Shown: positions 1 to 64,000 of the stretch, piece after piece | Layout of the letters: each line of letters begins with the position of its first letter | How positions within the stretch are numbered: position 1 is the first letter of the stretch | DNA from: Methanobacteriota archaeon | GTDB taxonomy: Archaea; Thermoplasmatota; Poseidoniia; Poseidoniales; Thalassarchaeaceae | Length of the DNA: 64,000 nucleotides | Reading direction: 5' to 3' | Assembly (NCBI GenBank): GCA_028355015.1 | Contig: JAOMRN010000005.1 | Span: forward strand, 18,022-82,021 | Program-made: the position numbers and the translations under genes | Notes under the pieces: model-generated | Told to the model about the DNA's origin: nothing | What the model saw: the letters and a program-made list of their open reading frames with translations, nothing else | The model's database searches: none

Positions 1-13
1 GGACTCTTCTAAA

Positions 14-988
14 GTGACTCTAATAGGTGATATTATGCTTGATCGATATCATCATGGTTATTCTAATAGATTGATTTCCACAGCCCCCGTACCTGTTCTG
101 AAAATCCAGCATTCTGAAGAATCTCCCGGTGCTGCTGCACATATCGCTCGAGGTTTAGGGTCTTTAGGACTGAATGTTTCATTTTTTTCTTGTGTTGGTG
201 ATGATAGAGAAGGTGAAGTAATCAAAAGTCAGTTCCTTTCAGATGGCTTATCAATAGATGGAATAGAAACAGTTTCTAATCGTCAAACACTAACCAAAAT
301 AAGATTTTTTGGTAGCAGACAGAGCCTATTAGACAAATCGCAAATACTTCTTCAGGCAGATCGAGAATCCCTAGAAGAACTTGATGTGGGGGTTAGTAAT
401 CGACTTGTTGAGAAGACTCTTAAATCAATACCTGATAGTTGTGCACTTGTTATCTCAGATTATGATAAAGGTGTACTTACCGACATAGGTGCTCAAAAAT
501 TAATACAATGTGCTAAGAAGAATTCTATACCGTCAATTGTTGATCCTAAATTGACTGGTCTCGAACGTAGTCGTGGTGCTACAGTCGTACTTTTCGAAAT
601 CCGTGGTTTGGATTTATTAAGACGAAGATTAATGCTTGAGAGTTCAAAAGATGCAGCATCCAGTTTAATGAAAACATATAACTGGGAATCATTGATAGTT
701 TTAGGAGGAGTAGATGGTGTAACTTTGTATGAGGCAGATGGAAATATAGAATTCATTCCATGTTCAGCACCGTCACCCTCTCAACAAATAGGTCTGCACG
801 ATGCAGCAGCTACTGCCTTAGCGGCCTCATTAGGTCACAAATTTCCTATGTCATCAGCCGTAGTATTGGCCGCAGCCGCTTGTGAATGTGTTCTTACTGC
901 TCAGGCCAGTCATGAATTCGTGAATCGTAGAACTTTGGGGTTATGGTTAGATGAATTGCTATGGCAAATGCAGATTTCCGATAGATGA
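14..988 (+). CDS. PfkB/ribokinase-family sugar kinase, RfaE(HldE) kinase-domain-like; may start upstream of window
   Basis: IGDIMLDRY, VGDD.EG, TLTKIRF, ISDYDKGVL and VDPK motifs typical of RfaE domain I; C-terminal anion-hole motif is degenerate (IGLHD instead of GAGD). Confidence 0.75.
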   Translation: MTLIGDIMLDRYHHGYSNRLISTAPVPVLKIQHSEESPGAAAHIARGLGSLGLNVSFFSCVGDDREGEVIKSQFLSDGLSIDGIETVSNRQTLTKIRFFGSRQSLLDKSQILLQADRESLEELDVGVSNRLVEKTLKSIPDSCALVISDYDKGVLTDIGAQKLIQCAKKNSIPSIVDPKLTGLERSRGATVVLFEIRGLDLLRRRLMLESSKDAASSLMKTYNWESLIVLGGVDGVTLYEADGNIEFIPCSAPSPSQQIGLHDAAATALAASLGHKFPMSSAVVLAAAACECVLTAQASHEFVNRRTLGLWLDELLWQMQISDR

Positions 989-991
989 ATA

Positions 992-2533
992 ATGATACAT
1001 TTATGGATGGGGTTCAATACTACAATGTCATTCCCTAGGTATATGAGAGTCGTACTATTAGGTATAATCTCTGTATGTTTTATATTTTTACCTCTAGATT
1101 CTGTTTATGCGGAAAATGAAGAAATTGATGTATCGATTGGTTTTGATTTTTCGTTTGGGGAAATAATAGACAACGAGAAAATTCTGTCTGGTACAGTTAT
1201 TACTTCTGAAGAAAATATTATTGTGTCGTGGGATATTCAAAATTCAACTGGTTTTAAATTCAACTGGGGTGATTTCAATTCTATAGGAAGTGGCGATTTA
1301 TCTGAAGTAAGCCAAAATTATTTCTCATTAGAATGGGAAGTCTCTGTGAATTCAATTGATTATTATTCTTGTTCGTGCCAATTAAATATCTATGTTGGAT
1401 ACGAAAATAATCTTATTCATGAGAGTAATATGCCTTTTTTTATATTAAATGATATGTATTATTCTGATTCTAATCATTCAATGTTAATCTCAAATCCCAG
1501 CGACATGGGTTGGATTAATGGTGATTTAATTATTGAAGCCCAAGCTAAAGATATTCATGGCAATCAACCGTCCTCTGTTCAGATATATTTGAATCGTTAT
1601 GTCACATTTACTGAAACCTGTTCAGGTGATATAACATATAGTGATGATAATATTATAACACCTCTATATAATGAAGACAATAGTTTCACATATCATTTCG
1701 ATATGAACTCTCAACCTGATGGATGGTATGAGTTAATAATACTAATTCCATCTGAGAATTCATTAAATGAATATGATGTGTATTCATGTATGTCCCTCAA
1801 ATTGAATAACTTAATCCCTGTAATTTCAATATTAGACAATCCATCGAATCAATTTGAAGATGATGGTTTCTTGATCATTGATGCTTCTTCATCAGAAGAC
1901 CCTGTTTGGACTGAAGACGTATTGTACTATATTTGGACATGTACTAATTCCGTGACTAGCGACATTCTAATTCATGAAGGCTTTAATCAAGGAATTTTTG
2001 AATTGAGTCTTGAAGATTCAGCAGATTATACTCTTAAATTGGAAATAATGGATCAGGGAGGCCTGTCCTCAACCGAGGAATTTAATTTCTCTATATCTAA
2101 TAAATTACCCGATATATCGCTACTAATCAATGATGTCGAAGTAATTGATGGCGAAGATATAAAACTTAATGATATAGAAAATATAATTCTGGATGGTTCA
2201 AATTCTGATGATACAATAAATGATTTGGATAATCTTAGATGTATTTGGTCAATCAATACAGTCGCTATTTTTGAAGGTTGCGAGCGTGAATTGACTTGGC
2301 CAGAAGAAAACATCGACGACAAAGAATTGGTCCTAAGACTTGATGTCATGGACGATGATGGTGCATATTCTTCTGTAAGTGTCAAACTCATCAATCCTAA
2401 TGCAGATAATCCTTTACCTTATCCAATCATTGTTCTATTCATTTCATTTCTTTTCTTAATCTCGTCAGTATTTTACAGATTTAGGAAAGATTCTGAAAGT
2501 TCATCAATACCTAAATGGTCTAAGGAAAAATAA
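992..2533 (+). CDS. Secreted/membrane-anchored acidic PKD/Ig-like domain protein
   Basis: N-terminal hydrophobic signal, IDASSSED / LDGSNSDD...LDVMDDDG PKD-like motifs, C-terminal TM followed by basic tail. Confidence 0.6.
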   Translation: MIHLWMGFNTTMSFPRYMRVVLLGIISVCFIFLPLDSVYAENEEIDVSIGFDFSFGEIIDNEKILSGTVITSEENIIVSWDIQNSTGFKFNWGDFNSIGSGDLSEVSQNYFSLEWEVSVNSIDYYSCSCQLNIYVGYENNLIHESNMPFFILNDMYYSDSNHSMLISNPSDMGWINGDLIIEAQAKDIHGNQPSSVQIYLNRYVTFTETCSGDITYSDDNIITPLYNEDNSFTYHFDMNSQPDGWYELIILIPSENSLNEYDVYSCMSLKLNNLIPVISILDNPSNQFEDDGFLIIDASSSEDPVWTEDVLYYIWTCTNSVTSDILIHEGFNQGIFELSLEDSADYTLKLEIMDQGGLSSTEEFNFSISNKLPDISLLINDVEVIDGEDIKLNDIENIILDGSNSDDTINDLDNLRCIWSINTVAIFEGCERELTWPEENIDDKELVLRLDVMDDDGAYSSVSVKLINPNADNPLPYPIIVLFISFLFLISSVFYRFRKDSESSSIPKWSKEK

Positions 2534-2576
2534 CACATTACACAAATAGATAAGAGAAGTCCATCTCCACCTTATC

Positions 2577-3905
2577 ATGGGAACTACGAATTGTCTTCCA
2601 CTTTCCTTCGAAGATTACAATATTCGTCAGAAAAAATTTCTAAAAGAGTTGCCAGATAATAGCCTTGTTTTAATACCTACAAACCCGGTTTCTTATCGTT
2701 CTAATGATACTACTTATCCGTATCGTGCGAGTTCATATATGCTATATTTATGTGGGTGGGATGCTCCTGAAGCTATATTCATGGCATATCAAGAATCTGG
2801 CTCTTGGGTAACCTCGATTTTCGTACGTCCAAGAGATACTAAGGCTGAAATTTGGGAAGGTCGAAGAGTTGGTGTTGAAGGCGCATCTTCTCAGTGGCCT
2901 ATAGATGAAGCACATTCTCTAAATGATATGGAAACTATCATTATTGAGAAAATAAATTCCTGCAATAATATTTATTCAATTATTGGAGTTAATGAATCAT
3001 TAGATGATATTACTAAAAATTCGGATATAGAAATTTTAGACCCAAGATTAATTTTAGACGATATGCGTGTCATCAAATCAGAAGGAGAAATTAAATTAAT
3101 GCAAAATGCTGCCATTATTGCTTCTCAAGCACATATTGAGGGCATGAAAAAGAGTTTTTCAGGGATTGGAGAGTGGGAAATTCAATCAATTATTGAGTCT
3201 TATTTCACATCAAAAAAGAGTTGTCCTAGTTATGGTTCAATAGTTGGTGGAGGAGATAATGCGACTATCTTACACTACCATTCTAATGATGTTGAAGTTA
3301 ATGATGGCGAGTTAGTATTGGTTGATGCTGGTTGTGAGGTTTCCGGCTATGCTTCCGACATTACTAGAACTTGGCCCGTTAATGGTAAATTTACTAAGCC
3401 CCAAAAGGAAATATATGAACTCGTACTTAAAGCAGAAATTGCAGGTATTGAAGCATGTCAAGCAGGTTCTCCATGGAGCTCTATGCATCATGCTGCATCG
3501 AAAGTACTTGCCAAAGGGTTAGTTGATCTTGGTATACTTGATTGTAGTTTCGAAGAGGCTCTTGGAGAGAATTTCGATGGTAAATATAGAGATTTCTTTA
3601 TGCACGGGACTGGACATATGTTAGGTTTAGATGTTCATGACGTGGGAGGTGGTAGACAGGGCGATAAAGGACCAGAAAGAATATTGCAGCCAGGTATGGT
3701 TCTAACTGTCGAACCTGGGTTATATTTTGGAAGTTGGAGGACAGATATTTCTATTCCTGACAAGTATTCTGGTATTGGAGTTCGTATAGAAGACGATGTA
3801 CTCATAACAGCTGATGGTCCCGTAGTTTTGACATCTGATTGCCCAAAGAAAATATCTGAGATTGAGTCATTAATCGGTAAAGGTTTGAGTGGAATCAATG
3901 CGTAA
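2577..3905 (+). CDS. pepP: Xaa-Pro aminopeptidase (M24B)
   Basis: LVDAGCE, YASDITRT, HGTGHMLGLDVHD, TVEPGLY, GVRIEDD metal-binding motifs. Confidence 0.93.
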   Translation: MGTTNCLPLSFEDYNIRQKKFLKELPDNSLVLIPTNPVSYRSNDTTYPYRASSYMLYLCGWDAPEAIFMAYQESGSWVTSIFVRPRDTKAEIWEGRRVGVEGASSQWPIDEAHSLNDMETIIIEKINSCNNIYSIIGVNESLDDITKNSDIEILDPRLILDDMRVIKSEGEIKLMQNAAIIASQAHIEGMKKSFSGIGEWEIQSIIESYFTSKKSCPSYGSIVGGGDNATILHYHSNDVEVNDGELVLVDAGCEVSGYASDITRTWPVNGKFTKPQKEIYELVLKAEIAGIEACQAGSPWSSMHHAASKVLAKGLVDLGILDCSFEEALGENFDGKYRDFFMHGTGHMLGLDVHDVGGGRQGDKGPERILQPGMVLTVEPGLYFGSWRTDISIPDKYSGIGVRIEDDVLITADGPVVLTSDCPKKISEIESLIGKGLSGINA

Positions 3906-5064
3906 TTGGAAAGACATACTATCGGAGCAAATGTCTCCGAAAGCACCCAGACTTTCTGTTATTGATGCGACGATATTATACGAGGAAGCAGATATTAATG
4001 ACTTAATGTATACTTCACTTGTTAGAAGGAAGTTACAAGTACCAGGGAATGGCGTAACTTATCTAGTAGATCGTAATATTAATTATACTAATGTATGCAC
4101 CATAAATTGCCAGTTTTGTTCTTTTTATCGACCCCCTGGTCACTCAGAAGTTTACACGCAAACATTTGATGAAATAAGTCAAAGAATATCAGAATTAGAG
4201 AATATCGGAGGGTCCAGAATTCTAATGCAGGGTGGTGTTAATCCTGAACTCAGTCTTGATTGGTATTTAGATCTCATCTCACATATACGTGAAAATCACC
4301 CTATGATTTCACTTGATTGCTTTTCACCAATTGAAATAGAAGGTATTGCAGATGTATGCGGTTTGGATACTTCTGAAGTTCTTAGAAAACTTGCTGATGC
4401 GGGGATGCATGGCTTACCTGGCGGTGGTGCAGAAATGTTAGTGGATGATGTCAGACTTGACATATCTCCAAAAAAAGGTTCAGCAGATAATTGGCTCAGA
4501 GTAATGTCAGAAGCCCAAGAATTAGGGCTAACCACATCTGCAACTAATGTTTTTGGCTTTGGTGAAACTAATAATCATAGAGTTTTACATATGGAAAGAA
4601 TAAGACTCATGCAGGACGAAGCGTTATCTCTTGGAAGAGTTGGTTTTACATCCTTTGTTGCTTGGCCAGTTCAACTAGAGAACAATACATTCGGTAAAAG
4701 AAATCGTGGACGTAATAGGTTGGAGTTAGGTGCTGGACCCGTAGAATATCTACGCCACATCTCCGTCTCTCGTTTATTTTTCGATAATATTAACCATATT
4801 CAAGCATCTTGGCCAACTATGGGTTTGGGTGTGGCTCAAATGGCAATATTAGCTGGTGCAGATGATGCAGGTTCTACAATGATGGAAGAAAATGTAGTAT
4901 CTGCATCAGGGACAAAAAAAGTATTGGCTAAAGAAGAAGAACTCCAAGAATCAATAATCAGGGCAGGTTTTCATCCAATTAAGAGAGATTCTGATTATAA
5001 CCATCTTGAAACAGCATTAATCGATGTTAAAGATATGGCTGCTATTATACCCTTGCAGTACTAA
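3889..5064 (+). CDS. mqnC: CofH/MqnC-family radical SAM protein, probable cyclic dehypoxanthine futalosine synthase
   Basis: DRNINYTNVCxxxCxFCSFYR, LMQGGVNP, LPGGGAE, HIQASW, GSTMMEENVVSAS. Confidence 0.8.
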   Translation: MESMRNWKDILSEQMSPKAPRLSVIDATILYEEADINDLMYTSLVRRKLQVPGNGVTYLVDRNINYTNVCTINCQFCSFYRPPGHSEVYTQTFDEISQRISELENIGGSRILMQGGVNPELSLDWYLDLISHIRENHPMISLDCFSPIEIEGIADVCGLDTSEVLRKLADAGMHGLPGGGAEMLVDDVRLDISPKKGSADNWLRVMSEAQELGLTTSATNVFGFGETNNHRVLHMERIRLMQDEALSLGRVGFTSFVAWPVQLENNTFGKRNRGRNRLELGAGPVEYLRHISVSRLFFDNINHIQASWPTMGLGVAQMAILAGADDAGSTMMEENVVSASGTKKVLAKEEELQESIIRAGFHPIKRDSDYNHLETALIDVKDMAAIIPLQY

Positions 5065-6206
5065 TAGTCAGAAAGTTCAAGTCTTCCACTCTTAACTGGT
5101 AATTTTTCAATTTCTATTCTATGATGATAGTTTTCCATTTTCAATGGTCTTACCCATTTCATTCTAGTTCCTTCATTATTTATGAACTCCATAATGAGCT
5201 CCCAATGAACTGCTATTAGGCCAGAATAAATAGATCCGGGCCATAACTTACTGGGTCCATGTAATACAATTTCATCTTCTATATTCCTTTCGTTTTGTAT
5301 ATCTAACCATTCTCCTGAATCTAAAACTCTCATCGGTTCTAACATCATTACTCTTCTATGTGCAACAGTCATAGGCGTTGATTCACCTACTCCTGTACCT
5401 AGTTCTTCTCCAGTTGTTATTCTTCTCTCTGGTAATGCAGTAGACATCCCAGGAATTGTTTGCTCCCCTTCCTTCTTTCCTTGTGATTCTAGTATCATTC
5501 TTCTTTCAGGTACTGCTATTCCGACTTGTATCCTTGCTCTTTTTATGTCTAGTCCTTTAGGTGTTTTTAATTTTGATATAATGACCTTATTATCTTCTTT
5601 TTGTATAGTAATTTCTGGAGGATTTATGGGATTTTTTATTAACACATTCTGTCTTTTAATGTCTTTCATATTTGCCGTCATTCTGAAAAACATTGGCGAA
5701 ATAAATATTGGAAAAGCTAGAAATAGGAACACTGGATAATCTAATTGTCCTATTCTCACTGAATAATTTAGTGCATTTAATATTGGACCGATAAAACTTA
5801 TTTCATCAATAGCAGGAGTAATAGCTCTCAAAAATAATGTCGAAATAATTAAAATAACTGCTGGTGTAATCATTTTCCTAGCTTTGTAATGTAATGGGTC
5901 TGGGTCAATGTACCACCCATTCCTCGTCCTCATTAAGAAGGGAAAGGTTTCTTTCGAGACATCTCCCTTTAATATCGGTAATTTTTTATCATTCTCTGTT
6001 ACTTTTCTCCATTCAACTAACCAATCATTTTCTGTACCGATTTTAAATGTGGGGGGGGGTTTATTCTCTGACTCCAAAATCACTTCAATAATTTTGATTT
6101 GATTTGGAATCATATCCGAATGTTCGAATGGAGGATAACGTATTCTCTGCACCGATCTTTCTATAATATCAACTCCATAAAACAGATTTAATCGCTTTAC
6201 CTGCAA
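5061..6206 (-). CDS. Hypothetical membrane protein (2 TM)
   Basis: Long ORF with two hydrophobic segments; true start probably slightly downstream of the ORF-track start. Confidence 0.55.
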   Translation of the reverse strand: MQVKRLNLFYGVDIIERSVQRIRYPPFEHSDMIPNQIKIIEVILESENKPPPTFKIGTENDWLVEWRKVTENDKKLPILKGDVSKETFPFLMRTRNGWYIDPDPLHYKARKMITPAVILIISTLFLRAITPAIDEISFIGPILNALNYSVRIGQLDYPVFLFLAFPIFISPMFFRMTANMKDIKRQNVLIKNPINPPEITIQKEDNKVIISKLKTPKGLDIKRARIQVGIAVPERRMILESQGKKEGEQTIPGMSTALPERRITTGEELGTGVGESTPMTVAHRRVMMLEPMRVLDSGEWLDIQNERNIEDEIVLHGPSKLWPGSIYSGLIAVHWELIMEFINNEGTRMKWVRPLKMENYHHRIEIEKLPVKSGRLELSDY

Positions 6207-7389
6207 GTTTTCTAAATTCTGGGATTTCTTTCAACATTTTAGTTCCTAATGGTATAGGGTTTTCAATTTCCCCCACCTCGTTGATCATTGATATGACTTC
6301 TGGTTTAGCCCAAACTTTGAAGATTTCTTCTAGTTCTTTATCATTTGATTGAGATAAAAAAGCATTTCTGAGTCCCCTCGCTCTGTTTTGTGATTTCCTC
6401 ATCTTATCTAATTTCTTTTCAATAAATGCTAGATTTTTAATCTCTAGGTTATTGTCCTTAATTTTTGCAGATAATTCATCAATTATCATATCAATATGTG
6501 CGAATCCAGGGCCTATCCCTCCTCCCGTAGTTGGTTTACATATACCTGCTGCATCTCCAAACAGGGCCGCTCTTCTTGCAGTAGTTTTTTTCAGAATTCC
6601 ACTTGGTACTGAGCCAACAAATCTACCAACTTCTTTACATTCCTTAAATCGGTAACTCCATTTTCCATTTATCATTAATTCATTAAGTAAATCTTCACAA
6701 GATTTCTCGCCAATATATTTTGTTTGACTCCAAACTCCAATTCTTGTAGTTTCTCCAGAAGGTATTGCCCATGCAAAAAATCCCGGGGAAATATCTGAGC
6801 CCGTGTACATATCTAGCTTCCCCTCTGTTCCGTTATATCCTGTGACTTCAATTTGCATGCCAATCATCGTCTCTTTCGGACGGCCAAATCTTAGAGTTCT
6901 ACGTACCCAAGAATGCGCACCATCGGCGCCACAAACTAATTTCGTAGTTACGTTCTTTATTCCTTTAGGTGTATCTATGATAATATTCACTTTTTGTTCT
7001 GTTATTTCTATATTTTTGGGTTTACTCGATAACCAAAGTTTGGCACCTGATTTCAATGATTGATTTACAACTGCTTCATCAAATAATTTCCTACAAACAG
7101 ACCATGTTCTTATTGTATTTTTTTGGCCGATTTCAACAAGAGTTCCTTCCGGGCTATAGATTCTTGCACCCCAAATTGGAGTTAGTACTGTATTTTTTAA
7201 ATTCACTGATTCCATTGCTTTTGGGTTAACCAGGCCAGCGCATTGAAATGGTCTACCTAGTTCTGCATGTTCTTCTAATAACAAAACTGAAATATTTTTT
7301 TTAGCCAGTTTATTCGCTAGATAACCGCCAATAGGCCCTGCTCCGACTATGACAACATCATAATCGTAATCATTCATACTATCATTCAC
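6169..7389 (-). CDS. Geranylgeranyl reductase family FAD oxidoreductase (DGGGPL reductase-like)
   Basis: VVIVGAGPIG, GRPFQCAG, GADGAHS, FAWAIP, GDAAG.CKPTTGGGI. Confidence 0.88.
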   Translation of the reverse strand: MNDSMNDYDYDVVIVGAGPIGGYLANKLAKKNISVLLLEEHAELGRPFQCAGLVNPKAMESVNLKNTVLTPIWGARIYSPEGTLVEIGQKNTIRTWSVCRKLFDEAVVNQSLKSGAKLWLSSKPKNIEITEQKVNIIIDTPKGIKNVTTKLVCGADGAHSWVRRTLRFGRPKETMIGMQIEVTGYNGTEGKLDMYTGSDISPGFFAWAIPSGETTRIGVWSQTKYIGEKSCEDLLNELMINGKWSYRFKECKEVGRFVGSVPSGILKKTTARRAALFGDAAGICKPTTGGGIGPGFAHIDMIIDELSAKIKDNNLEIKNLAFIEKKLDKMRKSQNRARGLRNAFLSQSNDKELEEIFKVWAKPEVISMINEVGEIENPIPLGTKMLKEIPEFRKLAGKAIKSVLWS

Positions 7390-7423
7390 TAGGTTAACCT
7401 TATTGATATCTTCTAATTCTGAT

Positions 7424-9688
7424 TCACTTCTTCTTAGATTTTTTATTTTTCTTCATTACAGTATCTATAATCTTACTTGCATCCTGTTTTGTCATCTCAT
7501 CAATGGTTACAATATCGGCAATAGCAAGAATATCACTAAGAGGGACTTCTTCTCTAACTGCTAATTTATTCACTAACTTAACCTGTGCTTCTGAAGCAGG
7601 TAATGCCTGACTTTCTTTGATGAGCGTGTCTATTAATTGACTAGCACTGCCATCTTTCCCCCCAGTTAGACTATTAATATCATCAATATTTACTATCTTA
7701 CAGATATCTTTGAGGCTATGTCCTAATTGGTCAGCTAATTTAATCACTAAAGCAATTTGTTTTTCACTGGCTGGAAAGTCTCCTCCATCAGCAATGACTT
7801 TATCGAGAGTATTTCTCATTTCTTCTCCTGTGAATTCTTCAGGTTTTTTACCATCGAGTACTTTATTTCTTTCACTCTCAGTCATATTTTTAGTTAAGTT
7901 TTTGAGTAATTCAATTTGTTTTTTTGATGGTATACTTCTTTTCTTTGTTTTCGCCGCATCATTCATTTCTTTGAATACATCTACGAAATTATGCCAAACC
8001 TCAGGTGCAGATTGACTACTGTTCTCTATAGTGTCGAGATCAGATTCCATTTTAGCGGTGAATTGTGTGGCGAAAAGGCCTCTTTCGTTCTGTTCATTAT
8101 AGAATGGGACTACTTCTAGCCATAGTGTCCTGCCTGCATCTGTTGGAATAAGTGCTCCGCTATTATTTTCAACATATTTCCTTCTACTCAGTGTCTGGAT
8201 AGTTGAGACATATGTTGAAGGTCTTCCTATACCAGCCTTTTTCATTTCTTGAACTATTGAACTTTCAGAGAATCTTCTTGGAGGTTTAGTTTGGTCACTA
8301 ACCAACTGCGGATTCTCTTCATTACATTCTATTTCCCAAAGAACTCCCTCAGCTAGTTCAGATTGTGGAGGCTCTAACTTTATTGATTTATGATACGGCT
8401 CGTATACTGCTTCCCATCCTGCATGCGTTCTCCATGATGCAGTACCCGTTATATTTTTGTCGAAATCTTCAGTTTTTGCTACTATAGACCTCGTTTCACG
8501 TATTGAACTTGACATTTGGCTCCCTGCAAATCTCGCCCAAATTAGTCGATAAAGTAACTGCTGTTCATCTTTGAGGCCATCGATATTATGAACCTCTGGT
8601 CTAGTAGGTCTAATGGCTTCATGAGCATCTTGTACGTTTGAGCTTCCTTTTTTAGCATCAGAACCTAAAACTCCTGGTCCCAAATGATTTTCCCCATATG
8701 TTTGTTTAATATATTCTTTAATTGTTTTTCTAGCATCTTCATTCGTTCTTGTAGAATCTGTACGTATGTAAGTAACATGCCCTGAATTGTATAATTCACC
8801 TGCTACTGCGCTAGTTCTTGCAACCGACCACCCCAGATTTGAACTTGCTGATTGAAGCATTGTATCTGTTGTAAATGGCGGCTTCGGGCTTCTCTTATTT
8901 TTCCCTTCTTTAATTGACTGTATTTCAATACTCATATTTTTATTTAATTTAGTAATTGCTTCTGCAGCTAAATCTTGATTAAATGTCCTATCTGGAAAGT
9001 GTTTACCTGAATCATCTAACCATGCCTCAGGATCATCTTTTTCATGAAATCTTATCTTGAAATTAGTATCATTTGAGATAAAATTAACACTATTGTAAAC
9101 AATTGGGACGTGTTTCTCTCTGAGTAATTCTCTTTCTATGATGAATCCTAGAGTAGGTGTTTGAACTCTACCCATGGATGCTAGTCTCCAAGATCTAGAA
9201 AATCTCGAGCACTCAAATCCAACCAATCTATCCATAAATCTTCTAACTTTTGCAGAATCTACTAATGCAGTATCTATCTCTCTTGCTTCCTCAATTGCTT
9301 TTTGAACTGAAGTTTCTGTTATCTCATTGAAAGTTACTCTTTTCTGAGAGGGGAATTTTGCAAATATTATGCTTAGTCTCCAAGCAATAAATTCACCTTC
9401 TCTATCTGGGTCGGTTGCAATGTAAACTTCCTCGACATTAGATGATTTTGCCTTCTTAACCATGTCAGTAATTTTCTTTTTGGCACCGGAAGTCCAGCCC
9501 CATGGAGGTTCAGGTAGAACATTTCTTTCAGAATCCCACATTGACTTTGAAGACCCTTTACTCCCTTTTGATGGCAAATCTTGGACGTGCCCTCCACAAG
9601 CTTGTACTATCCATCCTTTACCCAAGTATTTCTTCACAGTCTTAGCCTTAGCTCCTGACTCGAGAATCATTAGTTTCACAATACTCAC
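7424..9688 (-). CDS. topA: Type IA DNA topoisomerase
   Basis: TOPRIM (ILES..KAKT, ATDPDREGE), SMGRVQTPTL, catalytic VTYIRTDS, QDAHEAIRPT, GIGRPSTY. Confidence 0.95.
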   Translation of the reverse strand: MSIVKLMILESGAKAKTVKKYLGKGWIVQACGGHVQDLPSKGSKGSSKSMWDSERNVLPEPPWGWTSGAKKKITDMVKKAKSSNVEEVYIATDPDREGEFIAWRLSIIFAKFPSQKRVTFNEITETSVQKAIEEAREIDTALVDSAKVRRFMDRLVGFECSRFSRSWRLASMGRVQTPTLGFIIERELLREKHVPIVYNSVNFISNDTNFKIRFHEKDDPEAWLDDSGKHFPDRTFNQDLAAEAITKLNKNMSIEIQSIKEGKNKRSPKPPFTTDTMLQSASSNLGWSVARTSAVAGELYNSGHVTYIRTDSTRTNEDARKTIKEYIKQTYGENHLGPGVLGSDAKKGSSNVQDAHEAIRPTRPEVHNIDGLKDEQQLLYRLIWARFAGSQMSSSIRETRSIVAKTEDFDKNITGTASWRTHAGWEAVYEPYHKSIKLEPPQSELAEGVLWEIECNEENPQLVSDQTKPPRRFSESSIVQEMKKAGIGRPSTYVSTIQTLSRRKYVENNSGALIPTDAGRTLWLEVVPFYNEQNERGLFATQFTAKMESDLDTIENSSQSAPEVWHNFVDVFKEMNDAAKTKKRSIPSKKQIELLKNLTKNMTESERNKVLDGKKPEEFTGEEMRNTLDKVIADGGDFPASEKQIALVIKLADQLGHSLKDICKIVNIDDINSLTGGKDGSASQLIDTLIKESQALPASEAQVKLVNKLAVREEVPLSDILAIADIVTIDEMTKQDASKIIDTVMKKNKKSKKK

Positions 9689-9779
9689 TCCATTACTTAG
9701 TCAATAACATAACATCGACCATTATCTTGATGGCACAATACTACCTGTATAAACTTGAGTCAACTCTGTTTGATACAAG

Positions 9780-9804
9780 GCGCGCACGCGCACGTGAGCG
9801 CGCG
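9780..9804. other. Alternating purine-pyrimidine GC-rich tract upstream of topA
   Basis: GCGCGCACGCGCACGTGAGCGCGCG in an AT-rich intergenic region. Confidence 0.6.
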
Positions 9805-9812
9805 AAGCCAAG

Positions 9813-10286
9813 TTAGTGAATTTGATTCCGTGACTCAGTTTCATTCCATGGTTCATCAGCTGCTGGGCCTGCACAGCCTATACAACCTGGGTATCCTGCT
9901 CTGCCCAATTCGATAATCTTCTGGGTGAGATTATTCCATGTTGATTCTCTTTTCTTTACCCAAATAATTTCTAACGATTCAGGAGGAGATGTAGATATTA
10001 TTCCATCTTTTGAATCTAACATTTCAAAAGAAATATCTTCTGAGTCTATAATAATGGATTTAATCCCAAAAATTATTTTCGGTGCATTATCTGATAATTC
10101 ATTAGATAGTATCTCTATATTTTTTGATAAAAATCCATTATGAGATATTTCGACACCACTAGATCTAAGGATTCTTCTTGCTAATTCGGAGATTGCTGCA
10201 TCCTCTGAAGAACTCCTCATCAATCTTCGGACGTGGGCAACGCTTGAAGACTGTCGGTTGAACCGACTTCCCCATGGGGCTGCCAT
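9813..10286 (-). CDS. Hypothetical protein with C-terminal GYPGCxGC motif
   Basis: 157-aa ORF filling the gap between topA and pyrD. Confidence 0.55.
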   Translation of the reverse strand: MAAPWGSRFNRQSSSVAHVRRLMRSSSEDAAISELARRILRSSGVEISHNGFLSKNIEILSNELSDNAPKIIFGIKSIIIDSEDISFEMLDSKDGIISTSPPESLEIIWVKKRESTWNNLTQKIIELGRAGYPGCIGCAGPAADEPWNETESRNQIH

Positions 10287-11377
10287 ATCGTGTATTTGGG
10301 AAGCCTATGTTAGGCCTTATCGATTCTGAAAAAGCACATAGTTTAGGGATTTCTGTATTGACAAACTTTGGTCAAACATCTGTAGGTCGTAAAGTTCTTG
10401 ATAGCCTCTATCATGCTCCTGAATTACCAACACAAGTATTTGGAATGGATTTTCAGCATCCTTTGGGACTTGCAGCAGGGTTTGATAAAAAAGCGCAGGC
10501 ATTATCTGCATGGCCATCTTTAGGTTTTTCTTGGATTGAATATGGTGGAGTTACTAGATTCCCTCAAGATGGAAATCCTAAACCGCGAATGTTCAGGGCG
10601 AATAAAGAAAATGCTCTAGTTAATAGAATGGGATTTAACAACCCCGGTTCTCTAGCTGTACGAGATAGTCTACTTGAAAGAAGATCCAAGGGCCAGTGGC
10701 CAAATAATCCCATTGCAGCTAATATTGGTAGGTCAAAGAAAGTCTCTAACGACGATGCTCCAAATGATTATGCGTCTACTTTAGATATACTGTGGGACTT
10801 TTCAGATTTGTTTGTACTAAATGTCTCTTCACCAAATACCCCTGGGCTTAGGGAATTGCAAGGTGAGGAGCACCTTTCCAAGGTTCTTGAGGCATGTAAT
10901 AATATTCGTGATAGGAAACAGGATTTCAAACCTATTTTACTCAAATTTTCTCCAGATATGGAAGATGAAATATTATTAAATTCTGTTGAAACTGCCATGA
11001 AATCAAAGATAAATGGTTTTGTAGCAACAAACACTACTGTGTCTCGATATGTACCGAAGAATTCTCAATCTCGTTCTGTTTTCGCACAAACTGGAGGGCT
11101 ATCTGGAAGACCTCTCCAAGCGCGTTCTTTAGAAGTAGTTAATTTGTTGTATGATTATACCGATTCTAAAGTCCCATTAGTAGGTGTAGGCGGCATTGAT
11201 TCAGTAGATTCAGCATGGGATATGATAAATTCGGGGGCATCATTGATACAGTTATATTCTGCATTAGTTTTCCAAGGTCCTTCTGTAGTATCTCACATAA
11301 TAAAAGGTCTCAAGAGAAAAATTAACGAAAATAACTTTTCAAATATTGATGAAGTAGTTGGTTATTACCATAAATGA
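10274..11377 (+). CDS. pyrD: Dihydroorotate dehydrogenase (quinone, class 2)
   Basis: GLAAGFDK, GNPKPRMFR, NRMGFNN, NVSSPNTPGLR, GGLSG. Confidence 0.95.
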   Translation: MGLPYRVFGKPMLGLIDSEKAHSLGISVLTNFGQTSVGRKVLDSLYHAPELPTQVFGMDFQHPLGLAAGFDKKAQALSAWPSLGFSWIEYGGVTRFPQDGNPKPRMFRANKENALVNRMGFNNPGSLAVRDSLLERRSKGQWPNNPIAANIGRSKKVSNDDAPNDYASTLDILWDFSDLFVLNVSSPNTPGLRELQGEEHLSKVLEACNNIRDRKQDFKPILLKFSPDMEDEILLNSVETAMKSKINGFVATNTTVSRYVPKNSQSRSVFAQTGGLSGRPLQARSLEVVNLLYDYTDSKVPLVGVGGIDSVDSAWDMINSGASLIQLYSALVFQGPSVVSHIIKGLKRKINENNFSNIDEVVGYYHK

Positions 11378-11417
11378 ATATCATAAACCTCTTGAGTATC
11401 ATTCACTTGGGAGATTC

Positions 11418-11801
11418 ATGTCTGCAACTAGATCAACGAGATTGTTGATTGTTGGCGTTGCTTTACTTGCTCTAATTTCATTAATGCTAATCAGTGTAGA
11501 TCCTGAAGTACAATATACTGTAGATGAAATTATGGAATCTCCGAGTGATTTCGAAGACGAAGAAGTTCATCTTAGAGGTATTGTAATGGAGGGTTCTGTA
11601 GATGATGTAAACAAAGTTTTCATCCTTTCAGGTACTGAAGCACAGATATTCGTAGATATTTCTTATGTCGCATTACCCGATGGTTTCGCTGAAGGCTATG
11701 TTATTGCAGTTAAGGGCGATCTTCTCAAAGTTGATGATAAATGGATAATTTCTGCCAACTCGATACAGACCGGTTGCCCTTCAAAATATGATGCGGAATG
11801 A
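11418..11801 (+). CDS. ccmE: Cytochrome c maturation heme chaperone CcmE (CxxxY variant)
   Basis: N-terminal TM, OB-fold-like LPDGF.EG..V.G, terminal CPSKY motif. Confidence 0.8.
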   Translation: MSATRSTRLLIVGVALLALISLMLISVDPEVQYTVDEIMESPSDFEDEEVHLRGIVMEGSVDDVNKVFILSGTEAQIFVDISYVALPDGFAEGYVIAVKGDLLKVDDKWIISANSIQTGCPSKYDAE

Positions 11802-11860
11802 AAAAAATCTTCTAACTCTCTTAAGGGGTTCATTAAAATGGGTCGTTAAACACGGCTATA

Positions 11861-12167
11861 TGGGCTAGGGGGAGTGTTGACGTGCTCTATTTTTCACAAA
11901 TCGTCAATAATGGTGACCCGAAGTCTGAGGGCGGCGTAAACGAGCCATCGATGACCCATTGGGCAACGTCGATACTTCGCCTCCAAGAGATGCAGGTTGG
12001 CATAACGAACTTCCGGAGGGAAATTCGAAGTGCCTTATACCCGGGAACCAGGTCAGGCGCGGAAGCGAGCAGCCCGACTGGGGATGCTGGATGCCTTGGA
12101 ATAGCGGAGTTGAGAAGTTCAATGATATATTATCGATGATGACGAGCGTCCACCGAAGACGTGCCCA
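11861..12167 (+). ncRNA. ffs: Archaeal signal recognition particle (7S) RNA
   Basis: GC-rich island; 5' TGGGC pairs with 3' GCCCA; helix-8 motif GGTCAGGCGC-GGAA-GCGAGCAGCC; helix-6 TTCC-GGAG-GGAA; Alu kissing loops TTGACG/CGTCAA. Confidence 0.9.
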
Positions 12168-12650
12168 CTAATTTTTATTCCGTGGTATACCCTTGAGATC
12201 GCCCATTTGGCACACAATTTCAAAGTGTTTTTCGGTAACTGGTTGTACTGATAACCTACTTCCTTTCATTAATAGTTTCATGCCGTCTAATGCAGGGTTA
12301 TCTCTCATTTCTTGTAGAGGTATTATTCTGTTCATTCCTTCAATTGGCTTGATATTTACCATCATCCATCTTGGATTTTCAGGAGTAGCCTTCTCATCAT
12401 AATAATTAGATGAAGGATCTTGAGCGGTATGGTCTGGATAACCTTCCTTGCATATTTCTGCTACACCTGCGACATGAGGTGGTTTAAAATTCGAATGATA
12501 GAATAGTACTAAATCACCTAATTTCATATCATCTCTCATCATATTTCTAGCTTGATAATTTCTCACTCCGTCCCAGTGTGTTTCACCATCTTCAACTAGC
12601 ATTTCCCACGGGTAAACATGTGGTTCACTCTTCATCAACCAGTAATTCAT
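12168..12650 (-). CDS. EVE domain protein
   Basis: MNYWLMKSEP, WDGVRNYQARN, GDLVLFYHS, SRLSVQPV. Confidence 0.92.
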   Translation of the reverse strand: MNYWLMKSEPHVYPWEMLVEDGETHWDGVRNYQARNMMRDDMKLGDLVLFYHSNFKPPHVAGVAEICKEGYPDHTAQDPSSNYYDEKATPENPRWMMVNIKPIEGMNRIIPLQEMRDNPALDGMKLLMKGSRLSVQPVTEKHFEIVCQMGDLKGIPRNKN

Positions 12651-12687
12651 GTTCCTACGGAGACCAACGAGTGAATGAAAGTTTTCG

Positions 12688-15630
12688 TCACCAAGCATCT
12701 TCTGCAGAGCCCATGATTAATGTTGCATCGATTGCATCCGCCTCATCTCTCTGAATTGCTCTTTTGAGGCCAGCAGTTTGAACCATTCTAGATACTCCTC
12801 CAGTCAAATTAACATTCGCTTTAACCATTAATGAGTAAATTGCAGGCAATAATATTAGTGCAGAAATAGCCGCTATAATTAACAATACAATTATCACCTT
12901 AATGAATGGTCCAATTGCTGGGATTGGTATACCCAATGCGCATAACATACCTGCTGAAGTAACCGTCGTAGCTTCGAACAAACTCATGCCTGTGCTGGCA
13001 CATGCAGATTTTATTGCTTCTAGTGACCCGCCTAATTCCCGGACTCTGTTAGCTATATGTATTGAGAAATCCACCCCCACTCCTACCAGTATTGATCCTA
13101 TCATTACAGTAACTAGGGACATAGATACTCCCCAAGAATCCATTATTAGCCATTGCATTGCCACTGTAAAACCTACAGGTAGTGTGGTCAATAATGCATA
13201 GAAAATATCTCTAAATACAAGAGCTAAGACGATTACTGTGAAAAGCAGAGCATAAAATAATGACCTCCATTGCGATCCTACAATTAAATCGTTAACTTCA
13301 ATGGTGACAGATGCAACTCCGATAAGTTCAGGTTCTCCGTTGGTGCCTCCAAGTCCTGAATTAGCAGCGTGTTTGTTAACTAAATAAGTAGCCTCTTCTG
13401 TACCTACAACATCCATGAATGGCATATCGATATATATTAGGCTACTCTCAAATTCTCCCGAGATAAATAATTCTCTCATTTCAACAGTTAGACTCTCATA
13501 GAACACGTAGAGTAAGAAGTTTTGAGCCTGCTGTCCCCCTAGTTCCTGTGCATCTAAAGTGTCAAGAGTTCTCCAAAAGGACGCATTTCCTGATTGTCCG
13601 TTATCGAATACTAAATGTCCTAGATCTTTGATTGATTGAGGTACACCAGGGGTTTCGTCAATTATATCGGCAATAGGAGCTCCCGAAACATTTACCGATA
13701 CGGCTATCGCTTTCATCAAGAAAACTATGGATACTGCAGTAACTTTCTCAACTTCTGCACATTGCCGCTCGAGTTTTTCTATTTTTTCCAACCCACTATA
13801 AGGGTCTTGAACGGTCGGAGATAAAAAATCAGGACTCGCTAAGATGTCTTCTGATATTTTTAGAAAACCGGGCTGTCCTGATTCGAATTCATCACTGTAT
13901 AGTTTCATCGCTTGCACCGCCTCTACATCCTTCGGGGCCATTTCTAACAAGTCAAGATTTGATTCGACTTGTTCTCTAGAATATCCTGCAGAGATAATCA
14001 TTGCTATCATAAATAATGCTAAAGTTACTTTAGTCCATTTAATAGGTATAGAAACAATTTTTACAAATACATCGGGTGGTGGATGAGAAGGTTTCTTTAA
14101 ATCTAATATTAATGTTAAATTAGGTACCATCAGCATCGTCATCACATATACTACAACAATACCAAATGCAAGAGATATACCTACTGTTTGTATTGGTGCC
14201 ATTGGAGTTAATGCTAAGGAAATAAAACCAATTATAGTTGTCATAGCAGACAAAAACACTGCTCTTCCGGTTGAGTTTAATGCCTCTTCTATTTTTTCTT
14301 CTGGTGTGCCTTTAGCTTCTGCGTAACGATTTGTTATGTGAAGCCCATATGATACACCTAGTGCAAGAACAATCGGTCCGACAATAATTACAGTCATTGT
14401 AACTTCATAGTTGGTAAATCCTATGATACCCATTGTCAAGAAAACTGAACATAAAGTTGGCAGACCTGCGATTATTAAGACCTTAACTCCTTGAACAAGT
14501 CGAAACCTTCCTGTTTGTAATAAGTCGCAATGGAATAAGAATAAAGTTATGGCTACTAAGACGACACCAATTGGAAATACGTTCCAAAAGAGATTGAAAG
14601 ATTCTTCAGTAACTGCGTTAGTGATAGGAGCGGGTCCGGTTAATGTCATGTTGAGGCCTAACTCTGACCAATATGTGTTCTCTGGATATGGTTTGTCTGA
14701 TGATTCATTTATGACACTTTTTAGATTATCAATATTACTTTGAGTCAATTCAATGATTCCGGGGACATCCGCGTCACTTGAGATTCCCATGATTATAACT
14801 GCCCGATTCCATTGAGGTACTCCAGAATCATTGAGATTCTGTTCCGCACCTTCTCCACCAACATCTCTGACTAGTTTATCTAAAGCATTTTGAGGCATTT
14901 CTCCTAATATCTGATCCACTCTGTTTTGTTCATCAGGTATAGCGTAGTTTCCTAAAATATCTTGCTGCTCATCAATTATTTCATTAAACTGTTCAGCGAG
15001 TTCATCTTGGCCAAGTGCTGTTCCTAATCCTGAGGTAAATGCTTTGGCTACTCTGCCAGCACTAGAATTAACTTCTTTGATTACAGCAGAAAGAGATAAA
15101 ACATATATTATTTCATCATTTTCACCACCATCATTTCGATCGTAATTCATCGCATTTTCCATAGCATCTATCTGGTCTAGAATCGGGAGAAGGGAAATAT
15201 TGTATTTATCTGACTCTACATAGATTATCATGACATTTGTTGTCCAATCTTCTTCTACTTCTTCTATTAAAACTGCTACTTGCGAACCATCAGGCAAGTA
15301 AACTTCTAAATCACCATTTACATTCATTGATGATTCTTCATTACAGATTGAATTTTGAAATTGCTCTCTACAATCTATAGCTCCTGAATGCAAAGTAAAG
15401 AAACCAGTAACAACTAAACATAAAACAACTGTTAAAACAGGTGCTTTAACTAAAGCCTGAGTACCAGTCATTCCCGACATAGATCTTCTAATCTTATTTG
15501 GTGTCATTATCACTGTATCTTTTAAAGAATTTAAGTCAATATTTTTCATTGATTGTTTTATTGAAGAAGATGTATTCGCAAGACTTCTAGACGTTTTTTT
15601 TCCAGATTTTTCATCACCTCCTGGAACCAT
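12688..15630 (-). CDS. MMPL/RND (HAE3-like) transporter
   Basis: Two TM blocks with GVSYGLHI/GVDFSIHI and STGRAVFLSAMTTIIGF motifs, two large extracytoplasmic loops. Confidence 0.85.
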   Translation of the reverse strand: MVPGGDEKSGKKTSRSLANTSSSIKQSMKNIDLNSLKDTVIMTPNKIRRSMSGMTGTQALVKAPVLTVVLCLVVTGFFTLHSGAIDCREQFQNSICNEESSMNVNGDLEVYLPDGSQVAVLIEEVEEDWTTNVMIIYVESDKYNISLLPILDQIDAMENAMNYDRNDGGENDEIIYVLSLSAVIKEVNSSAGRVAKAFTSGLGTALGQDELAEQFNEIIDEQQDILGNYAIPDEQNRVDQILGEMPQNALDKLVRDVGGEGAEQNLNDSGVPQWNRAVIIMGISSDADVPGIIELTQSNIDNLKSVINESSDKPYPENTYWSELGLNMTLTGPAPITNAVTEESFNLFWNVFPIGVVLVAITLFLFHCDLLQTGRFRLVQGVKVLIIAGLPTLCSVFLTMGIIGFTNYEVTMTVIIVGPIVLALGVSYGLHITNRYAEAKGTPEEKIEEALNSTGRAVFLSAMTTIIGFISLALTPMAPIQTVGISLAFGIVVVYVMTMLMVPNLTLILDLKKPSHPPPDVFVKIVSIPIKWTKVTLALFMIAMIISAGYSREQVESNLDLLEMAPKDVEAVQAMKLYSDEFESGQPGFLKISEDILASPDFLSPTVQDPYSGLEKIEKLERQCAEVEKVTAVSIVFLMKAIAVSVNVSGAPIADIIDETPGVPQSIKDLGHLVFDNGQSGNASFWRTLDTLDAQELGGQQAQNFLLYVFYESLTVEMRELFISGEFESSLIYIDMPFMDVVGTEEATYLVNKHAANSGLGGTNGEPELIGVASVTIEVNDLIVGSQWRSLFYALLFTVIVLALVFRDIFYALLTTLPVGFTVAMQWLIMDSWGVSMSLVTVMIGSILVGVGVDFSIHIANRVRELGGSLEAIKSACASTGMSLFEATTVTSAGMLCALGIPIPAIGPFIKVIIVLLIIAAISALILLPAIYSLMVKANVNLTGGVSRMVQTAGLKRAIQRDEADAIDATLIMGSAEDAW

Positions 15631-15776
15631 AACACTACCCTCTCATGTATTCGTGGTCGAGGAAGGGACTTCAACCCAACGCTCTCCATCTCATTCTAAA
15701 CCGTATTTCGTTCATATTGCTAACTCGGCAATAGTCAAGAATAAGTTACTGCGGGGTTAGTACATACCGCTCAGGT

Positions 15777-18251
15777 GTGATTGTCATGGGTAAGCCGAAA
15801 ATAACGGATAAAAGATGGTCAATAGACCTTGAAAAACGCATACAAGAGGAGCACTATGGCGAATCTTATAGTTCACGCTATTCATTCAATCCAAATTCAG
15901 AAAAAGAAATTTTTGTGATAGATACTCCTCCTCCATATCCTAGTGGGACGTGGCATATTGGTGCTGTAGCACAATACAGTATGATAGATGTGATTGCCCG
16001 CAGTCAGAGATTATTAGGGAAAGAGGTATATTTTCCATGGGGAGTAGATCGTAATGGAATAAACATTGAATTCACTGTAGAGAAAAAAACAGGGAAGAAA
16101 ATGAGAACCTTTGAAAGGGGAGAATTCATTGATTTATGTAAAGAAACTATTGAAGAATATACTCAAGCAATGAGAGAGACCGCTTGCCGAGTAGGTTTGT
16201 CATGTTCTTTCGAGTCTGAATATCTTACCGATTCTCCTGAATACAGGGGCGTTACCCAATCAATATTTGTAGATTTATTTAAGAAGGGGAATATTATTGA
16301 AGATTTACGCCCTAACATTTACGACCCCGTCGAAGGTACTACAATTGCCGATGCCGAAGTGCAAAGAATATCTCGCCGAACTAAACTTTGTGATATTCTT
16401 TGGAAAACTGAAGAGGGAGAGGAAGTAGTAATCACGACAACCCGTCCAGAATTAATTTGTGCATGTGGTATAGTATTGGTACATCCCGAGGATAGCCGAT
16501 ATGCACATTTAGTTGGTAAAGAATTAATTTTACCTCTTCCTGTAAATGGACGAACTAAGAAAGTTCTTGTTTCATCCCATCATTCTGTGAAAATGGATTT
16601 TGGTTCAGGAGTTTTGATGGTATGTTCATTTGGCGACCAGAATGATGTTTCAGTCTTCAGAGAGTTTGGTCTTGAGCCATTTGTTGCAATTAATCTCAAA
16701 GGTGAGATGACTGATATATCTGGTCCTCTTTCTGGGCTTACAGTGTTAGATGCTAGGAAAAGAGCAATTGAAATTCTTGATGATAGCGGTGTCTTATCTT
16801 CTATAATTGATCATGAACAAGAAATACCTGTTAGTGAAAGAGGGAATAATCCTGTGGAAATAATATTGCTTAAAGAGTGGTATGTTCGACAAACACATAC
16901 GTTAGAACGTATGAACGAACTAATTTCTGAAATTAACTTCATACCCCCTAGAAACAAGCAATTCCTTGATGATTGGATGCAAAATATATCCATTGATTGG
17001 CCGATTTCTAGAAGGCGTTGGTACCATACAGAAGTTCCAATTTGGTATAGTGAAGATGGAAATAAGGTCGTCGTACCACCTTCAGGAGGGTATGTGCAAC
17101 CTTGGAGAGATTCTCCACCTTCTGGATCAGAAGTATTAGATCGTGTAACCCGGACAAAGTTAGGAAGTTATGATCAACTCTCGAACGAGTTAGGGACACT
17201 AACTGGTGAAGAGAAAGTGTTTGATACTTGGATGGATTCTTCTAATTCTAACTTATTTGTATCGGGATACGGTAAGGATGAAGAATTATTCAATAGAGCT
17301 TTCCCTACTGCTTTACGTCCTCAAGGTAAGGAAATTGTCAGAACATGGCTATACTACACATTGCTAAAAAGCACTCTTTTATTGGATAAACCTGGTTTTG
17401 CTAATATATGGATAGATGGACTAGGAATGGATCCATGGGGGCGTAAAATGTCTAAGTCTCTTGGTAACGGTATTGATGCTAATTCAGTATTAGAATGTGG
17501 TGCAGGTGGAAGGACTGGGTCATGGAAGATCAAAGGTTCAGACGGCAAGCAAGTAAATCTCAAAGCCAATAAAATTGGAAGTGAATGTTTCCGTCTTTGG
17601 AAAGCCTGTGATGCTCAGGTAGGAGATGACTTCCATATCAACCCCGAAGAAATTGAAGCAAAATATTTTGGTATTTTAACAAAAATATTCAATGTTGCTA
17701 GGTTTGCGAGTCAGTTTGATGTGCCATTAGATTTAGATACAGTTCCTTCTGATTTAGAACCAGAAGATAAATGGATTCTCTCAGAGTTTGGGCAAACTAT
17801 GTCTAAAGTCGAAGAATCTTGGGAAAATGTAGATATCTATAATGCCGCTCAATCAATTAAGAATTTCAGTACTGGAGTTTTTCCAAGTCATTGGTTGGAG
17901 ATGGTGAAGTCACGCTTGTATGATGGTGATGAAATCGCATCATGGACACTACACCGAATTGTTAGAGACATTCTAACCACTTTAAGTCCAATATGTCCAT
18001 TTTTCACTCACTATCTTTCTACGACATTGTATGGCAATAGTTCTGTAGATGTCAGAGAATTCCCAGCAATTATCTCTAGTGACAAAGATCTTCTCAAATT
18101 AACTGATTCACTTATTGAATTTAATTCCGAAGTATGGAAAACAAAGAAAGATTCAGGAATATCCCTTAACACAGAAATATCTGATATTATAATCCCTGAA
18201 GAATTAGAAGTATTAACTACTTCTCTCAATAGGATGCATAGGATAACTTAA
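15777..18251 (+). CDS. valS: Valyl-tRNA synthetase (archaeal type)
   Basis: IDTPPPYPSG.WHIG, TTRPEL, GSGVLMVCSFGD, WPISRRR, FDTWMDSS, RPQGKEI, KMSKS. Confidence 0.93.
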   Translation: MIVMGKPKITDKRWSIDLEKRIQEEHYGESYSSRYSFNPNSEKEIFVIDTPPPYPSGTWHIGAVAQYSMIDVIARSQRLLGKEVYFPWGVDRNGINIEFTVEKKTGKKMRTFERGEFIDLCKETIEEYTQAMRETACRVGLSCSFESEYLTDSPEYRGVTQSIFVDLFKKGNIIEDLRPNIYDPVEGTTIADAEVQRISRRTKLCDILWKTEEGEEVVITTTRPELICACGIVLVHPEDSRYAHLVGKELILPLPVNGRTKKVLVSSHHSVKMDFGSGVLMVCSFGDQNDVSVFREFGLEPFVAINLKGEMTDISGPLSGLTVLDARKRAIEILDDSGVLSSIIDHEQEIPVSERGNNPVEIILLKEWYVRQTHTLERMNELISEINFIPPRNKQFLDDWMQNISIDWPISRRRWYHTEVPIWYSEDGNKVVVPPSGGYVQPWRDSPPSGSEVLDRVTRTKLGSYDQLSNELGTLTGEEKVFDTWMDSSNSNLFVSGYGKDEELFNRAFPTALRPQGKEIVRTWLYYTLLKSTLLLDKPGFANIWIDGLGMDPWGRKMSKSLGNGIDANSVLECGAGGRTGSWKIKGSDGKQVNLKANKIGSECFRLWKACDAQVGDDFHINPEEIEAKYFGILTKIFNVARFASQFDVPLDLDTVPSDLEPEDKWILSEFGQTMSKVEESWENVDIYNAAQSIKNFSTGVFPSHWLEMVKSRLYDGDEIASWTLHRIVRDILTTLSPICPFFTHYLSTTLYGNSSVDVREFPAIISSDKDLLKLTDSLIEFNSEVWKTKKDSGISLNTEISDIIIPEELEVLTTSLNRMHRIT

Positions 18252-19225
18252 TTCAGAGCAGTCGAAGGTTTTTCCCCCTCTAAATGTTCGATGATAAGTC
18301 CCGCCATTTCAATTCCAATTCTTTCTTGTGCTTCTTTAGTAGCAGCACCAATATGTGGTGTCCCATGAAAATTTTCATGCTTGAACAATGGATTATTAAT
18401 TGCAGGTTCGATTTCAAATACATCCAAAGCTACACTAGAAAGTTGTCCACTTTCTAGTCCTTCTAATGCAGCGTTTTCATCTATGATTCCTCCTCTAGCG
18501 CAATTAATTAGGTGATTTCCACATTCTATTCCATCACTTCCTCTACCTGGCATTAAATTAATCCTTGAAGCATTGGCCAAATGATAGGTTTCTTCTGTTA
18601 AGTTACAATGTATGGATATGTGTGTACACATCTTGAATACACTATCTACGTCTTTATACAAAACACAACCTTGTTTCCTCGCTACTTCATCTGTTACATA
18701 TGGGTCATATGCATGTAATTCCATACCTAATGCTCTGGCTGCAGCCCCAACACCCTGAGCAATTCTCCCATATCCTATTAATCCCAAGGATTTCCCAGAA
18801 AGTTCTGATCCAACTAGTTCTTTTTTAGCCCAAACACCATTTCTTAATTTCCGATCTGCTATTGCTATATTCCTACAGGAAGCGAGAAGGTGTGCTATTG
18901 TCATTTCAACTACACTTCTTGTCGACGCTCTAGGGGTATTACATACTGTGATATTATTTTCAGTTGCAATTTGAATATCGATATTATCTACTCCAACTCC
19001 GGCTCTACCGATAAATGAAAGTCCCTTATTTCCATTTCTTGACGCTAAGATCACTTCTTCGGTCATTTTTGTCGCACTTCTAATTACTACTGCATCAAAA
19101 TCTAATAATACTCCGCCTAGTAATTCTTCCTTGGAATAATGTTGAATCACTACCTCGTGTCCTGAAGAAACTATCATTTCAACTGCTTTTTTGTCCATTC
19201 CATCTGTAACAGCGACTCTCGCCAT
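18248..19225 (-). CDS. D-isomer 2-hydroxyacid dehydrogenase (SerA-like, no ACT domain)
   Basis: RAGVGVDNID, GLIGYGRI, NCARGGI, ALDVFE.EP, TPHIGAATKEAQ. Confidence 0.85.
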   Translation of the reverse strand: MARVAVTDGMDKKAVEMIVSSGHEVVIQHYSKEELLGGVLLDFDAVVIRSATKMTEEVILASRNGNKGLSFIGRAGVGVDNIDIQIATENNITVCNTPRASTRSVVEMTIAHLLASCRNIAIADRKLRNGVWAKKELVGSELSGKSLGLIGYGRIAQGVGAAARALGMELHAYDPYVTDEVARKQGCVLYKDVDSVFKMCTHISIHCNLTEETYHLANASRINLMPGRGSDGIECGNHLINCARGGIIDENAALEGLESGQLSSVALDVFEIEPAINNPLFKHENFHGTPHIGAATKEAQERIGIEMAGLIIEHLEGEKPSTALN

Positions 19226-19328
19226 AACTCTTCTAGTATAACTTACTCAATCAATATTACTAATGTAAATCATCAACCTTAGTATTCATAATCCGGTACC
19301 CGATGCGCTTACACAGAGGTAAGGTATT

Positions 19329-19793
19329 ATGACTGATAAAGGAATAAATAATGATGAGATATTAACAATAGAAGCAAGTGCACATTGTGATGGTCCATGT
19401 GGGGTATATGATCCTGCTAGCGCTCGAGTAGCCGCTGAAGCAGTACAATCAATGACTAAGAAAATGATGGCATTAGAGGTTCCAGATACTCAATCTGAGC
19501 AATTTGTGGGATATCTGAACACTATGTCGCGCTATGCAGCAATCAAAGAAGAAGAAGCACAGAAATGTAAAGATGAATTATTAGTTCTATGGACTGATTT
19601 CTTCAAGCCACAACATCTTGATTCTATACCTGAACTTCATGATACTTTCTGGCAAGCAGCAAAATTATGTTCTGCATGTAAAGTAGAAGTTTCAGTTCAA
19701 CACGCGCAAGAATTAATGGATGCTGTAGAATCTATTCACAATATGTTCTGGACGGCAAAAGGCCGTGAAGTACCATGGATTCGCGCTTCTTAG
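19329..19793 (+). CDS. sodN: Nickel superoxide dismutase precursor
   Basis: Leader followed by nickel hook HCDGPCGVYDPA; LWTDFFK; KLCSACK. Confidence 0.95.
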   Translation: MTDKGINNDEILTIEASAHCDGPCGVYDPASARVAAEAVQSMTKKMMALEVPDTQSEQFVGYLNTMSRYAAIKEEEAQKCKDELLVLWTDFFKPQHLDSIPELHDTFWQAAKLCSACKVEVSVQHAQELMDAVESIHNMFWTAKGREVPWIRAS

Positions 19794-20071
19794 ATATCAG
19801 AGTCAAAGGCGACTCAATGTGGCCCACTCTAGAAGATGGAAGTGTGGTGCGTTTTGAGAGAATTAGTGGTACAGCACTACAGATTAATCAAATAGTTCTT
19901 TGTAATCATCCATTGAGAGCGAAATTTTTAGTAATCAAAAGAATTTCATCAATTGATGATAAAACAGCCTTCTTAGTGGGGGATAACCCCGATCCTACAG
20001 CTTCAGAAGATAGTCATAATTTCGGTAGAGTCGAAATTAAAAATATTTTAGCATGTATGATTGAAAATTAA
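19775..20071 (+). CDS. sodX: Ni-SOD maturation protease (S26-like)
   Basis: VKGDSMWPTL, HP...VIKR, GDNP...SEDSH.FG; adjacent to sodN. Confidence 0.9.
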   Translation: MDSRFLDIRVKGDSMWPTLEDGSVVRFERISGTALQINQIVLCNHPLRAKFLVIKRISSIDDKTAFLVGDNPDPTASEDSHNFGRVEIKNILACMIEN

Positions 20072-20073
20072 TT

Positions 20074-20505
20074 TTAGCAACAGCCTTCATCTCTCATCGG
20101 TGCTGAAACAAATGTGATTTTATTTACATTAGCAGTATTTTGTAATTGCTCAACTATCTTGCGGAATTCCAATGCAGCCCCCATTCCTTGAATAATATCT
20201 ACGCATGTGTGACTATGTTTTAGGCAACTATGGTTGTATGAACTTATTTCTAATGCATGAGAATGTCTAATGTCCATCAGTTTGTTTTCAACACCGTGTT
20301 GATGTTGATAGTAGATAACCAAATGCCCTTCAACGATTTCATCGTCTTTCATATTATTTAATTCACCTCTTTGTTGTATCTCAGAAAAATAAAGTGAGGC
20401 GTCACGAATAAATCTACTTCTATTTTGATAACCTGATTTTTTAATAATTCCATCAAGATCATTAGCGAAATTTTTGTCAGCACTAAAGGTTATAATTTGG
20501 CTCAT
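20074..20505 (-). CDS. NikR-like RHH/ACT metalloregulator
   Basis: N-terminal ribbon-helix-helix (ITFS...GYQNRSRFIRD) plus C-terminal HQH, H-S-H, HSCLKH.H.C metal-ligand region. Confidence 0.75.
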   Translation of the reverse strand: MSQIITFSADKNFANDLDGIIKKSGYQNRSRFIRDASLYFSEIQQRGELNNMKDDEIVEGHLVIYYQHQHGVENKLMDIRHSHALEISSYNHSCLKHSHTCVDIIQGMGAALEFRKIVEQLQNTANVNKITFVSAPMRDEGCC

Positions 20506-20524
20506 AAATATTCGTGCGACTAGT

Positions 20525-20560
20525 TGTTAATAATAATTTCTAAATGAGTATTTATTAACA
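20525..20560. promoter_or_regulatory. Candidate NikR-type operator in the divergent nikR-like/SBP promoter
   Basis: Inverted repeat TGTTAATAA-N18-TTATTAACA; widely spaced half-sites as for tetrameric RHH regulators. Confidence 0.45.
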
Positions 20561-20592
20561 TTCATTATATAATTAATAGTCAGCGCAACCCC

Positions 20593-22752
20593 ATGCACAA
20601 AGCAATGAGAGCACTGTCCGTAAGCCTAATTTTGATACTTTCAAGTCTTGCAGGATGTCTTGCCGATGACGAAATAGTAACTTCAGATATTGAATTAGAT
20701 GATGAAAATTATGGTACTGTAATGGTATCTACATACCACGTAGGCCAATTAGTGTCTGCGGTGGCGGGCGATAGTATAACTATCGAATACATGAGCCAAG
20801 ATAACATTCCTGTTCATGACTATGAGCCATCTGCATCTGATTTAATCCGTCTACAACAGGCTGATATATTCTTTTATCATGGTTTAAATCTGGAGCCATG
20901 GGTTGAGTCAACTCTTTCTTCTCTAGGTGATGATGCTCCTCCTTCTTACATGACTCATGCTATGCCAACTGGAGAGAGTGCTCTCGATTATGAATCGATG
21001 TTGGTATCAAATCTTTGCGAGTTGATGATTGATGGCCCATTTGAAAGCACTACACTTGGTATGATATCCGAGGATGAACATGATGACCATGATGATGAAA
21101 TGACTCCCGAACTCTTACTTGAGTTATTTGATTCAAATAATGACAGTTATCTTTCTTGGGATGAACTCTGGGATGGTTGGAACTCCAATGATGATGACCA
21201 TGATGATGACCATGATGATGACCATGATGATGACCATGATGATGACCATGATGGTGAGGAAGAGTTGTTAATGGGGATCTTTAATGAATCTAACACAAAT
21301 GAAGACACTCTTCTTGACATTAATGAATTAGAGCATTTCATTCACGAGGTTGAAGAACTCGGTGATGATGACCACGATGACCACGAAGGACATGAACATG
21401 CAGAAGCTGAGAAAATAATCGAGAATCCAGAGGCATGTCCGGCTGATACAACCATTCAGGTATTCCACATGGAAGCAGGTGAGCACGTTCTTGAGTTCGA
21501 ATCTGAACATGACGAGGACTTCAACATGGCCGTCCTCAAGATGTTAGGTGGCCACGCTCACCATGATCACGATGACCATGGTGATGATGGTGACCACTCA
21601 GACGATGAAGATCACGATGACCATGGTGATGATGGTGACCACTCAGACGATGACGATCACGATGACCACGGTGATGATGACCATGATGATGAGATGTGCC
21701 ACAACACTGAGACTCACGAGAACTACGAATCTACTGAGGAAGATTGTGAGGCAGCAGGTCACGTGTGGGTTGACGATGAAGACCACGGTGAAGAAATGTG
21801 CCACAATACTGAGACTCATGAGGACTACGAATCTTCAGAGGAAGAATGCGAGTCTGCGGGTCATGTCTGGATGGAACATGAAGATCATAACCTACCGGAA
21901 ATCCATGCTGATCGTGTTACACACATACTTTCCTTCCCTGAGGAGGACCACGGTGATGATGATGACCACTCTGAAGAAGGGCATCATGAAGTAGGTGCAG
22001 TAGTTATTCACATCGAGGTAGAAGGCGATTATGGATTCGCTTTACCTAACGATGTTGAACTCTTTGTATTGATGGGTGAGGGCGGACATGATGACCATGA
22101 TGACCATGATGATCACTCAGATGAGGGAGATGACCATGACGATCACTCAGACGAGGGCGACGACCATGATGATGACGATGGAGAAATCCACGCAGACGAA
22201 GATGAAGAAGTTTTCATGTATGATCCACACAGTTGGCTTAGTCCGCTTGCTTTCGAGGCACAGTTGGCTGTCGTTCTAGATTCATTAGTTTTGAATTTCC
22301 CGAATGGTACTAATATTTTTAACACGAATGCTGTAGCTTATAGCGCGCAATTACAGGCTTTGGATAATGGATTTAATGATGCTTTCGGAGATTCAGGGGA
22401 TTGCAATACTGCAGGTGTTACAAAAACTATTATTGCAAACCATAATGCTTATTCATACATGACTTTAAAGTATGATATTGAAGTTGTTTCGTTACATGGA
22501 TTAGATCCTGAGGGAGAACCTTCGCCAGAAGATATCGCCGAAGTTGTTGATCATATTAATGAAGAAGGAATCACTGTACTATTTGTTGAAGAGTTCACCG
22601 ATCAAGGGGCTGTTGATTCAATAGTCCAACAGACTGGAGTGTCGATTCAGATACTATACACAATGGAATTGTCTCCTAGTGATGCTAATGATAATTATCT
22701 TTCACTAATGAATAAGAATCTTGAGAGTCTTATTTCAGGGATTGGATGTTGA
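20593..22752 (+). CDS. ZnuA/TroA-family metal ABC substrate-binding lipoprotein with very large His/Asp-rich insertion
   Basis: Lipobox LAGC, PVHDYEPS, HGLNLEPW, YDPHSWLSP, NHNAYSY, EGEPS. Confidence 0.88.
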   Translation: MHKAMRALSVSLILILSSLAGCLADDEIVTSDIELDDENYGTVMVSTYHVGQLVSAVAGDSITIEYMSQDNIPVHDYEPSASDLIRLQQADIFFYHGLNLEPWVESTLSSLGDDAPPSYMTHAMPTGESALDYESMLVSNLCELMIDGPFESTTLGMISEDEHDDHDDEMTPELLLELFDSNNDSYLSWDELWDGWNSNDDDHDDDHDDDHDDDHDDDHDGEEELLMGIFNESNTNEDTLLDINELEHFIHEVEELGDDDHDDHEGHEHAEAEKIIENPEACPADTTIQVFHMEAGEHVLEFESEHDEDFNMAVLKMLGGHAHHDHDDHGDDGDHSDDEDHDDHGDDGDHSDDDDHDDHGDDDHDDEMCHNTETHENYESTEEDCEAAGHVWVDDEDHGEEMCHNTETHEDYESSEEECESAGHVWMEHEDHNLPEIHADRVTHILSFPEEDHGDDDDHSEEGHHEVGAVVIHIEVEGDYGFALPNDVELFVLMGEGGHDDHDDHDDHSDEGDDHDDHSDEGDDHDDDDGEIHADEDEEVFMYDPHSWLSPLAFEAQLAVVLDSLVLNFPNGTNIFNTNAVAYSAQLQALDNGFNDAFGDSGDCNTAGVTKTIIANHNAYSYMTLKYDIEVVSLHGLDPEGEPSPEDIAEVVDHINEEGITVLFVEEFTDQGAVDSIVQQTGVSIQILYTMELSPSDANDNYLSLMNKNLESLISGIGC
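21190..21249 (+). repeat. 5 x 12-bp tandem repeat (GATGATGACCAT; DDDH)
   Basis: Direct reading; further 45-bp (21565-21654) and ~102-bp (21691/21793) duplications in the same gene. Confidence 0.9.
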
Positions 22753-22793
22753 ATTAGAAATATTCAATATTAATTGTTAAGGAGATATATATT

Positions 22794-22895
22794 ATGGACG
22801 TAGTTGATTTATTACCAATTTTCTTGGTAACTGGTACATTTGTTTTCTTGATAGGTCATTTGGTATTTGAGTTTTACATGGCAAAGACTGCTTAA
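22794..22895 (+). CDS. Unannotated 33-aa single-TM small protein
   Basis: AAGGAG Shine-Dalgarno, MDVVDLLPIFLVTGTFVFLIGHLVFEFYMAKTA; lies between SBP and ATPase genes. Confidence 0.6.
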   Translation: MDVVDLLPIFLVTGTFVFLIGHLVFEFYMAKTA

Positions 22896-22946
22896 GCTCT
22901 AAACCTAAACGATGCAATCTAATATATTGTCAGATTAGGGGTATAC

Positions 22947-23756
22947 ATGCAGCCGAGTGTAGTTAATGATAATCGGCTCAATGTTCCGATTCTTTCAGTA
23001 GATAATTTAACCGTAATTCGTTCAGGGAATATAGTGTTAAAAGATATAAATCTAAAAGTTTGTAAAGGTGAATTCATTGGTCTTGTTGGACCAAATGGAA
23101 GTGGTAAATCAACACTCTTATTATCTATTCTTGGTGTTCTAAGGGCACAAAAGGGATCTGTGGAAATATATGGTCAACCACCCTTTTCAAGATCAACTAT
23201 TGGAAGGATTGGTTGGGTTTCTCAAGCAGCATCAAACCTACCTCGTGATGTAAGAATTACAGTTAGGGAACTAGTTAGATTGGGTACTCTGAATGGTAAA
23301 AATATGTTTTCATGGTCCGATAAAGGTCGAGTTAAAAGAGTGAATGAAGCAATCAAAATGGTAGGTTTAGAAGACGTAGAGAATGTCGATGTATCTAGAT
23401 TATCCGGTGGACAACGCCAGCGTGCTGTAATTGCTCGAGCATTAGCTACAGAGGCGGAATTTATTTTACTTGATGAACCATTGGTAGGGATGGATAGGGA
23501 AGCTCGTAATTCATTATTAAAATTATTAGATCAACTTTGTCATGATAGTGATAAAACTATATTGATGGTATCTCATGATTTAACTGCAATACGTCAAACC
23601 GCTCATAGAATGATTTTCTTAGAAGAGATGATTAGGTATGATGGGCCCACGGAAAATTTCCCTGATTTGGAAAGTCTTGCCGGCTTACGCGGCATTAGAC
23701 CAGTTCATGGCGAAGATCAATCGCATAAGCACACACATTTGGTGGAGGGAGAATAA
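22947..23756 (+). CDS. Metal ABC transporter ATPase (ZnuC/MntA-like)
   Basis: GPNGSGKST, LSGGQRQR, LLDEP, VSHD. Confidence 0.92.
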   Translation: MQPSVVNDNRLNVPILSVDNLTVIRSGNIVLKDINLKVCKGEFIGLVGPNGSGKSTLLLSILGVLRAQKGSVEIYGQPPFSRSTIGRIGWVSQAASNLPRDVRITVRELVRLGTLNGKNMFSWSDKGRVKRVNEAIKMVGLEDVENVDVSRLSGGQRQRAVIARALATEAEFILLDEPLVGMDREARNSLLKLLDQLCHDSDKTILMVSHDLTAIRQTAHRMIFLEEMIRYDGPTENFPDLESLAGLRGIRPVHGEDQSHKHTHLVEGE

Positions 23757-24691
23757 TGGGTCTAGGTTCTTTGTTAATGGACATATTTTCCCCGTTAATG
23801 GAATCTATCGCACCACTAATTCCAGGGGAAGTATTCCCTTACTTCTTCACTATGGAATTATTTCAACGCGCGCTACTTGCTGCGATATTGGTTACAATAG
23901 TAGCCGGTTTTCTCGGGACCTTCCTCCTTATACGCAATCTCGCATTGATAGGAGATGGTTTAGCCCATGTATCATTTGGCGGTGTCGCCGTAGGTATCGT
24001 TCTTGGAGCCACATCTCCGCTTTGGTACGCACTAGTTTTCAGTATTACCGCTTCTATCTTGATTCATGAGATGCAATCCAGAGAAATTCTTACTGGGGAT
24101 GCATCGATTGCAATTTTTCTTACTGGTATGCTAGCTTTTGGTCTAGTGACTTTACGTCTTAAAGGCGGAGGGATTACTACAGATATTGAGGGTTATCTAT
24201 TCGGTAATTTACTCTTGATAGATGAAGCTGATTTAGATCTTATTTCGTTTATATGTGTATTTTCAATGTTATTACTAATTTTTATTCGTTCTGGATTACT
24301 AGCCACCACCGTAGATCCAATTTCGGCTAGAGTCCAAGGTCTTCCTGTACGCGGGATTGGTCTTTTATTCAGCATTATTACTGCAGCAGTAGTCGTTAGT
24401 ATGGTTCAAGTTGTTGGCACTTTATTAGTTACAGCATTGCTTGTAACACCTGCAGCAACTGCACAGTTAGTTGGAAGAAGTTTCCGTTCTTGCTTAATAT
24501 GGACTCAGGTGTTTGGATTAAGTTCCGTATTACTCGGGCTTTACTTCTCTGCTGAGTATGACACTGGTAGCGGTTCAATGATTGCCTTAGTAGCTGCAAT
24601 TATATTTTCTGTCGTTGGATTATTTCAATTTTTGAAATCATTTTTATCTACTATATTTTCAACAGAAAATATACTTGACTCCACGAGTTAA
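23756..24691 (+). CDS. Metal ABC transporter permease (ABC-3, ZnuB-like)
   Basis: ALIGDGLAHVSFGG, YLFGNLL, VGTLLVTALLVTPAATA. Confidence 0.92.
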   Translation: MGLGSLLMDIFSPLMESIAPLIPGEVFPYFFTMELFQRALLAAILVTIVAGFLGTFLLIRNLALIGDGLAHVSFGGVAVGIVLGATSPLWYALVFSITASILIHEMQSREILTGDASIAIFLTGMLAFGLVTLRLKGGGITTDIEGYLFGNLLLIDEADLDLISFICVFSMLLLIFIRSGLLATTVDPISARVQGLPVRGIGLLFSIITAAVVVSMVQVVGTLLVTALLVTPAATAQLVGRSFRSCLIWTQVFGLSSVLLGLYFSAEYDTGSGSMIALVAAIIFSVVGLFQFLKSFLSTIFSTENILDSTS

Positions 24692-24696
24692 TTTTC

Positions 24697-24735
24697 AGTT
24701 TAGCCATGGCTAAACTTTATATTAGCCGTGTCTAA
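24697..24735. promoter_or_regulatory. Tandem DtxR/MntR-family operators
   Basis: Perfect 20-bp palindrome AGTTTAGCCATGGCTAAACT (24697-24716) and second TTAG-N6-CTAA (24722-24735) directly upstream of the DtxR-family gene. Confidence 0.7.
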
Positions 24736-24744
24736 CAAAGTAAT

Positions 24745-25395
24745 ATGTACTCAGTGGCCATAGAGGACTATCTGAAGTCTTTATGGAAACTTGGGCCGAA
24801 AGATGTGGGTACTCAGGAGTTAGCATCTCACCTCGATGTTAAACCTGCATCAGTAACAAAAATGGTACTCAGATTGACTGAAATGGGCTTAGTTGATCAT
24901 ACTCCTTACAAAGGCGCATCGTTAACTCGTCAAGGTGAATTAGAAGCACTTTCTGTAGTGCGAAGGCATCGTCTATTAGAGACATTTCTTTCGCAAACAT
25001 TAGGTCTTGGGCGTGATCAATTACATGCCGAAGCAGAGAGACTAGAGCACGCACTTTCTAAGGAACTTGAGGATGCTATAGCAAATTATCTCGGAAACCC
25101 TGTTCGTGATCCACATGGTCATCCAATACCAGGCCCTAATGGTGAATTACCGGGTGGGTTTGATATTCCATTATCTGACTGCCCACTAAATAAATCATTA
25201 ACTGTAATGCAAATTCCAGATTATGATTCTTTAGTTTCATCTTGGTTAGAAACTAATGGTATATTCCCTGGTGTGAAATTAATAATCGAATCAAGAGACG
25301 ATTTCGACGGTGGTATTAATTGTAAAATTGATAATAATGAAGTTAGGATATCATCTTCTATAGCAAGTTTGGTGAAAGTTTCACAAGAGGATTGA
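24745..25395 (+). CDS. DtxR/MntR-family metal-dependent repressor with FeoA-like C-terminus
   Basis: EDYLK, ASVTKM, RRHRLLETFL, HAEAERLEH, DPHGHPIP. Confidence 0.92.
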   Translation: MYSVAIEDYLKSLWKLGPKDVGTQELASHLDVKPASVTKMVLRLTEMGLVDHTPYKGASLTRQGELEALSVVRRHRLLETFLSQTLGLGRDQLHAEAERLEHALSKELEDAIANYLGNPVRDPHGHPIPGPNGELPGGFDIPLSDCPLNKSLTVMQIPDYDSLVSSWLETNGIFPGVKLIIESRDDFDGGINCKIDNNEVRISSSIASLVKVSQED

Positions 25396-25399
25396 TATT

Positions 25400-26533
25400 T
25401 TGCATTCAAATTCTATTACTCCGGATGGTAATCAAAATTCTCGAATGAATTTTTTACGCATATTTACAGATAAATATGGTCGATTAATAGCAGCTATTTT
25501 ACTTACTTCAGCCCTCTTTAACTCTAATCGTTTAGGTGAGTTAACTAGATCCTCGGTTTTTGATGCCTACACACAAGTATCCGTTTTCGTTGCAATCACA
25601 TTATTACTATTCTTTTCTTTAGAACATTTTTTGGATTTTGATATAGGAGAAAAAATGCGTCAGGGAGGTAATTGGCAAGTTCCTATTGCAACTGGCTTAG
25701 GTGCATTACCAGGTTGTGGAGGTGCAGTTGTTGTAATCACGTCATTTGCTAGAGGTAATATTACTCTAGGTGCTATGGTTGGTGCATTAATTTCAACTAT
25801 GGGTGATGCAGCATTTTTATTGTTAGTTAAAGAACCGATGACTTATGTCGTAGTATTGTTAATTTCATGTTCCACTGGAATAGTTTGTGGATGGCTAGTA
25901 GATCGTTTCCACCCTGGAGAAATATATGTTCAAGAAATTACACATCATGAAATACCAGTGGTCGGTAAACTTCGAGTTATAGATATTGTTTACATTATTA
26001 TTGTATTGCCTGGACTTATCATTGGTATTATGCAGTTAATGCAATTGGAAACTCCAGAACTTGGAGGGCTTACCTTAGCCCTAGGTCTATTTGGTGCCAT
26101 GATGTCAATATTTATCTGGGCCCTATCTCCAATCAGTGCAGTTTCTGCTAATTTAGATCACCCTTTCACTCGTACTGCTGAAGAAACATCTTTTGTGACA
26201 TCTTGGGTAATAGCAGCTTACTTGACTTATGAATACGCATTTGAATATCTCGGTTTAGATATTGCCGCTCTAGCGGAAGCAGGTTGGCTATTCGTACCAT
26301 TAATTGCAATTCTTGTTGGTTTTATTCCAGGTTGTGGGCCTCAAATAATAATCACTACATTATATCTGAATGGTGTAATACCCTTCGCCGCTATGATAGG
26401 TAATGCGATTTCTAATGATGGAGACGCTCTTTTTCCGGCTATAGCATTAGCACCTAAGATGGCAATAATTGCTACATTATACAGTGCAATACCTGCATTA
26501 ATTATTTCTTATACTTTCCTATTTTTAATGTGA
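25400..26533 (+). CDS. Putative heavy-metal/manganese permease (DUF2899-like)
   Basis: Duplicated GALPGCGG / GFIPGCGP, STMGDAAFLL, ISNDGDALFP; start probably ATG 25445. Confidence 0.8.
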   Translation: MHSNSITPDGNQNSRMNFLRIFTDKYGRLIAAILLTSALFNSNRLGELTRSSVFDAYTQVSVFVAITLLLFFSLEHFLDFDIGEKMRQGGNWQVPIATGLGALPGCGGAVVVITSFARGNITLGAMVGALISTMGDAAFLLLVKEPMTYVVVLLISCSTGIVCGWLVDRFHPGEIYVQEITHHEIPVVGKLRVIDIVYIIIVLPGLIIGIMQLMQLETPELGGLTLALGLFGAMMSIFIWALSPISAVSANLDHPFTRTAEETSFVTSWVIAAYLTYEYAFEYLGLDIAALAEAGWLFVPLIAILVGFIPGCGPQIIITTLYLNGVIPFAAMIGNAISNDGDALFPAIALAPKMAIIATLYSAIPALIISYTFLFLM

Positions 26534-28203
26534 ATTTTTGTTTTCGCCCAATCACTTAGTTTTTCACGCTCGATTTTTGCTTCATGGCCAGAATCAACAG
26601 GGAATTCATTATCATATTGAATAAATATAAAATCAGAATCAATATTGAAAACCTTGCATAATTTTGGAATTTTTTGCCTTAATTTCGCCTCTAGTATAAT
26701 CCAATTTTGTTCCTGTTTTTCTACAACGATTACAGGTTTCAAATTACTTGGGCCATTGACCAGTGCTGTACGTATATTCAAACTAGAATCTAAGAACTGT
26801 TCGACTTGCTTTGTATATAGGGTGTTCCCATCTATTAATCGAACTTTGTGGGCCTTTCTTCCGACTAACCAAATCCTATCTAATTCATCTTTGTATCCCA
26901 AATCTCCAGTTCTATGCCATGAATTTTTGTTTAGTACATCTGTAGCCCAAGAAATAGAACCTCCAAATTTAGTTTCATCCTCTCCTATGAGGTTTGAATA
27001 AACAGCAGATCCTTGGACTGAAATCTCTCCCAATGATGAGACTCCAGTTCCAGATACTTCTACTGCTGAAGAGCTGTCGAATAGTCCAGAATCATCTTCA
27101 AATGTCAGAATCTTAATTCTAATGTCATCTACTGCTCTACCTACACAAATTCCTCCTCCAGAATTCGTTTCAGATTCGGTATCAATTATCATTTTAGTTT
27201 GAACTTGGCATAAAGGAAACCCTTCAGTAGCTCCATAAACCAGATGAAACCCTCCATCAGCAGGTCGATGTTTTGAAAAATGTGGTTCTATTAACTGAAC
27301 TATCTTTGCAGATACTGACTCCCCACCTACATAAAGACGTTTTAGTGATGGTAAAATAGGCGTATTTTGACATTTATCATTAGTCCGTAAGTCTAAGAAT
27401 TTGGCTAAATTAATAGCAGAAGGTGGTGATAAAAATGCACTTGATGCCTTCCATTGATTTATTTCATCAACAATATTCTGGCCTGTTGTTTGTCGAGGTT
27501 TTGAGGTATTCACAATAGAAGTAATACCAAGAAGTGGATGAACAATTAAGGTTCCAGAACGACCAAAAAAAACTTCCTCTTTATTCATTCCTTGAGATTT
27601 CAGAAGTCTTAGATGTGCATGAAGCATTCCATGGTTGTAAACTACCCCTTTTGCAGGTCCTGTTGTTCCTGTAGTATACTTGACGAATGCTGGGGTCTCC
27701 TCCCAGTTTTTTCCATCTTCGAGATTAAATATAGAATCATTATTTGTATTTGTATAATAAGATTTTAGATGTTTCATATTTATCGACATATCACACTTTC
27801 TACTAAATCTTAGAATCCAACTGATGAATAAGGATTTTCTAAATCCTATTATTCCTCTGGGTTTAGCACGATTTAGTATGGCCCTTAATTGTCTTCTATC
27901 ATAGCTATTTTTCAAGTTCAAATTTGGGATTAGTAGCGGAACTGATCCTGATTTTATCATTCCATAAAGTAGTATTATAAAGTCGATATTTGGTCTAATT
28001 ATCACTAAGGTAATGAGTCCATGATGGAATCCTCTTTGAGAAAGATAATTCGCTACTTTACTACTTTTTTTATCCAAATCACTATACGAAATTTCATCAT
28101 AAGAGATTTCATTCGAATCCTTTTTTCGGAAAGCAAATGCTATCTTATCTGGATGTTCTTCTACTCTCTGAGAAAGAGTAGCCAGGATATTCTTAACACT
28201 CAT
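26509..28203 (-). CDS. AMP-dependent ligase, OleC-like
   Basis: YTTGTTGPAKGV, YGATE, WHRTGDLGY, GRKAHKV, FPVD..H.AKI.RE. Confidence 0.7.
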   Translation of the reverse strand: MSVKNILATLSQRVEEHPDKIAFAFRKKDSNEISYDEISYSDLDKKSSKVANYLSQRGFHHGLITLVIIRPNIDFIILLYGMIKSGSVPLLIPNLNLKNSYDRRQLRAILNRAKPRGIIGFRKSLFISWILRFSRKCDMSINMKHLKSYYTNTNNDSIFNLEDGKNWEETPAFVKYTTGTTGPAKGVVYNHGMLHAHLRLLKSQGMNKEEVFFGRSGTLIVHPLLGITSIVNTSKPRQTTGQNIVDEINQWKASSAFLSPPSAINLAKFLDLRTNDKCQNTPILPSLKRLYVGGESVSAKIVQLIEPHFSKHRPADGGFHLVYGATEGFPLCQVQTKMIIDTESETNSGGGICVGRAVDDIRIKILTFEDDSGLFDSSSAVEVSGTGVSSLGEISVQGSAVYSNLIGEDETKFGGSISWATDVLNKNSWHRTGDLGYKDELDRIWLVGRKAHKVRLIDGNTLYTKQVEQFLDSSLNIRTALVNGPSNLKPVIVVEKQEQNWIILEAKLRQKIPKLCKVFNIDSDFIFIQYDNEFPVDSGHEAKIEREKLSDWAKTKIHIKNRKV

Positions 28204-28272
28204 CTCCTCATGATTATGGTAGTTTAATTAATAAGGTATTCTCCGTTTCTATCATAAATCTATATTAACTAT

Positions 28273-29643
28273 TCAGAGAATAGTTATATTCGAGTTTTTA
28301 TCTAATATATTCTTTTTTTTTCTGCTTGCTAGCGCCGCTGTGATTAATGTTATTAGATTGATTAATAGTGATGGTGCAGGTAAGAAACCCTCATTGCTAG
28401 TTGTAATTTTTATCACTGAATTATTAATTGACTCATCAACCCATTGAGCGGAATCAATTACTCTTTTCTGATAGTGAATACTCCAGACACCGTCATCGAC
28501 CAAACTTAGATTATTAGAATCGAGAATTACGATTGATTCATTGGTTGCATTAACTCCGAAAGTTTCCGAATGCCACAATAATTCTCCATTTTTATCTGAA
28601 TAGTGAAACGTAGCATTAGAAGTACTCGCTTGGCCAAGATTAACTACATATGCCTCTAATAGGCTATTTCTAATCTTGAGATCTTCTATTACAAGACGGG
28701 CTCGCCAATACCATATATTTTCTATTAGATATTTCATCACATCCAATTCTTCACCCAATCTATCAGAGAGTGCTTCTACTGTTCCTAGAAGGAATTGCTC
28801 ATCATCTGTTTCGAAAGTAAAAGTTGGGTAACCCATCACGCCGTAGCCGTAATCTCGACTAGTTCCACAGTTTGGATAGAGTCCTTGATTTGCGTTTTGA
28901 ATAGGTATCTCGGATATGTTAGAGTTCACATCATCTCTGATGAAATGGAACATCTCCCAGTCTGATGGCTGTTGAGGCCATTTCCCCCAGGGGTAAAGCA
29001 TAATCCATACTCCCGTATGCATAGTCACATACAAATCTGCATGAGGGACAACTTCATTCATATAAATCGAATTCGCTAGAGTCTCGGATTCACTGAATGC
29101 GCTACTTCCCGGTTGGGTTGAATCGCAAGTATTCCAGTAATGGCCGTAGTTCCTATTCAAGTCTACTTGATTTATATTCCATCTAGTGTCTAAATCATTA
29201 CCATCAGCATTCAGCATTATTAGAATATGTAATTCTGTAGTCCCCAAAATCTCAATTACATCCTGATTCCCATCTACCCATCCTTCAATATAATATTCTG
29301 CTGTAAGGAATGCAAGTTCCGTACCTAAGTGCTCATTTCCATGATGGCCTCCATCGATATATACGACCTCTTTTATCTCACCATTGGGTTTTGTATCTTG
29401 ACTCCAGTCAGAAATTTGTAACATCCAGAGATTTCGCCCCATCTCTGTTTGACCTACTGAGAGTAAATTAACAATTTCTGGATTATTATCAGCCCACTCA
29501 TTAAGATCTAGAGTTAGAGTTGCATATGTATGATACCAATGTTCCTGAATAATATCTGGTTGCCCTACTTGTGCTGTAGCAATAGGGGACGCCGAAGTAA
29601 GCATTAACGAGGTCAAGACGATGACTACCAAGAAGCGACCCAT
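28273..29643 (-). CDS. Secreted zinc carboxypeptidase (M14) with C-terminal membrane anchor
   Basis: GGHHGNE, VDLNRNY, FSESET, TMHTG; GFLPAPS + TM + basic tail. Confidence 0.85.
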   Translation of the reverse strand: MGRFLVVIVLTSLMLTSASPIATAQVGQPDIIQEHWYHTYATLTLDLNEWADNNPEIVNLLSVGQTEMGRNLWMLQISDWSQDTKPNGEIKEVVYIDGGHHGNEHLGTELAFLTAEYYIEGWVDGNQDVIEILGTTELHILIMLNADGNDLDTRWNINQVDLNRNYGHYWNTCDSTQPGSSAFSESETLANSIYMNEVVPHADLYVTMHTGVWIMLYPWGKWPQQPSDWEMFHFIRDDVNSNISEIPIQNANQGLYPNCGTSRDYGYGVMGYPTFTFETDDEQFLLGTVEALSDRLGEELDVMKYLIENIWYWRARLVIEDLKIRNSLLEAYVVNLGQASTSNATFHYSDKNGELLWHSETFGVNATNESIVILDSNNLSLVDDGVWSIHYQKRVIDSAQWVDESINNSVIKITTSNEGFLPAPSLLINLITLITAALASRKKKNILDKNSNITIL

Positions 29644-29703
29644 GCATTGCTGTAGGGGTTCCTGCCTAGAATCATTTGCATCCCATAGTTGTTTTTTTTC
29701 ACC

Positions 29704-30606
29704 TTAACCAATTAGATTAGGGAATATTTTTGGTGTATTTTCTCTATATTCTTGATACTCAGATACGTCTCCCCATTTTTCGTTTGCCCTTTTCTCCAGT
29801 ATAGGTACACCACTTATATTGACGAGTAAAAAGTATACAAATATAGGTGAAATCCATGCTACTTTTTCTAATCCTGTAAAGCAAGATATGCCGAAAAATG
29901 ATATCCCAGTCCATAGAAGTATTTCACCCAAATAATTAGGATGTCGGGTTCGTGACCATAGCCCTTCAGATATCCATTTTCCTTTGTTTTCCGGCTTTGA
30001 GTTGAATTGTGTTTTCTGATTATCTGCAACGACTTCGATTCCAAATCCAATACACCAAACAAATATTCCAATATAGTCCCAAATTCCTATTGGGGGAGCA
30101 GGTGTAGATTGACTGTTGATTACTATAACCGCGGACAAAGTTAAGAATACCCAAAGTCCTTGAAGAGTCCAAGGTACTAAGAATCGAATAGAAGATGTTT
30201 TCAAATCATCAAAACGTCCATCTTTCCCTGATCGATGAATACGTCGGTACAGGAAAAATGAGAGTCTTAAAGACCAAATTATAACAAAAATACTTACAAT
30301 CCATTCTCTGATACTGGGAGATTCTGCTTCTGAACCTACCCATAAACTGAAAACAACAACTGAGATATATGTGAATCCCCCAATAATATCATAGAAACGT
30401 TCAGTTTTCTTGATAGAAGCAGGAATCCATCCAATCAACTGAATCCCTATTGAGAGAATTGCGCAGTAAATTATTGCTGAGTAACCATAAAGCTCAACTG
30501 AATTTTCTTGTACAGCGCTAACAATCAAAACAATAATCAGAGTCGTAACGGCAACTACTATTGTCGTCAAACGAATATCTTGGAGACTTGAACTCATTGT
30601 CATCAT
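29704..30606 (-). CDS. DUF1295 / steroid 5-alpha-reductase-like membrane protein
   Basis: GKDGRFD, ADNQK, GLWSRTRHPNYLGE, SGVPILE. Confidence 0.85.
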   Translation of the reverse strand: MMTMSSSLQDIRLTTIVVAVTTLIIVLIVSAVQENSVELYGYSAIIYCAILSIGIQLIGWIPASIKKTERFYDIIGGFTYISVVVFSLWVGSEAESPSIREWIVSIFVIIWSLRLSFFLYRRIHRSGKDGRFDDLKTSSIRFLVPWTLQGLWVFLTLSAVIVINSQSTPAPPIGIWDYIGIFVWCIGFGIEVVADNQKTQFNSKPENKGKWISEGLWSRTRHPNYLGEILLWTGISFFGISCFTGLEKVAWISPIFVYFLLVNISGVPILEKRANEKWGDVSEYQEYRENTPKIFPNLIG

Positions 30607-30635
30607 CCTATCTAAAGTGATTTTGTTAATAATTA

Positions 30636-30893
30636 TTAGTTTGGATTTTCCACAAGAAAATCTATGAATTCTTTGACTTCTTGATATTTATCATCAGGAA
30701 TTTCTTTGTATGACTGTCCGAATTTACTTTTTACACATATTGCAACATGAGCATAGGGATTTCTTCCTTTTGGATGATTTCTTGAATTGGGTAATTTCCC
30801 TACTAATTTGTCTCCCGCCTCTTGGATATATGTCCATATTTTCTTAGAATTATTTTCATCCATGTATTTTTCTATCTCCGATAATATCTTCAC
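30636..30893 (-). CDS. Small hypothetical protein
   Basis: HPKGRNPYAHV motif-like segment; start probably at MDENNS. Confidence 0.55.
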   Translation of the reverse strand: MKILSEIEKYMDENNSKKIWTYIQEAGDKLVGKLPNSRNHPKGRNPYAHVAICVKSKFGQSYKEIPDDKYQEVKEFIDFLVENPN

Positions 30894-30951
30894 AATATCA
30901 ATTTGTTTACTAACTTTACCAATAACTAAGTTTTAGTAAAAAATATTGAGA

Positions 30952-31743
30952 TTATTGTATTGGAGCAGTCATACTCCAAGTCGTACTTGGTTTATGCCAA
31001 TCTCTTAATTGATCAGTTTCTAGACGTATCTGCAAGCCTTCGCCTTCCTCTACATTTAAATCTGAGATTTCAAACTGAACATTTTTTTCATTTGTTCTAA
31101 ATGTCCCATCAAAAATTATATTCTGATTTATTATGGCTCCGTCCTTTGTATATTCAATAATCACACGAAGATGACATTCTTGAAGTGGATTTCGTAGTGT
31201 ACATGATTCACTACTCCCATCATGCTCCACTGTTACAATGCCTTCGAAGGATAACAGTCCTTGAGGGGGTATCAAATCTACAATAGTTGATTTAGCAGTT
31301 GGAGCACATGCGCATTCCATATTATCTGATTCCACATAGCCAATCATTTCAACTGTAACTTCTAGTGTTGATAATTCAACTTTTTTAGATGAAGTCGATG
31401 TAGCAGTTACCGTATAATATCCAGGGTCATCATAGGTGTGCGATACCTCTTGACCAGTAGCGGAATTTCCATCTCCAAAATCCCAAAAGATAATTCCATT
31501 CGAATTTTGACTCTCAAAAATAAATTCATGTAATTTAGCAAAAATAACTTCTTCCTCATCATTATCCCCTTCATCAACCTCTATTAGTGTGTATTCATTA
31601 ACTCCATATACAGCCGGCGCCTCTATAGAAAATTGTTGGTTTGAAGAGGTTCCTACTGTTGAAAAAGTAGCAACAAGTGCTCCTCCAGTAGCTGTGAATA
31701 ATACTAACAATACAAGACTAAGGGTTGAAATAATTATCTTCAT
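30952..31743 (-). CDS. PKD domain protein
   Basis: WDFGDGNSATG..VSHTY..PG.YTVT; signal peptide. Confidence 0.75.
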   Translation of the reverse strand: MKIIISTLSLVLLVLFTATGGALVATFSTVGTSSNQQFSIEAPAVYGVNEYTLIEVDEGDNDEEEVIFAKLHEFIFESQNSNGIIFWDFGDGNSATGQEVSHTYDDPGYYTVTATSTSSKKVELSTLEVTVEMIGYVESDNMECACAPTAKSTIVDLIPPQGLLSFEGIVTVEHDGSSESCTLRNPLQECHLRVIIEYTKDGAIINQNIIFDGTFRTNEKNVQFEISDLNVEEGEGLQIRLETDQLRDWHKPSTTWSMTAPIQ

Positions 31744-31884
31744 GATTTTCGTGTAGTATCCGTACTTATCAACATCTGTTTCAATTACATGGATTTTATA
31801 GTTAAATATTTTGTGTACACTATCTATCACTTAGAATAAGGCTGTAGGAGAATTACTTATTTAGTTCGGAGTCTTAGGACGGAT

Positions 31885-34026
31885 ATGAAAAAAATTGCAG
31901 TTATCCTAACTCTTATATTTTTGACATCATTAATTTCAGGTTGTACTGGTAATGATTCAAGTACTGAGAAAGACGAAAGAATTTCTGAATTAGAATCTGA
32001 GTTATCAAATATAACTACTGAAGCAGAGGAACTTGCTGTAAATAATAATATCTTGCAACTAGCACTCATGGAAGCTCAGTCATCATTAGATATTTTAAAT
32101 GAAGATTATTCGAATCTATCATCTCAACTCGCCGTCTCAGAGTGGCATAAGAGTAATCTTACTTTCTCATTATCAGAAGCAATGGAATTATTGAATAATA
32201 GTGAAAATATTGAACTTATTTCATCATTAGAAACTCAAATTATAAATTTAACCTCGGAGCTTAATGAGACCATTGTTGTAATTATGGAATTAAATAGCCA
32301 AATTTTATTCCAGCAAGAACAAATAGATGAGTTAACAACAACAGTTACTGCCCTAGAAAGCACTATTAGTTCTCTTTCCTATAATATTCGTGAAAAAATT
32401 AGTAGCTGTCCGCTAGACAATCAAGGCAATGAAATCGCAGTTGGATTTGATGATGGTGACGGCGAATTAGTTGGTACCGAAGTGATCTACACTATAGGTG
32501 AATGTCCAGGTAATAGTGGCACAGTATCAAATATCCAAAACAATTCTGGAGGATACGGTAATGGAGATATGGTAACTATGGGTGGTAACTTGTATTTCGC
32601 AGCAGATGACGGGATACATGGATGGGAATTATGGCGTAGTGATGGAACAGTTGCAGGCACAAGTATGGTTATAGATCTAAGAGATGGAGATAATGGGGGT
32701 TCGATGGTAGTTTATTGCTGGAATAGTAATACTTGTCACTATCCAGAAATTGTTGCAGGTAATGATAAAATTTTCTTTACCGGCTTCAATGGTGAGCCAG
32801 GTACAGAAACCGCAGTCGAAGTTTTCGTGAGTGATGGTACCGAAGCAGGTACTAATATGGCTAAGCGACATTGGTGGAACTGGGATGTAGCTACGACTTC
32901 AGAAGAGGGTTGGAATTATTATCCTGGGCCTAGAAATCTATTGATTATTCCTGGTAATGGGTTTATTCCTGATAGAGTGGTTTACACAGCTCTTGATGTC
33001 CAGGGTGGTCAGGAGAATGGCGCTCACCCTCCTATTGGAGAAGAATTATGGATTTCTGATGGGACTGAACTAGGGACGACAATGTTGGCTAATATTCAAC
33101 CAGAAGATGAATCTTGGGAATCAGATGGCACAACTTATTGCTGTGGGGATTTCCAGGGAGGCGCTCCTTTGAATCTTCTAAAGAAAGGAAATGCAATATG
33201 GTTTACCGCTAATTCTTTAGATTATGGGAGAGAATTATACCGTTATGACTTAGCTGCTATAGGAGGGGGGCTATTTCTAGTCAGCGATATTCTGACTGGA
33301 AGTGAAAGTAGTAATCCAGAACATCTAACTGCAGGGGGCAATGGAGCTTATTTCTCTGCATTTGAGGAAGGTACCGGGAGAGAACTCTACCACAGCAGTG
33401 GAGATGCATTTTCAACATTTTTATTGAAAGATATTTGGCCTGGTATGAATAACAGTAGCGATCCTATGCAACTAACAAAATTTGGAAACTATTTGGTATT
33501 TACAGCAGATGATGGTCAGAATGGTCGCGAATTATGGATAACAGATAAAACCGAGCAAGGAACTTATATGGTTAAAAATATCAATACTAATGGTTCAAGT
33601 GATCCATATCAACTTCATGTATTAGATGGGATTTTATATTTCACTGCAGAAGATGAAAATCATGGTAGAGAACTATGGAAGAGTGACGGTACTGAAGTTG
33701 GTACAACCATAGTTAAGGACATCAATCCAGGGAATAATAGTAGCTATTATTGGGTAGAAGATTTTATCACAGGAGATTTATTCATAATTCATCAGGGAGA
33801 ATTATATTTCGGCTGTGATGACGGTACCCATGGTGTTGAAGTTTGTAGGAGTGATGGAACTTCTGAAGGCACAACATTAGCAGTTGATGCAACTCCTGGT
33901 GAAAATAGTAGTTGGCCTTTACATTTGACAAGTATGGGAGAGAAGGTATTTTTCACCGCTTATAATGATGAACAGGGTCGACAACTTTGGTATCTCTGGG
34001 ATAACCCTGGACCAGTTATTGGGTAA
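31885..34026 (+). CDS. Lipoprotein with coiled coil and ELWxxDGT repeats
   Basis: Lipobox ISGC; repeated G.ELW.SDGT..GT motifs. Confidence 0.85.
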   Translation: MKKIAVILTLIFLTSLISGCTGNDSSTEKDERISELESELSNITTEAEELAVNNNILQLALMEAQSSLDILNEDYSNLSSQLAVSEWHKSNLTFSLSEAMELLNNSENIELISSLETQIINLTSELNETIVVIMELNSQILFQQEQIDELTTTVTALESTISSLSYNIREKISSCPLDNQGNEIAVGFDDGDGELVGTEVIYTIGECPGNSGTVSNIQNNSGGYGNGDMVTMGGNLYFAADDGIHGWELWRSDGTVAGTSMVIDLRDGDNGGSMVVYCWNSNTCHYPEIVAGNDKIFFTGFNGEPGTETAVEVFVSDGTEAGTNMAKRHWWNWDVATTSEEGWNYYPGPRNLLIIPGNGFIPDRVVYTALDVQGGQENGAHPPIGEELWISDGTELGTTMLANIQPEDESWESDGTTYCCGDFQGGAPLNLLKKGNAIWFTANSLDYGRELYRYDLAAIGGGLFLVSDILTGSESSNPEHLTAGGNGAYFSAFEEGTGRELYHSSGDAFSTFLLKDIWPGMNNSSDPMQLTKFGNYLVFTADDGQNGRELWITDKTEQGTYMVKNINTNGSSDPYQLHVLDGILYFTAEDENHGRELWKSDGTEVGTTIVKDINPGNNSSYYWVEDFITGDLFIIHQGELYFGCDDGTHGVEVCRSDGTSEGTTLAVDATPGENSSWPLHLTSMGEKVFFTAYNDEQGRQLWYLWDNPGPVIG

Positions 34027-34081
34027 TTCAGTTTTCTGTTTAAAGCATCAGAATAATATACTTCCTAGTTTATGTAAAAAT

Positions 34082-34459
34082 ATGGAACCTACACTAGCAA
34101 TGCAAATAGTAGGTGGCGTAGCGCTACTTATCGGACTGAAAATGAATTTTGACCCCGTTGGATTCAATAAAGATATCTTTGGGGACGTTGAAGGGGTTGA
34201 CAGTAATCTGATGTCAGCTAGCAGGATGGCTATCGGAGGAGGAATTCTGGGTTTGGGGCTAATCAATTTATATTGTAGCCTCAATGTAGATGATACCGCG
34301 GCCAAAACTATCTTGACAGGTACAGCAATCGGTCTGTCAGCTTTTTTCCTAACAATTGCAGGTGCAAAATTCAGAGGCTACACGGATAGTATACCAACTC
34401 TTCCAATGATCGTACTACCGTCTATGGTAGTATTATGCCTTTACTCAGCGTTGATGTAA
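34082..34459 (+). CDS. Small 4-TM membrane protein
   Basis: Hydrophobic ORF from MEPTLAMQ. Confidence 0.6.
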   Translation: MEPTLAMQIVGGVALLIGLKMNFDPVGFNKDIFGDVEGVDSNLMSASRMAIGGGILGLGLINLYCSLNVDDTAAKTILTGTAIGLSAFFLTIAGAKFRGYTDSIPTLPMIVLPSMVVLCLYSALM

Positions 34460-34672
34460 GGGTCTAGGATTTTCCTGCTATCATGTATTGTTTCCACAAC
34501 CACAACCTGTTTCTTCACAGGATGGTTGCACACTCTTTTCAGTTTTTTGCTGTTTTTTAGACAACATCTTTCTCACTTTCCCTAATCCCTTAATACTACG
34601 ATTCGCCATGTTTGTTGGTAATTATTCTCATTAAATAATATTATGGTTCAATCCACTCAGTTAGTGTTGAGG

Positions 34673-35791
34673 CTAAGAGTAGTATTTTCTTTCATATTCG
34701 GTAGCAATATTATGGTCCCAGTATGCTAACTTTTCTGCCATTATTTTTTTGTACAAAAAAGGCGTTAGTAACACCAAATATAACATAGACAAATATCCGT
34801 AAGGCAATAACGGGGCATCTTTATGAATAGGATTTAGTTCCCAGAAATTTAATTTTGTAGATCGATGATGATCAGAATGCCTTGTTACATTACACAAGTA
34901 GATACTACTGAGAAAGTGGTTAGAGTTCCAAGAATGCCTCATTCCCACAGGTTTCCCCTTCTCGCGAACTAGTCCATAATGCTCGATGTAATTGATGGCT
35001 TCCAAGTATAATTTTGCAATGATTGCACACAGAAGAAAGACAGCCATTCCAATTGGGCCACCAAAAATAAACGCCAATAATGTAATTATTAAACTTCTTG
35101 AATATCCAATAATCATTCGATTATGTACACTCAAAAAATTATGTTTTCTTCGCTTTAGTCGTTCAGATTCAAGTCTCCAACCACTTAGCTGTTCAAGGGT
35201 ACTAGCTCGAATGATAAACAAATAGATATTTTCGCCTCTCTTAGCCGACGCAGGATCTTCTTCTAAACATACATCTTTGTGATGTCCATAGACATGTTCA
35301 ATCGCGAAGGTACAATCCCATGAAAACGCCAGCATCCAATTCCCGATGAACATATCTATTTTGTTTTGTTTCCGATGTGTCAATTCATGACCAGGGACTG
35401 TACCAAGTATGCCGATTAGTAGCGTGGTTTGCAAAATAATGGAAACTTTGTCTAACGAAGTAAACGAATCAACTATTTGGACAAAATCAATATTCAACAT
35501 GGAATATAACCATTCAATATACCAATTCGGTAACTCATTTGAAAAAATTGATATAACCAAGAAAATCAAGCAAAATAATATTGGTAAATTTATATAAATT
35601 GATAAATTTAAAAACACTGGGAAAGAAAATTGCTGAATTTCTTTGTCTCTAGGTAAAAGATAATCACCAATAAACAGAAATAATGACCAAGCAATAAAAA
35701 AATATGTCGGATAACCCCCTCCCTTTAAAATAAAAAAGATAAATAAAATTCCGGTCAAAGAAGGAATATAATATTTCAAATATTTCAGCAT
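34673..35791 (-). CDS. alkB: Alkane 1-monooxygenase (AlkB-family di-iron hydroxylase)
   Basis: His boxes HELTH, EHVYGHH, NYIEHYG, RHSDHH; HSWNS; P.LP.GY. Confidence 0.85.
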   Translation of the reverse strand: MLKYLKYYIPSLTGILFIFFILKGGGYPTYFFIAWSLFLFIGDYLLPRDKEIQQFSFPVFLNLSIYINLPILFCLIFLVISIFSNELPNWYIEWLYSMLNIDFVQIVDSFTSLDKVSIILQTTLLIGILGTVPGHELTHRKQNKIDMFIGNWMLAFSWDCTFAIEHVYGHHKDVCLEEDPASAKRGENIYLFIIRASTLEQLSGWRLESERLKRRKHNFLSVHNRMIIGYSRSLIITLLAFIFGGPIGMAVFLLCAIIAKLYLEAINYIEHYGLVREKGKPVGMRHSWNSNHFLSSIYLCNVTRHSDHHRSTKLNFWELNPIHKDAPLLPYGYLSMLYLVLLTPFLYKKIMAEKLAYWDHNIATEYERKYYS

Positions 35792-35982
35792 CTCTAATTT
35801 ATTGCCAAGTAGGACTTACATTTTAATTGAACCCATGTATTGAGTTAATTTTTAGTCTTGTAGTAAAAAATATATTCTTAGGATATATCATCATGATTTT
35901 CTGTTAATAGAAAATATTGCACTCTTGTTCAATAACAACTGAGAATACTACATAATGAAAACCAAAGTGACTTCGCCCAACC

Positions 35983-36660
35983 ATGAGCCAACGGGTGTGG
36001 TTGTATGCCGTAACCATTGTAATCGGACTTTGGATTTCTGCAACAGGCGCTGGAGAAAACCTTCCCGACAACATAGCCGAATGGCCCGTCAACGTATGGT
36101 GCTGGGCTGTCTTCACCACAATTTTCGTAATAACTGATCGAAAAGAGCGAATCGAGATGCTTGCAGTTGTGGCTTTAGCGACACCGATGGAGTTATTTTT
36201 CTCCGAAGTCTGGTTGATTTACGAATATCAACGAGATTTTATGCCTCTTTTCGTACCAGCGGGGCACTATTTTCTCTTTGACTTGGGCCGTCGAGGAGCA
36301 GCTCAAATAAGAGATAGCATAGTCATGATCGGCCTTCTACCATTCATTCCTTTGGTCGCTTATGGTGTATATACTGGAGGTGATACATCCGGTCTCGTGC
36401 TGCTTCTGCTAGTCCTTGGTTTTACTAAATGGGGGCCTCAGCCCCGCCTTTACGTTGTCATGGCTTGGGTGGCCTTGGCCATGGAACTTTGGGGAACCTA
36501 TCTTGGAAATTGGACGTGGGCCTCTGAAGTTCCGTGGACTGGTCTTACTGTATGGAACCCCCCCCTTCTCGTCGGCGCCTTCTATTGCTTTGGTGATTTG
36601 TTGGTTAACTTGTGTGTTGCCAAGTTTGAATCAGAACCACTTGAGACCCCATGTGATTGA
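35983..36660 (+). CDS. Hypothetical multi-TM membrane protein
   Basis: Hydrophobic 225-aa ORF; ELWGT.LG.W.W motif. Confidence 0.65.
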   Translation: MSQRVWLYAVTIVIGLWISATGAGENLPDNIAEWPVNVWCWAVFTTIFVITDRKERIEMLAVVALATPMELFFSEVWLIYEYQRDFMPLFVPAGHYFLFDLGRRGAAQIRDSIVMIGLLPFIPLVAYGVYTGGDTSGLVLLLLVLGFTKWGPQPRLYVVMAWVALAMELWGTYLGNWTWASEVPWTGLTVWNPPLLVGAFYCFGDLLVNLCVAKFESEPLETPCD

Positions 36661-36722
36661 GCCTAACCGACTCCATGAAATATCAGACTCTTGATTCTAA
36701 ATCAGAAATATTATCGATATTT

Positions 36723-38762
36723 TCAAAGATTAGGCTGAGAATCATCTATTATTGCCTCATCTTTCATACCCTTATTTCTATTCATGTATGTTGTCCAGCC
36801 AAGTAAAGTAAATATGCCAAAGAATGAGATCATGAGTGCATAGGAACCGAATGTCATTTCACCTGACATGCCTTCGCTAGAGTCAGTTTTTTCGTCAATC
36901 AATATAACTCTACGAGCGTCTACAGGGGACATTTGGTCATCACTAATGACTAACCTAGAGTACATTGTAGAGTTCCCAGATTCAATGTGAGGTTTCAATT
37001 TCAAATTCCAAGAAGACCAGTCACCGCTAGATGAAAGGTCTGTTGCTTGCTGCCAATCTCCTCCTCCGACCTTAATCTGTACGAATCCAACTCCAGAAAC
37101 CCCTCCTGATGAAATTCCAGAAATACTAGATTCATTACCTACATGTTGGAGTGTTTTAAGATCCATCGTGATATTCAGAGATGAGTCAATTGCCCCTGCT
37201 GATTGTACGAATAGAAGAGGATCTGCTTGCCCATATCCAAATTCATTATCTGGTCTTGATTCCAGAACACTGCAATCATTGAAGCCCGGATCATCAAGCA
37301 ACTGCAAGTCTCTTTCAATTGAGTCTGCACTGATAATGGCCTTGACTTGCTCGTGTGTAATATCAGGATTGGCTTCTACCATCAACGCGGCTATTCCAGC
37401 CATTAAAGGAGTGGCCATGCTGGTTCCAGACTTACTTGTATACCCATCCGAGGTTGCCGCATCTGGAGCCATGATGTTAGATCCTATGACTGATACGTCA
37501 GGTTTCACCCGACCGTCTGAAGTGTATCCCCTACTGGAGTATATTGCTAGGCCCAAATCTTTGTCAAGACTAGCCACAGTGATTGGAAGGTTTGCATCTC
37601 CTGGACTGTCTATGGTATTGCAACCAGCAAATGTAGCGCCACCAAACTCATTTCCTGCAGACAGAAAGGTAATGATTCCAGAAGCAGCCACGGCATCCAT
37701 TTGTTGGCTCCAAGCAGAAGAACCATCATTATCGAAATGTATCTCGAACTGTTGTTCTCCAAGAGAAGAGGTCAGTATGTCTATACCCTTAGAGTTCTTG
37801 TTCTCAATTGCCCACTCGGCACCTTCAATTATATCCTGTATGTCTCCATCACAACATGCTAAGATATTGATTACCCATGCTCCTGGAGCCACACCGATAT
37901 ACCTAGCACCATCTGCCGATACCTGTCCCCCACCTGTTCCAGCAGCGATTCCGGCTACATGAGAGCCATGAGTACCCGAGTCGTAAGACTCTTCAGCAGG
38001 TTGTTCTGAATCAGTTATCACAGCGTCGTAGAATGCTGATATTTTTAGGTCACAATCAATGACAATAGGATTAGGATTAAGTGGGTCTGGGTCCGGTTGT
38101 TCGCAACCTATTGTCAATTCATCATCCATGTCGTTGAGTCCTTCGTGATCTCCGCGTACCCCTGTATCAAGAACTGCAATTGTCACTCCGGTCCCGTCAT
38201 AGCCATATTGTGACCAAACTTGATCGACACCCATATTTGGAGCCGCTTCGTTCATATGTGTCTCTGCAAGTCCTAGGTCTTCCAACATGACAAGACCAGA
38301 TAATTGTAATAGAGGAGATTCAGAGTGTATAATATCTAAGGGAACGTTCGCTACCAAACTATCAAGATAGATTGGTCTCATTGTCACAGTTGCGCCAAGA
38401 TCTTCCAAAGCCTTGACATCGGCAGTCGACGGGTGATGGTCATAATCAACGAAAACTCTAGCATATCCAAGGTCAGCTCTCTTCCACCATTCTGAATACA
38501 CCTCAGAAGACTGAGTTAGCAACCAAGCGAGGCGATCATCTATCTTGTCTTGATTCGTGTCTCTTGACCAATCTTCCCACCATTCATCATGGATTTCTAG
38601 GGAATGTCTTGGCTGCCATTCTCCTGCTGCATCTAGCCCCCCTCTTTCATTATCAGGACTGATTTGTGATGCTGTTAACGGAATAATAAGCGTGGCCAGT
38701 ATCAACAGCGCAACAACCCGCGTAGAAGATTTCATCATATCTACGAAGAGGGTATCACTCAA
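36723..38762 (-). CDS. Secreted S8 subtilisin-family serine protease with C-terminal anchor
   Basis: VAVLDTG, HGSHVAG, SAGNE, SGTSMATP. Confidence 0.92.
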   Translation of the reverse strand: MSDTLFVDMMKSSTRVVALLILATLIIPLTASQISPDNERGGLDAAGEWQPRHSLEIHDEWWEDWSRDTNQDKIDDRLAWLLTQSSEVYSEWWKRADLGYARVFVDYDHHPSTADVKALEDLGATVTMRPIYLDSLVANVPLDIIHSESPLLQLSGLVMLEDLGLAETHMNEAAPNMGVDQVWSQYGYDGTGVTIAVLDTGVRGDHEGLNDMDDELTIGCEQPDPDPLNPNPIVIDCDLKISAFYDAVITDSEQPAEESYDSGTHGSHVAGIAAGTGGGQVSADGARYIGVAPGAWVINILACCDGDIQDIIEGAEWAIENKNSKGIDILTSSLGEQQFEIHFDNDGSSAWSQQMDAVAASGIITFLSAGNEFGGATFAGCNTIDSPGDANLPITVASLDKDLGLAIYSSRGYTSDGRVKPDVSVIGSNIMAPDAATSDGYTSKSGTSMATPLMAGIAALMVEANPDITHEQVKAIISADSIERDLQLLDDPGFNDCSVLESRPDNEFGYGQADPLLFVQSAGAIDSSLNITMDLKTLQHVGNESSISGISSGGVSGVGFVQIKVGGGDWQQATDLSSSGDWSSWNLKLKPHIESGNSTMYSRLVISDDQMSPVDARRVILIDEKTDSSEGMSGEMTFGSYALMISFFGIFTLLGWTTYMNRNKGMKDEAIIDDSQPNL

Positions 38763-38800
38763 GTCTCTTACGCTACCTTCTAGATGCGGGTATCCATTAC

Positions 38801-38878
38801 GGTAGCCTCTGAAAGGGCGGACTGCAAACCCATTAATTCAGAGGATGCTAACTCTTGGATCTATGCAAAAACCAATTG
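38801..38878 (+). repeat. Arm repeat, hybrid GG-TA-arm site (TA 38803-04)
   Basis: GGTAGCCTCTGAAAGGGCGGACTGCAAACCCATTAATTCAG...CTAACTCTTGGATCTATGCAAAAACC. Confidence 0.9.
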
Positions 38879-38970
38879 TTAAGACTGTTAATCGATTATA
38901 CTATGATTGATTATATAATGATGACGTAGCAAGACCACAATATGAAATAACAATCCCTTTTGGTAAAATT

Positions 38971-39717
38971 ATGGAAGGAGAGTTCGATGCTAGAAATTTC
39001 AACACTTTCGCGGCTTCTCGAAGATCCACTCGAGACTTTCTTCCAACTCCAGTTCCAGAGGGGTTAATCGAGGAAATTATCGCTGCCGGCCTGACTTCAC
39101 CGAGTTGGAGTAACACTCGTCCGTTCGTGGTAGCAGTAGCAGAAGGTGAGGTCAGAGATCGTTTATCTGCTGAATTTCTAAGTCGATTTGAGTTTGTCAA
39201 AACGGGACAAGGGGAGGGGTTTTTTGGAAAAATTAAGGCTCTAATTCGTAGGAAAGGGATACCCACGAGCAATTGGTTAGTTCTCAAAAAATATCACAAG
39301 GATTTACTGCCAAGATCCCAAAGAGTTGGTAAGGAATTATTCACTCAAATGGGAATTGATAGGGATGACAAAGATGCTAGGGATGGATTCTGGGCGAGGA
39401 ATTACGAATTCTTCGGCGCACCCGTGGAGTTGTTTTTGTTTACTCACAAAAGTCTGGGAAAGTTCGCAGCTTCTGATGCCGGGCTTTTTATGCAGAATCT
39501 AATGCTTTCAGCGCATTCGAAAGGATTGGGGACTTGCGCCCAAGGTTCCGTCGCAGTTTGGGAAGATGCGGTTCGAAAGGAGTTTGAAATTAGCAAAAAT
39601 TACTCCCTTCTTTGTGGGATATGTGTCGGATATCCAAGTCAGAGCGAAGTAAACAAATTTGAAGCGAACAGGATATCCCCCTTGGAGATAATGCTTCCAG
39701 AGAAGAATGAATCCTAA
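38971..39717 (+). CDS. Nitroreductase family protein
   Basis: SRRSTRDF, SPSWSNTRP, FFGAP, LMLSAHSKGLGTC.QG. Confidence 0.88.
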   Translation: MEGEFDARNFNTFAASRRSTRDFLPTPVPEGLIEEIIAAGLTSPSWSNTRPFVVAVAEGEVRDRLSAEFLSRFEFVKTGQGEGFFGKIKALIRRKGIPTSNWLVLKKYHKDLLPRSQRVGKELFTQMGIDRDDKDARDGFWARNYEFFGAPVELFLFTHKSLGKFAASDAGLFMQNLMLSAHSKGLGTCAQGSVAVWEDAVRKEFEISKNYSLLCGICVGYPSQSEVNKFEANRISPLEIMLPEKNES

Positions 39718-39730
39718 TCGGTACCCTTTG
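39716..39730. repeat. Short GG-TA-CC palindromic site
   Basis: aatcGGTACCCTTTG directly after the nitroreductase stop. Confidence 0.55.
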
Positions 39731-39769
39731 TTACGTATGTATCATAGAGGGTAGACCTTTACGACAAAC

Positions 39770-40255
39770 ATGCCTTTCGATGATTTTCAGAAACATTGTA
39801 AAAAATGTAAAAAGGGAAAACCATGTAAACAATACCATATTTACGTACTAACAGTAGATCCTAGATTGAAGGTAGGAAAAAGAAAGAAGAAAGTTCGATT
39901 TAGAGAAATTAATCCTGATACTCACCAAGACGGTAAGCCAGTATATGTAGGGAAATGTGAATGTACTCCGAGATGTAGACAGAGTAAGCATAGAAACCAC
40001 AATCCGCATAAAAAGACCAAGTGGAATTGTTACTGTGGAAAATATGAGCCTACTAATATCTATAAGAAGTTCAGAGATGACCCTACATCAATACATGACT
40101 TTCTTAAGGGAGGTTATGGTTATCTCCAACCCAAATTATTCAAACATCTGAACCCATTTAATACTTCAGAGGAAGCAATTAAGGCCGAAGGAAAATTAGC
40201 TACTCAACTTAGAAAAGAGGGATATGCAGTATGGGCAGGACATCATGATGATTGA
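39770..40255 (+). CDS. Cys-rich GIY-YIG-like protein
   Basis: HIYVL...PVYVG...R...H...A..AE..LA..LR..GY pattern of minimal GIY-YIG nucleases. Confidence 0.5.
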   Translation: MPFDDFQKHCKKCKKGKPCKQYHIYVLTVDPRLKVGKRKKKVRFREINPDTHQDGKPVYVGKCECTPRCRQSKHRNHNPHKKTKWNCYCGKYEPTNIYKKFRDDPTSIHDFLKGGYGYLQPKLFKHLNPFNTSEEAIKAEGKLATQLRKEGYAVWAGHHDD

Positions 40256-40525
40256 ATATCATCATCTTCGCTAGGGATTGTAACGCCCCTATCATTAAGG
40301 CTAACGCCCTCTATGAAATTTCATGCTCCGTCCCTTCTTCTTCGTTGAATGGTTAGAGATGTGTTGTCTCTGGGTTGTGATTATCTTGGTCTCATCCTAC
40401 ATTATCAAGAATCTATTTTTTGATGAAAATATGGATTGATCAAGAAATTATCCTTGCGTACACTAGGCTATGGAACATGTCGGATACATCATAGAGGGAT
40501 GTATGAAAGGCGAATACCCTTTGCG

Positions 40526-40987
40526 ATGAACATGGATGATGATAAATTGTTAACTTCATCTGAAGATTCGAAATATACATTAGAATATATTTTTGGAATT
40601 TTTTGCCTCTTACTACTACTTCCGACTGCAATATTAGCTTTCGGAGAATATATAGATATTATTGATTACTTCGAATATGGAGGGGATACCACTGATATTA
40701 TTAGTTGGATATTGTATACAGCAACAATTTTTTCTATATTGCTTATCTCTGGTTTAAAATTCACTGGTAATATTAAATCAAATACTGTAAGAGTCGGTTC
40801 TGGAATTTTTATTATTCTGTTATCTATAATTAATCTTATTTCTAGAATCTCAGACTTTGATGAAGAAATGAAAAATATAGGATTCGATGAATCTTGGTTA
40901 GAATTTCTCTATTGGTCAAGCAATCATGAAACATTAGAATTGGTATTTCTCGGTATAATAATAGGATTCTTTATACTCAAAAGATAA
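40526..40987 (+). CDS. Hypothetical membrane protein
   Basis: 4 hydrophobic segments; very AT-rich. Confidence 0.6.
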   Translation: MNMDDDKLLTSSEDSKYTLEYIFGIFCLLLLLPTAILAFGEYIDIIDYFEYGGDTTDIISWILYTATIFSILLISGLKFTGNIKSNTVRVGSGIFIILLSIINLISRISDFDEEMKNIGFDESWLEFLYWSSNHETLELVFLGIIIGFFILKR

Positions 40988-41019
40988 TAATATATTTTTA
41001 CATTCAATCAAAACTTAAC

Positions 41020-41095
41020 GGTAGCCTCTGAAAGGGCGGATAGATAACCGATAAGTTCAGTGAAAATAGCAATGGGCTCGAGCAAAAACCCAATG
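41020..41095 (+). repeat. Arm repeat, hybrid GG-TA-arm site (TA 41022-23)
   Basis: GGTAGCCTCTGAAAGGGCGGATAGATAACCGATAAGTTCAG...CAATGGGCTCGAGCAAAAACCCAATG. Confidence 0.9.
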
Positions 41096-41320
41096 TTTTA
41101 CTCATAAAACTCTTAATCCATACTTAGTTCATATTACTCTACATCGCAGGTAAATGTATGCGTATCATAGCACCAATGATGATTTTGATAATGATGACCT
41201 CAACTTTAATCCGAATTAAAAATGCAAATATCTCGTAAGATACCAATTTTCATATGTAAAATACAAAATATTCTTTGTATATAGATAAATTTATATCAAA
41301 ATTTACATCCCACTACAAAC

Positions 41321-41740
41321 ATGGTCCACGATGATGATTCTGTTCTAATGCCGATGAGGGTGAAAATTTTTAGGTTACGCGGTCTCGGTTATAGCCAGGC
41401 TGAAATAGCAAATCGAATCTCCGTCTCTCAACAAACCGTTAGCTATTATCTGAGACTAATGAAATCGAAGTCCGATTTAATCGGCCCCGACAAATATTTC
41501 AGATCTTTACTACCGTATTTATCTGATAAATTGCCAGTTATTCCTGCTGAAGTTAGAGATGAGATATGGAAGGAATTACATGAAAAATTAGAAATGGACA
41601 GAAACAGCAGAATGGAAGAAATGGATTTAATAATAAAATTTGAACAAAAAAAGAATCAAGAAGGCATTAAAATATTGAAGGATGAACTAACTAAATTATC
41701 TGAACTAGTGAATAATAGTGATGTAAACATACGGAGATGA
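41321..41740 (+). CDS. Helix-turn-helix protein with coiled-coil tail
   Basis: GYSQAEIANRISVSQQTVSYYL. Confidence 0.75.
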   Translation: MVHDDDSVLMPMRVKIFRLRGLGYSQAEIANRISVSQQTVSYYLRLMKSKSDLIGPDKYFRSLLPYLSDKLPVIPAEVRDEIWKELHEKLEMDRNSRMEEMDLIIKFEQKKNQEGIKILKDELTKLSELVNNSDVNIRR

Positions 41741-41745
41741 TCATT

Positions 41746-41835
41746 ATGATTGGATTGATTACAGAAACTGCAAAATTTTTTTTATGGTGTCTTTTCATAA
41801 TACCATTAGCAATAGTTGGAGTATTACTTGGATAG
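41746..41835 (+). CDS. Possible 29-aa single-TM peptide
   Basis: GGAG upstream; MIGLITETAKFFLWCLFIIPLAIVGVLLG. Confidence 0.35.
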   Translation: MIGLITETAKFFLWCLFIIPLAIVGVLLG

Positions 41836-42265
41836 GAGACCGAAAATAGTGAATGATAATAATAATTTTGAAGATGAGCCAAACAAACCCGGAAGTAATT
41901 TACTACCATCTGATCATGGAGAGCGCTGGTCAGAACATGAAATCAATATTCTCTTACAGGGTCTTATTAATGGGGAATCCTGGACTAAATTAGCAGAAAC
42001 AATTTTCAGAAAACCTTCCGCGATTAAAAGTAAATTTGGCAATATTATTATTGAGAAGATAAATAACATCGATCTCGCAAAAATTTTGTTAGCATCAGGT
42101 TCCCCAGAACCAAATAGAGACCCTAAGAATTCAATTTCTGGTGTCGGTGGTGAAAGACCATCAGATGACAGATGTTCTATCTGTTCATCTTTATTGGGGC
42201 CAAGGTGCATGGGCTGCGGAAACACTGTAACAGTCAATGCCTCTCAAAATGATTTTTTTGAGTAA
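41816..42265 (+). CDS. Hypothetical protein, Myb-like HTH segment plus C4 zinc-ribbon
   Basis: GERWSEHE..IL......SW..LA....RKPSAIKSK; CSIC..CMGC; likely GTG start at 41849. Confidence 0.55.
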   Translation: MEYYLDRRPKIVNDNNNFEDEPNKPGSNLLPSDHGERWSEHEINILLQGLINGESWTKLAETIFRKPSAIKSKFGNIIIEKINNIDLAKILLASGSPEPNRDPKNSISGVGGERPSDDRCSICSSLLGPRCMGCGNTVTVNASQNDFFE

Positions 42266-42603
42266 TGGTGATTAATATGAATAAAGATGAAAAGATTCAA
42301 GGATATTTGACTATGAGTCCAAGAATCTCGCTTTTGGCCTTAAATCATCACTATGAATCAGGCGAAATTTTAGATAATTATCAAAAATTTGATCTAGATT
42401 GCCTTATTGAAGCAATCCAACGCTCACCTATTGATGCCTCTCAACTTTTTACGGAAGTGGATGGCCAAAGAAAATTAAATGGGCCTTTTAGATTAGATAA
42501 TCATCCAGATCATGGTTTTGGGATATATATATCTTGGAAGTTGAAAAAAGGAATTTCAAAATTTCAAACTGGAAATCATTGGAAAATCATTGGGGGTAAA
42601 TAG
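42265..42603 (+). CDS. Hypothetical protein
   Basis: ORF translationally coupled to the upstream gene. Confidence 0.5.
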   Translation: MVINMNKDEKIQGYLTMSPRISLLALNHHYESGEILDNYQKFDLDCLIEAIQRSPIDASQLFTEVDGQRKLNGPFRLDNHPDHGFGIYISWKLKKGISKFQTGNHWKIIGGK

Positions 42604-42868
42604 AATTGAATGCATTAATTATTGAACAGATTCATAAACAACCTCAAGATTTAGGATTACAAGGGGGTCAATCATGAACATAAGTTTAAAATTAGGTCGG
42701 AAAAAAATGATGGGATTTGACCTCCCAATTATCAAACATGAGGCCAAATCCCAGTTTTAAACTGGTGATGAAAATTGTATAATAAAACATTAATGAGTGA
42801 AAGCAACAAGAACGAACTAATAGTAAATAAGAGATATTATCTCAAAGAACTTACAATAAAGGGGGTTT

Positions 42869-43639
42869 TTGATGAGCAGTGAAGAGACCTCTTCTACAAA
42901 GATTAATCAGCGTCATGAATACAGAGTGAAATTAGATCTAATGCTTGCCTTTGGGGAGGAAAAAACCCTTGCTAAGTTTCAGGCTTCAACCGTTGCCAAA
43001 ATTATTCAGGGAGAGCTGAAAGAGGTTGCAAGTAGAGCTAATCATTCACTACATGAACTACTAATGATAGTTAGAGGGGACTCAAATGGTAGCGAAGGAT
43101 TTCATGGAAAAAGTAGGGCGGCATTAGTAGTTCAGGCTCTAGCAAGTCATTGCGGCATTGAATTTGATGTTGTGAACTCGCTAATAGTGATCACTCTGGA
43201 TGAGGACGATGACTTGTTCTGTATAGAACCAGTAAAGGGAAAGAATCTGCTTTCCAACATAGTAATCGGTGTAATGTATCAAAGTAAACTTTTGGACGAG
43301 GATGTATATAATATCCTGATAGATGACTTGGACAGCGTGTCATTGGAAATAAGAATTGGCGATTTTATTATCAATCATATCAAAGAAAATACTGACCACA
43401 TGACTGCGACAGAGCGACTCGCTAGAATCGAAAAATATTCATGTAGTTTTGCGGATTCACAACTTCCACCAGAGGTCAAACTGGCTGAAGTAATTCGTAT
43501 AGATACTAGTGATTCAAGTTTGAAGTGGCGAGACGTCTCTGACCATAATAAATGTGGTTGGGTTGAACATAAAGCAGTAAGAAAGGTATCCACTAATCGA
43601 AAATCAGAAATAGAAAACGATTCAGAGGCGAGCCTTTAA
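42869..43639 (+). CDS. Hypothetical protein
   Basis: 256-aa ORF, no recognised motif. Confidence 0.55.
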   Translation: MMSSEETSSTKINQRHEYRVKLDLMLAFGEEKTLAKFQASTVAKIIQGELKEVASRANHSLHELLMIVRGDSNGSEGFHGKSRAALVVQALASHCGIEFDVVNSLIVITLDEDDDLFCIEPVKGKNLLSNIVIGVMYQSKLLDEDVYNILIDDLDSVSLEIRIGDFIINHIKENTDHMTATERLARIEKYSCSFADSQLPPEVKLAEVIRIDTSDSSLKWRDVSDHNKCGWVEHKAVRKVSTNRKSEIENDSEASL

Positions 43640-43647
43640 TCAGGACT

Positions 43648-43667
43648 CAATGGGTACCCCCTGCGAC
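43648..43667. repeat. Short GGG-TA-CCC palindromic site
   Basis: CAATGGGTACCCCCTGCGAC, between the hypothetical gene and hsdM. Confidence 0.6.
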
Positions 43668-43759
43668 TAGCACATATCAACTCTTTCTTTTGATTTTGAA
43701 CCGAATCCAATAATCTGTAGCCATAGCCGTTATGTGTGCGAGGGGGTTAGGCTAGAATC

Positions 43760-45205
43760 ATGGCTGTCGACCCTTTCAAGCGGATCGATGATGAGTTACG
43801 AAAAGATGCTGGCTGTGGAGGGGAAATTGATTATGCTGAGCAAACTTCATGGCTACTCTTCTTGAAATATCTCGACTCAATGGAAAATAGGAGAAAATTA
43901 GCTGCGGAACTTCAAGGGAAATCGTATTCGTACATCATCGATAATGAGTATAAATGGGATACTTGGGCTGCTCCAAAAAAGGATGGTGAAATAGACTACA
44001 ATGTTCGGATGATTGGTGAGGATTTACTTGAGTTTGTCAATCTCAAATTGTATCCTTACCTTGCCGAATTCAAGCAAAGAGCGCCAAGTTCTGATACAAT
44101 TGAATATAAAATTGGTGAAATCTTTGGGGAGTTGAAAAATAAAATTCAGTATGGAAAAACCTTAGCCAATGTTATCGATATTATCGATCAGTTTAGTTTT
44201 GGTTCAAATGCCGACAAGCATGAAATGTCCCAACTTTATGAAGAGAAAATCAAGCGCATGGGTAATGCAGGCAGAAATGGAGGAGAATATTACACTCCAC
44301 GGCCTCTTATTCGTGCAATGATTGAAATTGCAAAACCGAAGATTGGAGATACCATCTATGATGGCGCGGTTGGTTCTGCTGGTTTCTTGTGTGAGGCTCA
44401 CGAATACCTCAAATCTCAATCCAATTTATCAACCAGCGATTTAGAAACACTTCAGAAAAAGACATTCTATGGAAAGGAGAAGAAAGGCCTCGCATACGTT
44501 ATTGGCATCATGAATATGATTCTTCATGGGATTGACGCACCTAATATCATCCATACAAATACACTTGGTGAGAATGTCATGGATATTCAAGAAAAAGATC
44601 GTCACAACGTTGTACTCGCAAATCCTCCATTTGGCGGTGGTGAACGAAAAGAAATCCAACAAAACTTCCCTATTCGTACAGGCGAAACTGCTTATTTATT
44701 CTTGCAACATTTCATGAAGATACTCAAAGTAGGCGGTACAGCTGCAATTGTTATCAAGAACACCTTCTTGTCAAATGATGATGCCTCAGAACTAAGGAAA
44801 GATTTGCTTTCATCGTGTAATCTGCATACGATTCTTGATTGTCCTGCGGGAACATTTCAAGGAGCAGGTGTGAAGACCGTTATTTTGTTTTTCAACAAAG
44901 GTACACCAACACGTAAGATTTGGTATTACCAACTCAAACCAGGGCGTAATCTGGGTAAGACCAATCCATTGAATGACAAAGATTTGGCAGAATTCATCGA
45001 ATTTCAGAAGGGTTTTGCAGATTCTGATAATTCATGGACAATTGACATTGATGATGTAGATACGAGCAACTACGACCTCTCTACCAAGAATCCAAATGTA
45101 GATCATGAAGTAGTTCTACGTAGTCCAACGGAGATTCTTGATGAGATTGAGAAATTGGACGATGAGTCGCGAGAAATTCTCAAGAAAATAAGGGAGTTAT
45201 TGTGA
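43760..45205 (+). CDS. hsdM: Type I R-M N6-adenine methyltransferase
   Basis: GEYYTPR, YDGAVGSAGFL, ANPPF. Confidence 0.95.
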   Translation: MAVDPFKRIDDELRKDAGCGGEIDYAEQTSWLLFLKYLDSMENRRKLAAELQGKSYSYIIDNEYKWDTWAAPKKDGEIDYNVRMIGEDLLEFVNLKLYPYLAEFKQRAPSSDTIEYKIGEIFGELKNKIQYGKTLANVIDIIDQFSFGSNADKHEMSQLYEEKIKRMGNAGRNGGEYYTPRPLIRAMIEIAKPKIGDTIYDGAVGSAGFLCEAHEYLKSQSNLSTSDLETLQKKTFYGKEKKGLAYVIGIMNMILHGIDAPNIIHTNTLGENVMDIQEKDRHNVVLANPPFGGGERKEIQQNFPIRTGETAYLFLQHFMKILKVGGTAAIVIKNTFLSNDDASELRKDLLSSCNLHTILDCPAGTFQGAGVKTVILFFNKGTPTRKIWYYQLKPGRNLGKTNPLNDKDLAEFIEFQKGFADSDNSWTIDIDDVDTSNYDLSTKNPNVDHEVVLRSPTEILDEIEKLDDESREILKKIRELL

Positions 45206-46380
45206 TGTCAGAACAGTGGCCACTCAAAAAACTTGGAGATTTCTCCAATATTCGTTATGGATATACGGAAAAAGCATCTTTAGAACCCATTGGCCCTCGT
45301 TTTCTACGGATAACTGACATCAAAAATGGAGGAGTTAATTGGGACGAAGTCCCTTATTGTAGAATAACTGATGAAAAATTCAGTAAATATCAATTGAAAA
45401 AAGGAGACATTGTTTTTGCTCGAACTGGAGCGACTACTGGCAAAAGTTTTCTCATTACTGAATCCCCAGATTCTGTCTTTGCTTCGTATCTAATTCGCGT
45501 ACAAATTACAGATTCTGCTATTTTGCCAGAATATGTGTATTTGTATTTCCAATCTGCTTCATATTGGGACATGGTAAATGCAGGAATTTCTGGAAGTGCC
45601 CAAGGTGGTTTTAATGCAAGCAAGCTTTCTGATCTGAAAATCCCAATTCCACCATTGGAAGTACAACTGCAGATAGTTAGTATCCTTAGTGAGGCATTAG
45701 AAAATATTTCAAGCGCAACTTCAAATGTTGTAACAAAAATGAATTCAGGTAATGAGATATTCCAATCGGCACTCAACAAATACTATTGCAAAAAAGAATA
45801 TTACTTTGAGAAACAACTTGGAGATGTATGCAAACTTAGGAATGGACGAGCCTATAAGAAAAAAGAATTGTTAGATGAGGGAAAATATCGAGTTCTAAGG
45901 GTTGGAAATTTCTTCACTAACAAGCATTGGTATTACTCGGATTTAGAACTTGATGATACAAAATATTGTGATACTGGTGATTTACTTTATGCATGGTCTG
46001 CATCATTTGGACCTCGATTATGGGAGGGAGAAAGATCGATTTTCCACTACCATATATGGCGAGTAGATCATGATGAGGAAATCTTGGAAAAGAAATACCT
46101 CTACTATTGGTTTCTATGGGATGCTGAGAAGATAAAATCTGAACAAGGTACGGGAACAACTATGATTCATGTTTCGATGAAATCAATGAATGCAAGACAG
46201 ATTTTCATACCCCCATTGGATGAGCAGAAAGAAATTGTCAAACTACTGGATTTAATATCTCATCAGGTCAACATGTTAGGGAATAAAAATCGATATGAAA
46301 TGAATTTGCTTGATGGATTGAAGAAATCGATATTACAAGAAGCATTCGATGGGAAATTAACAGTAGGGGTCGCTGCATGA
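45202..46380 (+). CDS. hsdS: Type I R-M specificity subunit
   Basis: Two TRDs with IPIPPLEVQ / IPPLDEQKEIV, terminal SILQEAF.GKL. Confidence 0.93.
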   Translation: MMSEQWPLKKLGDFSNIRYGYTEKASLEPIGPRFLRITDIKNGGVNWDEVPYCRITDEKFSKYQLKKGDIVFARTGATTGKSFLITESPDSVFASYLIRVQITDSAILPEYVYLYFQSASYWDMVNAGISGSAQGGFNASKLSDLKIPIPPLEVQLQIVSILSEALENISSATSNVVTKMNSGNEIFQSALNKYYCKKEYYFEKQLGDVCKLRNGRAYKKKELLDEGKYRVLRVGNFFTNKHWYYSDLELDDTKYCDTGDLLYAWSASFGPRLWEGERSIFHYHIWRVDHDEEILEKKYLYYWFLWDAEKIKSEQGTGTTMIHVSMKSMNARQIFIPPLDEQKEIVKLLDLISHQVNMLGNKNRYEMNLLDGLKKSILQEAFDGKLTVGVAA

Positions 46381-48689
46381 CAAGCGGAATGAACGAATCC
46401 GAAACGTGTGACACATACATCACACCAGCAGTTCAAGACTCAGGGTGGAAACCAAGCAATCGTTGTATCATTCGTCGTGAGTTCTCAATCACAGCAGGGC
46501 GGATACAGGGCCCAGGGCAGAGAGGAAGTCCGTTGCGGGCTGATTATGTACTTGTTCATCGATATAAGAAACTGGCAATTATTGAGGCAAAGAAATGGGA
46601 TCTCTCGCTGACTGAAGGTGTTCAACAAGCCAAGGATTACGCACAAAGGATGCATGTTCGATTCACCTACGCATCAAACGGGCAAGGTTTCTGGGAAATC
46701 GATATGCTCACAGGTGAAGAGAAGGAATTGGCAATTTCAGAATTTCCAACCCCTGAAGAGTTGTGGGAAAGAACGTACGAAAGTGATGACGAATGGCGAG
46801 ACAAATTCTCTGAAGTTCCATTTGAAGACAGGGGTGGCACATGGACTCCAAGGTATTACCAAGACAATGCAGTTGAAGCCGCATTGAAAGCCATTGGCGA
46901 TGGCAGTGACCGAATTTTACTGACACTTGCTACGGGAACAGGAAAGACATCTATCGCATTCCAAATCGCTTGGAAGTTGTTCCAGACGAGATGGAATCGT
47001 AGTGATGGAATTTCTCGACGTCCTCGAATCCTTTTCCTTGCAGATAGAAACATCTTGGCGAATCAAGCCTACAACTCGTTTTCTGCCTTTGGCGAACATG
47101 CGATGGAGCGAATTACCCCTGCTGGTATTCGAAAGAAGGGGCGAGTTCCAAAGAATGCTAACATCTTCTTCACTATCTTCCAGACTTTCATGAGTGGGCC
47201 TGATGATACTGCTTTCTTTGGAGAATATCCAGAGGATTTCTTTGACATGGTTATCGTGGATGAGTGCCACCGAGGAGGGGCAAATGATGAGAGTACTTGG
47301 AGGGAGATTCTGGAATACTTCTCACCTGCCGTTCAACTGGGTTTGACAGCAACTCCCAAGCGTGACGACAACGTTGACACATACGCCTACTTCGGTGAAC
47401 CAGTTTACACATATTCCCTCAAGGATGGGATAAGTGATGGATTCTTGACCCCATTTAGAGTCCGCAAGATTTCGACGACTAGCGATTCATACGTGTATTC
47501 TTCTGATGATAATGTCCTTCAAGGCGAGGTAGAAGAAGGAAAAGAATACACTGAGAAGGATTTTGCTCGTGGTGTAATTGAGATTCCAGCACGAATGAAA
47601 TACCGTGTTGAGAGGTTCATGGAATTCATCGATCAATCTGAGAAGACAATCATTTTCTGTCCTTTAGAAAGACATGCAGCAGCTGTTCGTGACCTCATAA
47701 ACCAGTTGAAGAAAAGTACCGATCCGAACTATTGTGTTAGAGTCACATCAGGCGATGGTGAGTTGGGTGAAAAATACCTACGGGAATTCCAAGACAATGA
47801 GCGTTCAATTCCAACAATCCTCACCACCTCGAGAAAACTCTCAACTGGAGTTGATGCCAGAAATGTTCGCCATATCGTATTACTGAGGACAATCAAATCA
47901 ATGATTGAATTTAAGCAAATCATTGGACGAGGCACTCGTTTGTATGATGAAAAGTACTACTTTACAATACATGATTTCGTCAATGCTTCTGAAAAATTCC
48001 AAGATCCAGAATGGGATGGGGAGCCAGTCGAGCCAGAACCAACAGAACCACGTGAACCTCGTCCATCTCAGCCTAGGCCAGAAAGACCACCAAGACCTGA
48101 AGTCATCAGAATCAAGTTGTCTGATGGCAAGGAACGCTCAATACAACACATGGAGCAAACTCTATTCTATGGCCCTGATGGGAAACCAATGTCATCTTCT
48201 GAATTTATTCAGAGTATATTCGGTGTAACTCCTACTCTGTTCAAGGATGAAGAACATCTTAGAGAAATATGGAGTGACCCTGAAACTCGCAAAAAACTCA
48301 TGCGACAACTCTCCGAATCTGGGTTTACTAAGGAGCATATAGAGCAAGCGAAGAAGTTGATCTCAGCAGAACATAGTGATGTGTATGACGTTCTTTCATA
48401 CATCGCATATGCAACTCCAGTATCTACCCGTGAAGAAAGAGCATTAATGGCGGCAGACATGCTTATCGATGAATTTGAAGAAGATGAGAAACTGTTCCTC
48501 AAATTCGTATTAGGAGAATATGTCGATCATGGTGTTGAAGAATTGGATGTAGGAAAGCTCCCCGAGTTACTTCAACTCAAATATGGCGGTATGAACGAGG
48601 CCTTGAGCGTCTTTGGTGCTCCTGCAAAAATTAACGAAATGTTCGTTGGATTCCAGCGTCTGCTTTACACAAAGTCACAAACGGCCTAA
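46377..48689 (+). CDS. hsdR: Type I R-M restriction subunit (EcoAI/type IB-like)
   Basis: ADYVL...IEAK nuclease, PRYYQ, ATGTGKT, DECHR, GLTATP, QIIGRGTR. Confidence 0.95.
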   Translation: MTSGMNESETCDTYITPAVQDSGWKPSNRCIIRREFSITAGRIQGPGQRGSPLRADYVLVHRYKKLAIIEAKKWDLSLTEGVQQAKDYAQRMHVRFTYASNGQGFWEIDMLTGEEKELAISEFPTPEELWERTYESDDEWRDKFSEVPFEDRGGTWTPRYYQDNAVEAALKAIGDGSDRILLTLATGTGKTSIAFQIAWKLFQTRWNRSDGISRRPRILFLADRNILANQAYNSFSAFGEHAMERITPAGIRKKGRVPKNANIFFTIFQTFMSGPDDTAFFGEYPEDFFDMVIVDECHRGGANDESTWREILEYFSPAVQLGLTATPKRDDNVDTYAYFGEPVYTYSLKDGISDGFLTPFRVRKISTTSDSYVYSSDDNVLQGEVEEGKEYTEKDFARGVIEIPARMKYRVERFMEFIDQSEKTIIFCPLERHAAAVRDLINQLKKSTDPNYCVRVTSGDGELGEKYLREFQDNERSIPTILTTSRKLSTGVDARNVRHIVLLRTIKSMIEFKQIIGRGTRLYDEKYYFTIHDFVNASEKFQDPEWDGEPVEPEPTEPREPRPSQPRPERPPRPEVIRIKLSDGKERSIQHMEQTLFYGPDGKPMSSSEFIQSIFGVTPTLFKDEEHLREIWSDPETRKKLMRQLSESGFTKEHIEQAKKLISAEHSDVYDVLSYIAYATPVSTREERALMAADMLIDEFEEDEKLFLKFVLGEYVDHGVEELDVGKLPELLQLKYGGMNEALSVFGAPAKINEMFVGFQRLLYTKSQTA

Positions 48690-48946
48690 TTTTTCTGAAA
48701 AGAAACGGCATCATGCCATTTGCTATTACCCCAATCTGATGGCTTCTCAAATAACTCACGTTGTGCATGAAACTCATACCGCATGGTCCTCAAGACCATG
48801 CTTGCTTTCCAAGTGCCTCCTCTTTTGCCTGTCATTCCTTTCTCATTGAGATGCTTGGCTACCCTTGTTTATGCCCTCACAACAGAGGCCTATCATTACA
48901 AAAACTCTCTAACAACATCTTTATTTTATAATGTTCAGGATAACTC

Positions 48947-51361
48947 ATGAACGGAACCGTGTTACTTAGGAGTGTACACGGGAAGTACCTAAGCGCACAG
49001 CCCGACGGACGCGCAGAATGGAATCGAACTATAGCAGCTGAGTGGGAATACTTCCAAGTAGAACAGCGGCATAATGGCAAGATTACACTCAAGAGCGCAC
49101 ACGGCACGTATGTGTCAGCACAGCCTGACGGTAGCGTGCAGATCAATCGCAGAGAGGCACCACCCGGCGGCTGGGAGGTGTTCACGGTCGAAGACCGTGG
49201 CAACAATGTAGTCTGTTTGAAGTCCTGTCATGGGAAGTACCTGAGTGCGCAGCAAAATGGCACAGCACAATGGAACCGAGACCATGCGCCAAGAGGCGGC
49301 TGGGAAGACATCCAGTTCGTGCAGCAGGGCGCTACAGGCCAACAACAACCTGCAACAAATACAGCATCGATGCCCTCGTATGTAATCGTCGCTCAAGCCG
49401 GAAGCTCGGAAGTGAACGGGAACTACGAGTTCGTGCCTGGTAAACATGAGAATAGACACTGGGGCACTATCGCTGGCCATTACCAGCATACTCAGAACCC
49501 TGAGATTTTCATCGCTTTCCAAGACTGCGGAAAGTCCCATCAACGCCCGGAGTGGAACAAGTGGATGATCATCTCAAAAATCGGGGTCCTCTATGCTGCG
49601 CATACCGGCGGAAAGATCGGGGTTCCACCGCGTGAAGGCGGGTGGGAAACCGTCGACAGTTGGGGAAACCCGGGCGCACCCGGCGGTAAACATCCGGTAC
49701 CAACACTCTATCACCCGCCCGACGCTGCGACTCAAACTCAACAACACCTCAACACTGGCCATTCCTCCATGTCTGATTCAGATGAATCAATTCAGTTGCT
49801 GGAAGCCGTGGCCGGTAAGCCCGTCCGCTTCAAACTCAACAATCCCCCAAACCACAACGATGCTTGGGTCGGCATCTATCAAACGGGCGCACCCGACCAG
49901 GATCATGGGGCGCAGAACCAACGGTGGAAATACATCAGGGACATCGACGTCAACAATGTATCGTTATCAAACGGGGGGTGGGCTGAAGGCGATTGGGGCA
50001 TACGTGTCTTTTCAGACGGCGGATACACACTGGTCGAACGAAAAGATTTCACCATCCACTCGGCGCACAACAAGCAACACGGCGAGTCACCCCTCCCTGA
50101 GGCAGCTTCGACTAGTCACCATACAACTCAGACTGTTGCGTCTCAACCGCTTGATGAGCCGGCTGAAAAGCCAGGACGCAGGGGGATATGGATTGCGGCT
50201 TTATTTGGTATATTCTTGATACTTCCCGGTTTACCACTTCTCATTGTAGGATCATCCATGGGCGAGGTCGGAATGATAATTCCGGGAGCGATTTTGACGG
50301 GTTTTGGCGCATTCTTGACAGTGGGGGCTTGGCTTGTCAATGTTTCTTCGTGGTCTAAATCTTATGCTGAATCCGGCAAGCCCGCCCCTAGGTGGACAAA
50401 GGTCGCGGCCGTGTTCGCCGTTTTACTGTTGATCCCAGGCGTAATCCTGCTTGTCATCGGATCTATTTCAGCCGAATCATTCGTAGTGCAATCTGAATCC
50501 AATGCCACTCTGGAAATTTTCGATGTAGATGACATGGGCGATCAGGGATTCATCATTTTCCTCGAGGCAACGCCGGGCGATTCCAATAATAATGGGATGC
50601 ACGATTACTGTGAGAATTTAATCATGAATGCCACTCATTCTGGAGCCTGGATGAGTGACCCGTGGCAAGGAGAGATTTCCGGCTATAATGAGGCGGATGA
50701 AACAAGGCAAGTATTCGAACTTGAAATCGCTCATGATGGCAGTAGATGCAGTGCGGAATTTTGGCCTGAAGAGAAGCATACAACAGAACCTACTTCTTAC
50801 TCCGAAGACCGCCAAGTCTCTTTGGTAAAAATTGGAGTGGCCTGCTATGGTTGTATGAAAGGTACCACAACGATTAGTGCAGAATATTCTGATGGCTCAA
50901 AAACCGCCGTCATGTGGATTCAAGATGGAGAAAAAATCGTGGAAGCAACTGGTCTGATAATTGCCGGCTCAATCATGACGGGTCTTAGCTCCGTCGCGTT
51001 AATCAGCCTCTTAATGGTCTGGGGTGCCACTAGAGGCAGGAAACAAGATGGTAGCCAAAAATCGAGTATCGATATTTTAGAGGCGACCACCAACAAGGGC
51101 GTGTATTTCAGAATCAACAATCCTCCCAGTAGCAACGATGCTTGGGTAGGTATCTATCCTCGTGGCAGCGAAGACACCAATCACGGAGAGGAAGGAGTTC
51201 GTTGGCACTGGCTGAGGGACATAGATGTGAACAAAGCAAGGTTCTATGAAAAATCCGAGGGCCGCTGGAGCATACGTGTTTTCTCAGATAGTGGATTCAC
51301 TTTGGATAGCCAAGATGACTTTGAAATCATTCCTAAAAATGACCAATGGTGGAAGGACTGA
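48947..51361 (+). CDS. Multidomain membrane protein: fascin-like beta-trefoil, duplicated DAWVGIY domain, TM segments
   Basis: Three L(K/R)S.HG.Y(L/V)SAQ..G repeats; two copies of F..NNPP..NDAWVGIY...RDIDVN...W.IRVFSD.G. Confidence 0.7.
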   Translation: MNGTVLLRSVHGKYLSAQPDGRAEWNRTIAAEWEYFQVEQRHNGKITLKSAHGTYVSAQPDGSVQINRREAPPGGWEVFTVEDRGNNVVCLKSCHGKYLSAQQNGTAQWNRDHAPRGGWEDIQFVQQGATGQQQPATNTASMPSYVIVAQAGSSEVNGNYEFVPGKHENRHWGTIAGHYQHTQNPEIFIAFQDCGKSHQRPEWNKWMIISKIGVLYAAHTGGKIGVPPREGGWETVDSWGNPGAPGGKHPVPTLYHPPDAATQTQQHLNTGHSSMSDSDESIQLLEAVAGKPVRFKLNNPPNHNDAWVGIYQTGAPDQDHGAQNQRWKYIRDIDVNNVSLSNGGWAEGDWGIRVFSDGGYTLVERKDFTIHSAHNKQHGESPLPEAASTSHHTTQTVASQPLDEPAEKPGRRGIWIAALFGIFLILPGLPLLIVGSSMGEVGMIIPGAILTGFGAFLTVGAWLVNVSSWSKSYAESGKPAPRWTKVAAVFAVLLLIPGVILLVIGSISAESFVVQSESNATLEIFDVDDMGDQGFIIFLEATPGDSNNNGMHDYCENLIMNATHSGAWMSDPWQGEISGYNEADETRQVFELEIAHDGSRCSAEFWPEEKHTTEPTSYSEDRQVSLVKIGVACYGCMKGTTTISAEYSDGSKTAVMWIQDGEKIVEATGLIIAGSIMTGLSSVALISLLMVWGATRGRKQDGSQKSSIDILEATTNKGVYFRINNPPSSNDAWVGIYPRGSEDTNHGEEGVRWHWLRDIDVNKARFYEKSEGRWSIRVFSDSGFTLDSQDDFEIIPKNDQWWKD

Positions 51362-51420
51362 TGAAACTGCTAACGTAGATATTATCGATCTAAGTACGGA
51401 TTAAGAGTTTTATGACTAAA

Positions 51421-51499
51421 TCAATGGGTTTCTGCTTAGACCCATGAGTTAGCATTTACTGAATTAATGGGTTTGCAGTCCATCCTTTCATAGGCTACC
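51421..51499 (-). repeat. Arm repeat, hybrid GG-TA-arm site (TA 51496-97)
   Basis: rc GGTAGCCTATGAAAGGATGGACTGCAAACCCATTAATTCAGTAAATGCTAACTCATGGGTCTAAGCAGAAACCCATTG. Confidence 0.9.
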
Positions 51500-51533
51500 A
51501 TTCCGATTATCCCTGATTGGATGGAAATATCGT

Positions 51534-51824
51534 TTACTCTTCTTCATTACTTGCAAAGGGGTTCTTTCCAGAAACCCACATCCAGATGATGAACAAAATC
51601 AGAATTAAAATCAGAATTGCAGTGATGAATGCTGTTCCATTTAGTCCAAAAAACTTTAATGAAGTGAAAAAAAGTATTGGCTGCATAATAGCAAGAAGGA
51701 GCAAGAATGGGGTGCTTTCCGTACTATCTCCCATAGAATGATATAATTTGTTTTCGAACATAAATGATTGGGCGGCATTGCCCTTGTTGATGCGAAAATC
51801 TATCACTCTACCTATGTGATACAA
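51534..51824 (-). CDS. Small membrane protein (start uncertain, probably MGDSTES)
   Basis: Two hydrophobic helices. Confidence 0.45.
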   Translation of the reverse strand: MYHIGRVIDFRINKGNAAQSFMFENKLYHSMGDSTESTPFLLLLAIMQPILFFTSLKFFGLNGTAFITAILILILILFIIWMWVSGKNPFASNEEE

Positions 51825-52093
51825 CGTGATAATGGGTACAGTTCATTCTGTTTCGTCTTGATCAGATTTAGCATGGCCAAGTATCTGCCACCATTCTTTT
51901 TTCAACACCTTTCTCTGGTAGGCCGGTTTAATGAATAGAACGTAAGGAATATACAGAAAGCCTAGTATACCGATAATAACAGATAAAAATTCAAAAATTT
52001 CATTTAAAATATCCTCAACCCCACCCTGTAGTTTTCCTTATACACATATTATTTAATTAATGATAGATTGTATATACTTTACCCCGATACAAC

Positions 52094-52157
52094 GGTAGGC
52101 ACTGAAAGCGCTGACTGCCAACGCATTAATTCAGTAATTTCTAACTCTTGGGCCTAA
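52094..52157 (+). repeat. Arm repeat, hybrid GG-TA-arm site (TA 52096-97)
   Basis: GGTAGGCACTGAAAGCGCTGACTGCCAACGCATTAATTCAGTAATTTCTAACTCTTGGGCCTAA. Confidence 0.85.
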
Positions 52158-52804
52158 ATGCCCATCCCATCCACATCGTCGGATTTCCTGATTTTGTCGA
52201 TCTCCCCTTTGTCAAACCAGAATGATCCGCAGTCGCCGCATCCATCGAGAATCAGTGTAGCTTTACCGCCTTCGTAATTGTGCTTGGATGCCTCGTACGC
52301 GATTAATGGTATGCCAATCACCAGCATGATTGCCAGATCCACCAGATCAGATCCGCCGCCAGCAGTACCCTCCATAGGATTGGAGGGTTCATAATACACA
52401 TTTATTTCGACCATCTTTCCTTCGCAAGTCGGGCAATCGAGGTCACAGGATACTCCTTCTTCCAGCAGTGATTCGAGAGTTCTCACCTTGTCCGAATTGG
52501 CCTCGAGTATCGCCCCTATGTTGTTGGCGTTAAGCAAGGAACCCTTGCATTTCTTGCATTCGTAGTACCCAATTTTGTCGGTCTTGAGTCTATCAATGAG
52601 TCCTCCGGTGTTCAGGATGGATCTATTGAATGAGGCATAGGATAGCTGCCCGCACCCCTTGGGGCATTGAAGATTCTTAATATCTTGAAATTCATCGGGT
52701 TCCCAATGAAAAACATCTTCGCAGTATGGACACTCATATTCCCCCTCTTCAGCCATTCCCAAATCGATAGATTCGGCGCATAACGGGCACTCAATCTCGA
52801 CCAT
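52154..52804 (-). CDS. Zinc-ribbon (zf-TFIIB-like) membrane protein
   Basis: CPLC..CPYC, CPKGC..CKKCKG, CPTC..CGDCGSFWFDKGEI; one TM. Confidence 0.65.
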   Translation of the reverse strand: MVEIECPLCAESIDLGMAEEGEYECPYCEDVFHWEPDEFQDIKNLQCPKGCGQLSYASFNRSILNTGGLIDRLKTDKIGYYECKKCKGSLLNANNIGAILEANSDKVRTLESLLEEGVSCDLDCPTCEGKMVEINVYYEPSNPMEGTAGGGSDLVDLAIMLVIGIPLIAYEASKHNYEGGKATLILDGCGDCGSFWFDKGEIDKIRKSDDVDGMGI

Positions 52805-52903
52805 GTTTCTAAAGCGGAAACTATGGGAGTATAATCCTTGACCCTACATGAGGCTACGCTTTCTACTACTGAGCGATGGACCTCCTTCCGCTTGTATGTG
52901 AAT

Positions 52904-52917
52904 CAAAGGGTACCCTC
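52904..52917. repeat. Short GGG-TA-CCC palindromic site
   Basis: CAAAGGGTACCCTC; a degenerate minus-strand arm (rc GTAGCCTCATGTAGGG) has its TA at 52855-56. Confidence 0.6.
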
Positions 52918-52974
52918 TCATAATACGCCTATACAGTGGGTGTAGAGAGGGTGTTGCATGGGTATACAGAGGTA

Positions 52975-53832
52975 TCAAGAACATTCAATTGCATCAATGA
53001 TTTGCTTCTGTATGTGTTCGTCATAAGCCGATGGATGGAGTTCTTTTTCTTTCGATTTGGTGTCAAAGTAACGCCCTGTTACGCCTTCCAGTGATGGATC
53101 GGTTGCAGCAAATACCGTTGATTGTGAAGCTTTGTGAGCGCTCTTGCCACCATCACTTCGGAAAAATAATTTGAAAAATGGCATCATAATTTTCATTGGA
53201 CCAGGAAGCCCCTTCGTTGTCAATGATTGTGTCATTGAAGTTGATGCTCTTCCCGGAAAAACGATATTGACACTCACGTTCTCTAGCTCCAATCTTTTGG
53301 AGAGGGTAATCGACATGGCTTCCAAGATGCTTTTTGAGTGAGTGTATGTCATCAAACCTCTGAATTGTTTTTCAGCCTGCAGATTTGTTGGATCAATGGC
53401 GGCGGGTTTATCTCCACCACTGGTGTTCAATACTCGAGGTGATGGCGAGGATTTTAACTTCGGCAAGAGGGCATGGGTTAGGTTCCAAGGTGCAACCACA
53501 TTCACTGCAAAATGCATCTCTAATCCATCTTCGTTGTGTTTGAGTGTGTTTCCAAGATAGCCTGCATTGTTGATGAGGACATCAATTTTGGAAACGCTTT
53601 GATTGATTGCATTTGCTAATTGCTCAACTCCATTCTTTGTTGAAACATCCCCAACAATAAACTCAATTTCAGAATTTCCTGATTCTTTGATGATGGTTTC
53701 AGTAGCATTTTCTCCACGCTCAGTATTTCTTCCAACGAGAATCACATGCGCTCCGAGTTTCGCAATTTCAAGAGCAGTGTAATATCCAATTCCAGAGGTT
53801 GCTCCAGTGATTACAACTGTTTTTTCTGACAT
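52975..53832 (-). CDS. Short-chain dehydrogenase/reductase (retinol-DH-like)
   Basis: VITGATSGIG, LINNAG, YTHSK. Confidence 0.88.
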   Translation of the reverse strand: MSEKTVVITGATSGIGYYTALEIAKLGAHVILVGRNTERGENATETIIKESGNSEIEFIVGDVSTKNGVEQLANAINQSVSKIDVLINNAGYLGNTLKHNEDGLEMHFAVNVVAPWNLTHALLPKLKSSPSPRVLNTSGGDKPAAIDPTNLQAEKQFRGLMTYTHSKSILEAMSITLSKRLELENVSVNIVFPGRASTSMTQSLTTKGLPGPMKIMMPFFKLFFRSDGGKSAHKASQSTVFAATDPSLEGVTGRYFDTKSKEKELHPSAYDEHIQKQIIDAIECS

Positions 53833-53872
53833 CAATTTCGGCATACAAGTTTCACCATTTTTCAGTAGAATC

Positions 53873-55129
53873 TCAAGCCGTACTGTTTGACGCAAATACT
53901 TGTGAGGGATTATTTGCCCAGATCGCTTCAAGGAAAGCATCAACTCTATCGTTGATTGGAGTTCTAGCAAAGTTTGTTTCAACATGGTCTCCTTCGGGAT
54001 CAAAATCCAAGAGATGAGGTGAATTCGGTTGCGCATCAATCGTCTGGCGTAAATTGTCATACATCCAACGGCAATTACTCAAGTTAGCTTCTTCAGCTGT
54101 AGGGATTGTTGGCAATTTCCCTCCACAGGCAGGATCGAGTTCACCGATAATGAACATAATTGGCACCTCAGTAAATCCATTTCGAATCATCGCTTCAGGA
54201 TAGAGACCATAGCCCCAGTAATCAAACCCGACTTTCTCCATACCATCGTTACGTAGATCGCCTCCGTTGAAAGGATAGGGGTCAACACCGACATAGATGT
54301 CAAACATTTCAAAGATCCGGGGTGGATCAAATGTCCATGAATCAGCCACGACTGCAGTAAGGTAGATGTCTTCCTGCCAGTATGCAACGGCTACATTCCA
54401 TACGCCAATTGAGCCAGCACTTGTTCCATGAGCGAAAACCTGACTGGTTGGGTAGTTGGCTACGGTGTAATCCATTGCGGCCATCGTAGCCTGCAAACCA
54501 TTTACTTCTCGAAGAACACCATCATAGGATGAATTCGGGTTGTTCGGATATGGGTCGCCACGACCGGCATAATTGTCATGGTCGCAGAGTGATACCAATA
54601 AAACTCGATATCCATCGATAATTCGCCGTGTAAGAGTTGAACTCATCAGTTCGTCGTTATTGTTGTGTGTGTTTCCAATCAAATGAAGGTCGATCAGTTT
54701 GTCAAAGGATTCCTCATGGTTCCAAGTATTCTGAGTGATGGTCTTGACGGTTTGGTATGTCTGGTTTTCATCAAACCACCCATAGCCACCTCCGTGAAGA
54801 TAGGTCCAGAGAGGAGCCTCAATACCGGGATTATTGATTGGCTCCATGACGAAAAAGGTGTAATGTCCAGACAGTCCACATGTGTATGCTTCATTCCGAT
54901 AAAAGCTAATTTCAGCACTTGTGTTGTTGTCCAACTCGAGTATCCTTGATTCGACTAGTTTGATATGTTCAGTCGTTCGTTCGACCAGTGGAATTTCGAT
55001 TTCATCATTTGAATTTTCAAGTACTTCACCGTCAGACGAACCTTCAGACTCACCAAAACATCCCGCTAGAGAAATTGAGATGAAAAAAAGTACCATGAGT
55101 AAAGCGTTTGGTTTGGTTGATTTTTTCAT
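53873..55129 (-). CDS. Lipoprotein alpha/beta hydrolase
   Basis: Lipobox LAGC, YLHGGG, HGTSAGS nucleophile elbow. Confidence 0.65.
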   Translation of the reverse strand: MKKSTKPNALLMVLFFISISLAGCFGESEGSSDGEVLENSNDEIEIPLVERTTEHIKLVESRILELDNNTSAEISFYRNEAYTCGLSGHYTFFVMEPINNPGIEAPLWTYLHGGGYGWFDENQTYQTVKTITQNTWNHEESFDKLIDLHLIGNTHNNNDELMSSTLTRRIIDGYRVLLVSLCDHDNYAGRGDPYPNNPNSSYDGVLREVNGLQATMAAMDYTVANYPTSQVFAHGTSAGSIGVWNVAVAYWQEDIYLTAVVADSWTFDPPRIFEMFDIYVGVDPYPFNGGDLRNDGMEKVGFDYWGYGLYPEAMIRNGFTEVPIMFIIGELDPACGGKLPTIPTAEEANLSNCRWMYDNLRQTIDAQPNSPHLLDFDPEGDHVETNFARTPINDRVDAFLEAIWANNPSQVFASNSTA

Positions 55130-55575
55130 CAGATATCACCTCCATCTTCTGCTGTGACTTGGGTAGAGCATGGAGTTTCGAGAGACTGAATCGATGGATT
55201 GGAAGACCTATGAACAACCCACTCAAACATGGATTCTAAACTTGGGCGAAGCGCCATACCGTCATTTGTTAGAGCGTATTCAACACGTGTTCCTTGGGAA
55301 TCTGTGATCTCTTTTCGAGTAACAAGTCCATTCTCTTCAAGTTCATTCAGCCGTCGAGAGAGCGTCGTAGCAGAACTTTCTACTCTCCTTTCAATTTCTG
55401 AAAATCTCATCGGCTCCTTATCTGATTTGAGTACAACCAAGGTATGGAGCATCGTTGATTTTGAAAGCAAACGAAGCAGATGATCTACATCGTCGCGTAG
55501 ATTTGTTCGAAGAGCGTCTAATTCAGCGCTTTCAGCATCGTCCATGATCTCTTTGATTACGCTTCTGATTATCAA
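55129..55575 (-). CDS. HxlR-family winged-helix regulator
   Basis: MRFSEI...SATTLSRRLNELE..GLVTR...RVEYALT. Confidence 0.85.
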   Translation of the reverse strand: MIIRSVIKEIMDDAESAELDALRTNLRDDVDHLLRLLSKSTMLHTLVVLKSDKEPMRFSEIERRVESSATTLSRRLNELEENGLVTRKEITDSQGTRVEYALTNDGMALRPSLESMFEWVVHRSSNPSIQSLETPCSTQVTAEDGGDI

Positions 55576-55636
55576 GTAAGGGGTTTCAGGAATGTTAGTG
55601 CACTCACCAGTTCCGACATATCATTTCCATGAAATC

Positions 55637-55748
55637 GCAAGGGTTCTTGGAACTCCCTTAAGACATTATGTAAGAGTACAATGGGTGTTCAGTCCCCCAG
55701 TACACTCGCTAGGCATTGAAAGGACGGATAGATAGCCGATAAGTTCAG
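55637..55748. repeat. Double-arm site: two arms back-to-back around CTAG (TA 55710-11)
   Basis: + arm GCTAGGCATTGAAAGGACGGATAGATAGCCGATAAGTTCAG; - arm rc CTAGCGAGTGTACTGGGGGACTGAACACCCATTG...TAAGGG...AACCCTTG, colinear with the consensus. Confidence 0.8.
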
Positions 55749-56281
55749 TCTGAGTATTTGATACCGGTTCCATAAGCGAACACCTCAACTCCTTTAACTC
55801 CCTTTTTGCTACTTTGTGGGGTCATATCCGCTGTATCTATTCTAACATTAATCACATCATCCCAACCAGCAGCTATTGCATTCTCTCTGAGCCTCTGCAT
55901 TACCTCTGCCCTACCGGTAGAAATAACTTTCTGAAATATCGTGATTGAGCCACCAAATAAATTATTGAACCAACCAATTAGGAGATGCCAATGGCTGGGT
56001 CCAAAGACACCACTGGCATAAACGAGACCGGAATCAGAAACATTATCTCTGTAGCCACCATCAATTGTTGATAGAGGATCTTTCCCTCGTAATTTTCTTG
56101 TTTCACTCTCTCTTCTGTTTACATCTTCTACCATATTGTCAATATTCTTTCCACTAGTAATCATACCCCAAACAAAAACAAATGGGTATGAAAGACCAAA
56201 AACTGTCCAAATTAATGAAAATATTAGGAATGGGGCCACCAATATAAACAGAATGTAATATATCTCGAACTCTATAGCCAT
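55745..56281 (-). CDS. YbjQ/UPF0145-like protein with N-terminal TM
   Basis: NLFGG, GRAEVMQRL, INVRIDT, VEVFAYGTGI. Confidence 0.75.
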   Translation of the reverse strand: MAIEFEIYYILFILVAPFLIFSLIWTVFGLSYPFVFVWGMITSGKNIDNMVEDVNRRESETRKLRGKDPLSTIDGGYRDNVSDSGLVYASGVFGPSHWHLLIGWFNNLFGGSITIFQKVISTGRAEVMQRLRENAIAAGWDDVINVRIDTADMTPQSSKKGVKGVEVFAYGTGIKYSD

Positions 56282-56294
56282 TGAAAGACCTCTT

Positions 56295-56630
56295 TCACTC
56301 GTATTTGACTGCAGTTCCATAGGCAAATAGCTCTGCAGCACCAGCAGTAATAGCGGATGTTGCAAATCTAACATTGACTACTGCTGTTGCATCAAGCGTC
56401 ATTGCATCTGCAACCATTCTTGCTACGGCTTCTTGACGTGCTTCTTGGAGGAGTTCAGTATACTGTGTTAACTCTCCTCCAACAATGTTCTTGAAAAGAG
56501 CAAAAATATCTTTTCCTACATGCTTAGCTCTGACTGTTGATCCACTAACTACCCCTAGCGTCTCAGTAATTTTTTTCCCTGGTATTGTCTCAGTATTAAC
56601 TACTAACACTCCATTGACTACTTGTTCCAT
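56295..56630 (-). CDS. YbjQ/UPF0145 family protein
   Basis: GSTVRAKHVGKD..A..KNIVGGEL..YTELL.EAR.EA, ELFAYGTAV. Confidence 0.9.
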   Translation of the reverse strand: MEQVVNGVLVVNTETIPGKKITETLGVVSGSTVRAKHVGKDIFALFKNIVGGELTQYTELLQEARQEAVARMVADAMTLDATAVVNVRFATSAITAGAAELFAYGTAVKYE

Positions 56631-56674
56631 AATGGTGCGTACAATAGGAATCACTTCAATATAGTGTACTATGT

Positions 56675-57307
56675 TTAACGAAATCCTGAAGGTATATCGA
56701 TGGTAGTTTCAGGTTTTGATTTACTAGCTACGAGTACTAATAGAGCTAGCAGGAATCCATTACATAATGCAATCTGACCTACCCCCATTATCATTGAGAA
56801 CTGGTTTATCAAGTCGGGAATCATAGTCCCTCCTGCTTCCTGACCATAGTCATCAATTGGTGTGAAACCTATTTCGGACATTCTCCACATCATCCATATG
56901 CCACCAACAAAATTTACAGCTATCCATAAACCAACTGCTTTAATTCCTGCTTCTCTATTTGTCCATAATAGAAATGCACTGAATGTACCTATGATAGCCA
57001 AAAGTCCGCTGTGAAATGCTGTCCATCCGATGAAACCCATCATTTGATCGAAATAATCCTGCATATCCTCCCAAGCTATTTTTCCCTCTTCCCATTCTTG
57101 TTTTTCCTCTTCAGTACCATCTTCAGGATATTCTTCTATCTCCTCCCATTCCGTATCTGTTAATTGAGAAACGAGTATCGGTGTGGCAGCTGATAATAAT
57201 GCGTTTAAAACGTATAAAATAGACATTATTACCATGAAAATGGCCAATCCTTTCAACCACCAAGGAGATGGCTCGCTGATTGGGGTGTATGGCTTCTCTG
57301 TGCGCAC
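56675..57307 (-). CDS. Hypothetical membrane protein
   Basis: 4 TM with acidic loop. Confidence 0.65.
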   Translation of the reverse strand: MRTEKPYTPISEPSPWWLKGLAIFMVIMSILYVLNALLSAATPILVSQLTDTEWEEIEEYPEDGTEEEKQEWEEGKIAWEDMQDYFDQMMGFIGWTAFHSGLLAIIGTFSAFLLWTNREAGIKAVGLWIAVNFVGGIWMMWRMSEIGFTPIDDYGQEAGGTMIPDLINQFSMIMGVGQIALCNGFLLALLVLVASKSKPETTIDIPSGFR

Positions 57308-57405
57308 ATAATAATCGCCAATATGCCTTCATATGAACCTAGTCACGAATTAATGTTTACAACCCCATCAGACCACATATGAGCGTGAGGGGACCCTTTG
57401 TCTGG

Positions 57406-57870
57406 TTATTCCCTAACGTATAGCTTGTAATCTCGAATATGTTTCAGTTGGTGTAGAATTCGTTTAAATTCCAATGAAAATATCATCCAAGAGACCATGC
57501 TCAATCTACTGATTAGTACGTTTAACGAACTCAAAAATCCCGGAGTTATCGATCTTTCAAAACCCGCCTTTTCTAGTACAGATTGAAGTCGAGCGTCTCG
57601 TGTATATGCGAAAAGACGTCCATTGCCACATTTTTCTAACAATTTATGTGATATTCCTTTACCTCTGTGAGTTGGGTCAACTACCAGGCTATTGATTTCA
57701 AATCCTCTCCACCTATTTGTCTTGATTGCATGAGCAATCGGATTGTCATCACCGTCATAGATAATTATGGTTTTTTTGTTAATTCTTGCTAGAGACGGAG
57801 GCCTTAGATCCAACTCTTGACGGAACATTTCCTTCAACCAAATAATGGCATCCATTCTAACCCCTACCAC
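57406..57870 (-). CDS. GNAT acetyltransferase
   Basis: EINSLVVDPTHRGKGI motif A. Confidence 0.75.
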   Translation of the reverse strand: MVGVRMDAIIWLKEMFRQELDLRPPSLARINKKTIIIYDGDDNPIAHAIKTNRWRGFEINSLVVDPTHRGKGISHKLLEKCGNGRLFAYTRDARLQSVLEKAGFERSITPGFLSSLNVLISRLSMVSWMIFSLEFKRILHQLKHIRDYKLYVRE

Positions 57871-58015
57871 TAATCCGTCAGCTACCCCCCTTCATCATGT
57901 ATGCGGAAGTTTGGACCCCATGTATACGGGCATCAAACCCCCCCTACCCAATTAGACGTATAAATCTACTATGGGTGCCCCAATCATTTTTCACGTATCG
58001 GAAATTCGGTATGGC

Positions 58016-58600
58016 ATGAGGGAGTCCCATACAACACTGGCAAAGGTATTCCACTGGGGTTTCATAATCCTCTATGCATATGGGATATTCAAGCAAGTGG
58101 ATGATATATCTCAGCTAGAGGATTCAGGTTTACTCGCCTTCGAGGTGGCCTTTGCAAGTATTTTCCTAGTCATTGTAATGGTTCGATATTATTACATGAG
58201 GAAATTTCAGACGTTTCTTGGCGCTGACAAACCCGTCCCAGTGACCCATAGATATCTCGCGAAATCGATTCATACCTCCATGTATCTTTGCCTGATTCTT
58301 CTCCCACTATCTGGCTTGTTGATAGCAGTTTTGTTCTCACAAGGAATCTCTGAGGGTCCGATGCAGGACTTCGCGCTTGCTGTGCATGAGTTCTCAGCCG
58401 ATCTCAGTTATATCCTCATAGCAATACATGTCGGGGCGGCAATGTGGTCACGAATCAAGGGAGAAGGAGTTTGGACTTCCATGGTCCCAATTTGGAAGGA
58501 AGGGGGAGCCTCAAGAAATGAAACAATTTCAAGATTGTCGCTTATGGAAAATGATTTTTTCAATAAGATAGAGAAAATTTTCTTTTCTTCGAAGGAATAA
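58016..58600 (+). CDS. Cytochrome b561 / Ni-hydrogenase b-type cytochrome family
   Basis: AKVFHW, IHTSMY..L...PLSG, VHE, IHVGAA heme His ligands. Confidence 0.8.
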   Translation: MRESHTTLAKVFHWGFIILYAYGIFKQVDDISQLEDSGLLAFEVAFASIFLVIVMVRYYYMRKFQTFLGADKPVPVTHRYLAKSIHTSMYLCLILLPLSGLLIAVLFSQGISEGPMQDFALAVHEFSADLSYILIAIHVGAAMWSRIKGEGVWTSMVPIWKEGGASRNETISRLSLMENDFFNKIEKIFFSSKE

Positions 58601-58635
58601 GCACTGGCCGATCATAAGCCCAAGGTTGTTTGTAA

Positions 58636-58712
58636 CAAAGGGGGCCCCTTACGATTACGAGTGGTCGCATGGGTACCCATGCGACACCCGTCGTTTCAAA
58701 AGGGGACCATTC
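58636..58712. repeat. Three tandem short GGG-NN-CC(C) sites at 30-31 bp spacing; central one a perfect 22-bp palindrome
   Basis: CAAAGGGGGCCCCTT, GTCGCATGGGTACCCATGCGAC (58664-58685), CAAAAGGGGACCATT. Confidence 0.65.
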
Positions 58713-58717
58713 GAAAG

Positions 58718-58936
58718 TCACTCTTTCTTCATATCATAAAGAAGCCGTATCGCCACAATTAGAATTGCACAAAGAATACCGATTTGGCCACCATATACCC
58801 CTGCGATTTCATAATTGTCAGTAATCCCACTTTGCGGAAACCATTCTGATAATGGCTGGGCAAGGAGCGCCCCTACAATCAGGCCTATCGGCGGAAGCAA
58901 AATCAACACAAGCGGGATGAAGTATCTGCTCCTCAA
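58718..58936 (-). CDS. Small 2-TM membrane protein
   Basis: TTG start overlapping the upstream TGA; MRSRYFIPLVLILL... Confidence 0.5.
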   Translation of the reverse strand: MRSRYFIPLVLILLPPIGLIVGALLAQPLSEWFPQSGITDNYEIAGVYGGQIGILCAILIVAIRLLYDMKKE

Positions 58937-59154
58937 AATGATCCCTCCGGACTTGAATTTTTCAATCCCAAACCTACTATTAATCCGATCAATCCAATTC
59001 CACATACTGCTTGAGATGCCAACATATAGAGTAGATTTATCGATTCGTAAGTTCCAATTTTATCAAGTTCATTCGAAAAATAGAACATGGATATCAGCCC
59101 CACAATCATTGTGATGAATGAAATAATGATAATCACTAATTTCCTGTTCTCCAT
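58933..59154 (-). CDS. Small 2-TM membrane protein
   Basis: MENRKLVIIIISF... hydrophobic ORF. Confidence 0.5.
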   Translation of the reverse strand: MENRKLVIIIISFITMIVGLISMFYFSNELDKIGTYESINLLYMLASQAVCGIGLIGLIVGLGLKNSSPEGSF

Positions 59155-59203
59155 GATTAATCGAGATGAATACGATATATCAACAAACCGATTCGGATAA
59201 GTT

Positions 59204-59281
59204 GCAAGGGTCTATCCGAATACCCATTGAAACGGAAACTGAATTACAAAGGGCTTTCAATGCGTCCTTCGATAGGCTACC
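59204..59281 (-). repeat. Arm repeat (variant B), hybrid GG-TA-arm site (TA 59278-79)
   Basis: rc GGTAGCCTATCGAAGGACGCATTGAAAGCCCTTTGTAATTCAG...CAATGGGTATTCGGATAGACCCTTGC. Confidence 0.8.
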
Positions 59282-59412
59282 CTCGTGTTCAAGTTGAATA
59301 CAAAGGTTCCCCATCATTCATTAGTTGAAATGTAGTCCACTTTTATCACTCGAATCGTTTCCTTAGGGGTTTCAGTAGATCTATTTATGTATGATGGCTA
59401 AATACGCTATTT

Positions 59413-60972
59413 ATGCCATACACACTATCTATGCAACCTCCAGATAATCAATTCAAAGGACTTGCAAAGAATGGGATGGAATGCGGCCATTGCATATGTG
59501 AACTGATAGATAACTCAATTGCCGCGAAGGACTCTGATTTTAAGATTCAAATTCACTTATTAGCTAATCAAGATGAAAAGCTGCTCGATGTTTTCATAAT
59601 GGATGCAAGCGGAGGAATGGATTTTGATACCCTGAAAACTGCATTGCCTCTAGGATCTTCGCCAGGTGATAATCAGCTCAATGAACATGGTTTTGGTTTG
59701 AAAAATGCTTTAGCTACATTGAGTAACAAAAATGTATTGCCGTGGGAATTAATTACCAAGAAAGGTGCAGAAATTTCCAAAGTTAGCGGCCCATTTAGTT
59801 CGAATATGGAAATTTACAGCACTCAGATGGGAGATGCAGTTACGTTGAATGAGGAGGATTGGATGCGTTTCTATAATGAAATCTCAACGATGGTTAAATT
59901 CACTCTTACTAAGAGGTTTTTCAACACACTTAAGGCAAAACATGGCGCACATGCTACAGATCCTTCTACTTTGAGATATTATTTGATTGAAGAGATTGCT
60001 ATGAAATATGCGAATTATTTGACAGGAGATGGCTCCGGATCGATTTCTTTAACCTACCTCACTGATGTGCACGAGATTTTACCATTGATACCTCCAATAG
60101 CAGGAGGACATAAGGATTTGACTTGTATAGTAACAAAGGCGGGAGGAGCTGAGGAGCAGTTACAAATGCGTTATAAATGGGGTGATATTGATCCATTGTT
60201 ACAGAGCGAATGTGTTCAAAGTAAATTAAACGGAGCAATTGAAAAGAAACCTTCGAAAAAATATTTCAAAGCACCCGGAACGATTAATACACAGGGATTT
60301 AGTGTGGTTTTAGGTAGGCGTACAATCATCCCTACTAAATTCAATGATGTTTGGCCCACAGGGGCGACTGATGAAGAAGGTGATCCCGAATACCTCAAAT
60401 CCCACAATAATTATAATCATTATTTAGGTCAGTTGGTTATCAAAACTTTCCCTGAAAAAACACTCACTACTGTGAATAATAAAATTGGGGTTGATCCTGA
60501 TGATACAAATTGGCATAAAGTATTCTCTGCCCTCGGTGCAGATGCAGATACTAAGCCCATAGGGTCCTCAAATGAAGCTTGGAGTGAAAAGCAATACGAA
60601 GACGCCCTCGTCGCTAAAAATCAAGGTGTCCCTGGAATTGAGATGGTTTCTAGACAAGATACAGTGTGGCCCTCAGGAGTAAGAATGGATTGTATTGTAA
60701 AACAAAATAATGGTCATATTACAGTGTATGAATTAAAAGTTAAGAAAGTAGGTACTTTAGATCTCTATCAGTTGAAGATGTATTGGGATGGATTAGTTGA
60801 TCAAGGAGACACACCAACGACAGGGGTTTTAGCAGGTCATGAGTTTATACCTCAAATTGACCAAATGATTACAAAAATAAACAGTATGGAGGACGAACAG
60901 GGCAATAATTACAACATTGAAAAGAAGTTCCTTTCAACTCCTCCAGCAGAAGGCGGTTTAGGATTAAATTAG
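59413..60972 (+). CDS. GHKL (MORC/HATPase_c_3-like) ATPase fused to a C-terminal PD-(D/E)xK nuclease
   Basis: ELIDNSIAA, D.SGGM, NEHGFGLKNA; C-terminal E...RMD...VYELK...YQLKMY. Confidence 0.75.
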   Translation: MPYTLSMQPPDNQFKGLAKNGMECGHCICELIDNSIAAKDSDFKIQIHLLANQDEKLLDVFIMDASGGMDFDTLKTALPLGSSPGDNQLNEHGFGLKNALATLSNKNVLPWELITKKGAEISKVSGPFSSNMEIYSTQMGDAVTLNEEDWMRFYNEISTMVKFTLTKRFFNTLKAKHGAHATDPSTLRYYLIEEIAMKYANYLTGDGSGSISLTYLTDVHEILPLIPPIAGGHKDLTCIVTKAGGAEEQLQMRYKWGDIDPLLQSECVQSKLNGAIEKKPSKKYFKAPGTINTQGFSVVLGRRTIIPTKFNDVWPTGATDEEGDPEYLKSHNNYNHYLGQLVIKTFPEKTLTTVNNKIGVDPDDTNWHKVFSALGADADTKPIGSSNEAWSEKQYEDALVAKNQGVPGIEMVSRQDTVWPSGVRMDCIVKQNNGHITVYELKVKKVGTLDLYQLKMYWDGLVDQGDTPTTGVLAGHEFIPQIDQMITKINSMEDEQGNNYNIEKKFLSTPPAEGGLGLN

Positions 60973-60994
60973 TGTATCTTTTCTACTCAACGTG

Positions 60995-61212
60995 TCAGCT
61001 CAGACCCATTAGTCAGTTAGTAGTGTATTAATGGGTAGCGATAAATTAGAGGGTTTCTGCTTAGGCCCATGAGTTAGCAATTGCTGAATTAATGGGTTAG
61101 CAGCCCGCCCTTTCAGAGGCTAGCGTTTGCACCGACCGACTGAAAGCCCTTCGGAAATCAAAACTCATTCCAATGGGTATTCGGATAAATCCTTACGAAA
61201 TATCTCAACTCG
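60995..61212. repeat. Double-arm site around CTAG (TA 61121-22) plus a partial extra arm
   Basis: - arm rc GCTAGCCTCTGAAAGGGCGGGCTGCTAACCCATTAATTCAG...CATGGGCCTAAGCAGAAACCC; + arm GCTAGCGTTTGCACCGACCGACTGAAAGCCCTT...CAATGGGTATTCGGATAAATCC; extra CCCATT...AATGGG unit 60995-61039. Confidence 0.85.
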
Positions 61213-61213
61213 T

Positions 61214-61462
61214 TTATTCGTTAGTTGAGATATTCTTCTTTCTTTTACGATTCCATTTCTTGATTCGAGGAAGTTGCCATTTGATAATTCCAGTCCAAAA
61301 AACGATTCCTAAGACCGCAGTTGCAACAAAATTGGTCACTCCTGGCTGATCGTTCCAATATCCTGTGTCGCCACTGAATGTTATCGCACCGAAATAAAAC
61401 GAAATACAAAATCCAAAGCCGAGATGAACCCCACGAAGAATAGTGTTCCAATTCCTTGCCAA
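61214..61462 (-). CDS. Small 2-TM protein with basic tail
   Basis: TTG start 2 nt after the upstream small gene; R..HL..G, FWTG..KWQ.PRI. Confidence 0.6.
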   Translation of the reverse strand: MARNWNTILRGVHLGFGFCISFYFGAITFSGDTGYWNDQPGVTNFVATAVLGIVFWTGIIKWQLPRIKKWNRKRKKNISTNE

Positions 61463-61464
61463 GT

Positions 61465-61584
61465 TTATTCCTCTTTTACACTCTCTTGATGTTCTTTCAA
61501 TTTAGTTTCAAATTCTTCTTGGGATAAACCATGCCAACCTATACACATTCCTGTTGGTGATCTACCGCATCCGCATTTACTCAT
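61465..61584 (-). CDS. Unannotated 39-aa CDGSH-like 3Cys-1His peptide
   Basis: AGGAG SD; MSKCGCGRSPTGMCIGWHGLSQEEFETKLKEHQESVKEE. Confidence 0.65.
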   Translation of the reverse strand: MSKCGCGRSPTGMCIGWHGLSQEEFETKLKEHQESVKEE

Positions 61585-61673
61585 AATATTCAGCTCCTAG
61601 TAAACATCGCACTTGACTTGAGTATTAAGGAGGAGAAGTCTCAATCTTGGCACTACAGTATCATGAGTGATAC

Positions 61674-62042
61674 TTGCAAGTTGATATACAGAGACTACTT
61701 AGTGACATTATGCAACCAGTAACTGAAGTGAAGCCAATATGCCTTCAATCCGCAGTAAAAAACACCATTGAAATGCTTGGGAAATCTCACGTGTTAGAGA
61801 TTCTCTATTTTCTGTCCAGGAGAGAAGGCCCAGTAAGATTCAATGAACTCAAGCGTGAGTTGTCGATTACTGCAACGACCCTGAGTCGAAGGTTGGACGA
61901 GTTTATTGAATTCGAACTTGTCACAAGAGAAGTTTTTGCTGAAGTTCCAGCACGTGTCGAGTATACATGTTCTATGAAAGGGAAAACACTTCGACCCGTT
62001 CTTCGGGATCTGTTTGAATGGGCTGAAAGTAATAATTCCTAG
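61674..62042 (+). CDS. HxlR-family winged-helix regulator
   Basis: VRFNELK...TATTLSRRL...LVTR.VFAEVPARVEY; start probably ATG 61709. Confidence 0.85.
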   Translation: MQVDIQRLLSDIMQPVTEVKPICLQSAVKNTIEMLGKSHVLEILYFLSRREGPVRFNELKRELSITATTLSRRLDEFIEFELVTREVFAEVPARVEYTCSMKGKTLRPVLRDLFEWAESNNS

Positions 62043-62054
62043 GGTGATTCAGAA

Positions 62055-62312
62055 TTGAAAGTAATATCAAAATTCAAAGTGACCAAAGGTTACGGAGTAT
62101 GGAAAAAAGAATTCGAGTCAAACGAGGCCATGAGGCTAAAAGATAACGTTAGAGTCTTAGCTTATGGTCATGACAACGAAAGTAACGTATACACGGTTGT
62201 CGAAATGAATTCAATTGAGGATAAGCGATTAAATGACCCCAGTATGATTAAATTTAGAGAAAAGGCGGGGGTTGATCACGCCTCGTTGGAAATCATAGCA
62301 TTGATTGAATAA
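62055..62312 (+). CDS. Small hypothetical alpha/beta protein
   Basis: F.VTKGY..WK..F...R...; REKAGV. Confidence 0.55.
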   Translation: MKVISKFKVTKGYGVWKKEFESNEAMRLKDNVRVLAYGHDNESNVYTVVEMNSIEDKRLNDPSMIKFREKAGVDHASLEIIALIE

Positions 62313-62431
62313 TGTTATTGATTAAATCTAAGCAGTCGGTACCCCTTATCACAGAGTTAGATGATAGATTGTCGCATCATTATGGGCAATGCCGCCCAAT
62401 CATTTATTTTCACATTGGTAGCACACATCAC

Positions 62432-63325
62432 ATGAGCAATCAACATGTATCAAATACTGGAGTTTCGGTTATTGGATTAGGAGCCATGGGTTCTGGCATC
62501 GCTCGCACCCTCATCGAAGGAGGCTGCACGGTATCCGTCTGGAATCGAAGCCGTGACAAGGTCGATGCCCTGGTCGCGAGGGGAGCAATCGGCTGCAATG
62601 AACCCAGCGATGCACTGAATGCTAATACTCATGTGATTGTGTGTGTGTCTGACTACGCAGTATGGCAGCGCATAATCCAAGAGAACGGTCTAGCAAGCCA
62701 CTTCGAAGATACCTGCATCATTCAGATGACGACGGGTACAATCGATGATGTGCAGACCCATGCCTCACTAATCCATGACAACGGTGGTCGTCTTATTGAG
62801 GGAGCCGTCATGTGCTACCCCCGTAACCTCGGAACGGAAGATGCAGCACTCCTATTGTCCGGTTCACCCGATGTGCTGGACGAGTGTGCTCCAATCTTGA
62901 GTGCTCTGGATGCAAATTGGACTAGTCTGGGAGAAGATATCAACCAGCCCTCGATTCTGAGTCGGTCATTGATGTCAGGGCTCACAGGGGCCTTGATGGG
63001 TCTGGTCAACGGTGCAGCTATTTGCCGGGCCGGGGGGGTTCCTCTGGACGTATTCATGAAATTCAACGAAGGTACTAATACCATCCTTCTCGCTGAGCAG
63101 AGGCGCCTTATAGAGGCGATTCGCGATGGATGCACCAAGGAGAACGAGGCCTCAATCAAGGCCTGGCGAGAGGGAAACCAGGCACTGAACTCTGTTGCAG
63201 CCTCGTTGGGAACTGACCTCACGCTGCAGAATGCAATCCAAGCGGTATTCCATGAAGGGGGGGAAAGAGGGCTCGACGAGCACGATCTCTCGGCCTTGGT
63301 TGATGTGTTTGATCCCGGCCATTAA
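62432..63325 (+). CDS. NAD(P)-dependent oxidoreductase (beta-hydroxyacid DH / imine-reductase-like)
   Basis: VSVIGLGAMGS, VWNRSR, VCVSDY; visibly GC-richer than flanks. Confidence 0.8.
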   Translation: MSNQHVSNTGVSVIGLGAMGSGIARTLIEGGCTVSVWNRSRDKVDALVARGAIGCNEPSDALNANTHVIVCVSDYAVWQRIIQENGLASHFEDTCIIQMTTGTIDDVQTHASLIHDNGGRLIEGAVMCYPRNLGTEDAALLLSGSPDVLDECAPILSALDANWTSLGEDINQPSILSRSLMSGLTGALMGLVNGAAICRAGGVPLDVFMKFNEGTNTILLAEQRRLIEAIRDGCTKENEASIKAWREGNQALNSVAASLGTDLTLQNAIQAVFHEGGERGLDEHDLSALVDVFDPGH

Positions 63326-63340
63326 CGGCTTCACAGCGTA

Positions 63341-63409
63341 TATGGGTTAGCAGTCAACCCTTTCAGAGGCTAGTCTTTGATATGGCCCACTGATAACTCA
63401 TTAATTCAG
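63341..63409. repeat. Double-arm site around CTAG (TA 63371-72)
   Basis: - arm rc CTAGCCTCTGAAAGGGTTGACTGCTAACCCAT; + arm GCTAGTCTTTGATATGGCCCACTGATAACTCATTAATTCAG (gap-free alignment to the 41-nt consensus). Confidence 0.85.
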
Positions 63410-63460
63410 TTTTGGTACTCTATTATTAATATTGAAATCTTGAAGATTCAGATTAATTAA

Positions 63461-64000
63461 TTACTCATGTCCATATGGAGAATACATTCCATTCATTAGT
63501 GTCATCAACTTATTGGGTACTGGTGCTAAATATACTCTCCCTGTACCTCGAATTACGTTAACAAAACCTTCTCCACCAGCGATCTTTGAAAGAGCACTCT
63601 TACCCAACATTTGGGTAGTAAATTGTAAAGATGCATCTCTTGCAACAGCGAAACTTCCATCTACAGTAAGAGTATCGTTCTCCAGATGAATTACCTGTAA
63701 AGGACCATGTGAATGTACGACAACATTACCTTTTCCTTTAACTGATGTTTGATAAAATCCTTCCCCCCCTGCAAGCATAGACATACCCTTGTTTCGGAAT
63801 ATACCTACTTCAATATCTATATCTGAACAAATGTAAGCTCCCTGATCGAGAATCATCTCACCTTCAACTTCTAGAATATGATATTCACCCAGTGTTGGAG
63901 GTCCAAAATATACCTCTCCAATACCTTTGTATGTTGGTCTGAATATATCTTCTCCAGAAACCATAGATTTCAGAAATCCACCAACACTTGGCGCTTTAGT
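63461..64000 (-). CDS. AIM24/TIGR00266 family protein (5' part outside window)
   Basis: GGEGF.Q...G.G.V, LTVDGSFAVA, GGEGFVNVIRGTGRV. Confidence 0.75.
   Translation of the reverse strand, partial: TKAPSVGGFLKSMVSGEDIFRPTYKGIGEVYFGPPTLGEYHILEVEGEMILDQGAYICSDIDIEVGIFRNKGMSMLAGGEGFYQTSVKGKGNVVVHSHGPLQVIHLENDTLTVDGSFAVARDASLQFTTQMLGKSALSKIAGGEGFVNVIRGTGRVYLAPVPNKLMTLMNGMYSPYGHE

Follow-up and report, generated by a model that had tools for sequence, protein, structure and literature searches.

A row of small TA-joined mobile cassettes houses many accessory genes of a marine archaeon, with a small serine recombinase as its probable mover

Many accessory genes of a marine archaeon of the Poseidoniales (Thalassarchaeaceae) are housed in a row of small mobile cassettes, for which a small serine recombinase is the candidate and probable mover. 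The window, i.e. the whole stretch of DNA analyzed, comprises 64,000 nt of contig JAOMRN010000005.1 (GCA_028355015.1, positions 18,022-82,021 of the forward strand) and belongs to a 1.5 Mb genome, termed G000 below. We favor, with moderate confidence, the reading that the repeated arms found there are terminal recombination sites of small mobile gene cassettes of Poseidoniales (0.6-5 kb, 1-4 genes), with a minimal serine recombinase as the proposed enzyme.

Between 38.8 and 63.4 kb, thirteen TA junctions delimit cassettes that range from 30 bp to 5.2 kb in length and from 0.35 to 0.50 in GC content (Table 1). The cassettes form contiguous arrays within flexible genome islands; each is bounded by TA, one TA is common to neighboring cassettes, and an arm read outward, belonging to one of two classes, stands on each side of it. 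The main class is 35 nt long, starts with TAGCCTCTGAAAGG, and can be extended by a 43-nt module between two AACCCATT repeats and by a tail of roughly 35 nt that occurs in two types (tails A and B). The second, looser class starts with TACCC and in about a third of the cases shows a G-run at a distance of 21-36 nt (15 of 46 TAC-type flanks vs 48 of 1482 control sites); its profile gave a single match (E 0.95), the class being too loose for profile detection.

The 32-nt arm core occurs three times in the window with up to three mismatches, compared with none in 100 shuffles. A five-copy seed yields ten nhmmer matches in the window, and two further divergent short arms oppose the heads at 55710 and 61121, so the originally reported number of at least 11 copies holds. 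The reported TA positions (38803, 41022, 51496, 52096, 55710, 59278, 61121 and 63371) are exact, and a repeat search recovers the arm at the earlier coordinates as direct families D5, D6 and D10 and inverted pairs I1-I10. In the whole G000 genome, the arm of ~85-120 nt has 30 nhmmer matches at E <= 0.1, all of which fall in four accessory stretches (C15:56.8-83.3 kb, C4, C7 and C1:35.7-37.1 kb). The proposed profile scan across the order finds the arm in 46 of 61 genomes, G000 included. Positions 1-38.7 kb had been described as free of arms; nhmmer indeed finds no main-type arm there, but the right end of the subtilase unit (gene 36723-38774) is arm-like and runs inward from the TA at 38774.

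Among 58 non-redundant arms drawn from G000 and related genomes, 57 heads begin with TA. Their outward partner flanks are TACC (27), TAGC (12), TACG (4), TAGG (4), TAGT (3) and other (8), the third base being G or C in 54 of 58. The reported GG outside a lone arm is present in five of five cases in the window, the shared cTAg in three of three (55710, 61121, 63371), and the distinction of three forms (arm-TA-arm, GG-TA-CC and hybrids of the two) fits as a description. The arms taken as lone are not so, the flank across the TA being the looser class that starts with TACC; likewise, the supposedly arm-less GG-TA-CC palindromes (GGGTACCC at 43655, 52911 and 58674) are two TACC-type arms head to head. 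What had been read as a bare attB-like site joins arms of a second class that moves along with the cassettes, as seen at 58674, which has in common with a copy at C4:10952 the right-hand cassette and exactly 41 nt of the left (opposite) arm. Genome-wide, the arm-bearing 4.4 % of the sequence holds 7 of 11 GGGTACCC and 15 of 32 GGSTASCC sites, and plain GGTACC is not enriched (152 observed vs about 192 in shuffles); given that GG-TA-CC sites lack enrichment outside the islands, there is no sign of an empty chromosomal attB pool.

Table 1. Coordinates of cassette units, arms and junctions in the window
Feature	Position	Strand	Remarks
Subtilase (S8) gene unit, shuffled or inverted cassette	36723..38775	-	Pfam Peptidase_S8
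Mini-unit of ~27 bp between two TAs	38774..38804		TACC-type arm from either side
Long main-type arm with tail A	38803..38919	+	Head TA 38803; upstream of nitroreductase gene
Long main-type arm, second subtype, with tail B	41022..41208	+	Partner flank TACCGTT
GGGTACCC junction, two TACC-type ends	43616..43695		TA at 43655; left boundary of type I restriction-modification cassette (hsdM/S/R by Pfam)
Degraded serine recombinase remnant	48680..48871	-	Directly after hsdR; residues about 219-281
TA junction GGC-TA-CCC cutting the recombinase remnant	48860..48861		Rare/common cassette boundary in metagenomes
Long main-type arm with tail B	51385..51497	-	TA 51496-51497; partner TACC-type end reading right from 51496
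Main-type arm	52096..52157	+	TA 52096
GGGTACCC junction	52911..52912		X1 contig piece begins at 52911
Head-to-head short main-type arms sharing TA	55675..55749		TA 55710-55711
Palindromic junction, two TACC-type arms of roughly 40 nt	58634..58710		TA 58674
Short main-type arm (-) facing TACC-type arm	59240..59315		TA 59278; nhmmer E 0.1
Partial arm copy 60992-61036 (-), long main-type arm 61038-61122 (-) and facing short divergent arm	60992..61160		TA 61121 common to the long and the divergent arm
Head-to-head short main-type arms sharing TA	63338..63410		TA 63371; X3 contigs exit window at 63371

The cassettes are mobile: species differ, and populations vary internally, by inversion, permutation, gain and loss of cassettes, and for at least one cassette there has been recent movement inside a genome as well as across families. 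G059, a member of another family with a GC content of about 0.52, contains two copies of a 0.9 kb cassette of 33 % GC that are 100 % identical from TA to TA; the G059 arm is 95 % identical to arms of a family other than its own. In agreement with the prediction of restored empty sites, the corresponding locus of a relative, G076, is empty and has a single TA; this is the one clean empty-versus-filled comparison, a second locus having given no clean empty site. In 15 of 17 genomes of the same genus, units of the window are found again on different contigs and with different orientations. Homology of the subtilase unit ends at one common point in six same-genus genomes, with a TA within 0-3 nt, and the unit is inverted relative to its neighbor in G009. 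BLAST matches of the arms at 38803 and 41022 cover 38801-38919 and 41020-41208, respectively, and a 260-nt module to the left of the 52096 arm (51836-52095) ends exactly at that TA in three other contigs.

Within populations, cassette depth varies more than 20-fold within one run. The rare ATPase-gene cassette, whose left boundary is the 59278 junction, has an X1 depth of 4-6 vs about 100 around it, and X3 depth is 11.7 in the bin 52005-52671 vs 105-157 to its right, near 52911. At the 48860 junction, depth jumps in the bin starting at 48670, where an X1 piece ends at 48746 and an X3 piece begins at 48858; other X1 pieces begin at 52911 and 59274. As predicted, sequence identity (G059/G076) and read continuity switch exactly at the TA: reads or contigs turn to a different partner at the 55710/55711 TA and at 63371, with X23 raw reads diverging to other partners in 20 reads at 55710 and 34 at 55711. 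Several read and contig joints lie in repeated arms and are ambiguous, and the joint from 58708 to 61121 has no TA as mapped.

The candidate enzyme is a serine recombinase of 260-310 aa with conserved catalytic motifs that consists of a catalytic and a recombinase domain and has no zinc ribbon or coiled coil. It is most closely related to the N-terminal halves of TP901-1 integrase, CcrB, XisF and TnpX, and it aligns to the first ~250 of 542 positions of the CcrB model. In many Poseidoniales loci the gene lies just downstream of an arm; homologues lie in segments bounded by arms or follow an arm directly in G005, G009, G034, G041 and G052, as well as at five loci of named MAGs (L092, L093, L095, L097 and L099), and in four recombinase loci homology begins exactly at GGG-TA. 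The single Resolvase-domain gene of G000 is intact and lies 4 kb from the C1 arms. The statement that the window has no recombinase needs correction, since a degraded C-terminal piece (E 4e-11, 40 % identity, two stops) is present at 48680-48871. All 14 recombinase-bearing genomes among the 61 have arms, in line with the expected co-occurrence of enzyme and sites (one-sided Fisher 0.011, uncorrected for kinship). Arms also occur where the recombinase is missing, in 32 of 47 such genomes; no Resolvase match came from five genomes that carry 5-13 arms (completeness at least 91 % in four), and G059, the holder of the identical cassette pair, has only a frameshifted copy. At E <= 1e-20 the family comprises 1109 clusters of 261-292 aa, most of which come from contigs of 1-3 kb, as would be expected of a gene flanked by repeats. 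Its neighbors are usually DNA methylase or restriction genes, so the recombinase could be their cargo or serve only its own cassette. The link between arms and recombinase is inferred. The repeat observation as a whole and most of its testable consequences were borne out, and the interpretation is partly supported: the TA boundaries, the empty site and the co-occurring recombinase stand, and the bare attB-like site does not.

Under the proposed mechanism, some cassettes would carry, immediately downstream of an arm, the gene of a minimal serine recombinase (260-310 aa; catalytic domain plus 'recombinase' DNA-binding domain), which would serve the remaining cassettes in trans. The enzyme would bind the inverted half-sites adjoining the TA and cut there with a 2-nt stagger before strand exchange. 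As TA is its own reverse complement, the sites would have no polarity, and one reaction would lead to insertion, excision or inversion alike. Long-arm tails may additionally provide an inward promoter. The dissimilar ends that one cassette can have count against this reading.

Alternatively, the cassettes may be cargo-bearing MITE-like units or mobile insertion cassettes, a kind of non-autonomous transposon that duplicates TA, and the arms would then be terminal inverted repeats served by an unassembled or unrecognized DDE transposase of IS630/Tc1-mariner-like or other type; we consider this unlikely, while giving it real weight. A TA on both sides of the insertion with a single one in the empty site, and TA ends combined with terminal inverted repeats, are a signature of IS630/Tc1-mariner elements too. 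Many cassettes, such as 52096-55710 and 61121-63371, have similar arms facing inward; arms occur in genomes without any serine recombinase, and, with arrays located at the ends of contigs, the bins could lack the enzyme gene. The search for an IS630-type transposase, raised in the original prediction as the alternative, found none: DDE_3 is absent from five of five genomes (the control was positive in two archaea), DDE_Tnp_1, rve and TnpB domains from G000, G059 and G005, and any transposase-like domain from 60 ORFs searched by Pfam (window, C4, C7, C15 end and C1 island). Moreover, all copies lie in contiguous arrays instead of at scattered TA sites, the constraint on the partner flank far exceeds a preference for TA, and a mobile unit may have ends that do not resemble one another.

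It is quite improbable that the arms are cis-regulatory or RNA modules of island genes (promoter or operator blocks, UTRs, small RNA) shuffled by homologous recombination between repeats. Consistent with such a role, 13 of 18 tailed long arms aim at the adjacent gene (ORF maps read by eye), the tails contain an A/T-rich box that is TATA-like by eye, the internal inverted ACCCAT/ATGGGT motifs could bind a dimeric regulator, and HxlR-type regulators are frequent as cargo. The other five long arms, however, run into the 3' end of a convergent gene, Rfam has no match in the region, RNAalifold gives 0 pairs for 49 arms, and pairing in three hand-drawn helices amounts to 82.8 % vs 81.8 % in shuffles, with changes on both sides in only 8 of 658 cells. 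Homologous recombination predicts breakpoints anywhere in the arm, whereas the observed identity and read continuity end at the TA, and it leaves unexplained the insertion into an arm-free site with TA on both sides. A classical integron or attC cluster run by a tyrosine integron integrase can hardly apply, even though the array of promoter-poor accessory cassettes resembles one and integrons are reported from 75 archaeal MAGs of nine phyla (PMC9668308), a paper whose main text has no occurrence of Poseidoniales or Thermoplasmatota. The sole tyrosine recombinase of G000 lies in a core context with no arm nearby and scores best as XerA (184 bits), falling well short of the integron-integrase cut-offs (96 vs 265); the sites have only the 2-bp TA in common, cassettes stand in both orientations, and no R'/R'' core sites are apparent by eye.

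The cassette system shares traits with several known systems. As in Tn4451/Tn4453 (TnpX), Tn5397, Tn6104 and IS607, a 2-bp repeat flanks the unit and is present once in the empty site, as described for Tn6104 and the TnpX element (PMC3158075), and the candidate enzyme is a serine recombinase with TnpX among its PDB matches. Unlike in these transposons, it is half-size, most units lack it, the units are stacked in arrays and the dinucleotide is the palindromic TA; IS607 differs also in domain order (27-38 bits with its model vs a cut-off of 110). With IS630/Tc1-mariner elements and their MITE or mobile-insertion-cassette derivatives the system shares TA at both ends, terminal inverted repeats, non-autonomous units with passenger genes and, at some junctions, the CTAG context that IS630 prefers; it differs in the missing DDE_3 transposase, in copies that are not dispersed, and in a flank across the TA that is itself a conserved arm. 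DNA invertases (Hin/Gin/Pin and Mpi of Bacteroides) act with one enzyme on many sites made of short inverted half-sites around a central 2-bp crossover, an arrangement also proposed here. Public sources name the recombinase family 'Pin-like DNA invertase', and it matches the Mpi model weakly, but in this system flipping is accompanied by gain, loss and transfer between genomes of entire gene cassettes, the DNA-binding domain is the larger 'recombinase' domain and the conserved arms span 35-120 nt.

The suggested analogy to integrons (IntI, attI, attC) is visible in small accessory cassettes of mixed origin, most with a single gene, that stand in contiguous arrays with a recombination site at each junction; in both systems arrays break assemblies, and here too one recombinase gene would serve many cassettes in trans. 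In contrast to integrons, the crossover falls on the 2-bp TA between two arms and not on a cut within folded single-stranded attC, cassettes occur in both orientations, no integron integrase is found beside the XerA-like protein, no fixed platform with attI and a common promoter is seen, and some arms seem to carry their own promoter. Overall, the TA-joined cassette system of these marine archaea has the appearance of a counterpart to the bacterial integron that has so far gone undescribed.

The repeated arm, taken here as the terminal repeat read outward from its TA, is genuine and lies where the original prediction had placed it: a repeat search over the window recovers it in the direct families D5, D6 and D10 and in the inverted pairs I1-I10. 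With up to three mismatches its 32-nt core occurs three times in the window and not once in 100 shuffles. A profile built from five window copies was scanned over the whole genome (G000; 1.5 Mb in 19 contigs, 84 % complete), in which the window is C15:18022-82021. All 30 matches at E <= 0.1 fall in four stretches, so that the arm is confined to ~4 % of the genome, unlike an ordinary MITE, which is dispersed; seven weaker matches (E >= 1) are scattered over the genome. The aligned copies comprise a 35-nt head starting at the TA, an optional 43-nt module that follows the head between two AACCCATT direct repeats, and a tail of ~35 nt that comes in two types. One arm copy in G059, a genome of another family, lacks exactly the 43-nt module, and the presence or absence of this module explains the 'short' and 'long' arms.

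The TA stands at the start of 57 of the 58 non-redundant heads collected from G000 and related genomes, and the sequence across it from the head is not random. Read outward, the partner flanks of the 58 heads begin with TACC (27), TAGC (12), TACG (4), TAGG (4), TAGT (3) or other sequences (8). The TAG partners are further main-class arms placed head to head, and the TAC partners form a second, looser arm class, in which a G-run is found 21-36 nt out in 15 of 46 cases vs 48 of the 1482 other TACCC sites of the genome. Two loci of G000 have one cassette in common together with exactly 41 nt of arm beyond the TA. The TACC-type class is heterogeneous, since its profile finds nothing beyond a single match at E 0.95. 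What had been described as 'arm-less' GGTACC sites are actually junctions of two TACC-type arms. Of the 32 GGSTASCC octamers, 15 lie inside the arm-holding accessory islands, against an expectation of ~1.4, and the other 17 in the rest of the genome; their overall number is near the shuffle level (27.6) and thus gives no sign that the core genome keeps a stock of free sites. An origin of the arm as a tRNA fragment or an att site in a tRNA was rejected, as ARAGORN detects no tRNA in the window.

Coordinates of the features in the window and in other contigs and genomes
Feature	Location	Details
TA junctions of the array (13)	window 38774, 38803, 41022, 43655, 48860, 51496, 52096, 52911, 55710, 58674, 59278, 61121, 63371	
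Arm stretches of G000 (arm profile)	C15:56.8-83.3 kb; C4 (16 kb); C7 (7.6 kb); C1:35.7-37.1 kb	the C15 stretch is the right part of the window and the contig end
Resolvase-domain gene	C1:41071-41970	only one in G000; 299 aa, Resolvase and partial Recombinase domains
Recombinase remnant	window 48680-48871	degraded C-terminal piece
GHKL-type ATPase gene	window 59413-60972 (+)	519 aa; weak NucS-like C-terminal match
50-nt inverted repeat (I6)	window 51756-51805 / 62362-62411	90 % complementary, unrelated to arms
Signal recognition particle RNA, archaeal	window 11858-12170 (+)	Rfam RF01857, 121 bits
12-nt periodic repeats	window 21050-22210	families D1-D4; long coding run, rich in His and Asp codons
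Direct repeat of ~105 bp, HxlR-domain gene 3' end	L004 6566-6671 and 14644-14749 (G000:C1 ~34.6, 42.6 kb)	~80 % identical
Unit of ~1.2 kb	G059:C4 ~152.7-154.1 kb (L039 8600-9837); also G063:C3, G078:C2	~130-nt repeated end

The units between the 13 junctions of the window, each of them a potential cassette, range from 30 bp to 5.2 kb, and the GC content of the array is 0.35-0.50 vs 0.37 in the first 36 kb of the window. Their cargo is accessory and includes a nitroreductase, a type I restriction system, a beta-trefoil protein, a short-chain dehydrogenase, HxlR regulators, YbjQ proteins, an acetyltransferase, cytochrome b561, a GHKL-type ATPase, a further dehydrogenase and AIM24. The cargo of the C4 and C7 stretches is of like kind, with no transposase domain found among it. 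Similar inverted arms stand at both ends of the cassettes 52096-55710 and 61121-63371 and are not seen in others, such as the G059 cassette, the ends of which are unlike, TACCC-type on one side and main-type on the other. The region 21-36 kb of the window was considered as a part of the array and set aside: gene-sized blocks are rearranged there between species, but the gaps hold no arms. Elsewhere in the window, the periodic repeats of families D1-D4 probably encode, judging by their codons, a His/Asp-rich acidic protein stretch of metal-binding appearance, and the signal recognition particle RNA confirms the archaeal host.

BLAST recovers the arm from 19 of the 61 compared genomes of the order, G000 included. 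Its presence in other Poseidoniales was borne out by the profile scan, which detects it in 46 of the 61 genomes (family f1, 26 of 36; f3, 19 of 22; f2, 0 of 2). In G059 (GC ~0.52), a 0.9 kb insertion of 33 % GC consists of one gene, a tail and an arm that is 95 % identical to the arm of the window, and a second copy elsewhere in the same genome is 100 % identical, the identity beginning and ending at TA. The empty site with a single TA that was anticipated for such insertions is present in the related genome G076, at the first G059 insertion site (single comparison). At the filled site TA flanks both the cassette and an adjoining 80-nt unit; together with the one TA in the empty site this fits, in this one comparison, a TA duplicated on insertion. 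A second empty site, sought for the G059:C4 copy, was discarded, as relatives differ across the whole intergenic stretch with no clean junction. The ~1.2 kb unit with a repeated end adjoins this second cassette copy and is repeated in tandem in two related genomes. Gene units of the window also recur within the genus, where they stand on different contigs with their order and orientation changed. The peptidase unit loses its homology at a single point in six genomes, a TA being within 0-3 nt, and in three other contigs a 260-nt module stops at the TA of 52096.

Three marine metagenomes from separate studies supplied contigs, and a fourth run supplied raw reads, for alignment to the window at 44001-64000; these runs may include the sample of origin. 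In the metagenome X1, the depth is ~17 over the restriction cassette, 190-330 over the next cassette, and 4-6 over the ATPase cassette, the neighbours of which have ~100; in the metagenome X3, the bin 52.0-52.7 kb has 11.7 vs 105-157 beside it. Raw reads diverge at the TA, 20 of them at 55710 and 34 at 55711, and continue into other partners, one of which begins with TACCC. Metagenome contigs depart from the window at 63371 and contig pieces start at 48858, 52911 and 59274; because repeats interrupt contigs in any case, the divergence of reads at 55710/55711 alone counts as strong. In these data, which are mostly assembled contigs, no junction of a circular intermediate with joined ends was identified. 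Joints inside arms (51450 to 55746-55751, 51450 to 61084, and 64000 to 51425) were examined as rearrangements and are best read as other arm copies. The ATPase gene, possibly a defence gene, is the sole gene of the rarest cassette. Contig pieces also break at ~62341-62373, and the X3 depth falls from ~100 to 13 in the bin starting at 62677, ~300 nt to the right of one copy of the 50-nt inverted repeat, which may mark a breakpoint of a different kind within the 61121-63371 cassette.

The original prediction saw no recombinase in the window, which does contain a degraded piece of one, located directly after the restriction subunit gene hsdR, with the junction at 48860 running through it. The intact gene of G000 adjoins a C-5 methylase 4 kb from the C1 arms; an IS607-like pair was dismissed, as this neighbour is not TnpB. 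On C1, the HxlR-end direct repeat brackets 8 kb with three arms, the C-5 methylase and the intact serine recombinase; this island may be an integrated element and could equally be cassette debris. Homologues of the recombinase are found in 14 of the 61 genomes. In G005 arms enclose a segment in which the gene precedes a type I restriction system, and in G041 it lies between inward-facing arms. A same-orientation arm is found upstream of it in G009, G034, G052 and the named MAG loci L092, L093 and L095, at ~0.1-0.8 kb in four of these six and at 1.5-1.7 kb in G034 and G052; at the locus L099 the arm is ~6 kb away. In a second recombinase clade, homology among four loci starts exactly at GGG-TA. 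The G059 copy is frameshifted; an arm junction precedes it by ~350 nt and a methylase-like gene follows it. In one clade (L092, L094 and L100) the recombinase is followed by a small gene that reads by eye as a GIY-YIG-type nuclease.

Sequence comparison reveals conserved serine-recombinase catalytic motifs and Resolvase and Recombinase domains. The protein aligns to positions 4-249 of the 542-position CcrB model, and also to the catalytic domains of TP901-1 integrase, invertases, resolvases and TnpX. Large serine recombinases of the phage-integrase type have ~450 aa or more with a zinc ribbon and a coiled coil, whereas neither element was found in these proteins of 261-310 aa by profile and structure-sequence matches. 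The family comprises 1109 clusters at E <= 1e-20 among 3142 candidates; its best 120 members have 261-292 aa and come mostly from contigs of 1-3 kb, which fits a gene flanked by repeats.

The anticipated co-occurrence of a recombinase with the sites was observed, arms being present in all 14 recombinase genomes (one-sided Fisher test 0.011, ignoring kinship and completeness). Against the enzyme link we count the arms in 32 of 47 recombinase-free genomes and the lack of any Resolvase match in five arm-rich genomes; since arrays lie at contig ends, absence of a recombinase from a bin is weak evidence. Most cassettes carry no recombinase gene, and because methylase and restriction genes steadily neighbour the recombinase, it could itself be cargo.

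Movement of the arms by a TA-duplicating DDE transposition would account for both the TA and the inverted arms. The stacking of arm copies in arrays and the constraint on the partner flank far beyond the TA speak against it, as does the search for DDE_3 (PF13358) transposases, which gave no match in five genomes while its control matched in five of 14 reference genomes, two of them archaea; Transposase_1 (PF01359) was likewise without a match in five genomes and uninformative, its control being silent too. DDE_Tnp_1, rve and the TnpB domain had no match in G000, G059 or G005. Arm tails may act as promoters. A reading of the arms as regulatory or RNA modules fails, as it cannot yield switches exact to the TA and the tests for structure were negative: a known RNA family was rejected by the Rfam gathering scan of the window, which reports only the signal recognition particle RNA, and a structured RNA was rejected because RNAalifold gives 0 pairs and covariation in hand-drawn helices is no greater than in shuffles.

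A classical integron would also produce arrays of captured cassettes, and this likeness in outcome is where the resemblance lies; as far as tested, it is excluded. The only PF00589 match in G000, on C12, is described best by the NCBIfam model XerA_Arch (184 bits), scores 96 and 68 bits with integron-integrase models that have cut-offs of 265 and 435, and has no arm in the 3.4 kb around its gene. Integron attC sites are imperfect palindromes with R''/L''/L'/R' cores and a crossover in the R' core; no such core motif was seen by eye at the junctions, in which two arms surround a TA. The Tn4451-type serine transposons are alike in their 2-bp logic, as presented in PMC3158075, and the dinucleotide pattern is shared: here TA stands at either end of the unit and singly in the empty site. 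The cassette system is a member of neither group.

A bolder reading, to which we give somewhat less than an even chance, is a true serine-recombinase cassette platform, by which Poseidoniales would capture genes as integrons do with a different chemistry. Among cassette-array platforms it would be the first to rely on a serine recombinase and the first that is native to archaea. Its sites would be ~70 bp long, with two arms placed around a TA that has no polarity, and a minimal serine recombinase would work on them in trans. Every junction would be open to the insertion, excision or inversion of any cassette, and cassettes would pass from one family to another. Our literature searches returned no description of such a system; the lineage is unmentioned in the main text of the archaeal integron paper (PMC9668308), the supplements of which could list Poseidoniales matches.

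A serine recombinase of 260-300 aa, acting at a short site with a palindromic core and without control of direction, would add a new and compact tool to those for recombination, and would also link small invertases to large serine integrases. In the surface ocean, Poseidoniales belong to the most abundant archaea, the Marine Group II archaea are uncultured, and to our knowledge it is not known how their flexible genome is constructed. If cassettes with recognisable ends form a defined system, this would explain why assemblies break in the islands, and anchoring on the arms would let the cassette gene pools be read straight from metagenomes. Finally, it would supply a mechanism for gene exchange between families, on which the 95 % identical arm and the low-GC cassette in the GC-rich genome of another family bear.

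Follow-up and report, generated by a model that had tools for sequence, protein, structure and literature searches.

Arms that meet at a shared TA are linked to a serine recombinase and may form the ends of mobile cassettes in Poseidoniales archaea

We analyzed a 64,000-nt stretch of DNA from a Poseidoniales archaeon (the window) and judge, with moderate confidence, that a family of repeats in it ("arms") represents the inverted ends of small mobile elements that occur in Marine Group II archaea (Poseidoniales) and are moved by a serine recombinase that would cross over at a palindromic TA. The linkage of arm and recombinase suggests that these archaea, which are very abundant in the ocean, shuffle cassettes by a system not described before; no published description of an arm/recombinase cassette system was found in the literature.

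Three junctions in the window, located where the initial annotation had placed them, consist of two divergent copies of the same repeat family joined tail to tail on one common TA, within CTAG at 55709–55712, 61120–61123 and 63370–63373 (Table 1). In a covariance model search of the whole window with filters off, each of these TAs was the meeting point of a plus-strand and a minus-strand arm. The model (R1) is sequence-only and was built from 61 arms; three of the six junction arms (55625–55716, 61039–61130 and 61113–61204) are part of its training alignment, where E-values follow by construction, and the other three (55706–55753, 63336–63379 and 63364–63412) are absent from it. The loosest arm, at 55710, is independently supported because BLAST matches window positions 55613–55706 to the left terminal repeat of a recombinase element from another genus (G034; 94 nt, 91% identity, E 1e-33). 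The inward-facing pairs 52096/55711, 55710/59279 and 61121/63372 were likewise recovered as described, the B-like arm proposed at 59278 is real, and the GGGT, CCC and GGG boxes, which are conserved, form almost invariant columns in the 61-arm alignment. A joining of subtype A to a B-like arm had been suggested for two junctions; it holds at 61121 (A with B/F) and fails at 55710, where neither arm belongs to subtype A. Unlike subtypes at one junction possibly have a simpler cause, in that identical arms would make a long perfect palindrome. The arms had been drawn too short, since a head extension of ~54 nt belongs to them and they reach ~182 nt in one subtype, and the proposed modules contain additional armless junction TAs at 52911, 58674 and 62340. 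The suggested covariation check did not support an RNA or single-stranded DNA fold (RNAalifold −2.7 kcal/mol, one covarying pair).

Table 1 Features of the cassette array in window coordinates. R1 E, E-value under the covariance model; training, training alignment of R1.
Feature	Position	Strand	Evidence
Arm, subtype A, outer TA 38803–38804; first of the array, adjoins a conserved S8 peptidase gene (S8 flank common to G005)	38800..38880	-	R1 E 4e-20 (in training), nhmmer
Arm, subtype C with H2 head extension, outer TA 41022–41023	41017..41100	-	R1 E 7.5e-17 (in training)
GGGTACCC site, TA 43655–43656, armless junction-type, directly upstream of type I restriction-modification genes	43652..43659	.	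Regex over genome, gene map
Serine recombinase gene remnant, C-terminal ~56 aa, 59% identical to 300–315 aa class	48698..48868	-	tblastn
Arm, subtype A, outer TA 51496–51497	51417..51501	+	R1 E 5e-26 (in training)
Truncated copy, in inverted orientation, of the beginning of the 62340 cassette, terminating at GGG-TA (51837–51838)	51756..51838	-	Inverted repeat I3, 50 nt, 90%; sequence read
Arm, subtype A, head replaced by 3' end of gene 52154–52804, outer TA 52096–52097	52090..52157	-	R1 E 1e-12, not in training
GGGTACCC site, TA 52911–52912, armless junction here	52908..52915	.	Genome regex, metagenome contigs
Arm, subtype E, closing module 52911–55711 on its right; junction 1, TA 55710–55711	55631..55718	+	R1 E 9e-11 (in training); 91%/94 nt to G034 repeat
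Arm, subtype C, inner half replaced by 3' end of gene 55745–56374; junction 1	55706..55753	-	R1 E 3e-8, not in training
Perfect 16-bp palindrome, TA 58674–58675, unoccupied site	58667..58682	.	Sequence read
Arm, subtype B, outer TA 59278–59279, then CCC	59199..59284	+	R1 E 1e-14 (in training); 92%/49 nt to G009 recombinase-adjacent arm
Partial arm fused to following arm	60998..61036	+	R1 E 1e-5, not in training
Arm, subtype A; junction 2, TA 61121–61122	61041..61129	+	R1 E 8e-25 (in training)
Arm, subtype B/F (subtype adjoining the recombinase gene in G040, G052, G009); junction 2	61114..61195	-	R1 E 2e-14 (in training); iterated nhmmer; tails compared
CGG-TA-CCC site, TA 62340–62341	62337..62344	.	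Sequence; junction in population
Arm, subtype A, head replaced by 3' end of gene 62312–63325; junction 3, TA 63371–63372	63336..63379	+	R1 E 3e-7, not in training
Truncated arm bounding the AIM24 module on its left; junction 3 (right partner arm at contig C15 82207–82284, just past the window)	63364..63412	-	R1 E 5e-9, not in training

Arms measure about 85–190 nt and were found with the sequence model in 122 of 151 Poseidoniales genomes, among which tail-to-tail pairs recur. The genome of the window contains 29–31 of them (nhmmer and covariance model). All lie in contig C15 at 56.8–83.3 kb, in contig C1 at 35.7–37.1 kb or on the small contigs C4 and C7; arms are bound to islands and not distributed genome-wide. 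They are located at gene ends or gene starts, with a TATA-like sequence in the head extension and genes beginning a few nt past the head. The inner parts of some arms are replaced by gene 3' ends (52090–52157, 55706–55753 and 63336–63379), and MITE-like copies without genes between them are also present. Of 79 tailed arms from this genome and the fetched loci, a TA was located for 76; 22 of these form 11 pairs on one TA each, and in 37 of the remaining 54 the TA is followed by CC.

Judged from their sequence, the arms are terminal inverted repeats of 2.6–5.8 kb elements encoding a serine recombinase of ~262 aa. We collected 28 close recombinase loci, all from Poseidoniales, 24 of them with at least 300 nt upstream. 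An arm lies 80–214 nt upstream of the recombinase gene in 15 of these 24 loci and within 1.1 kb in three more, and these 18 nearest upstream arms all point the same way. On the downstream side, the nearest arm points the opposite way at eight of nine loci; none of six bacterial homologue loci carried an arm. One recombinase element has 182-nt terminal repeats (88% identity), and differing subtypes of left and right arm occur in two to three of six complete elements and are frequent in modules generally. In the recombinase, a resolvase-type catalytic domain leads into the first part of a 'Recombinase' domain; neither the zinc ribbon and coiled coil of large serine integrases nor an HTH_7-type C-terminal domain was detected. 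Its best NCBIfam matches (CcrB, XisF and CcrC) all score far under the cut-off, and its IS607 score is 38 (cut-off 110); by sequence, the closest solved relatives are the catalytic domains of a DNA invertase and of TP901-1 integrase, and database relatives are named 'DNA invertase Pin-like'. The gene was found in 12 of 61 genomes, a different, like the arm survey mostly incomplete, genome sample, and arms are much commoner across the sampled genomes. This would make most arms either remnants or sequences moved in trans, unless arms serve the host in some way. Within the window there is only a recombinase remnant; the intact recombinase of the same genome is encoded on contig C1, where the arm-like sequence upstream is not significant under the model (E 0.4).

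The TA also marks where homology stops. Elements of two different genera (G040 and G052) are 91% identical over 1051 nt from exactly the TA inward, with unrelated DNA outside, and in a cassette common to G005 homology likewise starts at TA|CC. The non-arm side of the TA mostly reads GGG|TA or TA|CCC: GGG-TA stands outside all seven recombinase-proximal arms shown, and the G034 element has GCATGGG-TA on one side and TA-CCCATTC on the other. A search for the empty site of the latter element did not find one. A TA on both sides is also the expected leftover of a TA-duplicating transposase. Unoccupied GGG-TA-CCC palindromes are present as well, including the perfect 16-bp palindrome of this type (Table 1), whose half-sites are as those flanking the G034 element and which has a near-identical copy on contig C4 at 10949. 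A regex search located GGGTACCC 11 times in the genome, seven times in islands that make up ~4% of it. The letters adjacent to the TA vary by site type (GC-TA-GC versus GG-TA-CC) and the TA is their sole shared part, as fits an overlap of 2 bp rather than one of 6–8 bp.

About a dozen recombinase-less cassettes are found in the window; among their cargo are HxlR regulators together with oxidoreductases, a type I restriction system accompanied by the recombinase remnant, and others. The same chromosomal place carries different island cassettes in G000, G005 and G008. Metagenome contigs were matched at 92% likeness: at site 62340, contigs of runs X1 and X3 continue past 62341 through an intervening GCCTC into an arm, and X3 and X6 have contig pieces that begin at 62340; at site 52911, X1, X6 and X7 show arm tail in their loose ends before 52903, and there are contig pieces that begin at 52911. 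Because of this level of likeness and because arms are repeats, these contigs are weak support for other populations carrying an arm tail at the 52911 TA, and for alternative partners at the 52911 and 62340 TAs. Hybrid-looking arm contigs (joint 52108–55725) also occur in the metagenomes.

We propose an autonomous form that has a TA and then an arm at either end and, between the arms, first a promoter-bearing spacer, next the recombinase and last the cargo, which is often a DNA methyltransferase. Serine recombinases cut and rejoin DNA at a 2-bp overlap, and the ~262-residue recombinase would act on arm sites by cleaving and resealing at the central TA. The arm end (..GGC|TA) may serve as a 'P' half-site and the short GGG|TA motif as a 'B' half-site; arm-TA-arm would then resemble attP and also an excised-circle junction, GGG-TA-CCC an unoccupied attB, and the two arm/GGG hybrids attL and attR. 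Sites of all four kinds (attP-, attB-, attL- and attR-like) are present, and the inner arm boxes are putative accessory binding sites. The initial annotation had compared the asymmetric junctions to an attP or circle junction with putative protein-binding subsites, and had taken arm pairs as the bounds of modules, which fits insofar as the arms appear as inverted ends of serine-recombinase elements whose homology ends at the TA; the three chromosomal junctions, however, are no more than places where one module or cassette ends on its right and the next begins, and it is an excised module, presumably circular, that would carry exactly the arm-TA-arm junction. Incoming modules would land on the TA of resident sites and build end-to-end piles with single common TAs, and because a palindromic TA could be joined in either orientation, mixed orientations would be explained. 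The window may be such a pile, its cassettes moved in trans, for example by the contig C1 recombinase of the same genome.

Arms could instead be host intergenic repeats (promoter/terminator modules or REP/BIME-like sequences) bound by a host protein, with cassettes shuffled by homologous recombination between the 85–190 nt repeats and recombinase elements merely carrying or exploiting them. This is rather unlikely, although it would accommodate the excess of arms over recombinases in the two differing genome samples, the position of arms at gene ends and starts with TATA-like heads, the hybrid-looking metagenome contigs and the unlike-subtype pairs, which recall the Y/Z REP pairs of BIMEs. Homology of elements and cassettes ends at the TA at the extreme end of the arm and not within it, the outer flank has its own conserved GGG|TA, and armless GGG-TA-CCC sites act as junctions; moreover, arms are limited to islands, a Y1/RAYT gene is absent from the window's genome, and a conserved fold found no support. 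We also consider it improbable that the cassettes are non-autonomous TA-duplicating transposons in the style of IS630/Tc1-mariner, with long multi-site inverted repeats, a DDE transposase outside these assemblies and the serine recombinase as cargo or resolvase. The TA flanking every element on both sides, the long inverted ends with repeated boxes, the CTAG context and the gene-less MITE-like copies would all agree with it, but DDE_3 was found in none of 61 relatives while control genomes were positive, the distance and orientation between recombinase and arm are fixed in 15 of 24 loci, and adjacent elements have one TA in common instead of a pair each. TnpB above the cut-off was found in none of the 61 relatives.

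Modules bounded by inverted arms, the invertase names and solved relatives of the recombinase, and the inverted cassette-start copy terminating at a TA are what a Hin/Gin/Pin-like switch would produce, in which the recombinase flips segments between arms acting as fixed sites, not mobile ends, and thereby alters the expressed genes. Such a switch has a slim chance of being the explanation: inversion does not explain insertion, the identical arm and recombinase unit lies in unrelated flanks in two genera, cassettes differ at one chromosomal place, and an HTH_7-type C-terminal domain is absent. Inversion, expected anyway given the palindromic TA, may well occur in addition to insertion. A platform of integron or Xer/pdif type under a tyrosine recombinase (host XerA or an IntI) is highly improbable. 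An array of small cassettes with structured ~100-nt repeats between them recalls one, and in G008 a tyrosine recombinase lies 1.4 kb from an arm pair; yet that protein scores 32 bits against an integron-integrase cut-off of 265, the only tyrosine recombinase of the window's genome lies on another contig, the GTTRRRY/RYYYAAC core is absent, arms occur in both orientations, and the varying letters around the TA are unsuited to a 6–8 bp overlap.

Movement of arm-bounded elements by a serine recombinase, the reading we prefer, can be set beside several known systems. Charybdis elements are reported to be small (~4.6 kb) Poseidoniales elements with methyltransferase cargo and integrated copies with an 'integrase/recombinase' (bioRxiv 10.1101/2025.08.03.668216). 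As far as described there, host, small size, methyltransferase cargo and recombinase are shared with the arm elements; identity with Charybdis is not supported, as a viral contig collection contained no close relative of the recombinase family (13 loci, best 41% over part), no relative of the protein of the G000:C1 element and no match to the arm pattern. IS607, a serine transposase family, is reported as a serine-recombinase mobile element from archaea (PMC6563490), and its TnpA is described as having an N-terminal DNA-binding domain and leaving no inverted repeats and no duplications (PMC6188088). The arm elements are likewise archaeal with a serine recombinase, but have an N-terminal catalytic domain, long inverted-repeat ends, TA on both sides and a low IS607 score.

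Tn3/gamma-delta res sites comprise subsites I–III, and Hin/Gin are small serine recombinases with a C-terminal HTH_7. The serine catalytic domain and a crossover that would fall at a central 2-bp step are common ground, and each arm has several inverted-repeat boxes at differing spacings like the res subsites; the recombinase here lacks the HTH_7 domain, and arms mark mobile-module ends, not an internal resolution site or a fixed invertible segment. The pdif (Xer) modules of Acinetobacter plasmids, with 28 bp sites and a 6-bp spacer used by the host XerC/D tyrosine recombinases, are also discrete, stacked end to end with sites in alternating orientation and without their own recombinase, whereas arm sites are long, TA-centred and linked to a serine recombinase. 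Integron arrays (IntI, attC) share cassettes of one to few genes separated by imperfectly palindromic repeats (~60–140 nt) that are alike within one array, and content hypervariable among close relatives, but the arm array has no IntI, attI or R'/R'' core, its arms and genes lie in both orientations, each repeat has a promoter-like head, and a conserved fold is unsupported. Elements of large serine recombinases (Tn4451 TnpX, Tn5397 TndX, SCCmec CcrAB, phage serine integrases) have attP halves that are imperfect inverted repeats, half-sites of ~25 nt and a dinucleotide on both sides. The arm elements depart from them in a short enzyme (~262 aa) in which neither zinc ribbon nor coiled coil was detected (the att analogy being drawn from enzymes that have both), in ends of 85–190 nt with several internal boxes, in the palindromic central TA, in the many recombinase-less cassettes and in the archaeal host; they resemble them in the resolvase catalytic domain with the start of a 'Recombinase' domain, in the sub-cut-off best matches to CcrB, XisF and CcrC, in dinucleotide-bounded, imperfect inverted-repeat ends, and in tandem stacking at one site.

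The claim of the initial annotation that at three places two divergent copies of a ~85-190 nt repeat (the arm) stand back to back on a CTAG was confirmed, with a CTAG read at each position in the table, a repeat copy on either side and both tails directed toward the shared TA. A first nhmmer profile, made from five arm copies, retrieved ~26 copies at E < 1e-3 from the source genome (1.5 Mb in 19 contigs, 84% complete, with the window forming part of contig C15), and this count rose to 29-31 with an iterated profile and with R1/A2 (R1 below), a sequence-only covariance model of 61 diverse arms. Within this genome, arms are confined to four places, namely C15 at 56.8-83.3 kb (the final 25 kb of the window plus sequence past its end), C4 and C7 (both small contigs, over their full length), and C1 at 35.7-37.1 kb. 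Run over the full window with filters off, R1 gave 12 matches at E <= 1e-5 and no other below E 0.05, and five of the 12 were absent from its training set; the second arms are therefore not chance resemblances. The loosest arm matches the terminal repeat of an element from another genus at 91% identity over 94 nt. The modules previously drawn between inward-facing arm pairs have to be divided into smaller units at further, arm-less TA sites.

Coordinates of features in the window, on other contigs of the source genome and at fetched loci of relatives
Feature	Sequence	Position	Remark
Arm-TA-arm junction	Window	55709-55712	CTAG
Arm-TA-arm junction	Window	61120-61123	CTAG
Arm-TA-arm junction	Window	63370-63373	CTAG
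Loosest arm	Window	55631-55718	
Arm-less TA site	Window	43655	
Arm-less TA site	Window	52911	
Arm-less TA site	Window	62340	CGG-TA-CCC
Perfect 16-bp palindrome	Window	58667-58682	Core GGGTACCC
Type I restriction-modification operon	Window	43760-48689	Complete; hsdM, hsdS, hsdR
Recombinase remnant	Window	48698-48868	56 residues
Gene with internal DNA repeats	Window	48947-51361	804-aa protein
Overlapping frame	Window	53873-55129	Minus strand
Overlapping frame	Window	52975-54060	Minus strand
HxlR regulator	Window	55129-55575	
HxlR regulator	Window	61674-62042	
HxlR regulator	L014	539-883	
HxlR regulator	L022	4342-4671	
HATPase_c_3 protein gene	Window	59413-60972	519 aa
Candidate autonomous element	C1 (L016, L033)	36981-42083	
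Intact serine recombinase gene	C1	41071-41970	299 aa
Arm-like sequence	C1	~42012-42083	Not significant
MRIIAP... gene	C4	14337-15479	After H2 head
MRIIAP... gene	C7	2776-3867	After H2 head
XerA-like tyrosine recombinase gene	L019 (G008 C52)	14336-15328	330 aa

To characterize the sites themselves, we surveyed 79 arms with tails from the source genome and fetched loci of relatives, and placed the TA in 76. Twenty-two of these are paired tail to tail, two arms to a single TA, giving 11 pairs, of which six lie in the source genome, where the pair at 55710 is a seventh, visible only by R1 and BLAST; such pairs are also present in three relatives (G005, G008 and G034). Among the 54 unpaired arms, 37 have CC after the TA, usually as CCC(A/T)T, and in the opposite reading the arm's neighbour is GGG-TA, which also lies outside all seven recombinase-proximal arms inspected. 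Arm-less sites with the motif on both sides, GGGTACCC, occur 11 times in the source genome, with seven in the islands (~4% of that genome); one lies within a perfect palindrome. The start of the cassette at 62340 has a truncated copy, in inverted orientation, that terminates at GGG-TA (51837), and the G034 element has GCATGGG-TA on one side and TA-CCCATTC on the other, each of them one half of the palindrome that is unoccupied in the window. The letters beside the TA vary by site type, the TA being the sole letter pair common to all, and all four combinations are present (arm-TA-arm, two hybrids and GGG-TA-CCC).

Comparisons between genomes place the boundary at the same dinucleotide. Elements of G040 and G052, relatives of different genera, align at 91% over 1051 nt of arm, spacer and gene, starting exactly at the TA with unrelated DNA outside, and in a cassette common to the source genome and G005 (97%) homology starts at TA-CC. 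For the G034 element, the left flank is kept in many genomes with differing neighbouring genes, and a clean filled/empty pair was not found; at the TIM gene, G008 and the source genome are too diverged for comparison (71%). Logan contigs of public marine metagenomes were additionally aligned at 92% likeness. Unique DNA ending at 62341 is joined to an arm through GCCTC (runs X1 and X3), the DNA near 52911 has an arm tail in front of it (X1, X6 and X7), and contig pieces begin at 52911, 61121 and 62340 and stop at 63373. Given this likeness threshold and the repeated nature of arms, these joints lend weak support to breakpoints at the TA; most of the joints listed run from arm to arm and are hence ambiguous. 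One listed joint links 58708 to 61121 on opposite strands. The summed depth of arms is above that of their flanks, which is not a copy-number measure, and the near-zero cover of 59520-60872 (3-6 in X1, none in X3, X6 and X7) is not evidence of absence.

All arm subtypes follow a common plan in the 61-arm alignment: a first box, GGGT-N10-ACCC, with a few covarying inverted letters around it, then ~21 variable letters followed by a second box, (A/T)GGG(T/C)T, and by CAGT, a short stretch rich in G+C, (G/C)C and finally the TA. One subtype measures ~182 nt, and the head side of many copies is longer by ~54 nt, an extension that exists in two versions. Beyond an extended head, a gene start often lies a few to some tens of nucleotides away, with transcription directed away from the arm; in other copies, the head is replaced by the 3' end of a gene running into the arm. 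In several cassettes (C4, C7 and loci L005, L006 and L020), the H2-type head is followed by genes that share N-terminal residues (MRIIAP...) and diverge further on, one product being a cyclophilin, and the head may supply a common start or signal sequence to cassette genes. The suggested covariation check gave no support for an arm acting as folded RNA or single-stranded DNA: for 40 arms, RNAalifold returned -2.7 kcal/mol with one compensatory pair among eight, and the possible pairing in the arm middle differs between subtypes. As almost nothing was found, we treat the arm as a putative double-stranded protein-binding site and dropped the reading as a folded strand.

Serine recombinases (PF00239) were found in 12 of 61 relatives and comprise a group of ~262 aa (50-72% identity among members) and a group of 300-315 aa adjoining type I restriction genes. 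All eight proteins tested score 102-120 bits against the PF00239 catalytic domain (cut-off 23.3), which places them in the serine recombinase superfamily. They combine a resolvase-type catalytic domain (residues 14-167) with the first half of the 'Recombinase' domain, PF07508 being matched partially in five of the eight (profile positions ~3-54 of 102, 22-26 bits); Pfam reported no zinc-ribbon family in the eight and no HTH_7-type C-terminal domain at E <= 0.01. Among proteins of solved structure, the best matches are the catalytic domains of invertase, TP901-1 integrase and resolvase. Length is uniform at 261-266 aa over the 120 metagenome relatives listed, and metagenomes contain at least 851 clusters of near-uniform length, mostly on 1-5 kb contigs. 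The 28 close loci are from Poseidoniales only (one genome per species), bacterial homologues being at most 36% identical, and proteins of different genera reach 97% identity (G040 vs G052). The single intact gene of the source genome has a C5 methyltransferase as its neighbour and lies 4 kb from the arms on C1; its product is 51-57% identical to the 262-aa class and scores 107 bits to PF00239.

With a broader profile, arms were detected within 2 kb of all six 262-aa recombinase loci among relatives. We then counted 24 recombinase loci with at least 300 nt upstream: an arm lies 80-214 nt before the start codon in 15 (distance classes ~82, 190 and 205 nt) and at up to 1.1 kb in a further three, its head toward the gene in 18 of 18 cases, while the nearest downstream arm is oppositely oriented in eight of nine loci. 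Complete elements span 2.6-5.8 kb. Loci of bacterial homologues had no arms (0/6). Upstream of the source genome's own recombinase, neither R1 (E 0.4) nor BLAST gave a significant arm; by eye, the sequence has an arm-like architecture, with GGG-TA outside and boxes inside. Together with an arm, three unknown genes, the methyltransferase and the recombinase, it makes up a segment adjoining the rpl15e region that is a candidate for the autonomous element of this genome.

Across the order, R1 detected arms in 122 of 151 genomes (by family, 49/74, 1/2 and 71/74), with 1-29 copies each and the highest number in the source genome. BLAST with a subtype-A arm matched 11 of 61 related genomes, and an exact-pattern scan for this subtype returned, apart from a single contig binned as Flavobacteriales, only Poseidoniales records. 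Nearly complete genomes carry arms in small clusters, tail-to-tail pairs among them, and the islands of the source genome, G005 and G008 share chromosomal places and differ in cassette content. In these mostly incomplete genomes, arms have a much wider distribution than the recombinase. The 11 BLAST-positive genomes (subtype A only) overlap the 12 recombinase genomes in four, and the 151 genomes searched with R1 are a different sample from the 61 relatives.

Several observations concern the cargo. The restriction-modification operon occupies one arm-bounded module, with a GGGTACCC site before it and the recombinase remnant after it, and G005 has a similar type I operon with an intact 309-aa recombinase between arms. 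HxlR regulators recur, each beside an oxidoreductase (a short-chain dehydrogenase, an NAD-binding dehydrogenase or an aldo-keto reductase), which suggests portable redox-sensing pairs of regulator and enzyme. The 519-aa protein, sole gene of its module, combines a HATPase_c_3 domain with a weak NucS-like nuclease match at its C terminus; PADLOC on 18 cargo proteins left it unmatched and matched only the methyltransferase beside the G034 recombinase. The 804-aa protein has an N-terminal fascin/beta-trefoil-like domain, and its gene contains repeat families D4, D7 and D8 with periods of ~125 and ~1275 nt. Since two long minus-strand frames overlap by ~190 nt and the 418-aa product of one has no family, one start is probably miscalled. 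The XerA-like gene, with a coiled-coil neighbour and 1.4 kb from a contig-end arm pair, probably belongs to a separate integrated element.

As the simplest reading, we propose that the serine recombinase would perform site-specific recombination with a 2-bp overlap at the TA, the arm end being one kind of half-site and GGG-TA the other. An excised module would carry arm-TA-arm, and insertion of a module at the TA of a site already present would yield a stacked array with common TAs, as in the window. A palindromic overlap would be without polarity, consistent with the mixed orientations. The inner arm boxes may bind further recombinase subunits, by analogy with res sites, and a possible reason for the pairing of different subtypes at junctions is simply that long perfect palindromes are unstable. 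The attP-like reading of the junctions is partly supported: the two-armed TA site matches the arm-TA-arm member of the site set, and homology stops at the TA.

Other mobile systems account less well for these features. TA on both sides and terminal inverted repeats, the criterion for IS630/Tc1-mariner elements and MITEs, characterize the arm elements; DDE_3 was found in none of the 61 genomes, with controls positive in 5 of 14. IS200/IS605-derived PATEs were rejected on the lack of TnpB (PF07282) above cut-off in the same 61 genomes, and REP/BIME repeats mobilized by RAYT on the lack of Y1 (PF01797) matches in the 84% complete source genome and on the confinement of arms to four places rather than dispersal. 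An IS607 element would have an N-terminal MerR-like domain and neither inverted repeats nor duplication; here the catalytic domain is at 14-167, the inverted ends are long, and transpos_IS607 (NCBIfam) reaches 27-38 bits where the cut-off is 110. As for integrons, the one PF00589 match of the source genome is on C12 and none is by the array, while a tyrosine recombinase of G008 scores 32 bits against 265 for integrase_gron. The 61-arm alignment has no RYYYAAC/GTTRRRY core of attC, arms occur in both orientations, and the RNAalifold result (-2.7 kcal/mol, 1/8 covarying) gives no support to an attC fold. A viral origin was likewise rejected: in viral contigs, the recombinase has only distant relatives, the exact-pattern scan for arms gave 0 matches and a 396-aa protein of C1 has no relative. 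Charybdis elements of Poseidoniales resemble the arm elements in size and methyltransferase cargo, according to a preprint (bioRxiv 10.1101/2025.08.03.668216), and viral-contig searches gave no tie between them and the recombinase or arms.

Literature searches combining Marine Group II with serine recombinases found nothing, and those combining Poseidoniales with integrons only one unrelated paper. A review describes archaeal serine recombinases as seen in transposons and never fully investigated (PMC8371274).

The proposal describes a concrete, testable machine, in which a short recombinase would act on defined sites in the DNA and cross over at a defined point. Its hosts, the Marine Group II archaea, have not been cultured and rank among the most abundant archaea in the surface ocean. 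If true, the proposal would explain islands that break assemblies, as the many arm matches at contig ends indicate, and the movement of restriction systems and small redox-regulator cassettes between genera. Builders of recombinase tools may also take an interest in a serine recombinase of 262 residues whose sites are long and specific.

Among serine recombinases, the arm-linked protein differs in build from small resolvases and invertases (Tn3, Hin; ~180-200 aa with a C-terminal HTH_7-type domain), having no HTH_7 match, and, at 261-266 aa, from large serine recombinases and integrases, which have PF07508, a zinc ribbon and a coiled coil in ~450-700 aa. Large serine integrases cross over at a central dinucleotide common to the partner sites, a role that the TA may play here: it is the one letter pair that every site type has, and homology ends there. 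The arms and recombinase are best filed as an order-wide variant of serine-recombinase mobile elements, one that would build cassette arrays. With somewhat less than even confidence, we suggest that Marine Group II has a third cassette platform beside integrons and Xer/pdif, in which a minimal ~262-aa serine recombinase, acting on long multi-box arms by exchange at a palindromic TA and thereby able to insert, excise and invert promoter-carrying cassettes, would build hypervariable islands.
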